This document shows, in pieces, positions 1 to 64,000 of a stretch of 64,000 nucleotides of DNA. Below the pieces are notes generated by a model. That model saw only the letters and a list, made by a program, of their open reading frames with translations, was not told the origin of the DNA and searched no databases. Position 1 is the first letter of the stretch. Each line of letters begins with the position of its first letter. Location: NCBI GenBank assembly GCA_038087875.1, contig JAXLNO010002254.1, positions 62,001 through 126,000 of the forward strand, given 5' to 3'. The position numbers were made by a program, and so were the translations under genes. This DNA comes from Malacoraja senta (lineage: Eukaryota).

Positions 1-960
1 CGGTACCCCACTAGTCACTGCCTGCCATTGTGAAAAGGACCCGTTTACTCCTACTCTTTGCTTCCTGTTTGCCAGCCAGTTCTCTATCCACATCAATACT
101 GAACCCCCAATGCCATGTGCTTTAAGTTTGTATACTAATCTCTTATGTGGGACCTTGTCGAAAGCCTTCTGGAAGTCCAGATACACCACATCCACTGGTT
201 CTCCCCTATCCACGCTACTAGTTACATCCTCGAAAAATTCTATAAGATTCGTCAGACATGATTTACCTTTCGTAAATCCATGCTGACTTTGTCCAATGAT
301 TTCACCACTTTCCAAATGTGCTGCTATCCCATCTTTAATAACCGACTCTAGCAGTTTCCCCACTACCGATGTTAGACTAACTGGTCTGTAATTCCCCGTT
401 TTCTCTCTCCCTCCCTTCTTAAAAAGTGGGGTTACGTTTGCTACCCGCCAATCCTCAGGAACTACTCCAGAATCTAAAGAATTTTGAAAGATTATTACTA
501 ATGCATCCACTATTTCTGGAGCTACTTCCTTAAGTACTCTGGGATGCAGCCTATCTGGCCCTGGGGATTTATCGGCCTTTAATCCATTCAATTTACCCAA
601 CACCACTTCCCGACTAACCTGGATTTCACTCAATTCCTCCAACTCCTTTGACCCGCGGTCCCCTGCTATTTCCGGCAGATTATTTATGTCTTCCTTAGTG
701 AAGACGGAACCAAAGTAGTTATTCAATTGGTCCGCCATATCCTTGTTCCCCATGATCAACTCACCTGTTTCTGACTGCAAGGGACCTACATTTGTTTTAA
801 CTAATCTCTTTCTTTTTACATATTTATAAAAACTTTTGCAGTCAGTTTTTATGTTCCCTGCCAGTTTTCTTTCATAATCTATTTTTCCTTTCCTAATTAA
901 GCCCTTTGTCCTCCTCTGCTGGTCTCTGAATTTCTCCCAGTCCTCTGGTATGCTGCTTTT
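1..960 (-). mobile_element. CR1 LINE ORF2 fragment (endonuclease-RT linker and RT), running off the left edge
   Basis: Its reverse complement matches the + strand CR1 at 10760-11540 (KSPGPD/LHPRVLKE, QHGF, DFxKAFDKV regions). Confidence 0.9.
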
Positions 961-1059
961 GAGTGAATTGAGTGAAATCCAGGTTAGTCGGGAAGTGGTG
1001 TTGGGTAAAAGTTCAGTGTGTCTATATACCATAGACCATATATATACACAATAAATAAA

Positions 1060-1860
1060 CATATAACGTGCAATAGGCTGTTATTGTTCAGAGTTTGTTT
1101 GATGTCGTGTTTAATAGCCTGATGTCTGTGGGGAAGAAGCTGTTCTTGAACCTGGATGTTCCAGATTTCAAGCTCCTGCACCTTCTTCCCGATGGCAATG
1201 GAGAGATGAGTGTGTGGCCAGGACGGTATGGGTCTTTGATGATGTTGGCAGCCATTTTGAGGCAGCGACTGCGATGGATCCCTTCGATGGTGGGGAGGTC
1301 AGAGCCGAAGATGGACTGAGCAGTGTTTACAACTTTCTTCATTCTTTTCCGCTCCTGGACGTTCAAGTTGCCGAACCAAGCCACGATGCAACCAGTCAGT
1401 TTGCTCTCTACTGTGCACATGTAGAATTTCGAGAGAGTCCACCATGACATACCATCTCTCCGTAATCTTCTCAGGAAGTAGAGGAGCTGATGTGCCTTCT
1501 TTATAATTGCATCAGTGTGCTGGGACCTGGAAAGATCTTTGGAAATATGCACCCTCAGGAATTTGAAGTTCTTGACCCTTTCCACCATATAAATTTGATA
1601 TAAATGGGATTGTGAGTCCCTATCCTACCCCTTCCAAAGTCCACAATCAGTTCCTTGGTTTTACTGGTGTTGAGGGCCAGGTTATTGTGCTGGCACCATT
1701 TGGTCAATCGGTCGATCTCACTAATATACTCTGACTCATCACCATCAGTGATTCGTCACACAACAGTGGTGTTGTCGGCGAACTTGATGATGGAGTTCGG
1801 ACTATGTCTGGCTACGCAGTCATGAGTATAGAGTGAGTACAGTAGAACAGTTTTCTTGTT
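1060..1860 (-). mobile_element. Rex1/Babar LINE, 3' fragment
   Basis: ORF 1088-1588 reads KFLRVHIS..HTDAIIKKAHQLLYFLRRLRR..FYMCTVESKLTGCIVAWFGN..LPSGRR, the typical Rex1/Babar C-terminal region. Confidence 0.85.
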
Positions 1861-2339
1861 TTTCAGTCATCAATATTCTCACTAGAATGGGCCATAAAAA
1901 GTACTTCCTGTGGAAAAAGTTCAGTAACTTGGGGGGAAAAAAGATTTAAACTAATTGGTCAACTAAATTGTAAAAGACAATGTGAAAAGAATACAAATGT
2001 GATCTATGAACTAGTTCAAAGAGCTGCCTTGCCTCAGGCACCATCCACTGAATGCTGCCGAGTGGTGTATTTGTGGAATACTTTGTAGGATTGCATGGAA
2101 TAAAAATATACATCAATCATAATTAATTTAAATGGCACAGAGGATGCCAGGTTTTATTTACACTCTATTTGGAGACACAGAACAATGCTGCACAAGGCAG
2201 GATGTACAGGAAGGAACTGCTGATGCTGGTTAAAACTCTCCAGTGAGTCCCTCAGCACGTACTCCTGCAGTCTGGAATGGACAGACAATGGTTTGGGTCA
2301 GACACTTCTTCAGACTGATTGTAATAGAAAGCTGAAAAA

Positions 2340-2790
2340 GAGATGTGGGGCTGGGACAAAGCCTGGCAAGTGATACAGGTGATAAGACACAAAAAGCTGG
2401 AGTAACTCAGCGGGACAGGCAGGATCTCTGGAGAGAAGGAAAGGGTGATGTTTCGGGTCGAGACCCTTCTTCAGACCCTTTGTCACCTTTTCACCTCTAG
2501 CCATTGCCACTTACTCCACCCGTCTATTTATCAAAATCTGTTCTCTAGTCGCACCAGCTTCTCGTTTTCACCCAACAAATAGCTTACAATGGCCTGTTTC
2601 CTTTATCATCGTTACTTTTTTGCATATCTTTCATTCATTGTTCTTTATCTCTCTACATCATTGTCTATATCTCTTGTTTCCCTGATCTCTAACTAGTCTG
2701 AAGAAGAATCTCGACCTGAAAAGTCACCCATTCCTTCTCTCCAGAGATGCTGCCTGTCCCACTGAGTTACTCCAGCATTTTATGTCTTAT
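2340..2790. mobile_element. Head-to-head pair of Penelope-type terminal-repeat fragments with hammerhead-like cores
   Basis: A - strand copy (tttcgggtcgagacccttcttcag, 2451-2474) and a degenerate + strand copy (ctgaagaagaatctcgacctgaaa, about 2698-2721), each followed by the shared gatgctgcc..gagttactccagcatt tail. Confidence 0.7.
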
Positions 2791-3049
2791 CACCTGGACA
2801 CTGAGAATGGCAGAAAAGTTTTTTGCCCTGTTCTTGTTTTGTATATATTTCATTATTCTGAATAATGTTTATTTTTGGATGGGATAAAATCCCTCCAAAT
2901 ATTACCTGACCTGCTGAGTCTCTGCAGCCCTTTGTGTTTTGCAGTGAATAGTATATATGATGTGGATATGAATATTGGTGGTTTGATTAGTAGGTTTGCA
3001 GATGACATGTACATTGAAGAAGGTTGTCTATGGATCCAGTGGGATACAG

Positions 3050-4180
3050 ATTAGCTAGAGAGCTGGATGGAGCAATAACAGAAGGAATGTAATCCAGACA
3101 TGTGTGAAGTTGTGCGTGTCGGCATGTCATGTTCTGGTAGGACATAAACGGTAAGAACCTGAGCGGTGTTAATATACAGCGAGTCCTTGGGTTGCAAGTT
3201 CATAGTTACCTGAAAACGCCGACAAGGGTAGACAGGAAAGCAAAAAATGCACTTTGGCATGTTTGTCCACTTAGACATAGAAACATATAAAATTGGTGCA
3301 GGAGTAGGCCATTTGGCCCTTCAAGCCAGCACCACCATTCAATATGGTCATGGCTGATCAACCAGAATCAGTACCCTGTTCCTGCTTTCTCCCCATATCC
3401 CTTGATTCCGTTAACCCTAAGAGCTAACTCTCTCTTGAATACATTCAGTGAATTGGTCTCCGCTGCCTTCTGTGGCAGAGAATTCCACAGATTCACAACA
3501 CTCTGGGTGAAAAGGTTTTTCCCCATCTCAATCCTAAATGGCCTACCCCTTATTCGTAAACTGTGACCCCTGGTTCTGGACTCCCCCAACATTGAGAATA
3601 TTTTTCCTGCATCTAGTCTGTCAAATCCCTTATTAGTTTTCTGTTTCTATCTGATCCCCTCTCATCCTTCTGAATTCCAGTGAATATAAGCCCAGTCGAT
3701 TCATTCTTGTATCATATGTCAGTCCTGCCATCCCGGGAATTAACCTGTTGAACTTTACTGCACTCCTTCAATAGCAAGAATGTCCTTCTTCAAACTAGGT
3801 GACCAAGACTGCACAAAATACTCCAGGTGCAGTCTCACCAAGGCCCTGTATAACTGAATAGACTCTGGCATCAAGTATAAGAGTTGAGAAATCAAACAAA
3901 ACATTGGTTAGGCTGCACATGGAGTGTTGTGTAGAGTTCTGGTCGCTCCTCTACTAACATTACTGTGCGGGGATCACTGGTCGGCGTGGGCCGAAGGGCC
4001 TGTTTCTGCAATGTATCTCTAAACTAAAAAGGATGTGATGGCATCAAAAGTAGTGCAGAAGGGTTTTGCGAGGTTGTTGCCTGGAATAGAGGTCTGGTGT
4101 TATGTGAAGAGATTGGGTAGGCTGCATTTATTCTCACTAGAATGCAGGAGTGAAATAATGAGGGCTATAGATAGTGTCAG
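3050..4180. mobile_element. Mosaic of degenerate CR1 3' fragments in both orientations plus a SINE tail
   Basis: ORF 3368-3592 (-) reads ESRTRGHSLRIRGRPF..NLWNSLP; adjacent + strand pieces are similar to CR1 VRPHLEYCVQFW. Confidence 0.75.
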
Positions 4181-4610
4181 AAGGAACTGCAGATGCTGGT
4201 TTAAACAGAAGAAAGACACAAAAAGCTGGAGTAACTCAGTGAGACAGGAAGCATCACTGGAGAGAAGGAATAGGTGATATTTTGGGTTGAGTCCCTTCTT
4301 CAGGAAGGATCTACAGATGCTGGTTTACACCGAAGACAGATGTAAAATGCTGGAGTAACTCAGTGGGACAGGCAGCATCACTGGAGAGAAGGAATGGGTG
4401 ACATTTCGGGTCGACATCCTTCTTCAGGAAGGATTAACAGATGTTGGTTTACACCGAAGACAGACATAAAATGCTGGAGTAACTCAGCAGGACAGGCAGC
4501 ATCTTTGGAGGGAAGGAATGAGTGACGTTTCTAAACATCATCCATTCCTTCTCTCCAGAAATACTGCCTGCCCTGCTGAGTTACTCCAGCATTTTGTGTC
4601 TATCTTTGGG
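4181..4610 (-). repeat. Three head-to-tail 124-bp hammerhead-bearing units followed by an inverted partial unit
   Basis: Units 4181-4303, 4304-4427 and 4428-about 4535. The first two end in cttcttcag (CTGAAGAAG on -); the third is cut off before the core. An inverted tail lies at about 4540-4610. Confidence 0.8.
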
Positions 4611-5059
4611 GTATAGATAGGATAGAGAGTAACTGTCTCTTTTCCAGGGCAGTGGAGACTAGAACTGGAGGTTTAAGGTGATGGGAGAGAAATGTCAAGG
4701 GGATCTGAGCAGACGTTTCTCACTGCAGTAGTTATCTGGAATGAGCTGCAGGGGAGATGGTAGAGGCAGATATAATCACAATGTCTATAAAGCATTTGGA
4801 CTTTTGGTAGGAAAGTCAGGGAGGGATATGTGCGTAATTCATGTAATTGTAGATAAACATCTCGGTCAGCATAAACAAGTTTGGGCAAATGGGCCTGTTT
4901 ATATGCTGCAGGATTCAGTTTATTTTAAGATTCTTTCTGTGGTTTTCATGTTGCTATCTCTATTAGCCAGAATAAGCACTGAAAATGGCTCAAGCAGTCT
5001 ACACCAGAGAGAACACTGCGTGAACCAAAGAAAGTGAGATATGTAAAATAGGTTCTTTA

Positions 5060-5385
5060 GTTTTTTAATTTAGATACACAGCGCGGAAACAGGCCTTTCG
5101 GCCCACCGAGTCTGCACCGACCAGCGACTAACCCGCACACCAACACTATCCTATGCACACGAGGGACAATTTGACACATGCATCAATCCAATTAACCTAC
5201 ATTCCTGCACGTCTTTGGAGTGTGGGAGGAAATCGAAGATCTCAGCGAAAATCCACGCAGGTCACGGGGATAACGTACTAACTCCGTACAGACAGCACCC
5301 ATAGTCAGGATTGAAACCGGGTCTCTGGCACTGCAAACACTGTAAGGCAGCAACTCTACCACTGTGCCACTGTGCCGCCCTTATT
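5060..5385 (-). mobile_element. tRNA-derived SINE (HE1/V-SINE-like)
   Basis: Reverse complement of the copy at 6234-6530; A/B-box head, ggtttcctcccaca core and ctaaa-type tail. Confidence 0.8.
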
Positions 5386-6233
5386 GGTAACTTTGTGTGA
5401 TCTTATTTTGTTAGGATGCAAATTCTATGGGAACGCTTTCTCAAAGAGATAGATAATGATGTAGAAACAATGAACTGCAGATGCTTGTTTGTACCAAAGA
5501 GAGTCACAAAGTGCTGGAGTAACTCAACGGGTCAGATGTGTTCTACAGCATCTCTGTAGATAAAGGATGGGTGATGCTGGGTGAAGCTTCAGGTTGGGAT
5601 CCTTCTTCAGACTGATGTATCGGGTTGGGACCCTTCTTCAGACTAACCCTGCTTGAGACTGAAGTAGGGTCCCGACACGAAGTGTCATCCAGCCTTTTTC
5701 TCCAGAGATGCTGCCGGTCTCGCTGAGTTACTTTAGCACTCTGTGTCTAAGGTTGATAATGAGTTGTTCAATCCTGATTTTTTGTGATGTTAATTTCTGC
5801 ATGTTCACAGGGCAGACTGTGAGAGTAAACAGTTGAAAAACTAGTCTAGCAGGAAATGTGTGGTATTTGAGTAAGTGTGAATGTGGGGCCTCTCCAGTGA
5901 GACGATAGGGGAACTCCCTGACAAAGGGAGATGTGGTGAACAAGTCACCAGGAGGTCATATCAAAGCAGAAGTTAAATGTTACATTGATATTTTTAGAGT
6001 CTGCTCTTGATGTACTGGCATGATGCAATCCGATTTGGACAACTTACTGTATATTGCAGCTCAAAATGATATAGAGATATAGCATTGGAACAGTGTTTAA
6101 GAAGGAACTGCAGATGCTGGAAAAATCAAAGGTACACAAAAATACTGGAGAAACTCAGCGGGTGCAGCAGCATCTATGGAGCGAAGGAAATAGGCAAAGT
6201 TTCGGGCCGAAACCCTTCTTCAGACTTCAGTCA

Positions 6234-6530
6234 CGGCACGGTGGGGCAGCGGTAGAGTTGCTGCCTTAAAGTGTCAGAGCCCCGGGTCCGATCCTGACTA
6301 TGGCTGCTGTCTGTACGGAGTTTGTACATTCTCCCCATGACCAGTGGGTTTTCGCCAAGATCTTCGGTTTCCTCCCACACTCCAAAGACGTACAGGTTTG
6401 TAGGTTAATAGGCTTGATATAAATGTAAATTGTCCTTCGTGTGTAGGATAGTGTTAATGTGCGGGGATCTGTGCCGACTCGTGCTGAAGGGCCTGTTTCC
6501 ACACTGTATCTCTAAACTAAACTAAAATAA
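6234..6530 (+). mobile_element. tRNA-derived SINE (HE1/V-SINE-like), near full length; representative of about 15 copies (others near 7230, 8045, 9900, 16025, 26165, 28690, 33620, 34020, 35205, 42010, 60675, 62555)
   Basis: ggcacggtggggcagcggtagagttgctgcc A-box, B-box-like ggtccgatcc, central ttcggtttcctcccacactccaaagacg, and a 3' ctgtatctctaaactaaactaaa tail. The family name comes from recall, not a search. Confidence 0.8.
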
Positions 6531-6902
6531 TCTAAGTAAGCTTGACATCTAGAATAATGTACAGCATAGAAACAGGCCCTTCAGCCCAGCTTATCTATGC
6601 CAGCCAAGATGCCCCATCTACCCTTGACCCACCTATCTATATTTTAGCTTAGTTTAATTTATTATTAATGTCACGTGTACTGTTTTGCAGTGAAAATGTT
6701 TCTTGTGTGCTATCCAGTCAGTGAAAAGACTACATTACAATGAAGCCGTCATTGTAATGTTATCTATAGATACAGGGTAAATGATATCATGTTTAGTGCA
6801 ATGTAAATCCGATTGGTGCTTTGCCGATTTCCCTCCAAACCTTTCCTATCCATAGAAATGTCTATTACTTGACAATAATTGTATTATTGTCTTTGTGTCT
6901 AG

Positions 6903-7163
6903 AGCCTCACACACTGATCTACTACTACACCCTGAACCACGGGAGTACTCATCTACCAGAATATAGTGTTGTGGGTGTTCTGGACGGTTGTGAGATACAG
7001 TATTATGACAAAAACATGGTCATTACAGTTCCAAGACAGAAATGGATGGCGGCTGCATTTGACAGGAATTACTGGGTAACAAATACGGTCTCTGAAACTG
7101 GTTTCCATGGAATCATCAAAGGGCAAGTCGATGAATGGATGCAGAGGCAGAACGAAACAGCAA
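6903..7163 (+). CDS. MHC class I heavy chain, alpha1 exon
   Basis: Acceptor ttgtgtctAG at 6901-6902 and donor GTtagt at 7164; 261 nt, phase 1/1. Reads (E)PHTLIYYYT..PEYSVVGVLDGCEIQYYD..VPRQKWM..YW..RQNET, with H3, Y7, Y59-W60, R84 and the N86 glycosylation site. Confidence 0.93.
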
Positions 7164-8929
7164 GTTAGTTCATTCATTTCAATACAATTGGAGTGTGATC
7201 AATGTTCATAAAAAAACATCTCAAAGAAATTTCTCGCTGTGCCAGAGACCCAGGTTTGATCCCGACTACATGTTTTCCCTGTGAACACAGATATTTCCTC
7301 CAGGTGCTCCGGTTTCATCCCATATCTTGAAAACGTGAGAGTTTGTAGGTTAATTGGGCTCTGTAAATTACTCTTGTGTGCTGAGAATGGGTGAGGAAAG
7401 TGGGATTACATAGATGTGTAGGAAGGAACTGAAGATGCTGGTTTACAGCAAAGATAGGCACAATGTGCTGGAGTAACTCAGCGGGACAGGCAGCATCTTT
7501 GGATACAAGGAATGGATGACTTTTCAGGTCAAGACCCTTCCTCAGACAGAGTGTTTCCCCTGACTTACTCCAGCATTTTGTGTCCATTTTGGGATAACAT
7601 AGAACTAGTGTGAAAGATGATCGATGGTTGGCATGGAATTGGTGGGCAGAATGGCCCGTTTCCATGCTGAGTTACTAACCTAAGAACTGCAGATGCTGCA
7701 AATGTGAAATAAAAACCAAAAATGCCATTGTCTGATGGCTTCATTGTCAGTTTATCACCATGGAAACCTGTCATTACCGTATTAGTGATACCCGCTATGT
7801 CCAACCATGCCTCCCACTCCTGTCTGTAACTTACACATTCTCACAATTCTGAAGCATTAATTTTGTTTCTCTTTCCATAGGTTCTGTTGAACCTGCTGTG
7901 TGTTCCAGCATTTTACAAATCATTAAAATGTTGGTGGCTTTTTGAATGGTTAAAATCCCTTGCGTACCTCACCAATTGTTTTTACTTTTATTGACAAATT
8001 TTGAATGAAATGTTGTGTGAAATATTTAAAGGATAACCTAAATGGCATTGTGGTTCAGCCGTAGTGATGGTGCCGTAGTGCCAGAGACCCAGGGTTGATC
8101 CTGGCCTCAGGTGCTGTCTGTACATAGTTTGTACGTACTCCCCGTGACCTGCGTGGGATTTCCCCGGATGCTCCGGTTTCCTCCCACACTCCAAGCCTGT
8201 ATGCCAAAGGGGATCACTGGTCACTGTGGACTCTAAGGGCTGTTTTCGTGCTATATCTCTAAATTATCTTGGGCACCAATTGTAAAGTAAGCTGTCCAAA
8301 TCCATCTGCACCACACTTGTATATCCATATAAGTTGCAATTGGACATGTTTTATATTGTAAATCAATAAGTCCTATCACCATTACTGTGTTAATTCAATG
8401 ACATTCGTAGTGTACCATTGAACAAAGCAGGACCAGGCGTGGGGGAACCATGGTGAGGTGGGGGACAAAGGAGGACCTGGTGTGGGAGACTTTCTAACTT
8501 TGTCGGTGCCCTTTATGTGAAGAATCTTGACATACGTTGGGTTTACAAAACAAAGACTTTCACTGTGACTTGTCACATGTCACAATAAAGTATCATTCAT
8601 TCATGATTAATTATTGCTGAAAACATTGCTTTTTGTTACCTCTTCGGTTACACATTAAACAAATTATATTATTAATCTTTAACTGGACTAAAACAGGGTG
8701 AGGGTACAAACAGGGAACAATACATCAAAATATTATGCACTGGGCATAATTTCTATCAATTTTCCACATCTTGCAATATTTATTATTATTTTCAAATTAT
8801 ATGTGAATACATGTGAATGACGTTTATTACATTATCATCTGATTCATTGAACCATGTTTATTGAATCATATTGCCTTCAAAAATAATTTTTATATTTGCA
8901 TTATTTATGGTGCGCTTATTATCTGCAAC

Positions 8930-9890
8930 ATTGTTATGTTTATGAGATTTATGAGCATATTGTCGGGGCTCAAGGGTGTGAACAAGAGGGAGAGATTGGG
9001 CAAGCCAGGGCTTTATTCCATGGAGCACAGGAGGCTGAGGGGTGTCATATAGGGGTGCTTAAAATCATGAGGGGAATTGATAGATGTATGCCCAGAGCCT
9101 TTTACCCAGAGAAGGAGAATCAAATAACCAGAGGACATGGGTTTAATGTGAGAGGGGGAAGATTTAATTGGAACTTGGGACAATCTTTGTGCTCAGAGAG
9201 TGGTCAGCATATGGAATGACCTGCCAGAGAATGGAGTTGCGGCAGGTACAATAACAATATTTAATAGACACATGGACAGGGACATGCATAGGTAGATATA
9301 AATGCTGGAGAAACTCAGCGGGTGAGGCAGCATCTCTGGAGCGAAGGAAATAGGCAACGTTTAGGGCCGAAAACCCTTCTTCAGACTGATGTGAGGGTGG
9401 GGGGAATGGGGGGGGGCAGGAAGAAGAAAGGAAGAGGTGGAGTCAGTGGGCTGAGGGAGAGCTGAGAAGGGGAGGAGAAAGTAGGGACTACCTGAAATTA
9501 GAGGTCAATGTTCATACCGCTGGGGTGTAAACTGCCCAAGCGAAATATGAGGTGCTGCTCCTCCAATTTACGGCGGTCCTCACTCTGGCCATGGAGGAGG
9601 CCGAGGGTAGAAAGGTCGGATTTGGAATGGGAGGGGGGAGTTGAAGTGCTGATCCACAGGGAGATGAGGTTGGTTGTTGCGAACCGAGCGGAGGCGTTTG
9701 GCGAAACGATCGCCAAGCCTGCGCTTGGTCTCACCGATGTAGAGCAGCTGACATCTAGAGAGAAACGTTTTGAATGATGTCTACCGATTCCAGGGTAAAT
9801 GGGACTAGCTTAAATGGGGTATCTTGATTAGCATGGACAAGTTGGGCCAAAGGGCTTGTTTCCCTGCTGTGTGACTCTCTATGACTGCTT
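8930..9890 (+). mobile_element. Degenerate CR1 3' fragment interrupted by a Penelope fragment
   Basis: ERLGKPGLYSMEHRRLRG..TRGHGF..QRVVSIWNDLP in shifted frames; the CR1 tail resumes at about 9775 after the insert. Confidence 0.75.
9295..9770 (-). mobile_element. Penelope-like element 3' fragment (GIY-YIG endonuclease end plus hammerhead-bearing terminal repeat)
   Basis: - strand QLLYIGETKRRLGDRFA..QHFNSPSH..KLEEQHLIFRLGSLHPSGMNID, followed by cagtctgaagaagggttttcggccctaaacgttgcc at about 9355-9387. Confidence 0.85.
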
Positions 9891-10689
9891 TATAGCAAAG
9901 AGCGCTGCTGCCTCACAGCGCCAGTGATCCGGGTTCAATCATCTCCAGTGCAGTCTGTGTGGAGTATAAGCATTCTCCCTGTGACAATGTTTGTTCTCCA
10001 GTTTCCTCCCACATACCAAAATGTGCTGAATTAGTAGATTAAGCCACCGCTGCAAATAGAGGTGGATTTGTGGCATTGATAGAAATGAGGAAGATCCGTT
10101 TTGGGGCAAATTAGTGTTGGAATAATTTTGTTCTCTGGGTAAAAGGCTCTGGGCATACACTCTATCAATTCCCCTCATGATTTTAAGCACCCCTATATGA
10201 TCACCCCTCAGCCTCCTGAGTGGGCTCAGGAGGCTGAAAGACCTCTTTCTCTGTCACATGGAATTATGGGCAGTTATTTATCCTTGAATTGCCTTCTTTC
10301 TCATTTTAGTCAACAATGTAAAATTGAACTAATTGTCTGGATTGAACTATTTAACAATTGTAGATGAAAAGAAGAGCAGAGGCTGCTTTCCTCCAGACAC
10401 AAAGTGCTGAGGAACTCAACGGGTCAAGCGGCATCTTTGGAGAACATGGGAAGGCAGATATTTCGGGTGAGGATCCTACTTCAGACTGAAGTTGGGTCAC
10501 ATTAGAACATGCTTTGTACTCACACTCGCAGTCCAGTGTTAGTTTTCAAGGATTTTTTGTTATTCACAGCTTGTAGTTGTTACATATTCAGCAGAGAGAA
10601 GACGAGACAAACTAAAGCACCTGCAAAACTCAACTAAAAGACCGCAGAAAGAAGCTTGAAAAGAAGGCTCTTATCTAAACAACGTACTT

Positions 10690-12491
10690 TCAAGAGAGAG
10701 TTAGATTTAGCTCTTAAGGCTAAAGGAATCAAGGGATATGGGGGAAAAGATTAGTTAAAACAAATGTAGGTCCCTTGCAGTCAGAAACAGGTGAATTGAT
10801 CATGGAGAACAAGGACATGGCAGACCAATTGAATAACTACTTTGGTTCTGTCTTCACTAAGGAAGACTTAATTAACTGCCGGAAATAGCAGGGGACCGGG
10901 GGTCAAATGAGATGGAGGAACTGAGTGAAATCCAGGTAGCCGGGAAGTGGTGTTAGGTAAATTGAATGGATTAAAGGCCGATAAATCCCCAGGGCCAGAT
11001 AGGCTGCATCCCAGAGTACTTAAGGAAGTAGCCCCAGAAATAGTGGATGCATTAGTGATAATTTTTCAAAACTCTTTAGATTCTGGAGTAGTTCCTGAGG
11101 ATTGGAGGGTAGCTAATGTAACCCCGCTTTTTAAAAAGGGAGGGAGAGAGAAAACGGGGATTACAGGCCAGTTAGTCTAACATCGGTAGTGGGGAAACTG
11201 CTAGAGTCAGTTATTAAAGATGGGATAGCAGCACATTAGGAAAATGGTGAAATCATTGGACAAAGTCAGCATGGATTTATGAAAGGTAAATCATGTCTGA
11301 CGAATCTTATAGAATTTTTCGAGGATGTAACTAGTAGAGGGAGAACCAGTGGATGTGTTATATCTGGACTTTCAGAAGACTTTCGACAAGGTCCCACATT
11401 AGAGATTAATATACAAACTTAAAGCACACGGTTATGGGGGTTCAGTATTGATGTGGATAGAGAACTGGCTGGCAGACAGGAAGCAAAGAGTAGGAGTAAA
11501 CGCGTCCTTTTCAGAATGGCAGTCAGTGACTAGTGGGGCACCGCAAGGCTGAGTGCTGGGACCCCAGCTATTTACAATATATATTAATGATTTGGACGAG
11601 GGAATCGAATGCAACATCTCCAAGTTTGCGGATGACACGAAGCTGGGGGGCAGTGTTAGCTGTGAGGAGGGTGCTAGGAGGCTGCAAGGTGACTTGGATA
11701 GGCTGGGTGAGTGGGCAAATGCAAGGCAGGTGCAGTATAATGTTGATAAATGTGTCCACTTTGGTGGCAAAAACAGGAAAGTAGACTATTACCTGAATGG
11801 TGGCCGATTAGGAAAAGGGGAGATGCAACGAGACCTGGGTGTCATGGTACACCAGTCATTGAAAGTAGGCATGCAGGTTCAGCAGGCAGTGAAGAAAGCG
11901 AATGGTATGTTAGCATTCATAGCAAAAGGATTTGAGTATAGGAGCAGGGAGGTTCTACTGCAGGTACACAAAATTGCTGGAGAAACTCAGCGGGTGCAGC
12001 AGCATCTATGGAGCGAAGGAAATAGGCAACGTTTCGGGCCGAAACCCTTCTTCAGACTGCAGTTCTACTGCAGTTGTTCAGGGTCTTGGTGAGACCACAC
12101 CTGGAGTATTGTCTACAGTTTTGGTCTCCTAATCTGAGGAAGGACATTCTTGCCATAGAGGGAGTACAGAGAAGGTTCACCAGACTGGTTCCTGGGATGT
12201 CAGGACTTTCATATGAAGAAAGACTGGATAGACTCGGCTTGTACTCGCTAGAATTTAGAAGATTGAGGGGGGATCTTATAGAAACTTACAAAATTCTTAA
12301 GGGGTTGGACAGGCTAGATGCAGGAAGATTGTTCCCGATGTTGGGGAAGTCCAGAACAAGGGGTCACAGTTTAAGGATAAAGGGGAAATCTTTTAGGACT
12401 GAGATGAGAAAAACATTTTTTACACAGAGAGTGGTGAATCTCTGGAATTCTCTGCCACAGAATGTAGTTGAGGCCAGTTCATTGGCTATAT
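10690..12491 (+). mobile_element. CR1 LINE RT fragment with frameshifts; its 3' tail continues at 14203-14500 after an L1 insertion
   Basis: ORFs 10947, 11553 and 12074: KSPGPD, PEDWRVANVTPLFKKG, LGPQLFTIYINDLD, KFADDTK, VRPHLEYC, RTRGHSLR. Confidence 0.92.
11964..12061 (-). mobile_element. 98-bp hammerhead-bearing insert with a 12-bp target-site duplication
   Basis: gttctactgcag at both 11952-11963 and 12062-12073; removing the insert restores CR1 EVLLQL. The insert has an intact CTGAAGA-AGGGTTTCGGCCC-GAAA-CGTT core on -. Confidence 0.85.
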
Positions 12492-14202
12492 ATATTTTTT
12501 ATTTTTTTATTTTTTATTTATTTTTTAGAAGTATTTTACATTACAGTAATCTGCAATAACGTAAATTTATACAGTTCTTGTACCACTTCTGTTTTTCAAC
12601 TTTAATAGAAAAGAAGAATAGAAAGAACTAGCAAGGACAGTCAGTGAGTGAATGAAAAAGTGGTCCAGGAACACACATGTGAACCTAAACCACAAGAAAT
12701 AGTTAAAGAAGAAAAGAAAAAAAGAGAAAAAAGAAAATAAGATAGGACAATATGAAAGGGATGTGCCTTTTTCTTATCTGTACTCACCCCTCGCCAGGAC
12801 CTAAAACCATTTATTATCAACATTTTGTTGCACCCTATGTTTGTAATAGGTCGATATATGGAGACCAAATCTTTTGGAATTGGTCTTGTTTACCTGCTAG
12901 GAGGAATCTCATATCTTCTAGATGTAACAATTCCGACATATTAGAAGTCCACATTTTTATTGTTGGCGTAGGAGCATTTTTCCAAAATTTCAGTATTAAT
13001 TTTTTTGCCGTTATTAAGCCATAACTAAGAAAACTCCTTTGAAACGAAGTCAGCTCCAAACTTGCTTCTATTGTTCCAAAAATAATCAGTTCTGCATTCG
13101 GTTTCAGTTTTATTTAAAATAATTTAGTGAAAATTTCAAAAATTTCATTCCAAAATTTTTGAACTTTTATACAAAAAACAAAAGAATGTGCTGTAGTTGA
13201 TTCTTGGACTAGGCATTTATCACAGTTTGCAGAGGTATTTGGGTAAAATTTACTTAATTTAGCTTTTGAATAATATAATCTATGTAAAATTTTAAATTGA
13301 ATCAGAGTATGTCTTACGTTAATCGAACATTTATGCACATATAATAGATGTTTATCCCAACTCTCTTTCGAGATTTTTATAGCTAGTTCCTGTTTCCATT
13401 CTCTTCTGATCCCGTCCGATGATGGAATTTCTATATTTAAAATGGAATTATATAGGTATGATATTAAATTAGCTGATTCCGCTTTTATATTCATTATCCC
13501 ATCTAATAAGTCAGGAGAGATATTTTGATATTCCCGTGTATACTTTTTCAAATAGTCACGTAGTTGGAAATATTTAAAATATTGATTATTATTCAAGTTA
13601 TATTTAAGTTGTAATTGGTGAAATGTTAAAAAACTTCCGTTATCATACATATCTCCAAACGTTTTAATTCCTGCTCTTTCCCAATTTATAAAAGCTCTAT
13701 CTATCATAGAAGGTTTAAACGAAGGATTATTCATTATAGGTGAAAGAAGTGATAGATTTCTTAATTTTAACAATAATTTTATTTGTTTCCAAATTCTAAT
13801 TGTACTGTGAATAATTGGATTTTTACTATATATTGTATTCTTTATTTTTGTTGGTGAGAGAAGGATCGCTCCTATGTTAAAAGGGGAGCAGTCCTCTCTC
13901 TCCATTACTATCCAATCCACCTGCTGGGCCGAATTGTCCAACAGGTGAATCATATTTTTGACATTTGTGGCCCAGTAATAATATAAAAAATTGGGGAGTG
14001 ATAATCCACCAAATTCCTTAGGTTTACACAAATGTTTTCTTTGGATTCTGTGGGATTTATAGTCCCATATAAAATTTATAATATCAGCATCCAATTTTTT
14101 AAAAAAACATTTTGGGTAAGTATATCGGTATTGACTGGAATAGATATAAAATTTGTGGTAAAAAGATCATTTTTATAGCATTTATTCAGCCTATAAGAGA
14201 CA
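12492..14202 (-). mobile_element. 5'-truncated L1 (ORF2 C-terminus, 3' UTR, A-rich tail)
   Basis: ORF 13114-14094 is homologous to the C-terminus of ORF2 at 47122-50913 (CDKC..HSFVFC); TSD tcattggctatat at 12479-12491 and 14203-14215. Confidence 0.92.
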
Positions 14203-14988
14203 TCATTGGCTATATTTAAGAGGGATTTAGATGTGGCCCTTGTGGCTAAAGGGATCAGGGGGTATGGAGAGAAGGGAGGTACAGGATACTGAGTTGGATG
14301 GTCAGCCATGATCATATTGAATGGCGGTGCAGGCTCGAAGGGCCGAATGGCCTACTCCTGCACCTATTTTCTGTGTGTCTATGTTTCTAAAAGCAGGAAT
14401 GGGGTACTGATTCTAGATGCAGGCATGATCATATTGAATGGCGGTGCTGGCTCGAATGGCCGAATGGCCTACTCCTGTGCCTATTTTTCTATGTTTCTAT
14501 AATTAGTATACATTCGGCTATTTGTGGTGTTTCTTGAAAACACGAAGACGAGAGAATGTAAAGGATCTGCAGAACAACTAAAAGACTGCAGAAAGCAGCT
14601 TGAAAAGGAGGCTCTTCATCGATACAACATAATTATGTTTTATTCAGCTATCATTGTTTGTAGAGTTTCTTATTGGAATGAAAACATCATCCAAGTTTTG
14701 ACCTTTCCTTATTACTCCTGGTCCCAGGGGCATGGTTGGCATTAGCTCATTACCTTCATCCTAATAAAGGGTTGTTGTTCACAGTTGTGCCTAGATTTTT
14801 ATCAATTATAACCTTGAGTTCACAAACTGTTCTTTGTCTCTGGGCTAAAGTTCACAGACTCTCCTTTTCAAGGAGTGAGCAGTTTTAAGCAAACTGACTT
14901 CAGCAAATCCTTACAAATTCCATCAACCCCCCCCCCCCCCCACTTTGATTCATCAATCAATGCCAGAGGGAATGAATCATCTAAGTAA

Positions 14989-15662
14989 AGGGGCCTGTCC
15001 CACTTACGTGTCCTTGGAACGCAAATTACGCGTTGAGCCGCGATGGTCTGACGAAGGTCGGGTGCGATTACATGCGTACGCACAGCCGTCTGGAGCGTGT
15101 GACACATTATTTGAAGATGGACACAAAGCTGGAGTAAGCCAGTGGGACCGGCAGCATCTCTGGAGAGAAGCAATGGGTGACGTTTCATGTCGAGACTCTT
15201 CTTCAGTCTGAAAAGAAGGGTCTTGACCCGAAACGTCACCCATTGCTTCTCTCCAGAGATGCTGCCGGTCCCGCTGACATTTTGTGTCTATCTTCAATTT
15301 TCTTGGCCCCGCTCTGGGAGTAGAAGTGGGGGCGGATCCGGACCTCAACGGCCGTGAGCCCCAGGCCGAGTTCGGCGATCGTTTGCCTCCTTCTGCTGCT
15401 GTTCAAAGTGAGACTTTGCGTCGCGCCAGGGTCTTGGGCCTGTCCCACTTTGGCCGTCAGTTCCGCGACAGGCCGTTGGCGCGCGAAGATTTCGTTCACT
15501 ACAAAATTATCGGAGCCCCGCGCGATGTCGCGCACAACTACATACCCCTCCGCGCTTCCAAGTGGGACCGGCCCCGCGCGGCCATACGATGCCCGTGCGC
15601 CTCAACGCGACCACGAGGTCGCATAATTTGTGTACCAAGGACACGTAAGTGGGACAGGCCCT
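14989..15662. mobile_element. PIF/Harbinger-type MITE with nested inserts
   Basis: Terminal inverted repeats of about 40 bp (gggcctgtcccacttacgtgtccttgg..caaatta), TAA on both flanks (14986-14988, 15663-15665), and a third TIR-like start at about 15437. Confidence 0.75.
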
Positions 15663-16648
15663 TAAAAATATCAAGGAAAGGTAGCGCAGCTACACATCAC
15701 TGGATATCTTTAACCTGTTCAATGCCACCGCCGAGTACACTAGGGGTCATGGCCAATAGTGAAAAATAAACTTGGCAGTGAACAGCTTAATGGTCTCCAT
15801 ATTTTAGAGAAAGCCTTCAATGCCCATGAGGGGTGAGCCTTATTATATCTATGTTTCTCTAAATATAGGAAGCACTTTTGTGGTAAAAGATGGGTCAGCT
15901 CGGGCCTCGAAAAGATCCAACCTTATGTGCAGCTTTATATTTGTTTATATGCAATAAGCAAAAAGAACACAATAGAAGATAAAACATGATAATAACTATA
16001 AGCAAAGCCAAGAGATCGTGGCCTTACACGAGTTGCTGCCTTGCAGCACCAGAGACCCTGGTTTGAACCTGACTACGAGTGGTGACTGTACGGAGTTTGC
16101 ATGTTCTCCCCGTAACCTGTGTGGCTTTTCTCTGAGATGTAGGTAAATTGGCTTGGTGTAAATGTAAATTGTCCCTAGTATGGGCTGAAGGGCCTGTTTC
16201 AGCACTGTATCTCCAAAGCAGTGGGGGGGTCGTGACCCCCAAGGGGGTCGTTTGGGGTTTTCCGGGGGTCATGAAGGGGTTGTAAAGAACATCAATTTGT
16301 TGAGCCCATTTTTAGGAACCTAACAAAGGTACATACCACACACAGTTTTTTATTCACGTATGCGCGTACGTATACACGGGGCCTATGAGAGGGGGGTGCA
16401 GGGGGTACATCGTACCCGGGCTCGGAGTCCAAAAGGGGCCCGGGAGCTGAAGGAAGGGGGGGGGGGCGGGAATTTCCTGAAATCTCAGAAAATTTTTGCA
16501 TATATTTTGTGAAGACTAGCATTCACATTTTGTGCCTTCAGAGTTTTATATATCGTAATTCGTAGAAATTGTGATCCATAATAAAGCAGGGAATTTTCAC
16601 AAGCGGATGTGTGGTCGGGGTAACCTGATTAAAAGAGGGGGAAGGGGA

Positions 16649-17250
16649 AGACCCATCACTACTGATGGATCCTCCCTGTAGGAGGAGGGAGAGCACTAGG
16701 ACCCAGCAGAGTCATCACTACTGATGGGTCTTCTGTGTAGGTGGGGGGGAGCACTAGGACCCAACAGAGTCATCACTACTGATGGATCCTCCCTGTAGGA
16801 GGAGGGAGAGCACTAGGACCCAGCAGAGTCATCACTACTGATGGATCCTCCCTGTAGGAGGAGGGAGAGCACTAGGACCCAACAGAGTCATCACTACTGA
16901 TGGATCCTCCCTGTAGGAGGAGGGAGAGCACTAGGACCCAGCAGAGTCATCACTACTGATGGGTCTTCCGTGTGGGGGGGCAGGGGGGGGGAGCACTAGG
17001 ACCCAGCAGTCATCACTACTGATGGGTCTTCCCTGCAGGAGGGGGGAGAGCACTAGGACCCAGCAGAGTCATCACTACTGATGGGTCTTCCCTGCAGGAG
17101 TAGGGGGAGAGCACTAGGACACAGCAGAGTCATCAATACTGATGGGTCTTCCCTGCAGGAGGGGGGGGGAGAGCACTAGGACACAGCAGAGTCATCAATA
17201 CTGATGGGTCTTCCCTGCAGGAGGGGGGGGGGGAGCACTAGGAACCAGCA
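16649..17250. repeat. Minisatellite, about 10 copies of a unit of about 59 bp, inside the hAT element
   Basis: Unit agagtcatcactactgatgg(a/g)tc(c/t)tccctgtaggaggagggagagcactaggaccca(g/a)c, with variable G runs. Confidence 0.95.
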
Positions 17251-17539
17251 ATCAGACCATGTGCTGTCTGCATGGTTTAGGTTGTGGGCCTGGTGCTATG
17301 CCGGGAACTCTGGTGAGGTGATGGCTCTGGCCCGCTGGTGGCCGGTGGAGAGGCGAGGGTCGGCAGAGTCGCTGGTGGAGGCCCGTGGGGAGCTGGAGTA
17401 GAGATATGGGCAGCAGCATCATTGGCTTTCTGAAGACAGTGAAGGTCGGCGACAGTGGCTGCGGTGGCCTCGCCCGGGGAGGTGGTGAGAGTCAGGAGCC
17501 GCGGCTGTTTCAGTGGTCCGGGCCTGGGTTTGGGTCAGT

Positions 17540-17645
17540 GTGTGGATGGGTGGGTGTGAGTGAGTGGGTGAGGGTGTGTGTGTGTGTGTGTGGATGTGTG
17601 TGGGTGTAGGTGAGTGAGTGTGTGTCTGAGTGTATGTGTGTGTTA
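17540..17645. repeat. GT-rich microsatellite
   Basis: Imperfect (GT)n/(GAGT)n run. Confidence 0.9.
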
Positions 17646-17879
17646 GTGGGAGGGTGAATTTTATAAATGAAGTTAAAACCATTAGATCTGTTGAACTTGT
17701 TAACAGACTATTGACTTGGTAACCTGTTTCCAAATGTTTGTGTTAGCTTCAGAATACTATTAACAATTCCAGCAACAGTAGCTTCTGCAGAGGTCATTTA
17801 GCAAACTCAAGCTGATTAAGAATTATTTAAGGTCGACATTGTCTCATGAACGTCTTGTGGATTTGGCCAGGCTAAGTAT

Positions 17880-18365
17880 TCAAAGTCAAAGTCAGTTTTA
17901 TTCATCACATACACCCGAAGGTGCAGTGAAGTGAATTTGCCAGCAGTGATACACGTAAAAAGAACACACAATACACAATAAAATTGAACACAAACATCCA
18001 CTACAGCATTCTTCACTGTGGTGGAAGGCAACAAGTTTCAGCCAGTCCTCCTCCTTTGTTCACCTGTGTTCGGGGCCATAACCCCTCCGTAGTCGCATCT
18101 AGGGACGGACCAATGTACAAGGCCCTCTCGTCGGGATGATCCAAACTCTGACGTTGGGACGGACAAACACACTCTGCGGCTTGGAGGTCCCGACTCGGCA
18201 CTTTCCTAGTGGAGACCGCAGCTTCAGGATGTTATAGGCCGCAGGCCAGCGGTTCGAGCTCGTCTCTGGTGATCCCCGGCAAGGGATCCCAGGATCCGGA
18301 TGGTAAGTCCACGCCACGCCCGCGGCTAGAAGCTCCGCAGACCACAGCTCCACGGTGTCAACGTA
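17880..18365 (-). mobile_element. Unclassified non-autonomous retroelement, copy 1 (others at about 20945-21640 and 27160-27640)
   Basis: Shares tttatt(c/g)tcacat..acc, catcca..cttcactgtg(g/a)tggaaggc and gatggtaagtcc blocks with the other two copies; GC-rich body, no ORF. Confidence 0.6.
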
Positions 18366-18977
18366 TTGAATCAATAGTATTGAATCATACATTGCCAGAA
18401 CAATACATTTTCATGCTGTGATTTGACATTTTTCACACAAAAAAGGCCAGGAAAGCTCTTTATATAAAGTAAATTTATATAATAAATCTTTTACTTTTTA
18501 CAAATAATTATGTCTTTTGATGATATGAACTGCATTGAAACATAAAAGGATGTTTCAATGTGAATTCTTTCTCCTTATCTGTATTGTAGCATAAACAAAG
18601 ATGTTCACAACAAAGGTAGATAAAATGCTGGAGAAACTCAACGGGTGAGGCAGCATCTATAGAGTGAAGGAAGACAAATGTGCTTGCTGATCCTTTTATG
18701 TTATTTATACTTATTTATATTTATCATGGAGGGTGTATAGGGACATAAGGCCTCAAATGCAGAAAATCAACAGAGCGCCCCATTCCACCCCTCTCTCATC
18801 TTCCGTACCCCTTTTTGCCGTGCAGGCTACAGCTCATGGCATAAAACTGTAGCATAGTGGATAAAAACAGGATGACTAATGGAGAAGGGAAGGGGGCCCA
18901 AAATAAACTTTGTACCCACTGATAAAATTCCTCTGAGGCCCTGCGTATACACGCACAAACAGTGTGTGTTGTGAACC

Positions 18978-20726
18978 ATGTCTTCCAAGACGCGCATGTA
19001 TAGTGAAACATTTCACAAGTTGGGCTTCACAAGCATTGTTCCAAATCCGTGGTCAAGCTGCAATGTGTTCTCTGTGCCAAGGTGTTGAGTCACGAGAGCA
19101 TGAAGCCCAGCAAACTGAAGATCCATTTGGAGTCTTGTCACAGCAACCTGGCGGGGAAGAGCGTGGACTATTTCAAACGAAAAGAAGCCATAACTCAAGG
19201 GATCCCGCATCTATTCAACGGGTCACTGTGCTCATCAAAATGAAGCAGCGTTGGAGGCTTCATACCGGATTGCTTATCGAATCGCACAGACTAAGAAACC
19301 TCACAGCATCGGTGAAGAGCTTATCAAGCCATGCCTTCTCGAAACAGCGAAGTTGGCGCTGGGGGAAGAGCAGTCAAACAAGTTCAGGCAGATTTCCCTT
19401 TTGAATGACACAGTCAAAAGTAGAATCTCGGATATGAGTAATGATATTCTGCTGCAAGTAGTGAGGGCTGTGACGAGCAGTCCAGTGTATTCACTGCAAC
19501 TGGGCGAGTCAACAGATGTTGCCTCATGTTCCCAACTGCTAGTCTACATTCGTTACCTCGATGGAGTAGCCATGACGGAGGAGTACATGTTCTCGGAGCC
19601 ATTGGCTACTACCACTCGGGGAGAAGATGTGTTCAGAATGCTGGAAGCCTTCCTCATCAAACATGAGCTTGGCTGGAAATGCCTTGTTGGGATGTGTACA
19701 GATGGGGCACCTTCCATGGTCGGTTGCAGATCCGGTTTCCAAGACTTCGTGAATGATGTCGCTCCACATGTCTCCTTCCCCCACTGCATGATACATCGCT
19801 ATGCTTTAGCGATGAAGACTCTCCCTCTTGGTCTTCGAGAAGTGCTTTCAGATGTGGTGAAGATTGTGAACCACATCCGAGAGAGTGCAACAAACTCAAG
19901 AATCTTCAAGCGATGTGTGAAGAAATGGGCATCGATTTCACTATTCTGTTATTCCACACAGAGGTGCGCTGGCTTTTGCGTGGTAAAGTTCTCAATCATG
20001 TGATTCAACGTTGAGAGGAAATAGTGTTGTTCTTGGAGAGAAGGGGTACTGAGAAGGAGAATCAGCTTCATGAAAAGATGCAAGTTGAACTGTTCGTGAT
20101 GAAGGTTGCTTACTTGGTTGACTTCTTCGCTGAGGTGAATTCCTTGAACCTGTCGCTTCAAGGAATCCTCCCAATGGCATTCAGGAGGAACCTTTACCAG
20201 AGAACAGACGGTGACATGGCTATCTTCCCTGAGATGACGACTCTCCTGGATGCTACGCCTGATGCTGAATGCCACTTCCACGAGGAGATCTCAACCCACC
20301 TTCTGGCAATTAGTGAACCCATCGAACGTTACTTCCCCAGACTGGACGACCGCTCTCGTGATGAGTGGATGCTCTGACCCTTTTCCGTTGAAGACGGTGG
20401 CATCAGCGATACTGACGTGACCGAAGGTTGAATTTTACTGAATTCGTGAAGATGCGCAACTCAAGAGTGACTTCATGGAACAAGAGCTCGCCACGTTTTG
20501 GCTGAAAGTGAAGGAATGTCCTGCTCTTTCGAAGAGGGCCCTGACCCTATTGGTCCATTCCCCCTCAACCTCTCACTGTGAGGGTGGATTCTCAACTATG
20601 GTAACTCTGAAAACGAAGGTACGCAATAGGCTTGTGATCGACACTGACATGAGGTGCTGCCTGTCGAGCATTCGTCCACGTTTTGATTGCCTGATGACTG
20701 CGAAGCAATTTCAGCCATCCCATTGA
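18978..20726 (+). pseudogene. hAT transposase pseudogene (BED finger, DDE core, dimerisation domain; ZBED8/SCAND3/FAM200-like family)
   Basis: ATG at 18978. Fragments: QCVLCAKVLSHESMKPSKLKIH; KKPHSIGEELIKP; ESTDV..QLLVYIRY; CTDGAPSM; HCMIHRYALA; FWLKV..STSHCEGGFSTM. Spread over several frames. Confidence 0.93.
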
Positions 20727-20944
20727 CTGAGCAATGGCAGACATGTTTTAATAAATCGGGCTGTTTTTTTTCAAATTTTGTTTCAGAGGTCACGGTACTG
20801 ATCAAGAATGCCTGATGGGGTCGTGGGGCCAAAAAGGTTAAGAACCACTGCTCTAAAGCTTAAAACTAAAGGGGCTAATAAAGGCCACAAAGTGGCTTTA
20901 GTGAGTCGGATTACAGAAAATCCCACATCTTTTTCATGGTTTCA

Positions 20945-21640
20945 TGGTTAGTTTATTGTCACATATACCAATTAAGGTACATTGAAATGCAGACTACCAT
21001 ACACCATACTAAAAAAAAGCAACAAGACACACAATAACATAAAAGTTAACATAAACATCCACAACAGAGGAGCCCGCACGTTCCTTACTGTGATGGAAGG
21101 CAATAAAGTCTAATCTCCTTCCTCTTTATCTCCCGCAGTCGGGGCAATCAAACAATCTGCAGTCGGTGGTCGAAACCCCCCGTTGAGGAATCGAAACTCC
21201 CACGTCGGAGCGGTCGAAACTCTTGCGGCTTGGAGATCCCGGATGTCGGTCTCGACCGTAGACCACGGGCTCCGCGATGTTAAAGTCTTGCAGGCTCTCA
21301 CAGTTGGAGCCCTAAAGTCGATCCCCGACAGGGATCGCGAGCTCCATGATGGTAAGTCCACAGGCTCCTGCGATGGATCTCCCGGTCGATCTCTAGCAAA
21401 GGCCGCCATTCATCAATGTTAGGCCGCATTGTGGACGGAGATACGATACAGAAAATATCGCATCTACGTCGAGGTAAGAGATTAGGAAAAGTTTCCCACA
21501 ACTCCCCCAACCCCCACCCCCAAAACAAGCTAAAGAAAACTAAAGAATATACATTTAACACGTACAAAACAGACACAAAGAAGGAAGGGACAGACGACTT
21601 TTGGCGAGGCAACCATTGCAGCAAAAGGTGGATTGCTTAA
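20945..21640 (-). mobile_element. Unclassified non-autonomous retroelement, copy 2 (longest)
   Basis: On - it ends ..tcaatgtaccttaattggtatatgtgacaataaa, resembling the tails of Rex1-type fragments here; its GC-rich core is shared with 17880 and 27160. Confidence 0.6.
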
Positions 21641-21649
21641 GGATATAGA

Positions 21650-22530
21650 AGGGAATATGTGCTTGGAGTTTGGCGAGGTTTGGTTTCACCAAGGAAGACA
21701 TGTAGAATAGTAAGGACCATTAATAGTAAGTACATCATAAAATCCTCCAACATTTTTGCCACCTCCAACGGGATCCCACTACTGATCACATCTTCCCATC
21801 TCCACCCGTTTCTGCTTTCCGCAGAGACCGTTCCCTCCGAAACTCCCTGGTCAACTCGTCCCTTCACACCCAAACCACCCGCTCCCCGGATACTTTCTCC
21901 TGCAACTGCAGGAGATGCAACACCTGTCCCTTTATGTCCCCCCCTCGACTCCGTCCAAGGACCTAAAGTCTTTCCAGGTGAGGCAGAAGTTCACTTGCAC
22001 CTCTTCCAACCTCATCTACTGTATCCGCTGTTTCAGTTGTCAACTTCTCTACATCAGTGAGACCAAGCGCAGGCTCGGCGATCGTTTTGTTGAACACTTC
22101 CCCTCAGTCCGTCTTACCCTACCCGATCTCCCGGTGGCTCAGCACTTCAACTCCCCCTCCCATTTCCAATCTGACCTTTCTGTCCTGGGCCTCCTCCATT
22201 GTCAGAGTGAGGCCCAGCCCAAATTGGAGGAACAGCACCTCATATTTTGCTTGGGTAGTGTATACTCCAGCGGTATGAACATTGACTTCTATTACTTTCG
22301 ATAGCCCTTGATTTCTCTCTCCATCCCCTCCCCCTTCCCAATTCTGCCACCAGTCTTACTGTCTCCGCCGACATTCTATCTTTGTCCCTCCCCTGACATC
22401 AGTCTGAAGAAGGGTCTCGACCCAAAACAATGCCCATTCCTTCTCTCCAGGGAAGCTGCCTGACCCGCTGAGTTACGCCAGCATTTTGTGTCTCTCTACG
22501 ATTTTAACATCTGCAGCATCTGCAGTTCTT
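21650..22530 (+). mobile_element. Penelope-like element 3' fragment (GIY-YIG plus terminal repeat)
   Basis: ORF 21915-22304 reads FTCTSSNLIYCIRC..QLLYISETKRRLGDRFVEH..KLEEQHLIF; hammerhead-like ctgaagaagggtctcgacccaaaac at about 22404-22428. Confidence 0.88.
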
Positions 22531-22569
22531 TCTTACACATGGAGAATCAATGTGGAGAATGCTAACATG

Positions 22570-23110
22570 CAGGGACACTTTGAAGTTAAGCAAGAAGGAG
22601 ATGTTGGATCACTTGAAGAGAAATGTGGATAAATCCCCAGGATAGAGGGGTGTAGTGGATGATAATAATAATCGTTGAAAACATTAGTGCCGTGCTGGTT
22701 TCCGATGGGCACGGTGACGGACGCACCACACATCTCTCCTCCATGCAACTGGCAAGCTCCTCTTTTATCTCTACACATGCGTCTTCCATCAACGTCTTCT
22801 GCATCATCTTGATTGGCCGTCCTGGGTCAAGTCTTCCATGGGTGGGTTCCCACAGCACAACCTTGTTTGCTGGCATTTCTGGGTGGCGGAGCCAGTGACC
22901 TGCGAGCCTCATCCTTCTCAACGTGATCTTCTCGGTCAGAGGTGGATTCTCCCCATAGAGCTGGGCGTTGGTGATGTGGTCCCTCCATCTGACATTTTGA
23001 ACTTTTCCGAGCATTCGGGTGTAGGTACCATCGAGAGACTAGGACAGTGCTGGAGTGAGAGTCCATGCCTCACACCCGTACAATAATATGGTCTCTACAG
23101 TTGTACGGAA
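22570..23110 (-). mobile_element. RTE-clade LINE 3' fragment
   Basis: ORF 22586-23014 reads NVRWRDHITNAQLYG..RRMRLAGHWLRH..VVLWEPTHG..GRP, typical of the RTE C-terminus, with an ATT/ATC-repeat tail. Confidence 0.8.
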
Positions 23111-23272
23111 GGCCAAATATTCAGGCTGTAGTTCAGTGACAAGTAGAGTTCTGCAGGGATCTGTGCTGTGACCCTTGCTACTTGTGACATATATAAATGA
23201 CTTGGACCCTGGTGTTCAGAAATTACCCAGTCATAACAATTAATCAAATAATGATTTTTATTTTTATTTCAG

Positions 23273-23546
23273 ATTATCACTACGTTCAAGGACAGTTTGG
23301 TTGTGAGGTGAACGATCACAGTCCCACTGTAGGGATATTGAAGTTGGCTTTTGATGGAAGATATGCATTTAGTTTTGATAAGGACAAACTAAAGTGGACG
23401 GTGCATGATCCAATAGCTGAGCTTCAAAGAGAAATGGGACAAGAATGAAAAAATGAACCGTTATTTCAAGAGCTTGTTAGAACATGACTGTGTGGATCTA
23501 TGGCTTACATACTATGCAATTGGAAAGACATACCTGACCAGAAAAG
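23273..23546 (+). CDS. MHC class I alpha2 exon (274 nt, frameshift near 23422)
   Basis: Acceptor tttcAG at 23271-23272 and donor GTgagt at 23547. Frame 1: (N)YHYVQGQFGCEV..AFDGRYAFSFDKDKLKWTVHDPIAE. Frame 2: FKEKWDKNEKMNRYFKSLLEHDCVDLWLTYYAIGKTYLTRK. Both C101 and C164 are present. Confidence 0.93.
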
Positions 23547-24212
23547 GTGAGTTCAGAACAAAGGATGTTGTTTTGTGATGGTAGGCAATGAGTAATATTT
23601 CACTCTGAGGCAATGAGTAATATTATCTCTGACCCAATCATGACAGAGGGAAAGGTCATTCGGCCCATTGATTCTATGCTAGTTTTCTATGCAATGTCGA
23701 CAAACTGTTCCACAGCTCTCTCTCACAACTTGCACTCAGCTCCCTCGGATTCTCCTTGCATTCAGCTCTACGACGGATAATTTGCAATGTCCAACTAACT
23801 CACCGGCACGTCTTTGGTATACGGGACAAAACTGGAGCACATGGAGGAAGCCAACTGAGTCATAAGGTCATAAGTGATGGGTGCAGCATTAGAACATTCG
23901 GCCCATCAAGTCGACTTCGCCAGTCAATCATGGCTGATCTATCTCTCCCTCCTAACCCCATTCTCCTGCCTTCTCCCCATAACCCCTGACGTGCATACTA
24001 ATCAAGAATTAAAAATATCCATTGACGGACTCCACAGCCTTCTGTGGTAAATAATTCCACAGAATCACCACCCTCTGACAAAATAAATTCCTCCTCATCT
24101 CTTTCCTAAAGGAATGTCCTTTAATATTGAGACTATGACCTCTCGTCATAGACTCTCCCACCATTGGAGACATCCTCTCCACATCCACATCTATCCAAGC
24201 CTTTCACTATTT

Positions 24213-25588
24213 GTTTGTTTTTAAAATATTTTTATTAGAAGCATGTGCATATCATAATACAAACATTTCTTATATATCAATCCTACTTAGCTAATAGGTG
24301 GGAGTCCAGCTATCAAAATAATAGTGGTCCTCCTTTATCAATTGTATATTAAATCTGCTTCTATTTAGTTTTTTTTTATAGATAGAAAGTGAGAAATTAA
24401 AAAAAAAAGGCATGAAAAAGAAGAATGGAATAATTTACCAATAATACAACTTTGGAGATAGGTCCGTAGGTTATAAAGCATAACTATTCATCTAATCCTG
24501 AGCTTGGATTTCAGTCAGATTCCTATGCTGAACCAATTTACCCTTTCAAAAAATCAATAAATGGAGACCATATTCTATTAAATAATTCATGTTTTTCAAT
24601 TAAGACAAGTCTAGTTCTTTCCAAATGTAAGGTCTCCGACATTTCCATAATCCACATTTTAATTGTGGGGGTTATAGGACCTTTCCAAAATTTTAATATT
24701 AATTTTTTCCCAATTATTATACTATAATCAAGAAAGTTTCTTTGGTTTATTGTAAGTCTTAGGCTTTGTTCTGATATTCCTAATATTATTATGAGTCGGG
24801 ATCCAATTGGGTATTGACTAATTCAGAAATTATTCTGAAAATGTCCGTCCAGAAATTTTTGATTTTTATACAATTTACAAAGGTATGAGTTAAGTTAGCC
24901 TCTAAATGCTGGCATTTATCACAAATAGGAGAGATATGTGGGAAGATTCTATTTAATTTTGTTTTAGAATAATGTCATCTATGTAATACTTTAAATTGTA
25001 TTAAGGCATGTCTGGCATTTAATGAGCATTGATGTATATATTGTAGACTTTCGTCCCAAATATCTTTCGTTATGGGTTGGCCTAATTCATTTTCCCATGT
25101 GTGTCTATATAAATCCGTCGGCGGGACCTCACTATCTAAGAGGGTATTATAAATATGAGATATTAATTTTTCTGTATTAGGATGTTTATTCAAACATTCA
25201 TCAAGGATTTCTGGTTCCCTAGTTCTGTAATCTTGTGTATTTGATTTAATGTAATCTCTAAGCTGTAAATATCTAAAAAAGTTATTTGAGTGTGGTCCGT
25301 AAATCTGTTGTAACCCCTGAAATTACAGAAAAGTGCCTTTCCTATAAAGATGTCCCATCTTTTTAATTCCATAATTTTTCCATTGTGTAAAGCCTTTATC
25401 CAACATGGAAGGTTTGAATAAAGGGTTGTTTATAATGGGGAGACAGTGACAATTATCCAATTTTAAAGTCTTTTTTAATTGTTTCCAAATTCGTATACCA
25501 CTATATATTATAGGATTTTCACTATAGGTGTTTTAATGCAATTTTGTGGGAGCAAACATAATCGAACCAATTTCAAAAGGCAAACAGT
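24213..25588 (-). mobile_element. 5'-truncated L1 of a more divergent subfamily, inserted in a - strand CR1 3' fragment (about 23860-24212 and 25589-25840)
   Basis: ORFs 24975 and 25190 are homologous to the ORF2 C-terminus (CSLNARHALIQFKVLHR); TSD ctttcactattt at 24201-24212 and 25589-25600. Confidence 0.85.
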
Positions 25589-27159
25589 CTTTCACTATTT
25601 TGTATGATTCAATGAGGTCCCCCCTTATTCTTCTAAACCCCAGCAAGTACAGGCCCACTGCCATCAAATGGTCATCATATGTTAACCCATTCAATCCTGG
25701 GATCATTCTTGTACACCTCCTCTGGACCCTCTCCAGAGCCAGCACATCCTTCCTCAGATATGGTGCCCAAAATTGCTCACAATGCTCCAAATGTGGCCTG
25801 ACCGGCGCCTTATAGAACCTCAGCATTACATCCCTGTTTGACAGGGAGAAAGTGTAATTGATGTCTTTCATATTAGTTAACCATGGATTTTCTTGACCAC
25901 AGTTGACAGCCCCTAATGGGATTGCATGTCTATCACACGTCTCTATAGAGCACAGCGTTAAGCTTCGAAGGGCAAAATTTACACGAGATGTGCAGGTCAA
26001 GTGTTTTTTTGCACAGAGAGAGCTTGATACCTAGAATGCGCTACCAGGAGTGGTGGTAGAGGAGGACATGATAATGGTGCTTAAGAAAGTTTTGGACAGG
26101 CTCGTGGGTATGCAGGGAATACAAGGATATGGAACACATGCAGGCAGTGGAGATGAGTTTTGGTTTAGTTTAGAGATAGAGTATGGAAACAGGATCTTTG
26201 GGCCACTGAGTCTGCACTGACCAGCAATTGCCCATTCACTATTTTTGTCCTACAAGCTAGGGACAATTTACAGAAGCCAATTAACCTACAAACCTGCACG
26301 TCTTTTGTATTTGGGAGGAAACCGGAGCCCCCAGAGAAAACCCACAAGGTGACAGAGAGAACGTACAAACTCCGTCCAGACAGCACTCTAGTCAGGATCG
26401 AACCCGGGTCTCTAATGCTGTAAGACAGCCACTCTATCACTGCGCCACTGTTTTGCCTTAGTTTAACTTGGTATCCTGTTCGACATGGACATTGCAGGCT
26501 GAAAGTCCTGTTCTTGTACTGTTCTATGTTCTATATATTCTCATTGGACATGGCAGAGTTTTCCACTCCTCCAGCCTCCATGTTGAATACTTACTCCCAG
26601 TTTAAATCTGATTCAATTAGTCAATCCATTTCTCCCTCCCCTCCTGCCCTGATCCCCATTCTATATTTTGAAATAGTCATTCCCTTTTTCACTCCCTGGT
26701 CTGTCTACTATCCCCACAACTTTCCTCTACTTTCCTGTCTTGGTGCATGCAACATCTATCCATTTACCTCTTCCCTTCCCACTGTCCATAGACCCAGGTA
26801 GTTCTTCAAAGTGAAACAGCGTGAAACACTTGCACTTCCAGTCAAATCTACTGCATATGGTTTTCATGACGTAATCTTCCACATTGCATCAATGAAACAA
26901 ATTGAATGGCTGCTTTCTGGAGAACCTGCATTCAATCCATGGGACTTTCTAAGATTCCTAATTCCTGCCACTTTAATTCTCCATTCAACACCCACCATGA
27001 TCCATCCATCTGTACCTCTTACACTAGGATAACAAGGGTGACAGTAACCTTGAGGACCAACAACTCAGCTTCTGTCAGGACATGTTGCAGCCTTTCACAC
27101 TCCATTCCACATTCAACGAGTTGTATTCCCTGTCAATAAAAGAACTGGTCATTTCATAA

Positions 27160-27640
27160 GTTCATGTTCATTTATTGTCACATACACCAATTGGTGTAGT
27201 AAAATTCACTGGCCAGGTCAGTCATACAATTTTAAAAAGCAACAGACTCAAAAACACATTTTGACATAAACATCCATCATAGTGACTCCTACACATTCCT
27301 CACTGTGATGGAAGGCGAAAATAAAGTTCCAAGTCCTTCCCTTGTTGTTCTTCCTTGGTCGGGGGCCTCGAGCCCCCCGTTGAATGGACGGTCTTGAGTC
27401 CCGTAGCCGGCGGCGTTCGGGCCCTCCGCGTCGAGGTGATCAGCTCCCGCATCGGGGGATTGTCAGCTCCCCTGCGCCGGGCGATCGAACCTCGCGTCGG
27501 GGCTGGACGAACCTTCTGTGGCATTGGAGCTCCCGACTAGCCTCTCCCGAGACTGGGAGCCCTTGATGGTAAGTCCGCAGGCAAGGGATCTGCTCCGATT
27601 GTAAGTCCACACCCCGTGGTGGGGCTCACGACAGTCCTTT
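27160..27640 (-). mobile_element. Unclassified non-autonomous retroelement, copy 3
   Basis: Same tail and gatggtaagtcc blocks as 17880 and 20945. Confidence 0.6.
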
Positions 27641-28569
27641 TCAACTGTTAAGTTGAAGTCAGAAAGAACAGATGCAAGAAGTATGAAGAAGGACACCAAG
27701 CTGAAACATTACGTAACCATGTCTTCCAGATGCTGCCTGAGCCACTGAGTTACACCTGCACGTTTTTGTGTTTTTTAATTACAGTTAAGTTATCCAGCTG
27801 CAAAATCAGGACAGCCTGACCTACTTGAGTAGTGCAGTATGTGCTGCATTTTATATAACTCTGTTTAGTTTCATGCATGCAGAGATCCAGTGAAATGGTT
27901 TGGATGGAACAGCAGATGCTGGACACCCCGTCCCTTCTCTCCAGAGATGCTGCCTGTCCCGCTGAGTTACTCCATCTTTTTGTGTCTATCTGCAGTGAAA
28001 TGGTTGTTCTGCATTCTCCCCAGTCAAGTCATACTGTACATAAGTACAATTCGTCCTCTTCTGGAACAGCACGCAGTGATCCACCACATTCCAGGACTAT
28101 CTTGCAGCTTCCAAGTCTCTGAGAAGTCTGATTTTGCCCTAAGGAAATACCCAATTTCACATTTTCTCATGTTAAAGCCCAGTGCCATAACAGCACTGGA
28201 TTGATGAAGTAGAGGCACGTGCCTCAGTTTAAGTTTTTCTGTTTCAAGATTGTGATCAAACCCTCGTCACTGGAACTGTGTCGCAGTGCCACCCATTACG
28301 TATCAGTCCCAATTATCTTTCAACATGCTGGAATCACTTGTTTTTTAATCCTTTTTAGACTTTTTTTCATGAATTGTTCTGCATAAACAGTTATGCTACA
28401 ACAAAGTTAAGCGCAGCTACCACTTAGTTCCAGAGACGTAACAACACAAGAGATAGTGTTGGAAGAATGATCAAACTCACACATAGTGGTTAGAATCCAT
28501 AGTCTTTTATTAGTAACTCTGCAGAGGAAACACAAGGTGCTTTCTTCTCAGCTTGCTTACTACCAGTCT

Positions 28570-28574
<5 letters not shown>

Positions 28575-28610
<36 letters not shown>
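28575..28610. repeat. (AG)n microsatellite
   Basis: Perfect AG run of about 18 units. Confidence 0.97.
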
Positions 28611-28613
<3 letters not shown>

Positions 28614-30299
28614 TCTAATAAGCCTGTGGGCGGAGCCACAGTATGAGTGACACTAATCTACAGATAGGCACAGGGATAAGTTTCGGTTTATTATTGTCAC
28701 GTTTAGTTTCGAGGTACAGCATGAAAATAGGCCTTTTGGCCCACTGAACCTGTGCTGACTAACGACCACCCAAACATTAGTTCTATCCTACACACTAGGG
28801 ACAATTTACAGAAGCCCAAAAACTTACAAACCTGCACGTCTTTGAATGTGACGGAACTGTAGCACCCGGAGATAACTCACATGGTCACAGGGAGAATATA
28901 TGAACTCTATATAGACAGCACCCATTGTCAGGATTGAACTTTGGTCTGTGGTACTGTAAGGCAGCAACTTTCCCTCTGCGCCACTGTGCTGCCCATGTAC
29001 TGAGGTAGTGTGTAAAGCTTTGTTTTGCATGCTATCCAATTGGATGAGGTAACAAAATACATATATATGATCATCAAACTCAAGAACTGTAGGTAGAGCA
29101 AAGGGGAAGGTACAGAGTGTGGCATGTAGTTCTCAGCAATGTAGCACACCAGTTCCATTAGATAAGTGTTTCGACACGAAACGTAACACATTCCTTCTCT
29201 CCAGAGATGCTGCCTGACCCGTTGAGTTACTCTAGCATTTTGTGTCTATCTGCGGTTTAAACCAGCATCTACAGTTCCTTCCTGCATAGTTCTATAAACA
29301 AAGTCCACTGTCTGTAATGGGGTAGTGGTCAATTGGACAGTACCGTAGCTTATGGAACGATCATTCAGAAGCCTGATTTTCTCCTCGGTTATCAAGTTTC
29401 CGAGTAAGCCATTTGGTCCTCTAACCTGCCCACCATTCAATATGACCATGGCTGACGTTCCTCAGGCATCAACTCCTGTTCGATGTCAGTTCCTCATTGC
29501 ACTCAGTTCTCCAATTTAAGTTTAAATTAAGTTTAACTACCGCCACATTAAATGCTTCCAATGATTTTGTCTTCACAAATCTCTGGCGCCAGAGAATGAC
29601 CACACTCTGCAAAAAGAGATTTTGTAAACAAATGACTGGTCTCTTTTATCTCTTATTGAAGAGGAGTGAAAATACTGCCAATTTTAAGCTTGTCCCCTCC
29701 CCAATTGACCCTCATTTCGTAACTTGTCAATTATTTATTATTGTCAATAATATGCCCTAGTGAAAAGATTTGCCGTTGGTATTAGTTTATTATTGTCACA
29801 TGAACTGTGATATAGTCAAAAGTTTGTCTGTGTGTTATCCAATCAGATCATACTACACATGTGCAATCAAGCCATCCACAAGTAGAACAGTGCAAAGAGA
29901 AAAATTCTCAGAGTGCAGAATATCGGGTTACAATATCATAGCATTACAGTTACAGAGAAAGTGCAGATCAAAAAGAGTTGCAAGGATCACAATGAGATTG
30001 GTTGGAAGATCAGGGCAACATCTTATCTTACATGAGAACCATTCAGTAGTCCAATAACAGTGGGGAAGAAGCTGTTCCTGAATTTAATGGTACGTACTTT
30101 CAAACTTTCTTGTGTACTGTCTTAACAGGGAGCGTGCGATCCCTTTTAAACCACGTGGTTGGTTGATGGTGACGAAAGAGGCAAAATGGGGCAGATGTGG
30201 ACAGTAACTTGGTTGTTGTAGTGGACTGAAGAATATTTTGTGGTGGGTGACTGTGCAAGTTTTACTGAAGATGAAAATAACCATCTTACTGTCTTGTAG

Positions 30300-30566
30300 T
30301 TTCCCCTGAGGTCACTCTCGCTGCCCGCCCTGATGATCATTCAGTCCTGTACTGCACTGTGTTTGGATTTTACCCACCGGCCATCAATGTCAGCTGGTTG
30401 CAGAATGGTCAACATGTCTCTGAGACAAAATCTTCTGGGGTCACACCCAACAACGATGGAACATATCATCTAAGGTCTGTCCTTGAGTATGATCCGTATG
30501 ATGGGAAACAGTATTCCTGTCATGTCGATCACAGCAGCCTGCCCGGTGGGAAGACCATCATCTGGG
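30300..30566 (+). CDS. MHC class I alpha3 (IgC1) exon
   Basis: Acceptor ttgtAG at 30298-30299 and donor GTaaga at 30567; 267 nt. Reads (V)SPEVTL..LYCTVFGFYPPAINVSWLQNG..PNNDGTYHLRSVL..YSCHVDHSSL..IIW. Confidence 0.96.
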
Positions 30567-30879
30567 GTAAGAACGTTAAATATTCTTTCATAGATAATCA
30601 TTATCTTCTGTTGTTTCCATTTTAATCATCATGAATACATCCCATATTCCAAGATGCTTAAACTTTCTTTGTTTAGTGGTGTTGCTCTAAGTAATCACGT
30701 AATCAGCACCCACTCTCCACATGAGCAGAAGACTTTGTCAACAGAACATTTATTAAAAGTAAATAAATAACTAATATATAAGGAAGGAGTATTTGAGATT
30801 CTCAGTGGTGGAACTGAAATCTATGAAAGGTATGTTTAAATAAAAAATGAATCTTTCCTCATGATGTGATTAACAGCAA

Positions 30880-31570
30880 GGCACTGGGGGAGTACATGCC
30901 CCAATCCAAATCAATGGTCCGAAGTGGAAATGATTGAGAGCTTCATGTTCCTTGGCATGAATTTATCCAATATTCGGTCATGGACTGGCCACATAGCCAA
31001 GGAGGCACACCGACACCTCTACTTCCTCAGGAGACTGAGAATATTCATCATGTCTCTGGTGACTCTAGCAAACATCTATAGATGCTGCTAGAGAAAGCAT
31101 GTTGTTGGGTTGCATCACATCTTGATTTGGGAACTGCACTGCCCAAGACTGCAAGAATATACAAAGAGTTAAAGATCATCACACAGACCAGACTTCCCAC
31201 TATTGATTCAGTCTACACCAGGTTGCCTTCGAAAATGAGACTTATCCCACCCCGGTCATTCCTCCTTCCTGCTCCCATCAGGCAATAGGTACAGAAAGTT
31301 GAAAGTATACACTGCCAGACTCAGGAACACCCCCTTTCCATCTGTTAACAGGCTTCGGAAGGGTCCTTCCATAATGTAGGTTCAATGCCTGATTCACCTC
31401 AACCTCATTGCACATTGTCTATGGAACTGATGCGTTACAATGCTGAGAACTATATTCTGTACTCTGTATCCTCCTCTTTGCTCTATCTATTGTTTTTGAG
31501 TTTGTATTTATGTATAGTTTTATAATTTGGGTAGCATACAAAACAAACCTTTGCTCTGTATTTTGAAACA
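30880..31570 (+). mobile_element. Degenerate Rex1/Babar 3' fragment
   Basis: VEMIESFMFLG..HRHLYFLRRL..IYRC..LLPSG-like motifs in broken frames, similar to the element at 1060-1860. Confidence 0.7.
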
Positions 31571-32064
31571 TCTGGCATTAATAAAACAAAACCTAATGAA
31601 GTAAGTTCCCTGACGCAAGTTACAGATTCAGCAACAAAAAATATAACTGCCTGACAAACAGCGATCGTAGTAGTTTGATTCCAAGTATGCTGCACGAACC
31701 TACACAAATGTTCACTTTTGAAGATTCCCTCGAACAATGCACAAATAAGGAATCTGATGTTTCACTCTGAAGGCTGTTGACATACTCCAGAACTTAATTT
31801 TCCACCTATCTATGTATCATCAGCAATCTAGGCTACAGCGCCATCAGTCCCTTCATCTGCTCTTAATACCAACGATAAGTAGTTCACTTTCTTGCATTGA
31901 TTCCCAACCTGCAGTTGCAGTTTCCCAACCTGAACACTCCTTTAAGACAACTCTCTGCTTGCTCTTAATTGTTTTTCCATTCATGCTAATTATTACCCCC
32001 AATGTCATAAGCCATGTGCCTTTGCATCACTTGATCAGATATCTTATGAAAATCCAGATATTCT

Positions 32065-32082
32065 GGCGACATCTGGTGGTCA
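32065..32082 (-). promoter_or_regulatory. Candidate CTCF site in the MHC alpha3-TM intron
   Basis: The - strand reads TGACCACCAGATGTCGCC, close to the CCASYAGRKGGCR consensus. Motif match only. Confidence 0.45.
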
Positions 32083-33250
32083 GGCCACTTATTGCTAGAA
32101 CCCTCGTCAGGGGAGCTGGGACTATCACGTGAGTGACAGGGTTTTGGTGGGAGTTGGTGATGAGTTAATCGCCAGTCAACTGGTGTGCCCGATTACAACG
32201 GCAGGAACTTTGCTCAAGTCCTTACTAAACGCGAGTGGGCCAAAACTGTATTTCTTTAAAAACATTGATTTGTTCATGACGTTTGGATCTCTACAATATA
32301 TTGTATTTCTTTTGTTTCTCATTTGAATTTTGTTACCTATTCTGCTTTTCCATCATTTTGTTTATGAATTTTAGGCTTTTCACACCTGCTGCTCGAATAT
32401 ACATTGTCTACGGGTTCCTGTTGCATTTTCAAAGAATTCTAATCAATTTCTCAAACAAAGTTTGAAGAAGGGTCCCAAAATGAAACGTCACCTGTCCATG
32501 AGTAAGAAGAAACTGCAAATGCTGGTTTACACCGAAGATGGACACAAATTGCTTGAATAACTCAGCTGGTCAGCCAGCATCTCTGGAGAAAAGGAATAGG
32601 TGATGAATCCATGTTCGCCAGAGATGCTGCCTGTTCCCTTGAGTTACTCCAGCATTTTGTGTCTATCATGTATATTCTTTCCACTGACTGGTTAGCACGT
32701 AACAAAAGCTTTTCACTGTACCTCAATACATGTGACAATAAACTAAACTAAAGCTTTTGTGTAAATCAGTATCTGCATCTCTTTCTTTCTACAATTTTCC
32801 TGTTAATGCCCTGATAATGCACTTTATTGTTTTGTTATTACTTAAATGTTCTGCCATTATTGAAAGGAATCCAGCATTTTCCCCAAAACAAATGTTAGTT
32901 TATATAGGGTTAAAGCTTTCTGCTTTCAATTCACCTTCTTTCTTGAATTAAGTTGTGGCTGTGATGGTGCCATAGATCATAGAGTTGTACAGAACAGATA
33001 TTGTCCCTTTGCCATGCTGCAGAACTCCGTGATTCAAAACACCATATCATCTTATATACCTTGAAAAGCCCCAAATATAGACACAAAATGCTGGAGTAAC
33101 TCAGCGGTCAGGTAACATCTCTGGAGAAAAGGAATAGGTGGCATTTCGGGTCGAGACCCTTCTTCACCCTGAAGTCTTCAGACAGTGCCCATCTATTTAG
33201 CTGCACAGCTTAACAATTGATTTGTAAAATTATGCATTCTTATTTTTCAG

Positions 33251-33358
33251 AAGGAAATAGGAAGAAAGACAGGCACATAGGCCTTATTGCCGTGTGTGTG
33301 CTGATATTTCTGGCTATTGTCTTGGCAGTAATTGTTTGGTGGAGAAAAAAGAGGAGAG
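33251..33358 (+). CDS. MHC class I connecting peptide / transmembrane exon
   Basis: Acceptor tttttcAG at 33249-33250 and donor GTaaga at 33359; 108 nt, phase 1/1. Reads (E)GNRKKDRHIGLIAVCVLIFLAIVLAVIVWWRKKRR(G): a hydrophobic span followed by a basic stop-transfer. Confidence 0.88.
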
Positions 33359-35918
33359 GTAAGATGGAAAAATTGTGATGCACTGTTGCTAGTAAAGGTA
33401 TTGGGCTTGAAGAAATGATCGATCTCAAGTAGGATAAGGCAGCAGCTACACCTGAAATGCCTCGACAGTCACCACTGTCAACTAGCCTTTGTGCTGTTGT
33501 TAAATGTTTCTGATAATCAGATATTTTAAAATTGTGAATTCAGTGTAAAAAAATGTTATACATTATGGATTCACTGCCCCAAATCCTAGAAATATCAATG
33601 AGTCATTAAAAAGTACAGCATGCAAGCAGTCCTTTTGGCCCACCGTGTCCATGCCAACCACCAACCACCTGTTCTCATGAATTCTATCTCATTGCACCTT
33701 CTCATCCAGTCACCCACCCACTAGGGGCAATTTACAGTGGCCAATTAAACTATAAACCGACACATCTTAGGATGTGTGAGGAAACCGGAGCTCCTGGAGG
33801 GATCCAATGCGGTTACACGGAGAACATGCAAACTCCACATAGATGGCACTCAAGGTCAAAATTGAACCCGGGTCTGTGTCGCTGTGAGGCAGCAGCTCTA
33901 CGAGTTGTGACACTGTGCTGCTCTGTTGGGGGCTCCCACTGCTCATGATCCAAGTCAGCTATGAGGCAGATTGGTTGCAGTTTAACGTTTACTAGTTTTG
34001 TTTAGTTAAATTTAGAGATACAGTAACGAAACAGGCCCTTCGGCCCATCGAGTCTGCGCTGACCAGTGATCCCCGCACATTAACACTATCCTATACACAC
34101 ACACCAAGCCAATTAACCTACATACCTGTACGTCTTTGGAGTGTGGGAGGAAACCTTAGATCTTGGAGAAAACACACGCGGTCATGGGGAGAACGTACAA
34201 ACTTTGTACAGACAGCATCAGTAGTCGGGATCGAACCCGGGTCTCCGGTGCTGCAAGCACTGTAAGGCAGCAACTCTACCGCTGCACACAGTAGCTGCCA
34301 CCAAGGCCGCTGTTGCTGGAAAACTCAAATTTAAGTGGGAATGTGAGTAGTGGGAGAAATGGTTCAAGGTGGAAAGCCGAATGAATGAGCAACAACATGA
34401 CAGGTGGACTACAATGTGAAACAGGACAGCACAGAGCCAGAGACCTGAATTAAATACCGACATCGGCTGATGTATCTGTAGAGTTTGCGTGTTGTTCCTG
34501 TGACCATGTGGGTTTCCCCAGGTGCTCTGGTTTCCTCCCACATCCCCAAAACATTGTTTGGTAGGTTAGTTGTCCCCTAGATTGTGCATGATACAATGTG
34601 GGGAGAGCTGTTGAGAATGTGGGACAAATGTAGGATTAGTGTACATGAATGGTTGGTGCAGGTCAGTGGGACAAAGGCCATGTTTGTATGCTGCATATTT
34701 CCATGACTCTTTATGATGTAGAAAGATGCTGACTATTTTTGATATATAAGATTGGGAAAGACTGTGAGGGACAGTGCTATAGTAACTCAGCAGGTCAGGC
34801 AACATCCCTGGAGACCATGGATAGGTGACAATCTGGTTCGAGACTCTTCAGGCAAATTACAATGGGTATTCCTCCGCTTAAGTCTGATAGTAGTGTACAG
34901 ATGCACCTCAACCACTGACTTGCTCAACAAGTGCTTAAATTAGTTGAATTAAAGTATGTTTGGAGTAACATGCAGCAGTCCTTAAAATCTACCATTTCCC
35001 AAATCCCAAGAGAGCTGGATGATCAGGGTTTTAGTGTAAATTCAGTCATCTATATCACTGATTTCTTGCCTGTGATCACACTGTTGTAAGATATATTCTG
35101 GTGATGAATTGCAGTTCACTTTCCTCCTGTGTAAAGGAGTTATTGTGTTGAATATAACAAGTGGAAGGGAAAGTCAGTGTAGGATTTAGAGTTTGTACGT
35201 AATGCAGCATGGTAGTGTAGCTGGTAGAACTGCTGCCTCACAACGCCAGAGACCCAGGTTCAATCTGGACCTCGGGTACTGTCTACGTGGAGTTTGCACA
35301 TTCTCTTGTGACTATGTGGGCTTCCTCAGGGAGCTCCGGTTTCCTCCCATATCCCAAAGATGAGCAGGTGTGCAGGTAATCATCCTCGGTAAGTCACCCT
35401 GATAGTGTAGGGGTGGATGGGAAATCTATTATGAATGGGTGATTGCTGGTTAGTATGGATTTGGTGGCACAAATGGCCTGTTTACACACCGTATCACTGT
35501 TTTCAAGAGAGAGTTAGATTTAGCTCTTAGGGCTAAGGGATTCAAGGGATATGGGGAAACAGCCAGATCGGAGTATTAATTTTGGATGATCAGCCATGAT
35601 TGTATTGAATTGCGGTGCTGGCTCAAAGGGCTGAATAGCCTATTCCTGCACCTATTTTTTTATGTTTCTATCTTTCTATTAAATAAACTAAATTGGAAGA
35701 CAGAAGGTATTGACTGATGCATCTTCACACCAGCTGTAAATGTCATAAACTGTGAGAATTGATTGCAAATGTTATACAATATTATAAAATAAACTGGGTG
35801 ATCAAAATGACAAGATGGATGAAGAGCAGAGTTTTCATTGAAATAACAGACGTGCTGCTTTCTCGAGCACTTGGCCTTGGTTGTGTAATATTTCCTCTTC
35901 AAAATACAATGTTCCCAG

Positions 35919-35998
35919 GCACTGCTGGTCTGAGACACCAGTCAGCAAGTATATTTCCTGAAACGGAGGTTCTGCTTTCATGGTATCAAGATGTCTAG
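35919..35998 (+). CDS. Candidate MHC class I cytoplasmic-tail exon
   Basis: Acceptor gttcccAG at 35917-35918, in phase with the TM exon; reads (G)TAGLRHQSASIFPETEVLLSWYQDV*. No transcript support. Confidence 0.55.
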
Positions 35999-36473
35999 CT
36001 CCAGCACCCAAATCAGAACCTTGCCAAAACTACGAATGCAGCAACAATTTAGTCATTGAACATCAACGACATGCATATTTGAACTGAGGCAATGGTTAGC
36101 TTATTATCACTGTAAACCAGTCGTGGTCATGGGTCTGCCATTGTGGTCACTATTAGTGAGGGTGATTAACTATCATTTAGCAGTGAAACGGAAAAGAATT
36201 GGCTTTTCAAGCCCACGGAGCCATAGAGTCATACGGCATGGAAATGGGCCCTTTGCCTCAACTTGGCCATGTCAACCAAGATGCCATGTTTAAACTACAA
36301 TTTTCCTGCAATTGACCCATATCTCACTGAACCTTTCCTATCTACCTGTGTTCTAAATGTTTTTTAATACCTGCCTCAACTCCTTCCCCTGGAATGTTCT
36401 TCCATATTTCCACTTCCTCTGGTTCCGAGTAACTCGTTTCCTTCTCACCTTAAACCTAAGTCCTCTGGTTCTT

Positions 36474-37045
36474 TTTATTTTTTATTTTTTATTTTTTTGT
36501 TTATTTTTATTTATTTTATTTTTTTATTTTTTTTATTTTTATTATTTATTAGAAGTATTTTACATTACAGTAATCTGCAATAACGTAAATTTATACAGTT
36601 CTTGTACCACTTCTGTTTTTCAACTTTAATAGAAAGAAAGGATAGAAAGAGCTAGCAAAGACAGTCAGTGAGTGAATGAAAAAGTGGTCCAGGAACACAG
36701 ATGTGTACCTAAACCACATGAAGTAGTTAAAGAAGAGAGGAAAAAAAAGAGAAAAAATAAAATAAGATAGGACAATATGAAAGGGATGCACCTACTTCTT
36801 ATCTTTACTCACCCCTCGCCAGGACTTAAAACCATTTATTATCATCATTTTGTTGCACCTTATGTTTGTAATAAGTCAATATATGGAGACCAAATCTTTT
36901 GGAATTGGTCTTGTTTACCTGCTAGGAGGAATCTCATATCTTCTAGATGTAACAATTCCGACATATTAGAAGTCCACATTTTTATTGTTGGCGTAGGAGC
37001 ATTTTTCCAAAATTTCAGTATTAATTTTGTTGCTGTTATTAATCC
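36474..37045 (-). mobile_element. Short 5'-truncated L1 inserted in an old CR1 fragment
   Basis: Nearly identical to 12492-13030; TSD gtcctctggttctt at 36460-36473 and 37046-37059. Confidence 0.9.
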
Positions 37046-37550
37046 GTCCTCTGGTTCTTGATTACACAAGGCTGGTTAAAAGATTCTGTGCATTCAATCT
37101 ATCTATGCTCCTTGATTTTATAAACCTCTATAAGATCACCCCTCAGCCTCTTGCGTGCCAAGGATTAAAGTCCAAGCATTCTCATCCTCTCCCTGAATCA
37201 CAGGCCCTGTTAATGACATCCTTCCGATAGTGGAGTGACCAAAACTTAACACAATACTCTAAATGTGGCCTCACCAACATATTGTACAACTGTAGCAGAA
37301 CATCCCAACTTTTTTATTCAGTACCTTTCTTTTAAAATCTTTTTATTGTTTTTTTTCCAAAAAACAAAAACAAAAACAAAAATAAAACATTAAAAAAACA
37401 GAGCAAAAAGAATAATGATAAACATAACAATGGTATTGATACATAGGGATCATGATTAAACACATTAATAACAGGTATAACCTAATATGAGACCAGTGTC
37501 AAAATACACAATGAATATAGTTAAATCTTTAAAAGGAAACATAAATGTAA

Positions 37551-37688
37551 NNNNNNNNNNNNNNNNNNNNNNNNNNNNNNNNNNNNNNNNNNNNNNNNNN
37601 NNNNNNNNNNNNNNNNNNNNNNNNNNNNNNNNNNNNNNNNNNNNNNNNNNNNNNNNNNNNNNNNNNNNNNNNNNNNNNNNNNNNNNNN
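37551..37688. other. Assembly gap (138 N)
   Basis: Run of n characters; preceded by a T-rich tail-like stretch from about 37330. Confidence 1.
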
Positions 37689-37834
37689 TGAACTGAGAAA
37701 TTCAACAATTTAAGTCTGTTTGTCGTCAAGTCTGTTCCACCCTATGAAGGTAAAATAATTTTTATAACGGTTAAAGAGGGATCAATTTATGTTGTATGAA
37801 AGTGTTCAATAAATTTTCCCCAAGTCTTATCAAA

Positions 37835-38130
37835 TTTGAGCAGCGGCCGGGCGGGTGGGGGCGGGGCCGGAGTGTCGGGAGATGACGGTCTGGGCGATGG
37901 GCGGCGGTGCCGGTGACGCTGGGGCCGGGGGGGCCGGGGCGGGCGGGGCGGGCGCTGGGGGGGGGGGAGGGGCAGCTCCGGGCGGCAGCAGCAGCCGCGG
38001 TCTCTCAGCCCCGGTGGGTGGCTCCGGCTCCGGCTCCGGCTCCGGGCGGCTCGGCTCTGTCATGCGGGAGGAGGGAAAGCGAGGGCAGAGGCTGCTGCGC
38101 CGCTGGCAGATGGTGGAGTCAGTGACAAAG
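37835..38130. promoter_or_regulatory. CpG island / GC-rich low-complexity segment
   Basis: Very high GC and CpG density, (ggctcc)n; ORFs on both strands are low complexity. Function unassigned. Confidence 0.5.
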
Positions 38131-38419
38131 ATGAAGGTGAAAGTGATGAAACTTGTTGGATCAGGACGAGCTGGGAAATGTAAAGCCAGAGGGAGGTGGG
38201 TGGGAAGGTCAACGGGAAATATGGGGCAAGAAGATGGAGATGAACGTCCTTCCCTTCACTCCCCCCCCCCTCCCTCACCCTGGTGAGCACATTCCCCACC
38301 TCACTCACTCACTCACCAACCAACACCGGGTCCTTTCCCTTCCTCTCTTCACTCATCTCTTAAACACCAGTCCCATAGGGAGGTTGCACGACCCGTCACC
38401 TGTACTGTTGCCACGCAGC

Positions 38420-38587
38420 GCCAACTGGAGGACATGCGGTGAAGCCAACTGGAGGACATGCGTTGAAGCCAACTGGAGGACATGCGGTGAAGCCAACTGG
38501 AGGACATGCGGTGAAGCCAACTGGAGGACATGCGGTGAAGCCAACTGGAGGACATGCGGTGAAGCCAACTGGAGGACATGCGGTGAA
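38420..38587. repeat. Tandem repeat, 7 x 24 bp
   Basis: Unit gccaactggaggacatgcggtgaa, near perfect. Confidence 0.97.
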
Positions 38588-38970
38588 CTGCAGGTAAACA
38601 TTTACAATGTAGGAATGTTACAACATTTTGAGATTTTAAACCAAGCCTGTAATTTATCCCTTCAAATAAAACATAATATGAAGTTTAATTTGACACCTAA
38701 TTCACTTTCATATCTTCAGTATTAACAAAGTTATGGCCATTTTTATACTAGGAAATTAGCATCTTGTTCTCTATTGCTTTTCCATTTAGGCTGTGGGTCG
38801 AGCTCAAAAATGTGTCTAGAAATCCATTTTCGTGACCCACATCTCGGAACTACATGACATTTTCCATAGATTTAGATGAAATATAATTGAGAAGAAAGTC
38901 ATAACTCGTCACTGCCAAAAGTTGCACATTAAATAATTAAACTTATTAGAAATTGAGATCGGGAAAGTAA

Positions 38971-38987
38971 GCGCCATCTAGTGGCCA
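38971..38987 (-). promoter_or_regulatory. Consensus CTCF site
   Basis: The - strand reads TGGCCACTAGATGGCGC, an essentially perfect core match. Confidence 0.65.
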
Positions 38988-39283
38988 ATATTACACCATG
39001 GGCAGCCTATTTCCGTGTTGCAGTCCATTTAAACTATATTATTATACCTATGTATATATATATGACGTAAATATGACTGTAATCATATATTATAATGTGG
39101 CTTTGAAAAAAAAGGTACAGGATACTGAATTGGATGATCAGCCATGATCATATTGAATGGCGGTGCAGGCTCGAAGGGCCGAATGGCCTACTCCTGCACC
39201 TATTTTCTATGTTTCTATATAAAAATAATATAATGAATATAATTGTGAGTGTTTTTTGAATGAGATTGCTCCAGAGATCTGGC

Positions 39284-39638
39284 TCCTGAACCAGCCTAAT
39301 TAATGGGTGAGGGCAGTTCTTGTGGGTTCCTCCCTTTACTGAACCCCACTGACTGCCAGTGTGCAGAGTGGGGGTCATGGCCACAGTGGGTCTGGGGCAG
39401 TGCCAGGCTGGGGGACAGACCTGCAAGGCATCTTCCAGTCGCTTTAATAGGAAAATGAATGAGGCTGCCGCAGAGGTCCCAGGTTTTATGGGCTCATGAA
39501 CCTGCCTAATTAAAGGGTCAGGACAGATCCTCTGGGTTCCCCCGTTTACTGAACCCCACTGACTGCCATAGTGGGGAGAGTGGGGGTCACGGCCATAGTG
39601 GGACAGGGGCAGTGCCAGGTTGGGGGACAGACCTGTAA
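39284..39638. repeat. Two diverged direct repeats of about 144 bp, period about 211 bp
   Basis: 39284-39427 vs 39495-39638 share gcctaattaa..tttactgaaccccactgactgcca..ggggcagtgccagg.tgggggacagacctg.aag. Confidence 0.85.
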
Positions 39639-39839
39639 GAGTAAAGTCTTATTTCTGATGTAATGAAATGTCACATCCTGACCAAGAATCGAATGCTCTG
39701 ATGTTTACTCGACGAGTATTCATTTTAAGCTACAATGAGCCTATATTTATGTTACAGACCCCCTCATGGTGCCTTTGCAAATGAGGGCTATTAGCTTTAA
39801 CCTAAAAGAACCCTAAAAGTGTTGCATTGTTTGAGTATC

Positions 39840-40080
39840 TGTAGTTTGTGTGTGTGTGTCTGTGTATACCTGTCAAACGTGTATCTGTAGATGAGTGGAT
39901 GTAAATGTGTGGATGTATGTGTGGATGTGTGTGTGTGTCGATGTATATGTCTGGATGGATGTGTGCATGTATGTCTGCATGCGGATGGATGTGCGGATGT
40001 GTGTGTGGATGTATTTGTGCATGTATGTGCATGCATGGAAGTGTGCGTACGGATGTATGTCTGTGTGGATGGGTGGGTGG
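39840..40080. repeat. GT/GGAT low-complexity repeat
   Basis: Imperfect tgtgtggatgta units; the source of several spurious ORFs. Confidence 0.92.
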
Positions 40081-40269
40081 ACTGTTGCACTGTCATTCAC
40101 CAGCACGCCATTATCATAAGTAATTCACTCATTGTTTAAATAATTTGACCAAATAAACAGTGAAACGATGGACATTAAATAAAACTTTATATAATCATTT
40201 ATTTCCCCGATTTATTTGTTTACATTAGTTCTTGGTTTCTTGGTCCTCCAAAATATTCCAAATTGGAAC

Positions 40270-40660
40270 TTAAACTGGATCTGATTTTCATCTGAATATT
40301 CTTCATCAGATTCCAAGACTTTTGCAGTAATAGAGTTTCTGCAGTCAACACACTGACATAAATCTGTACATGGCTCACCATGCTGTTGACATGAGCATCT
40401 TCCTTCCCTGTACTTGATTTCTCAGTTTGTTTTCTTGCATGAACAGTATGTTAATTCTAGCAAGGTGCTTGGGGCTGGAGGCAGATCACCCTAGTCAATG
40501 TCCAATTCGCCACCTACAATTTTCCACCCATGTCCATATTTGTTGACCATCACTTGTCATGGATCGAAGCAGTCTCTTTGGGGCCGGCTCATCTGCTTCA
40601 CCATCAGGAACTGCCTCTTGAGGTGATTCACCTGCTTCAGGCTTTTCAGCGTCTTGAACT
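40270..40660 (-). pseudogene. Relic of a Cys-rich (CXC/Cys8-type) transposon protein C-terminus, Academ-like
   Basis: The - strand reads GHGWKIVGGELDID*GDLPPAPSTLLELTYCSCKKTN*EIKYREGRCSCQQHGEPCTDLCQCVDCRN, with two in-frame stops where W and C are expected. The family assignment is from recall. Confidence 0.65.
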
Positions 40661-42419
40661 CAATTGAAAGAGGAAAAAGAAAACAGAAAAGGAATGAAAA
40701 GTAAAATAAATCAACATCTTCAAATATATCTTTTCATGTTGGGTCTTTTCATGTTGTTTGAGTCCCATCATTACCTTTCTTCCTTCTAGACCTTGCTATA
40801 GCTCGATTTATTGTTATGTTGCAGAAGTGATGATAGCACTCTGCATGATAACCCGGGATACACTGCTGCCTCCTAATAATAGAAGATAAAATGTGTCGGG
40901 GAGTATTTTACATCTTTTCATGTTTTATATTAGGTAAGACAATATCAACATATCAATGGGGAAATTATACATGTACGAATGTCCAGGTAGATGGGATGGC
41001 AAATCTGCAAATGATCAAATTAGTGTTCATTATGGCACTTTTGTGTGGACAGGCTCTGAAGAGTGGAGGGGTAGAAGCTGCAGGAAAACAAATCTCATAG
41101 TATTTAGGTCTGCATGGACTTCAATTCATGGACTTCAATTCATAAAATGTCAATCTCTTCTTAATGTCAATGAGACTTACACTGTAATTTACTGCCATAG
41201 ATAAGTTAGTTCAAGTTCAAGTGGAGGGGCAGAGGCTGCAGAATAGCTAGAGAAAGAAACATATCATAGTACCCGTTCCCCCTGGATAAGGTGAGGGGGT
41301 GATTGTGGAGTAAGTGACAAAGACTAGAGATGTAAAGGTGAGAATGTTTCAGAAGGAGAGGAGGTGTGAAATGTAAAGTTTGAAGGAGGTATACGAGTGT
41401 AATGGGACAGGGTGGGGGTGAAGGGGGTAAAAGGGAAATATGGGACTCTCAGAGGGAGATGAGCATACTGATGGAAACTCCCGTCTTACCCTGCACCCCC
41501 ACCCTGGTGTCCACACTTCCCCAAAACCTCAGTCACTGCTCCTACCCCTCTGTACGCTCATCACTCATCCCTGAGTCTTATATTTTCCTCCTACCCCTTG
41601 CACCCATATCCATCCCTCTGGCTTTCCATTTCAATGCTCTCATCTCCTTATCTGACAACCTTTGTCTCCTTTTCACCTCCAGCCTTTTGTCACTTACTCC
41701 ATCCATCTGCCAACCTCCCCCTCACCTGTATCCACCTATCACTCGCCAGGCTTTGTCCTGCTCCCTTCTCTCTCCCCACTTTCTCTGCCCTACTCCATCA
41801 GTCTGAAGAAGGTTCCTGACCCAAAATGTCTGTCCATCCACTTTGTGTTCAGACAGATGGTGCCTGACGCATTGAGTACCTCCAGTACTGTTTAGACCTA
41901 GTTATATTCCCTGGTTAAATTAGTGCTAAAGTTAGAGTTTAATATTCATGGCCTTTATTTTAAGCCAATTACAATTTATTAATCCAGCCCATTCCAATAG
42001 TCCCTAGTTTGGAAAGATAGCATGGAAATGGGCCCTTTGGCTCACTGAGTCCATGCTGACCAGCAATCACCCATTCCTTAACTACACTAGGGACAATTTA
42101 CAGATGCCTACTAACTTACAAACCTGCACATCTTTGGTATGTGGGAGGAAAGCAGACACCCAGAGAAAATGTCTGTGGTCGCAGAGGGAGCATACAAACT
42201 CTGCAGACAGCACCAGAGATCAGGATCAAACACAGGTTTCTGCTACTGTAAGACAGTAACTCTACTACTGTGCCACCCATATTTTAGTTGGTCTTAATGT
42301 ATTTCTTTTAGTACAATGTGAAGAAGGGTCCTGACCCGAAACGTCACCTGTCCATGTTCTGCAAAGATGATGCCTGACCCACTGAGTTACTCCAGCACTC
42401 TGTGAAACGTCACCTATCC

Positions 42420-44345
42420 ATCGAATGGTATGTTAGCATTCATAGCAAAAGGATTTGAGTATAGGAACAGGGAGGTTCTACTGCAGTTGTACAGGGTCTT
42501 GGTGAGACCACACTTGGAGTATTGCGTACAGTTTTGGTCTCCAAATCTGAGGAAAGACATTCTTGCCATAGAGGGAGTACAGAGAAGGTTCACCAGACTG
42601 ATTCCTGGTATGTCAGGACTTTCACATGAAGAAACCCTCGGGCTCATCGTCCTCCTGTTTCCTTTCTTCTCCCCGCCTCCTCCCACCCCCTATCAGTCTG
42701 AAGAAGGGTTTCGGCCCGAAACGTTGCCTATCTCCTTCGCTCCATAGATGCTGCCGCACCCACTGAGTTTCTCCAGCATTGATAAAGAAAACAAACGTGA
42801 AGCTTACACAGTTCCCAGTATTATGCCTTCAACTAACGACCACTTAACCTATTTTACTTTATTACACTTTTATATCAGAGAACTCCAACATTCCTGCGAA
42901 GGAAATCACACGGCAAAGAAACTCTAAGAATATAATAAACATTTTGCACAATTTCAAGCTTTGTCGGGTTGTAATAGGTTCTTTAATTTTGGTAATGTCA
43001 CTGTTCTAATGATTTCTTACTGGTTAGAAATGTTCAATGCATTCTCAAACAAGGAGGTCAGACCTCAGGGTGAAAGAGGGGCAGCAGAGCAGGAAGGAGA
43101 TGGAGCACTGATTTTGCTCAGAGATTGGGTGAGGGAGAGGGATGCCAGTCTGAACAGTGAACTGGGAGTCACTGCTTTTCAGTTAGCTTTGAACTGTTTC
43201 TTTATCAAAAATTGAGGCCGGTTCATTGGCAATATTTAAGAGGGAGTTAGATGTGGCCCTTGTGGGTAAAGGGATCAGAGGGTATGGAGAGAAGGCAGGT
43301 ACGGGATACCGAGTTGGATGATCAGCCATGATCATATTGAATGGCGGTGCAGGCTCGAAGGGCCGAATGGCCTACTCCTGCACCTAATTTCTATGTTTCT
43401 ATGTTTCTATGACGCTGGTTTTGGAAAACGTCGGAATGTCACCCACGGAGGAAATAAGAGAGCGGGGGAAGACGCTAGAGATGGACAAGCACGACATGAC
43501 CCGTGAATTATGGGCCTGAGAATCGAAGTAATAAATGTGAGGTTATCCACTTTGGTGGCAAAAACGGGAAGGCAGACTATTATCTAAATGGTGGCCGATT
43601 AGGAAATGGGGAGGTGCAGCGAGACCTGGGTGTCATGGTACACCAGTCATTGAAAGTAGGCATGCAGGTGCAGCAGGCAGTGAAGAAAGCGAATGGTATG
43701 TTGGCCTTCATAGCAAGAGGATTTGAGTATAGGAGCAGGGAGGTTCTACTGCAGTTGTACAGGGTCTTGGTGAGACCACACCTGGAGTATTGCGTACAGT
43801 TTTGGTCTCCAAATCTGAGGAAGGACATTATAGCCATAGAGGGAGTGCAGAGAAGGTTCACCAGACTGATTCCTGGGATGTCAGGACTTTCATATGAAGA
43901 AAGACTGGATAGACTTGGCTTATACTCGCTAGAATTTAGGAGATTGAGAGGGGATCTTATAGAAACGTACAAAATTCTTATGGGGTTGGACAGGCTAGAT
44001 GCAGGAAGATTGTTCCCGATGTTGGGGAAGTCCAGGACAAGGGGTCACAGCTTAAGGATAAGGGGGAAATCCTTTAAGACCGAGATGAGGAAAAACTTTT
44101 TCACACAGAGTGGTGAATCTCTGGAACTCTCTGCCACAGAGGGTAGTTGACGCCAGTTCATTGGCTATATTTAAGAGGGAGTTAGATGTGGCCCTTGTGG
44201 CTAAAGGGATCAGGGGGTATGGAGAGAAGGCAGGTACGGGATACTGAGTTGGATGATCAGCCATGATCATATTGAATGGCGGTGCAGGCTCGAAGGGCCG
44301 AATGGCCTACTCCTGCACCTATTTTCTATGTATCTATGTATCTAT
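42420..44345 (+). mobile_element. Cluster of CR1 RT/3' fragments (42420-42640, 43215-43410, 43530-44345) with interspersed hammerhead tails
   Basis: ORFs 42430 and 43503: KCEVIHFG..RDLGVMVH..VRPHLEYCVQFWSP..RTRGHSLR; ctatgttt-repeat tails. Confidence 0.9.
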
Positions 44346-45245
44346 GGAAGGGGCGTTGCCGTCCTGGCGAATAACAGACCAATAACTTTACTCATATTTC
44401 ACCGATCGGAACAAAACTTGGTGCGCTTGGAGCAGAAGAGAACGGTGAGTAAGGTGGCTTAAAAACCCTAGCGATATAGGATACCTTAGTCTACAACGCA
44501 GTGGTCAAGGTGAGAGTTTTAGTAATAGTGTAGAAGAAGATAGATGTCCCAGATAGAACATTGAAATTCTTACTGGCTGCAGCACAACAGAATATGTAAA
44601 CATTGTACAGAAACATAAAGTTTCTTTTTGATAAAGAAACAGTTCAAAGCTACCCACTCCCCTCCCACACATTACTCCACACTCCCCTCCCCCATACTAC
44701 CCCCACCACACACAACACCCCCTCCCAAATACACCCCTTTTCACATACACCCCTTGTTCCCCATAATAAATTCACCTGTTTCTGCCTTCAAGGGACCCAC
44801 ATTTGTCTTAACTAATCTTTTCCTCTTCACATACCTAAAGAAAATTTACTATCCTCCTTTATATTCTTGACTAGCTTACATTCATACTTCATCTTTTCTT
44901 CCTGCATTGTCTTTTAAATTACCTTCTGTTGTTCTTTAAAAGTATCCCAATCCTGTTGCTTCCTGTTCATCTTTGCTATGTTATACGTCTTCTCTTTTAG
45001 ACTTCCCTTGTCAGCCACGGTCGCCTCTAACTCCCCTTAGAATCTTTCTTCCCACTTCCGGTGGCGTCATGTTAGACTAACAGACGTGCACCCAGCTCCT
45101 CTCCCGAAAAACTTCACGATTTATCGTGTAAAACGGGTCCGAAAATCGGGATTGTTTTTAAAAACCTTACCGGAGCTTCTGGTTACCGCGCTGATGACGT
45201 CATCGTTAAACGCGATGTTTTAAACGGTGGTTTGAAGCCCTTTAA

Positions 45246-46316
45246 ATGAGTAAATTGACTCCAGCTGTGAGCCCTCAGAGAGCTGTGAATAAGCTGTCGA
45301 AACAGTTCGAAACTGAAGTTACCTCTGAAGTCTCTGAAGTGGCTGCAGAAATGGATACAAGATCTAAGAAAGACTTTGATGACTTGAAAAAATCAATGAA
45401 AAATTTGAAAGATGAGATCTCGGATAATAGGGTGGAAGATAAGAAGGAAATGAAGGAAAATTCGGCAAAAATGATGGAAGGAATGCAGAAGATGATGAAG
45501 GATTTAAATGCTGGTAACCAGAAGAATATGACGGATTTACTGGACACTATGAATAAACGAATTGATGAGGTGAAAGATGGACTATCAGAGAAAATGGATA
45601 AGATGGATGTAATTACTACGGATAAGTTCACGGCTGTACTTGAAATAGTAGCTGCAAGTATGCAGACAATCACGGAATTGGAGAGAAATACGGCACGACT
45701 GGTTGAAGACATGGCGAAATTGAGGCAAGAACATGAGCAAATGAGGCGAGAAAACGAACAAGCATCACTACAAATGGGGACTCAATTAGAGAAAGTCTCA
45801 TTCAAATGCCTGGACCTGGAAGCTCGTTCTAGACGCCAGAATCTGAGGATTCTTGGTGTTTCAGAGGGGGCAGAAGGGGAACAGGTACGTGAATTTGCCA
45901 TGGGCTTGTTGAAACAACTGTTGAATCTTCCCAAGGAACCGAAAATCGAAGTGGCTCATCGTGTCCCAAGATTTGGAAAAAGATTTGATGCGGGAAAAGC
46001 TTATCCACGACATATTATAGTGAAATTTCGAGACACTGCAGAACTGGAATATGTTATGACCCATATCAAATATGGTGTACAATTACGGCTGGACAAAGAC
46101 ACTATTAAGATATTCAGGGACTACCCACATGAAATTGTGCAAAAAAGAAACAAATTTGATAAGGTTAAAGATCTTTTAAGAGGGAGAGAAGGGGTCAGAT
46201 TCGGGGTTTTTTATCCCGCTAAAATGCGTATTTCTTTTAATGGTCTTGAAAAGTCATTTGTTAAGCCTGAAGACGCTTTCAAATATGCCCAAACGATTGT
46301 TGAAAGACAGAAATAA
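45246..46316 (+). CDS. L1 ORF1p (coiled coil, RRM, CTD; Transposase_22-like), 356 aa
   Basis: Heptad-rich N-half, then DLEARSRRQNLRILGVSEG, AHRV, PRHIIVKF, IFRDYP, RFGVFYPAKMRI. Confidence 0.93.
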   Translation: MSKLTPAVSPQRAVNKLSKQFETEVTSEVSEVAAEMDTRSKKDFDDLKKSMKNLKDEISDNRVEDKKEMKENSAKMMEGMQKMMKDLNAGNQKNMTDLLDTMNKRIDEVKDGLSEKMDKMDVITTDKFTAVLEIVAASMQTITELERNTARLVEDMAKLRQEHEQMRRENEQASLQMGTQLEKVSFKCLDLEARSRRQNLRILGVSEGAEGEQVREFAMGLLKQLLNLPKEPKIEVAHRVPRFGKRFDAGKAYPRHIIVKFRDTAELEYVMTHIKYGVQLRLDKDTIKIFRDYPHEIVQKRNKFDKVKDLLRGREGVRFGVFYPAKMRISFNGLEKSFVKPEDAFKYAQTIVERQK

Positions 46317-47121
46317 AAGGGAGCTTTGGCAGATCCGAATAATTCTCAGCTATGTTTTGTCTGGGGATAGTTACACTGTTATCTCCGGAATGTTGAAGCA
46401 AGGACATTTTCTGTTCAAAACGTGTAAACAACTTTATAACGGGATATGAATTAGAAAATAATTGCTTATTGATTAAAATGTTATAACCAATTGTAAGAAC
46501 TTATCCTATTAACAACTTTAAAAGTTATGCAGGTTAGATTAGAATACTAACAAAAAAAACAAAAAAATAATGAACTAACATACTAATATGAATTTTTAAT
46601 AAATTGTAACCTTGTCTATAAGCAGGAGGAGGGGATGAGAAACGAGCTCCTGGCTTATGTCCAGGAGCACGTCTCGTTAACCCCTTCAACCAACAGCTGA
46701 TTCTTATTGAAATCAAAAATATTGGTTTAATAATTAAACTCTGATATATATATATGTTATAAGGAAATATCAGGGTAAAATTGTATTATATATATGAATG
46801 TGAGGCCTCGTTTTAATATTTTAATATGTTATGATTAACTAAGAGAGCGGAGCGAGTTGAGCAACAACGCAATGGAAGTCAAAATAAGGTTTTTTCCCAC
46901 CTACAGGTGGGTCACTTGCTACAGTGCCGACTATAGACACTGTAGCCTCACTTTTTTAGTTTTTTTTTTATTACATAAAATCACTTGTTTGTGTTTTGTG
47001 TTTAGTGATAAGAATAATATGGACATACCAACAAAAGTTAATAATTCAAAAACTCCCCCAATACCTAAAGACCTGGGATATGGACGCACCACAAGATTCA
47101 AAGGTACTATAATTATTCAAA

Positions 47122-50100
47122 ATGCATGACACCACACAAAAGAACCTAGGAGGAATCTCATTTTGTAGTTGGAATATAAGAGGTATTAATGAACCTATCA
47201 AAAGGGGTAAGATATTAGCTCAGCTAAAAATGTATAATTCTGACATTACCTTCCTACAAGAAACACACCTAAAACCTCAGGACCAAGTTAGGCTGAGGGC
47301 GAAATGGATAGGTCAAACATACCACTCTTCATTCACTTCAAAATCTAGAGGCACGTCAATTATCATAAGAAAAGGTATACCATTTAAAGCAAAGAATATT
47401 ATAACAGATATAGAAGGGAGATACCTAATAGTTAATGGAGAAATCCATGACACTCCACTTACTTTGGTAAATATATATGCCCCTAACTTTGATAACCCCC
47501 ACTTTTTCAATAAAATCTTCAATATAATTGCAGAGTCAAACTATCAAAATGTTATAATAGGCGGAGACTTTAATTGTGTTTTAGACCCGTACTTAGATAA
47601 ATCAAGTCAAAAACAGAGAGGGAATATGAAATCGAAAACTGGGGAACTCCTCAATACCTACATAAACAACACTAATATAGCAGATGTTTGGAGAATTGTG
47701 AATCCAACTGGCAGGGAATATTCGTTTTACTCAATGGTACATAAGACATACTCACGTATAGACTACTTTCTGCTGGATACAAAATTAATCCCCCAAACAT
47801 CTAATGCAATATATCATACAAATTCAATTTCAGACCATTCTCCACTAACTTTCTTTTTAAAACTGGAAGGATTGTCTAAGAATAATTCATTCTGGAGATT
47901 TAACTCTCAAATTTTAAAAGATCCACAAGCGAGTATATATTTAAAAGAACAAATGGAGGTCTTTTTTCAAACAAATGATACTTCAGATATATCGCCTACT
48001 TTACTTTGGGAATCTTTTAAAGCATACATTAGGGGTATTATAATTTCATATCAAGCTTTTCAAAATAAAAAGAATAAGAATGAACAAAGACAGTTAGAAG
48101 AACTTATTAGACAAATGGATATAGATAATGCTAAAGATCCAACAATAGATAAACATAATAAAATAATAATTTTAAAATTTAAATTAAATAAATTATTATC
48201 TGCCAAACTTATAAGACTTTTTCAAATTACAAAACAAGAGCACTTTGAATTTGGGGATAAACCGCATAAACTTTTGGCTCGCCAGCTAAAAAAACGAGAA
48301 AAGGAACATACTATACCAAAGATCAAATCAGATAAAGGGGAATTATTAACAACACCGAAGGATATTAATAAAAGATTTGCGCAATTTTACGAGAATTTGT
48401 ATACATCTAAAACGATAATTGATTCCAATAATATCACTAAGTTCTTGGATACCTGTAATCTTCCAAAGTTAGAGCTGAAGGAACAAGAGGAACTGGGTGC
48501 ACAAATCTCAATTAAGGAATTAGAAGATACAATAAACTCACTAAAAAATGGAAAAACACCAGGCCCTGATGGATTTACTAATGAATTTTATAAAAACTTT
48601 TATGATAAAATAATACCAAGATTACAAAAAATGTACCAATACGCTTTTAAAAAACGAATACTACCTGATACATTAGCGGAATCAACGATTACATTAATAC
48701 CTAAGAAAAATAAGGATTTAGAAGATCCTGGCTCATATAGAGCTATAGCATTGTTAAACACAGATCAAAAAATATTAGCGAAAACATTAGCCAGAAGATT
48801 AAGTAAATACATTAGTAAATTAATAAACCCAGATCAGACAGGGTTTATCCCTAAGAGATACTCATCTAATAATATGAGACGTCTACTCAACATAATGCAC
48901 TCACACAAACCTGAAGATCAAGAATTATCAATTATTTCGCTGGATGCTGAAAAAGCATTTGATCAAGTAGAATGGAATTATATGGATAAAGTATTACAAA
49001 AATTTCAACTGGGAGAGAATTTTATTTTATGGATTAAGTTACTATATAACAAACCTACAGCTAGAATACTTACTAATAACATATTATCCTCGAAATTTCA
49101 ACTATCAAGGGGAAATAGACAAGGATGCTCATTATCACCACAACTGTTTGCTCTCATTATTGAACCGCTAGCAGAAAAAATTAGAATACACCCTGATATC
49201 CATGGATATAATACTAAAGACTCATATAATAAAATATCTTTATACGCGGATGATATATTATTGTATATTACAAAACCTCAAATCACTATACCAAATATAT
49301 TAAATTTAATTGAAGACTTCGGATCTTTTTCTGGATATAGAATAAATTGGAATAAAAGTGAAATTATGTCAATAAAACCGAAAGATTCAACACATCTTTT
49401 AAAATTCCCTTTTAAAATAGCTACAGAAAAATTTAAATATTTGGGAATCGAAATTACCAGAGCATATCAAGGTATGCTCAGGGCAAATTTTGACCCCCTA
49501 CTTAATAAACTGAATACATTAATTAAATTCTGGAAAACGCTTCCGATGTCTTTAATAGGCCGAATAAACGCAATAAAAATGATCTTTTTACCACAAATTT
49601 TATACCTATTTCAATCAATTCCTATATACTTACCTAAGAAGTTTTTTAAAAAACTCGACTCAGATATCACTAATTTTATATGGGACTATAAATCACATAG
49701 AATACAAAAAACCCATCTGAATAAATCTAAAGTATTGGGGGGTCTAGCACTACCCAATTTTATGTATTATTATTGGTCAGTAAATATTAAAAACATGATT
49801 CAACTGATGGATAACTCCGCCCAGCAAGTAGACTGGATTGTAATGGAGAAAGAGGATTGCTCCTCTAGAAACATTGGAGCGATCCTCCTCTCTCCAATGA
49901 AATTGAATAACATAAACTATAATAAGAACCCAATTATTCATAGTACAATCCGTATTTGGAAACAAATAAAACAAAATTTAAAATTAAGAAACTTATCACT
50001 TTTATTACCTATAGTCAATAACCCTTCGTTTAGTCCTTCTATTATAGATAAAGCTTATACACAATGGGATAGACTAGGAATTAAAACGCTTGGTGACTTG

Positions 50101-50913
50101 TATGAAACTGGAAAATTACTTTCATTTCAACAATTACAAATAAAATATAAACTCGGAAATAATCAATATTTTAAATACTTTCAAATATGCGACTATTTGA
50201 AAAAATATATAAAAGATCATTATAATAATCCAGTAGATGTATTGGACAAGGCAATGCAGATAAAAGCGGAATCAGCAAACTTAATATCATATTTGTACAA
50301 TATTATCTTAAATGTACAAATACCACCTACGGAGGGTATCAGAAGAGACTGGGAACAAGAGTTAGCTATTAAAATTTCAAAGGAAAGTTGGAATGAATAC
50401 TTATTAAAAGTACATAAATGCTCGATTAATGTAAGACACACTTTAATACAATTTAAAATTTTACATAGATTATATTATTCGAAAACTAAAATTCATAAAA
50501 TTTTCCCAAACGTATCATCTATTTGTGATAAATGTCAATCCCAAGAAGCAACTATAGCGCACTCATTTGTCTTCTGTACAAAAATTCAAAAATTTTGGAA
50601 TGAAATTTTTGAAATCTTTACAAAGTTATTTAAAACAAGACTGATACCCAAAGCAGAATGGATTATCTTCGGAATAACGGAAGATGATCCAGAACTAAAT
50701 GTGTTTCAAAAGAAATTAATGGATTATGGGTTAATAACTGGAAAAAAGCTAATTCTAAAATTTTGGAAGAAGGCTCCAATACCAACTATAAATATGTGGA
50801 TTTCAAATATGTTTGAAACACTACACCTTGAAGAGATAAGACTCCTCCTAGCAGGTAAACCAGATCACTTCCACCTGACGTGGTCTGCATTTATAGAATT
50901 ATTACAAACATAG
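47122..50913 (+). CDS. L1 ORF2p (APE endonuclease, reverse transcriptase, C-terminal CCHC), 1263 aa
   Basis: SWNIRG, LQETH, NIYAPN, GGDFN, RIDYF, SDH; PGPDG, DAEKAFD, RQGCSLSP, YADD; CDKC..HSFVFC. Confidence 0.97.
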   Translation: MHDTTQKNLGGISFCSWNIRGINEPIKRGKILAQLKMYNSDITFLQETHLKPQDQVRLRAKWIGQTYHSSFTSKSRGTSIIIRKGIPFKAKNIITDIEGRYLIVNGEIHDTPLTLVNIYAPNFDNPHFFNKIFNIIAESNYQNVIIGGDFNCVLDPYLDKSSQKQRGNMKSKTGELLNTYINNTNIADVWRIVNPTGREYSFYSMVHKTYSRIDYFLLDTKLIPQTSNAIYHTNSISDHSPLTFFLKLEGLSKNNSFWRFNSQILKDPQASIYLKEQMEVFFQTNDTSDISPTLLWESFKAYIRGIIISYQAFQNKKNKNEQRQLEELIRQMDIDNAKDPTIDKHNKIIILKFKLNKLLSAKLIRLFQITKQEHFEFGDKPHKLLARQLKKREKEHTIPKIKSDKGELLTTPKDINKRFAQFYENLYTSKTIIDSNNITKFLDTCNLPKLELKEQEELGAQISIKELEDTINSLKNGKTPGPDGFTNEFYKNFYDKIIPRLQKMYQYAFKKRILPDTLAESTITLIPKKNKDLEDPGSYRAIALLNTDQKILAKTLARRLSKYISKLINPDQTGFIPKRYSSNNMRRLLNIMHSHKPEDQELSIISLDAEKAFDQVEWNYMDKVLQKFQLGENFILWIKLLYNKPTARILTNNILSSKFQLSRGNRQGCSLSPQLFALIIEPLAEKIRIHPDIHGYNTKDSYNKISLYADDILLYITKPQITIPNILNLIEDFGSFSGYRINWNKSEIMSIKPKDSTHLLKFPFKIATEKFKYLGIEITRAYQGMLRANFDPLLNKLNTLIKFWKTLPMSLIGRINAIKMIFLPQILYLFQSIPIYLPKKFFKKLDSDITNFIWDYKSHRIQKTHLNKSKVLGGLALPNFMYYYWSVNIKNMIQLMDNSAQQVDWIVMEKEDCSSRNIGAILLSPMKLNNINYNKNPIIHSTIRIWKQIKQNLKLRNLSLLLPIVNNPSFSPSIIDKAYTQWDRLGIKTLGDLYETGKLLSFQQLQIKYKLGNNQYFKYFQICDYLKKYIKDHYNNPVDVLDKAMQIKAESANLISYLYNIILNVQIPPTEGIRRDWEQELAIKISKESWNEYLLKVHKCSINVRHTLIQFKILHRLYYSKTKIHKIFPNVSSICDKCQSQEATIAHSFVFCTKIQKFWNEIFEIFTKLFKTRLIPKAEWIIFGITEDDPELNVFQKKLMDYGLITGKKLILKFWKKAPIPTINMWISNMFETLHLEEIRLLLAGKPDHFHLTWSAFIELLQT

Positions 50914-51345
50914 GGTGCAAAAGTACTTTAAAAAAATAAAAAATTGAGGTCGGGTAAGGGGGGATGATAGTTGAAGAGTTGGTATGTCCTATTTACGTGA
51001 TGCTCAAAAAAAAAAACATTTGTTTTTATTTTTTTCTCTCTCTCTTTTCTTTTCTTAGGGCCTATTTCTTAACTCTTTTACTTTTTGTTTTTAATTTCGC
51101 TCTCATAGGGTCCTCGTCCTTTTTTTTTGTTGTTACATTTTCTACACTTTTCTACACTTGCACTTTTTCCTTCACTTTCTTCTCTCTTTCAATCTTTTCT
51201 TTCTTTAGTGTAAAAAAAAAAAATAAAGGGAGTACATTAATTGTAAGAAGATATAAATGACGAGTATTAATGTATGTGGCTGTGATGTAATGTACTTCTA
51301 ATAAATAAAAATTAAAAAAAAATAAAAAATAAAAAAAAATAAAAA

Positions 51346-53230
51346 AGAATCTTTCTTCCTCTTTGGAATGAAATGATCCTGCATCTTCTGGATTATTCCC
51401 AGAAATTCCTGCCATTGCTGTTGCACCGTCATCCCTGCTAGCATCCCTTTCCAGTCAACTTTGGCCAGCTCCTCCCTCATGCCTCATAGTCCCCTTTGTT
51501 CAACTGCAATAGTGACAGTTCTGATTTTACCTTCTCCCTCTCAAAATGCAGATTAAAACGTATCATATTATGGGTCACTACCTCCAAATGGTTCATTTAC
51601 CTTGAGTTCCATTATCAAATCCGGTTCATTCCATAACACTAAATCCAGAATTGCCTTCTCCTTGTCGGCTCCAGTACAAGCTGCTCTAAGAATCCATCAC
51701 GGAGGCACTCTACAAACTCCCTTTCTTGGGGTCCAGTGCCAACCTGATTTTCCCAGTCCACCTGCATATTGAAATCTCCCATAACCACCGTAGCATTACT
51801 TTTGTTACATGCCAATTTTAACTCCTGATGCAACTTGCACCCTATAACCGGGCAAAGAGACAAGAGATTTAATAAAGTAGACCATACAGAAAAGTAAGTG
51901 CATGGTTTGTATCTAAACTGAACTTTATCAATTGCAAGACAAAGTTGACAATAGACAATAGGTGCAGGAGTAGTCCATTTGGCCATTCAAGCCAGCACTG
52001 CCATTCAATGTGATCATGGCTGATCATCCACAATCAGTACCCCGTTCCTGCCTTCTTCCCATATCCCCTGACTCCGCTATCTATAAGAGCTCTATCTAGC
52101 TCTCTCTATAAAGTTTCCAGAGAACCTGCCTCCACCGCCCTCTGAGACAGAGAATCCCACTGACTCACAACTCTCCGTAAAAAAAAGTGTTTCCTCATCT
52201 CCGTTCGAAATGGCTTACCCCTTATTCTTAAACTGTGGCCCCAGGTTCTGGACTCCCCCCAACATCGGGAACATGTTTCCTCCCTCTAGCGTGTCCAAAC
52301 CCTCAATAATCTTATATGTTTTAATAAGATCTCATAGAAATATAGAAAAATAGAAAATAGGTGCAGGAGGAGGCCATTCGGCCCTTCAAGCCAGCACCAC
52401 CATTCATTGTGATCATGGCTGTTCGTCCCTTATCAATAACTCGTGCCTGCCTTCTCCCCTAGCCCCTAGAGCTCTATGTAGCTCTCTCTTAAATCCATCC
52501 AGTGACGGCCTCCACTGCCCTCTGTGGCAGGGAATTCCATAAATTCACAACTCTCTGGGTGAAAAGGTTTTTTCTCACCTCAGTCTTAAATGACCTCCCC
52601 TTTATTCTAAGATTGTGGCCCCTGGTTCTGGACTCGCCCAACATCGGGAACATTTTTCCTGCATCTAGCTTGTCCAGTCCTTTTATAATTGTATCTGTTT
52701 CTATAAGATCGCCCCTCATCCTTCTAAACTCCAGTGAATACAAGCCTAGTCTTTTCAATCTTTCCTCATATGACAGTCCCGCCATCCCAGGGATCAATCT
52801 CGTGAACCTAGGCTGCACCGCTTCAATCACAAGGATGTCCTTCCTCAAATTAGGAGACCAAAACTGTACACAATACTCCAGATGTGGTCACACCAGAGCC
52901 CCATACAACTTCAGAAGAACCTCTTTACTCCTATACTGAAATCCTCTTGTTATGAAGGCCAACATTCCATTAGCTTTCTTCACTGCCTGCTGTACCTATA
53001 AGTCAACTTTCAGTGATCGGTGAACAAGGACGCCCAGGTCTCGCTGCACCCCCCCCCCCTTACCTAACCTAACCCCATTGAGATAATAATCTGCCCCCTT
53101 GTTTTGCCGCCAAAGTAGATATTCTATCCCTAACTTCTCTTGTCAGCCACGGTTGCCTCCTACTCCCCTTAGAATCTTTCTTCCTTTTTGGAATGAAATG
53201 ATCCTGCGTCTTCCGGATTATGCCCAGATT
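51346..53230 (-). mobile_element. Stack of - strand CR1 fragments (also 44770-45052 and 56235-57160)
   Basis: ORFs 51298, 51639, 52489 and 56331: GDFNMQVDW, LEPTR, RRMRGDLIET, RTRGH. Confidence 0.85.
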
Positions 53231-53234
53231 ACGC

Positions 53235-56200
53235 CCAGTGGAAGGCAGGAGGCAGAGAAGGGAAGCACTCAGACCCAAAATGTAGGGGAGAAAGAAGAAA
53301 AAGATAATAAACAGAGAATAAGTGGTGGTGGGTTTCTTAAATGTGTATATTTTAATGCTAGGAGCATTGTAAGAAAGGTGGATGAGCTTGGAGCCTGGAT
53401 TGACACCTGGAAGTATGATGTTGTGGCGATCAGTGAAACATGGTTGCAGGAGGGCTGTGATTGGAAACTAAATATTCCAGGATTTCGTTGCTTCAGGGGT
53501 GATAGAATGGGAGGGGCAAGAGGTGGGGGTGTTGCATTGCTTGTCAAGGAAGATATTACAGCAGTGCTTTGGCAGGATAGATTAGAGGGCTCGTCTAGGG
53601 AGGCTATTTGGGTGGGACTGAGAAATGGGAAAGGTGTAGCAACACTTATAGGGGTGTATTATAGACCGCCAAATGGGGAGCAAGAATTGGAAGAGCAAAT
53701 ATGTAAGGAGATAGCAGATATTAGTAGTAAGCACAAGGTAGTGATTGTGGGAGATTTCAATTTTCCACACATAGACTGGGAAACACATTCTGTAAAAGGG
53801 CTGGATGGTTTGGAGTTTGCAAAATGTGTGCAGGATAGTTTTTTGCAGCAATACATAGAGGTACCTACTAGAGAAGGGCAGTGCTGGACCTCCTGTTAGG
53901 AAATGAGACAGGGCAGGTGGCAGAGGTATGCGTTGGGGAGCACTTCAGGTCCAGTGATCACAATACCATTAGTTTCAATATAATTATGGAGAGGGTCAGA
54001 ACTGGACCAAGGGTTGAGATTTTTGATTGGAGAAAGGCTAACTTTGAGGAGATGCGAAAGGATTTAAAAGGAGTGAATTGGGACATGTTGTTTTATGCGA
54101 AGAATGTAGTAGAGAATTGGAGGACATTTAAAGGTGACATTTTAAGAGTACAGAATCTTTATGTCCCTGTTCGGTTGAAAGGAAATAGTAAAAATTGGAA
54201 AGAGCCATGGTTTTCAAGGGAAATTGGACACTTGGTTCGGAAAAAGAGAGAGATCTACAATAATTATAGGCAGCATGGAGTAAATGAGGTGCTTGAGGAG
54301 TATAAAGAATGTAAAAAGAATATTAAGAAAGAAATTAGAAAATATAAAAGAAGATATGAGGTTGCTTTGGCAAGTAAGGTGAAAGTAAATCCAAAGCGTT
54401 TCTACAGCTATATTAATAGCAAAAGGATAACAAGGAATAAAATTGGTCCATTAGAGAGTCAGAGTGGACAGCTATCTGCAGAGCCAAAAGAGATGGGGGA
54501 GATATTGAACAATGTCTTTTCTTCGGTATTCACCAAGGAGAAGGATATGGAATTATGTGAGGTAAGGGAAACAAGTAGAGTAGCTATGGAAACTATGAGA
54601 TTCACAGAAGAGGAGGTGCGGACACTTTTGAAAAATATGAAAACGAATAAGTCTCCAGGTCCTGACAGGATATTCCCTAGGACATTGAGGGAAGTTAGTG
54701 TAGAAATAGCAGGGGCTTTGACAGAAATATTTCAAATGTCATTAGAAACGGCAATAGTGCCGGAGGATTGGCGTACTGCGCCTGTTGTTCCGTTGTTTAA
54801 AAAGGGTTCTAAGCATAAACCAAGCAATTATAGACCTGTTAGTTTGACGTCAGTGGTGGGCAAATTAATGGAAAGGATACTTAGAGATAATATATATAAG
54901 CATCTGGATAAGCAGGGTCTGATTAGGAACAGTCAACATGGATTTGTGCCTGGAAGGTCATGTTTGACTAATCTTGAATTTTTCGAAGAGGTTACTAGGG
55001 AAATTGATGAGGGTAAAGCAGTGGATGTTGTCTATATGGACTTCAGTAAGGTCTTTGACAAGGTTCCTCATGGAAGGTTGGTTAAGAAGATTCATTTGTT
55101 GGGTATTAATGGTGGATTAGCAAGATGGATTCAACAGTGGCTGAATGGGAGATGCCAGAGAGTAATGGTGGATGGCTGTTTGTCAGGTTGGAGGCCAGTG
55201 ACTAGTGGGGTGCCTCAGGGGTCTGTGTTGGGTCCACTGTTGTTTGTCATGTACATCAATGATCTGGATGATGGTGTGGAAAATTGGATTAGTAAGTATG
55301 CAGATGATACTAAGATAGGTGGTGTTGTGAATAATGAAGTAGATTTTCAAAGTCTACAGAGAGATTTAGGCCATTTGGAAGAGTGGGCTGAAAGATGGCA
55401 GATGGAGTTTAATGCTGATAAATGTGAGGCGCTACATCTCGGCAGGACAAATCAAAATAGGACGTACATGGTAAATGGTAGCGAATTGAGGAATGCAGTT
55501 GAACAGAGGGATCTAGGAATAACTGTGCATAGTTCCCTGAAGGTGGAATCTCATGTAGATAGGGTGGTAAAGAAAGCTTTTGGTGTGCTGGCCTTTATAA
55601 ATCAGAGCATTGAATATAGAAGTTGGGATGTAATGTTAAAATTGTACAAGGCATTGGCGAGGCCAATTCTGGAGTATGGGGTACAATTTTGGTCGCCTAA
55701 TTATAGGAAGGATGTCAACAAAATAGAGAGAGTACAGAGGAGATTTACTAGAATGTTGCCTGGGCTTCAGCAACTAAGTTACAGAGAAAGGTTGAACAAG
55801 CTAGGTCTTTATTCTTTGGAGCGCAGAAGGTTAAGAGGGGACTTGATAGAGGTCTTTAAAATGATGAGCGGGTTAGACAGAGTTGACGTGGATAAGCGTT
55901 TCCCATTGAGAGTAGGGAAGATTCAAACAAGGGGACATGACTTGAGAATTAAGGGACAGAAGTTTAGGGGTAACATTAGGGGGAACTTCTTTACTCGGAG
56001 AGTGGTAGCTGTGTGGAATGAGCTTCCAGTGGAAGTGGTGGACGCAGGTTGGATTTTATCCTTTAAAAATAGATTGGATGTGTATATGGATGGGAAAGGA
56101 ATGGAGGGTTATGGTCTTAGTGCAGGTAGATGGGACTAGGGGGAAGTAAAATTTAAAAAAAATTAAAAAGTGTTTGGCACGGACTTGAAGGGCCGAGATG

Positions 56201-56235
56201 GCCTGTTTCCGTGCTGTAATGGTTATATGGTTATA
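53235..56235 (+). mobile_element. CR1 of a second subfamily with nearly complete ORF2 (endonuclease plus RT), one frameshift near 53880
   Basis: 53099-53899: YFNARSI..ISETW..GGGVALLV..YYRPP..GDFNFPHIDW. 53881-56139: LDLLL..SSDH..KSPGPD..QHGF..PQGSVLGP..YADD. Tail ggttatat repeat. Confidence 0.93.
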
Positions 56236-57859
56236 TTCCTGCCATTGCTGTTCCACCGTCATTCCTGCTGGGATCCCTTTCCAGACTACCTTGGCCAGCT
56301 CCCCTCTCATGCCTTCATAGTCCCCTTTGTTCAACTGCATCTCTGACACTTCCGATTTAACCTTCTCCCTCTCATCCTTCTAAATTCCAGAGTGTAGAAG
56401 CACAGCCGCGCCATTCTCTCAGCATATGACTGTCCCGCCATTCCGGGAATTAACCTTGTGATCCTTCGCTGCACTCCCTCAATAGCAAGAGTGTCCTTCC
56501 TCAAATTTGGAGACCAAAATTGCACACAACACTCCAGGTGTGGTCTCACTAGGGCCCAACTACAGAATGACCTCTTTGCTCCAAAACTTAACTCTTGTTA
56601 TGAAGGCCAACAAGCCATTCACTTTCTTCACTGCCTGTGGTACCTGCATGCTTACTTTCATTAACTGATGAACAACGACCCCCAGATCCCGTTGTACTTC
56701 CCCTTTTCCCAACTTGACACCATAATCTGCCTTCCAGTTTTTGCTACCAAAGTGGATAACCTCACATTTATCCACATTAAACAGCATCTGCCATGTATCT
56801 GCCCACTCACCCAACCTGTCCACGTCACCCTGCATTGCCACAGCATCCTCCTCACAGTTCACCCAGCTTTGTGTCATCTGCAAATTTGCTAATGTTACTT
56901 GTAATCCCTTCATCTAAATTATTGATGTAAATAGCTGTGGTCCCAGCACCGAGCCTTGCGGTACCCCACTAGTCACTGCCTGCCATTCTGAAAGGGACCC
57001 GTTAATCCCTACTCTTTGTTGGCCCTACTAATATAATTTTACATGAGAGCAACTATGATGAACAGTTTTGGCACCGGAAATCATGTGGTGGAATAGACAA
57101 AAGATAATAGGTGCAGGAGTAGGCCATTCGGCCCTTCGAGCCAGCACTGCCATTCAATGAAATCTTGGAGAAGAGAGAAGATAAATCAAAAATGTCAACG
57201 AAATAGAGCACTTCACAAAAGGGAAATCATATATTTGTGGACAACTTCAGTCTTCATATAGAAAGGAAACAAAATGCTGAATTCGTGGGAAGATGAATTT
57301 GAAACTAAAATGAGTCTGGAAACGATGCATCCGAGACGAATGCTGGAAATTCCCAGCAATTCAGAGAACAATTAAGGAAAGAAAAAGTTTGTTAACATCT
57401 GACATTGAAGTTCTAACAAAGGGTCTTCCTCCTCATACATTAGTTGTGTTTCTCTTTCCACAGATGACTCTGGATATCTTGTGGAACATGACAGAATTAG
57501 CTGGTAGCTTCACAACAAAGAATCCTCTGGGAAACCATGTTTAAATGACAGGAATGTACATTGATCTTATAAGTGATAAAGCGAAATTAGAAATGTATAA
57601 TGTCATTTACTGATATATTAAAGTATTTGATGAGGAAATTAGATGAAAGGTTATGACAGTAGGTAAACAATAGTAACTATTTAAAGGCAAGGATCAGTCC
57701 AGGATAATATCTTAGTAGGTGCAAGGCACCTGCAATGTTTCCAAGATTACAGCTGATAAGAAGGTGGGTGGCAAAACAACTCACCAGATTCCCAGAAAAT
57801 GACATAACAGGAAAAGTTAAAACAAGATAAAGAAAGAATAACATTTAATTGTTCTTCCC

Positions 57860-58450
57860 ACAATGTACCACAACAGTTTGAGGTCCGTCCACTCACCTAT
57901 TTCCTCCGGCACCCATCCTTGCCGTGTGTTCACCATCCCCCCTGACCCCCCCTCATCCAACCTCATCTCTTGCATCCACTGCTCTAGGTGTCAGCTGCTC
58001 TACATCGGTCAGATCAAGCATAGGTTTGGCGATCGCTTCGCCCAACACCTCTGCTCAGTTCGCAATAACCAATCTGATCTCCCAGTGGCTCAGCACTTCA
58101 ACTCCCCCTCCCATTCCGAATCCGACCTTTCTGTCCTGGGCCTCCTCCATGGCCAGAGTGAGTCCCACTGCAAATTGGAGGAGCAGCATCTCATATTTCG
58201 TTGGGGTAGTTTACACCCCAGCGGTACGGATATTGACTTCTCCAATTTCAGGAAGTCCTTACTTTCTCACTCTTTCCCCTCCGCTTCCTAGCTCTCCCAC
58301 AGCCCACTGTCTTCGCCTCTTTCTTTCTTCTTCCCGCCCCCCCACCCCCACATCCGTCTGAAGAAGGGTCTCGACCCGAAACGTCACCTATTCCTTCGTT
58401 CCATAGATGCTGCCTCATCTGCTGAGTTCCTCCAACATTTTTATCTACAA
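57860..58450 (+). mobile_element. Penelope-like element 3' fragment with an intact hammerhead core
   Basis: ORF 57863: NLISCIHCSRCQLLYIGQIKHRFGDRFAQH..KLEEQHLIF; CTGAAGA-AGGGTCTCGACCC-GAAA-CGTC at 58358-58385. Confidence 0.88.
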
Positions 58451-58856
58451 CAATTTGATTAATATTTTTGGTGATATAAGTTGGTCATTCTGATCATATT
58501 AATAATCCTCAAAGCAATACTCTCTTACTTTCACTTCCTTTATAATGTCCCAAAGTATCCAGCAAAGTGCCTTACCTAAATTGGGCATGAACCACACTTC
58601 CTTCAAACAGTCACTGTCAGTTTACTGGGGAATCAATGTCAGATTCCAATGTCTGACAAAATTCCAGAAGTTAACAACAATTATTATGGAAAGTAATTGT
58701 GATTAATGTTAAAAGAAAAATTAGTTGATGAGCGAACACAAGTCTGTGCTCTTGAACCAAAGCCTGCATTGTTCCACCATTGCCCTGGCTACCAATGCAC
58801 CGTGCCATCACTACAATGCTCCTAATGAAGAAATAGATTGGTTACTTTGGACATAC

Positions 58857-58994
58857 AAAGGTAATCGTCATCACGGAGCTCCCGTTGTTCTGTGTAAATT
58901 ATTCTCTCCTTATTTCGTAAATTATAACTTATTTTTTCTGTCTCTTTGGTCATTTCCTCGCTTGTGGATCCCGAAGTCTTTCTGGTGGAGACAA
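58857..58994 (-). CDS. PRDM9: PRDM9-like exon containing the SSXRD region, ending just before the PR/SET zinc knuckle
   Basis: Acceptor ttccAG at 58996-58995 and donor GTatgt at 58856; 138 nt, phase 1/1. Reads (V)VSTRKTSGSTSEEMTKETEKISYNLRNKERIIYTEQRELRDDDYL, matching recalled human [24 protein letters not shown], which also ends an exon. Confidence 0.85.
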
Positions 58995-59215
58995 CTGGAA
59001 AAAGAAAGCCAAAAATAAACCTAATTACATTGTTTCAAGTCAGATAAGTGGTTGACCTGTAAAATATGGAAGTTAGTTACATAATATGCAACATGTTCTA
59101 TGAATTGAATTTAAATGACATGGTGGTAGTCAGATGGTCATTATCTCATATCAATTATTTACTGTAATGCACAGGAGTCACTCATTTTGAGTTTCACTTT
59201 TACAAACAGAATTAC

Positions 59216-59339
59216 CTGTTGCTCTTTTGATTCTTTTAACCAACACTGTGCCTTCCTTTGTTTCTTCAGTGGCTCCTCCCAAATCTCCTTTGTCCTCCCC
59301 TGTATATGACGTGACCTGTGATGAGACATTTTGTTGAAA
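59216..59339 (-). CDS. PRDM9: PRDM9-like linker exon
   Basis: Acceptor cacAG and donor GTaatt; 124 nt, phase 0/1, so it joins both neighbours in frame. Reads FQQNVSSQVTSYTGEDKGDLGGATEETKEGTVLVKRIKRAT. Confidence 0.7.
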
Positions 59340-59786
59340 CTGTGATTCATAAGGACACAAATAAATTGTTTCTACTTCTTCTCGATTATTTCTTCCATCG
59401 CATTATTAACTGAGATACTCAACTCAACTAGTAATAGAAGCAGTAACTGCCTAGTGTGCAATATTTCATTGAGCTCTCACCTTTCATACTCTACACTGAA
59501 ATGAAGTTTGATATTGTCAGCAAATGTGGGAACAATTGATCACTTTCAACAATATATATATATTTGCGAATGATAGCAGCTGACTCCACAGCAGTGATGA
59601 TGATTTTTCTAAACAGCAGTAATTTCTGTCTTGTAGAAAATAAAATGCTAATGTAGAACCACTCTGTTAATTCATAAAAGCGTATTCTCACTTCTCCTTT
59701 ATGCTGGGAATGATTTCTGTTCTTACCTTTATGACAAGATTCCATTTGGTATTCTTGCCATTTTCATTGTTAAAAGGAGGCCTAAA

Positions 59787-60951
59787 GGGGGAGGGGCTGA
59801 GGCCGACGCGTCGCTGAGGGGGAGGGGCTGCGGCCGCCGCGTCGCTGAGGGGGAGGGGCTGAGGCCGCCGCGTCGCTGAGGGGGAGGGGCTGAGGCCGTC
59901 GCTGAGGGGGAGGGGCGTGGCTTGGGCTCGACGTCAACGTCAGCGCGCATGCAGATATTGCAATGGAGTTGCTGCTGTTACAGTGGAGCACCTGTTGCAG
60001 GGGACCTGGTGTTGCAGCGGAGCAGATGCTGCAGCGGAGCAGGTTCCTGCATTGAAGCTCCTGCAGTGAAGCAGCTTCTGTTGTAGAGCAGCCACTGCCA
60101 CAGTGGAGCATCTCCTGCAGCTGCAGGGAAAGTACAAGCCTCCACCATCTCCTCAGGCAGCGTGTCCCAGATTGCAACCACACTCTGGGTGAGTTTAATC
60201 TCATCCACGTCCGTTTTATTGTTCTGTTAGTATAGTCTGGTCTGCAGTTCCTTGTTCCATCATCTTATTCTAATTGCTGACTCCAAATACTACGTTTCCT
60301 CATCTGTTCTTGCCCCATCAGAGATATTCTCCCCTTTGTTCCACCAATCCACCACAACCTCTCTCGACAAGTGAAAAACTTGTTTTTGTTGCTCTTTCCT
60401 ACTCTGGTGAAGGGTCTCTGATCTGAAACTGAACTGTTTCTTTCTCCACAAATGCTGTCTAACAGCTGAATGTTTTTTGAATTTTCTTCCATTTTTATTT
60501 CAGATTTTCAGCATCTGCGGTTCTTTGCTTTACACGTTCATTTTGATGTTGTGACCTGTCAACAATGAATCAAAGGAGATCAGATACGTGGTGTCGTAAT
60601 CTACTGGGATTCAAGTAACTAGTAAGTGTTTCAATGGGAAGGTTCTGCCTACTCGGGATGGGACTCCATTTAAGTTTAGTTTAGAGATACAGCACGGAAA
60701 CAGGCCCTTCAGCCCACCGAGTCCAGGCCAACCAGCGATCCCCGCACACTAACACGATCCCACACACACTAGGGACAATTTACACTGAAACCAAGTAGCC
60801 CGTGGGCCGAGGTGCTTTTTCGTTTCATTTTGTGACCCAAATTACGTATCTACTTGTATTTGTAAAATATTATGTAAACAAATTATATAAATCATACCTG
60901 CAACTGGGAAAGAACAAAACTTGCACATATATTTAAAATATGAGAAAAACC
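59787..60951. other. 1165-bp composite insertion flanked by a 17-bp direct repeat
   Basis: ttaaaaggaggcctaaa at 59770-59786 and 60952-60968. The insert holds a GC-rich repeat of about 31 bp, a CR1 scrap and a copy of 62143-62675. Confidence 0.8.
60257..60786 (+). repeat. Direct duplication of about 530 bp (copy A; copy B at 62143-62675)
   Basis: Near-identical from ccatcatcttattctaattgctgactcc through agggacaattta.act. Confidence 0.95.
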
Positions 60952-61299
60952 TTAAAAGGAGGCCTAAACATTCTGAATCCTTGGGGAAAAAAAGTAACAC
61001 GTCAGCTCTGCTTTGGAGAAGCACAGACTGAATCTCAATAGTTTGGAAATGTTGGATATATCTAATGTAATTGAGTTTAAAATAAGCAACATATAAAAGT
61101 AAAAATTAGGAAAAGAAAATTTGCACTTAATGAATAACACATTTGGAAAAATGCATTCAAGTTTTCCACCACTCCAAAGTTAAGAATAAAATCAGCCTTG
61201 CAACAGATTCCATAGGCTAACGGCCAAATTGATTAGAATCAATTATTTTTTGAAAAACTGCATTTAATATTTCAAACAGATTTAAATTATGTTGTGGAT

Positions 61300-61413
61300 T
61301 TTTTGTCAGAAGTTTAGGTGTCCAATCCTCATCTGACTCGCTAGATTCATAAACTTGGGTTTGATGCTTTCTGCTCCGATTTGTCCCGAATTCTGGCTTT
61401 GGTACATTTAATC
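61300..61413 (-). CDS. PRDM9: PRDM9-like second KRAB-related exon (3' boundary uncertain)
   Basis: Acceptor tttttcacAG at 61415-61414. Reads (G)LNVPKPEFGTNRSRKHQTQVYESSESDEDWTPKLL, matching recalled human [36 protein letters not shown]. No strong donor follows; in-frame TAG at 61219-61217. Confidence 0.75.
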
Positions 61414-62679
61414 CTGTGAAAAATAAAACATGCTCATCATCAGTTATGGCCAACTTCAGGTATTTAGCTTCATTGAACTTACCCGTGCAAAATATCAGGA
61501 AACATCACTTTGTAATGTTATCGTTATTACTATTTCCTCCAGAGTATTCATGCTATTATTCAATTGATCATGTCTACTTGACAAAGACAGCAAACAACCT
61601 AAACATTATTTTTCAGAATTAAAGAATAGTCAACCAGCATGAAGAATATGACGGATGAGTATGTGTCTATTTCCAGGTCAGAAATCGCAATGACCAATCT
61701 TTCAGTTTCACACATCTGTGTGGTAAGTGAAATAGATCAGAATCCTTCTTTCCATTCCTCCAGGTTTAAAGTAATGGCTCATTCTTGCTGCCTGTACTGG
61801 CAGTGACACTTTGTGCCATGGTTGGGTAAATGGATTGAATAATGAACAACCAGGACCATCCACCTCTTCATCAATGGGAACATTGACCTTTGTCCAATCT
61901 CTGATTTCAGGACTGTGACTAGTTGCAACATTAAAAAGTGTAACTGGTCCCAATGTCTGTGGGTTTGTGTTGTCCATGGTCACCATCTTCTGAATGACAT
62001 CAAGCTTTGGTATTGATTGTAAAGTTAGTCCAATTTGAGATCACTGATGGGAATTTTTTGATATTGGTGAGGAACCTCACCAGGAGAAGTGTTTTACTGA
62101 ACTAGACTAAGGGGGGTAAGCTGAAGGAGCATAATTACAGTCCCATCATCTTATTCTAATTGCTGACTCCAAATACTACGTCTCCACATCTGTTCTTGCC
62201 CCATCAGAGATATTCTCCCCTTTGTTCCACCAATGCACCACGACCTCTCTCTACAACTGAAAAACAACTTGTTTTTGTTGCTCTTTCCTACTCTGGTGAA
62301 GGGTCTCTGATCTGAAACTGAACTGTTTCTTTCTCCACAAATGCTGTCGAACCTGCTGAATGTTTTTTGAATTTTCTTCCATTTTTATTTCAGATTTTCA
62401 GCATTTGCGGTTCTTTGCTTTACACGTTGATTTTGATGTTGTGACCTGCCAACAGGGAATCAAGGGAGATCAGATACGTGGTGTCGTAATCTACTGGGAT
62501 TCAAGTAACTAGTAAGTGTTTCATTGGGAAGGTTCTGCCTACTCGGGATGGGCTCCATTTTAATTTAGTTTAGAAATACAGCACGGAAACAGGCCCTTCA
62601 GCCCACCGAGTCCACGCCGAGCAGCGATCCCTGCACGCTAACACTATCCCACACATACTAGGGACAATTTATACTCATA

Positions 62680-62900
62680 CCTCACTAAACTTCACCTCAC
62701 ACCTAAGCCTCAACTCACTAAACTGCACCTCGACTAAACTTCCTCAACAAAACATCGCACCTCGACTAAATCCTCGCCTCGACTAAACTTTTCCTCAACT
62801 AAACCCTCAATCACCTTGACCAAACTTCACCTCAGCTAAACCTCACCTCAGATAAATTTCACACCTCACTAAACCTTGCTTCGATTAAGCCCCTCGCTTC
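62680..62900. repeat. Degenerate tandem repeat of about 16-17 bp
   Basis: cctc(a/g)actaaac(t/c)(t/g)cac-type units. Confidence 0.85.
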
Positions 62901-63089
62901 AACTAAAACTGTCACCCAGGGAATCCGAATCTCATGGACATTAAACATCGTGTGGGGTTGGGGTGGGATAGGGTAGAGGTGAGGAGTGGGGCAAGGAGAG
63001 GGGTTATGGAGGGAGGAAGGGAGTGACTGATAGAGGGAGAGGTGATTGAGGGAGGAGGAGAGGGGAAAGAAGAGGGAAGGTGAAGATAC

Positions 63090-63420
63090 CTGGTGTGGGC
63101 CGAGCCTCGGGGCTGCAGCCGGGCCCGGGCGCTGGGGAGCGGACATAGACACGGACTGGGCCCTGAACGCGGCTCCGGGCCCTGGGCTGGGGTTCGAGCC
63201 GGTGTGGGGTCTTGGGGCTGCTGCTCCGGGCCCACAGGGAGGGAGAGGAGCGGGACCTGGGGCAAGGACTAGGCAGCAGCCTCGTCTTCTCCCTCCCCCA
63301 GACCGCAGCCTCTCCCTCCCATGGCTCCAGACCTGTCGACATGTGACGTCTGTATGGTCGTGAATAGTTGTCCAAAGAGTCCTACCTTTTCCTGGTCGCT
63401 GCTGGATTTTCAACGTGTTG
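63090..63420 (-). promoter_or_regulatory. CpG island and probable first exon of the PRDM9-like gene
   Basis: GC/CpG-rich; donor CCAG|GTatct at 63089. An ATG at 63146 gives MSAPQRPGPAAAPRLGPHQ ending in phase 0. The link to downstream exons is inferred. Confidence 0.55.
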
Positions 63421-63584
63421 ACGTTGAACTATGACGGGTGCCGGCAGTCGCTGAAAAATATTGCGTACCTGGGACAGGCCCTTTAGACTGTTGAGGAAGA
63501 CTTGTTTATGGGCTCACAGTCAGGTGGGGGCTGTAAAGCTCCACTTGGTTCCAGTTGGATTGTCTGGTCCCTGTATTGTCTTAG

Positions 63585-63905
63585 ATAGACGCAAAATGCT
63601 GGAGTAACTCAACAGGACAGGCAGCATCTCTGGAGAGAAGGAATGGGTGACGTTTCTGGTCTAGATGTTTCTTCAGACAGATATCGGGAGTGGGAGGTAC
63701 ATAGATAAGGAAGTGTGTAGACAAGGAAATCTATGTTTATAGATAAGGATATCTCCCACTCCCCTGACATCAGTCTGAAGAAGGATGTCGACAGGAAACG
63801 TCACCCATTCCTTCGCTCCAGCGATGATGCCAGTCCCGCTGAGTTGCTCTAGCATTTTGTGTCCATCTTTGGTGTAAAGCAGCATCTGCAGTTCCTTCCT
63901 ACACA
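63585..63905. mobile_element. Head-to-head pair of Penelope terminal-repeat fragments
   Basis: A - strand tail at about 63588-63680 and a + strand copy at about 63730-63905 with ctgaagaaggatgtcgacaggaaacgtc. Confidence 0.7.
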
Positions 63906-64000
63906 AGCCATTTGGGCAGGCTGGTGGGAGTGAGTAGGAGGGGTTGGGGGAGACGTGTAAAATCACAAAGGATAGTGAGTGTGGAGAAGTCGTGTCAGGA

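Follow-up and report, generated by a model that had tools for sequence, protein, structure and literature searches.

An MHC class I-like gene in the skate Malacoraja senta has a groove in which some of the classical peptide anchors are kept and others are lost, and it raises the question of which class I lineage the gene belongs to and whether this copy still yields a protein. The sequence-only reading of the locus had called the gene nonclassical and had left open whether its lineage was described or new. We find that the gene is of a known kind and represents no new lineage. In the 64,000-nucleotide stretch of DNA that was analysed (the window), four exons belong to a skate copy of UGA, a nonclassical MHC class I lineage of sharks and rays that has been described before; the alpha2 exon has a 2-base deletion. 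Taken as a whole, this explanation is likely correct.

The four exons, which code for the alpha1, alpha2, alpha3 and transmembrane parts of an MHC class I-like chain, lie on the + strand and have canonical sequences at all eight splice sites; the alpha1, alpha2 and alpha3 exons have AG/GT splice sites and phase-1 junctions (Table 1). The span delimited in the sequence-only reading, 6903 to 30566, begins and finishes at true exon ends. The alpha1 exon, 93% identical to that of the Amblyraja radiata orthologue, codes for the groove helix with F70, I73, I74, W81, R84 and the N86 sequon, and also for C31. The alpha2 exon (Pfam MHC_I, 1.7e-6) is read in two frames, frame A up to ...HDPIAE and frame B from FKEKWDK... 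Introns are collinear with the UGA loci of A. radiata and R. longicauda from 6234 to 37327 at 85–95% identity. Three annotated skate orthologues, from A. radiata (XP_032898133.1), R. longicauda (Rhinoraja, XP_078272153.1) and L. erinacea (Leucoraja, XP_055521885.1), encode proteins 94%, 93% and 90% identical to the window, respectively, and have the same exon structure with collinear introns. These orthologues are intact (334–341 aa, with the tail DYQNI or DYQTI), whereas the copy analysed here carries the 2-base deletion and shows no tail exon within the window.

Table 1 Features of the UGA copy in the window
Feature	Position	Strand	Details
alpha1 exon	6903..7163	+	261 nt, phase 1 at both ends; AG 6901-6902, GT 7164-7165
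alpha2 exon	23273..23546	+	274 nt against an expected 276; frameshifted
2-base deletion site	23421..23423	+	Aligned at the DNA level to the loci of A. radiata and R. longicauda
Premature TGA stop	23446..23448	+	In the shifted frame, 8 codons past the deletion
alpha3 exon, immunoglobulin C1-set domain	30300..30566	+	Intact; Pfam C1-set 4.8e-20, canonical splice sites
Connecting-peptide/transmembrane exon	33251..33359	+	Intact; ends in basic stop-transfer RKKRR; tblastn with skate orthologues
End of collinearity (37327), then N run (37551-37688)	37327..37688	.	blastn against orthologous loci L001 and L002

Compared with both intact skate orthologues, the window lacks two bases at 23421/23422; it reads GCTGAG--CTTC, against GCTGAACCCTTC and GCTGAGTCCTTC in the A. 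radiata and R. longicauda loci, respectively. A single C is left of the codon for the residue equivalent to HLA 142 (residue 138 of PDB 9CH4), which is Pro or Ser in the intact skate genes. The sequence-only reading had mentioned a "repaired protein" without detail, and this deletion in alpha2 is the defect that we found; because of it, the length of the exon is not a multiple of three. No open reading frame runs through the alpha1, alpha2, alpha3 and transmembrane exons of the assembled sequence, and translation, as assembled, breaks off roughly two thirds of the way through the groove domain. With the frame shifted and an early stop in alpha2, no membrane-bound heavy chain is possible from the assembled copy; the window copy probably makes no protein, owing to the frameshift.

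The gene might instead be an intact, working UGA gene, with the 2-base gap introduced during assembly or polishing and the tail exon concealed by an N run, a reading that we consider unlikely. In its favor, the dN/dS of the window against the intact orthologues is 0.30–0.34, equal to that between two intact genes (0.31), the 897 coding bases contain no second defect (no further stop or frameshift), and the splice sites are all canonical. The gene was therefore constrained until very recently, and the break is either recent or an assembly error; the same dN/dS values rule out an old pseudogene under relaxed selection. The missing bases, however, are two Cs of a run just 3 bases long, unlike the single base of a long run in a typical homopolymer error, and near-identical UGA copies are so numerous in skate genomes that dead copies are to be expected. 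The tail exon bears on this reading from both sides. It was not found in the window by tblastn, motif search or sensitive blastn with the orthologous 4-kb regions. In the relatives it lies at 87707–87745 (L001) and 41022–41060 (L002), and an exon with the tyrosine sorting motif is thus expected in the window ~1.2 kb beyond 37327. Since the missing exon coincides with the N run, which is located where collinearity ends, it may be hidden and not lost; yet none of the expected 1.2 kb is seen flanking this run of only 138 bases. Weighing these points, we lean modestly towards a real deletion over an assembly error, in which case the window copy would be a young pseudogene inside a gene family expanded in skates. 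The leader exon was likewise not found in the window by tblastn or fuzzy motif search; intron 1 spans 15–32 kb in the relatives, which places this exon upstream of the window.

Spare UGA copies do exist in skates, as R. longicauda has at least 10 UGA paralogues, 90–99% identical, on one chromosome. UGA is therefore multicopy in at least one skate, in contrast to its description as single- or low-copy in a review (PMC12562908). As to groove polymorphism, which is high in classical class I, a single genome copy was seen here, and the L. erinacea UGA transcript variants are not distinguishable from paralogues.

The assignment to UGA is based on matches to solved chains and on trees. First, the best solved-chain match is PDB 9CH4_A for each of alpha1, alpha2 and alpha3, with wide margins over the others: E 2e-38 for alpha1 (next best 1e-9, the nurse-shark classical 6LUP), 4e-15 and 1e-13 for the two alpha2 pieces (next best 2e-7 and 0.05) and 2e-34 for alpha3. 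The title of this entry, "Crystal structure of shark nonclassical MHC CLASS I, UGA" (release date 2026-03-18), was obtained through the fold search and is the source of the name UGA for this clade. Literature searches on 9CH4 and 8GM8 found nothing relevant, and no table linking the accessions of these genes to lineages is given in the supplement of the 2023 MBE paper. A whale-shark chain of the same clade as the window (P0182) matches 9CH4_A at 4e-177 with ~92% identity. Second, in the maximum-likelihood tree of alpha1–alpha3 (270 columns), the window is placed within the skate clade with support 100/100 and the UGA clade has support 100/99; the support of the UGA clade is 99 on alpha1–alpha2 and 99 on alpha3 alone. 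Classical class I is split from the UGA clade at support 97, and the window lies outside the classical shark, ray and bony-vertebrate clade in the alpha1–alpha2, alpha3 and all-domain trees. These trees were built without the named UDA, UEA and UFA references and without CD1 sequences. The domain-wise phylogeny that the sequence-only reading had suggested thus groups the window with UGA and not with the classical lineage, and we count this membership, as judged from sequence, as established rather than inferred.

The described lineage settles the question that the sequence-only reading had left undecided. A new, undescribed elasmobranch class I lineage would fit the automatic database names, as members of the clade are called only "F10 alpha chain-like" or "MR1-like". 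However, the clade includes at least 20 shark and ray species, UGA is named both in the 9CH4 title and, as a shark-and-ray lineage, in the review PMC12562908, and the title, the tree and the P0182 match refute a new lineage unless the PDB title is wrong, leaving it a very small probability.

The chain in 9CH4 allows a direct comparison with a shark UGA. The A. radiata orthologue aligns with it gaplessly over 266 residues (E 9e-118), and the window's own pieces are ~65–70% identical to it. C31, F70, I73/I74, W81, F99, L159, L167, Y171, K146, W147 and the N86 sequon are common to this chain and the window. The shark chain has K at position 84 where the skates have R, and the window differs further in being a skate copy with a frameshifted alpha2 and with the leader and tail exons absent from the window.

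To compare the groove residues, we aligned the window domains gaplessly to the orthologues and to the UAA chain of Triakis (P0077), which is a classical shark chain, and assigned HLA numbers by offsets anchored on Y7, Y59, N86, C101, W133, W147 and C164. Every residue call of the sequence-only reading holds in this alignment. The window retains Y7, Y59, R84, N86 (in an N-E-T sequon), Q96, K146, W147 and Y171, and carries the changes T143 to F, Y159 to L, W167 to L and Y123 to A, together with F70, I73, I74, W81 and C31; the last corresponds to the extra Cys reported near position 31 and is unpaired. Of the eight classical anchors that hold the peptide termini (Y7, Y59, Y/R84, T143, K146, W147, Y159 and Y171), six are present in the window and positions 143 and 159 are F and L, whereas the Triakis chain has all eight in the same alignment. 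The nonclassical assignment is borne out by the missing T143 and Y159 as well as by the three trees.

As aligned, the groove pattern of the window is a signature of the whole UGA lineage. The window has the full set of L159, L167, F99, G97, D163, W81, F156, Y155 and C31, each of which occurs in 20–23 of the 23 members: L159 and F99 in 23, L167, G97 and W81 in 22, D163 in 21 and C31 in 20. K146 and W147 are found in 22/23 and 23/23, respectively. R84 and F143 are not lineage-wide; position 84, which had been listed as a kept anchor, is R in skates only and Q, K, R or E across the lineage. The proposal of a bulky hydrophobic end of the F pocket has W81 and F143 as its only basis; the other F-pocket positions are Q77, E80, L116 and A123. 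An unusually greasy groove is unsupported, since a crude count of hydrophobic groove positions gives 28/41 for the window, barely above the 25/41 of the classical shark chain, and 27/41 for HLA-A2.

That the gene is classical or classical-derived (UAA/UBA-type), with anchors that seem lost through misalignment, has next to no probability and is refuted by the trees. The window does keep six of the eight anchors, glycosylation at N86 as a potential site and the two disulphides, but the gapless alpha1–alpha2 alignment to the classical shark chain still yields F143 and L159 and does not restore the anchors, alpha1 is only ~30% identical to 6LUP, and the window stands apart from every U-type sequence, whether of shark, ray, chimaera or bony vertebrate. 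The classical shark UAA itself (PDB 6LUP; Triakis O46840) resembles UGA in domain plan, disulphides and N86 sequon and shares R84 with the skate members, but it retains all eight anchors, with T143, Y159 and W167, and belongs to another clade.

The clade nearest to UGA (support 99/97) is a sister lineage auto-named "MR1-like" (e.g. L. erinacea XP_055486430.1, P0006), a gene of which adjoins a UGA copy on one contig in L. erinacea. It shares with UGA L159, F156, Y155, D163 and the motifs LNHG...LPEYS and GFHGI, but it is only ~40–46% identical, has H59 and W167, lacks C31 and carries a 12-residue insert before alpha3. PDB 8GM8 was considered as a representative of this lineage or of a multicopy shark lineage (P0337), and neither matches it strongly.

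Among class I-like systems with other ligands, CD1 is the first to be compared. The 60 best PDB sequence matches of an intact orthologue include no CD1 chain, and CD1 matches arise only via alpha3 and the fused beta2-microglobulin. UGA keeps Y7, Y59, K146, W147 and Y171, which CD1 is not known to keep. Of the full-length orthologues examined, almost all have a YxxPhi tail motif, which in batoids takes the form YQNI, YQTI or YENI and in sharks YNxV or YNVI, and the skate tail YQNIP resembles the human CD1b tail; with such a tail, the mode of work of intact UGA may be similar to that of CD1. In MR1, Lys43 forms a Schiff base with the vitamin-B-derived ligand; this residue is absent here, as bovine MR1 "...qlKepr..." faces Thr in "...viTvpr..." of the skate orthologue, and the window has Thr at this position too. 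The predicted model is of middling quality (pLDDT 77.8). After 9CH4, the fold search ties ZAG, YF1*7.1, HFE, CD1, FcRn and classical chains at Z 19–20; chicken CD1 and CD1c align with the model in this range, level with classical class I. The fold ranking is therefore uninformative on the ligand. Chicken YF1*7.1 (PDB 3P73, 9EB2-9EB6), a nonclassical class I molecule that presents N-acylated amino acids and lipopeptides, is among the top folds after 9CH4 (Z 20.1–20.2) and the best alpha2 sequence matches (3e-6). Some of the classical anchors are retained in this molecule even though its ligands are acylated. It belongs to a bird lineage and is ~29% identical to UGA; the comparison is not meant to suggest a common origin beyond class I.

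A review (PMC12562908) describes UFA and UGA as CD1-like and lipid-binding, citing unpublished crystal and mass-spectrometry data (personal communication). We infer that an intact UGA protein would pair with beta2-microglobulin, would cycle through endosomes by its YxxPhi tail and would display a conserved hydrophobic, lipid-like ligand and not peptides held at both termini, our single source for the lipid step being that review. Counting against a lipid-type groove are the six remaining classical anchors and a hydrophobicity that, by the crude count, is not markedly above classical. UGA retains a carboxylate clamp (K146, W147, and R/K84 in many members) together with Y7, Y59 and Y171, while Leu takes the place of Y159 and W167, F that of Y99, G that of R97 and L that of H114. 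By analogy with chicken YF1*7.1, this combination makes it conceivable, if rather improbable, that UGA, instead of binding a glycolipid of the CD1d type, might grip the carboxyl end of an acylated small ligand (a fatty acid, an N-acyl amino acid or a lipopeptide). The few differences among the many near-identical skate UGA copies fall on the alpha1 helix (HLA positions 58, 62, 66, 83 and 85), and could mean a family tuned to several acylated ligands.

Taken alone, the window gene is of little importance, as its lineage is named, a crystal structure is solved and the gene is annotated in related skates. Its study ties the residue pattern to UGA, with L159, L167, W81, C31, K146 and W147 found lineage-wide. 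It also strengthens the case that skates have UGA as a multigene family, contrary to its description as single- or low-copy, and, if the deletion is real, it records the very recent inactivation of one skate copy by mutation.

The class I gene of the window belongs to UGA, a described nonclassical MHC class I lineage of sharks and rays, which settles the lineage question left open by the sequence-only reading. Four exons were found on the plus strand with canonical AG/GT borders and phase-1 junctions, separated by introns of 16 kb, 6.8 kb and 2.7 kb that are full of LINE-type and other repeats (see table); the span 6903-30566, to which that reading had assigned a nonclassical groove, runs from the start of the alpha1 exon to the end of the alpha3 exon. 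The best solved relative of every domain, by a wide margin, was PDB 9CH4_A. In an exhaustive profile-free search with alpha1, just three representative clusters scored above 1e-30, each from skates or sharks, and through them intact orthologues with automatically assigned names were reached in batoids (Amblyraja, Leucoraja, Rhinoraja, Pristis, Mobula, Hemitrygon, Hypanus) and sharks (Heptranchias, Heterodontus, Pristiophorus, Stegostoma, Rhincodon, Scyliorhinus, Cetorhinus, Carcharodon, Mustelus). When the ectodomain of the A. radiata orthologue was predicted from a 21-row alignment (pLDDT 77.8) and compared with the PDB, the best fold match was again 9CH4_A (Z 23.1), whose entry is titled 'Crystal structure of shark nonclassical MHC CLASS I, UGA', and this chain shares about 92% identity over all 268 residues with a whale-shark protein of the clade (4e-177).

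Features of the window
Feature	Position	Strand	Details
alpha1 exon	6903-7163	+	canonical borders, phase 1
Decayed reverse-transcriptase fragment	10947-12559	+	in class I intron
Decayed reverse-transcriptase fragment	13114-14094	-	in class I intron
alpha2 exon	23273-23546	+	274 nt; Pfam MHC_I 1.7e-6
alpha3 exon	30300-30566	+	Pfam C1-set 4.8e-20
Connecting-peptide and transmembrane exon	33251-33359	+	canonical borders
N run	37551-37688		after end of collinearity
LINE element, apparently intact	45246-50913	+	two ORFs
ORF1 of that LINE	45246-46316	+	356 aa, coiled-coil
ORF2 of that LINE	47122-50913	+	1263 aa; endonuclease, reverse-transcriptase and zf-RVT domains
Second LINE-type element	53099-56139	+	endonuclease ORF 53099-53899, then 752-aa reverse-transcriptase ORF 53881-56139

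Maximum-likelihood trees were built from 70 class I sequences, leaving out CD1 and MR1. Besides the UGA lineage and a second conserved shark-and-ray lineage (the sister lineage), they include genes of chimaeras, a multicopy shark lineage, shark and ray genes of classical type, and class I from bony vertebrates. The window sequence fell within a skate subclade (100/100) nested in the UGA clade (100/99), which is sister to the second conserved lineage (99/97) and split from the clade of all classical-type sequences (97). The alpha1-alpha2 region alone and alpha3 alone gave the same placement. The nonclassical reading was thus right: the gene did not cluster with the classical lineage, and alignment did not restore its lost anchors.

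To place the groove residues, we aligned alpha1 and alpha2 gaplessly to 23 lineage members and a classical chain of Triakis scyllium, with HLA numbering set by offsets fixed at Y7, Y59, N86, C101, W133, W147 and C164 against the HLA-A2 sequence. Every residue named by the sequence-only reading held: the kept Y7, Y59, R84, N86, Q96, K146, W147 and Y171, the changed F143, L159, L167 and A123, and the further F70, I73, I74, W81 and C31. The classical shark chain has eight of eight classical anchors in the same alignment. The pattern is largely fixed across the lineage, both at kept positions (Y7 and Y171 in 21/23, Y59 and K146 in 22/23, W147 in 23/23) and elsewhere (L159 in 23/23, L167, W81 and I74 in 22/23, C31 in 20/23, F70 in 19/23), and F99, G97, L114, Y155, F156 and D163 are further lineage-wide changes. 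F143 occurs in 14 of the 23 members. Position 84 is variable (Q in eight, K in eight, R in four, E in three), so R84 is a skate feature. The label 'hydrophobic' is not established by the sequence alone, since a crude count over 41 groove positions gave 28 hydrophobic residues in the window against 25 in the classical shark chain. In class I, Y159 and T143 hold the peptide ends.

As assembled, alpha2 of the window copy lacks two bases, which disables the copy. One frame of this exon runs to ...HDPIAE, the remainder from FKEKWDKNEKMNRYF... lies in a different frame, and the shifted frame meets a TGA at 23446-23448. Aligning the exon's DNA with its A. radiata and Rhinoraja longicauda orthologues, both from intact loci, revealed GCTGAG--CTTC against GCTGAACCCTTC and GCTGAGTCCTTC, and the codon lost corresponds to HLA position 142. 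No second defect was found across 897 coding bases. The dN/dS of the window against the two intact orthologues (0.34 and 0.30) resembles that between them (0.31), indicating that the gene was under purifying selection up to very recent times, so the deletion is a young one or else a fault of the assembly. We lean modestly towards a real deletion, since the missing bases are two from a run of only three Cs and skates have many spare UGA copies. The window copy is a new, probably dead, member of UGA.

The copy is also incomplete at both ends of the window. No leader exon was found in the window; intron 1 spans 15-32 kb in relatives, and the window has only 6.9 kb upstream. Likewise, no cytoplasmic tail exon was found in the window; in relatives it lies downstream of the transmembrane exon (~4.4 kb in R. 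longicauda) and encodes DYQNIPPNQNVPC or DYQTIQPNQNMRC. The window is collinear with both orthologous loci over 6234-37327 (85-95% identity), and collinearity ends at 37327. Past the N run lie a GC-rich stretch and a tandem repeat (~38400-38600), one frame of which reads as repeated ANWRTCGE units. Three consecutive plus-strand ORFs of 250, 117 and 83 aa at 19251-20726, in the first class I intron of the window, had no Pfam match and resemble fragments of a single decayed gene, which may have been a transposase.

UGA is single- or low-copy according to a review (PMC12562908). Sharks have one or two copies, whereas R. longicauda is multicopy: its chromosome CM130181.1, which includes the orthologous locus, carries at least 10 distinct predicted UGA proteins with 90-99% mutual identity, each sharing 91-94% identity with the window. 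In L. erinacea there are at least two UGA loci and several transcript variants. One copy (XP_055486429.1) shares a short contig of 127,421 nt with a sister-lineage member (XP_055486430.1), so in the little skate UGA and its sister lineage lie close together. NCBI models of L. erinacea LOC129716032 (574-663 aa; proteins P0152, P0153, P0155 and P0169) join UGA exons to a GPR139-like seven-transmembrane receptor (Pfam PF00001 plus PF00129), probably an annotation artefact from joining adjacent genes.

The UGA heavy chain is laid out like class I: both disulphides and the N86 sequon are present, alpha3 is a C1-set domain, and the chain spans the membrane once. Intact lineage members would be expected to pair with beta2-microglobulin as class I-like molecules. 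The orthologues have a short tail with a YxxPhi motif (YQNI, YQTI or YENI in batoids; YNVI, YNTV, YNVV or YNAV in sharks), and adaptor binding to this tyrosine motif may sort UGA to endosomes, as in CD1. After 9CH4, the fold matches of the predicted ectodomain tie at Z 19-20 (ZAG, chicken YF1*7.1, HFE, CD1, FcRn and classical chains), and for this model such ties do not tell ligand types apart. Unlike MR1, UGA has Thr in place of the Schiff-base lysine. A 2025 review, citing a personal communication, describes UFA (treated in PMC10751288) and UGA as CD1-like, with crystal structure and mass spectrometry suggesting that they bind lipids like those of human CD1d (PMC12562908). The groove is strongly conserved between sharks and batoids. 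Given the loss of Y159 and T143 and a nearly invariant groove, UGA may present one conserved ligand class rather than diverse peptides.
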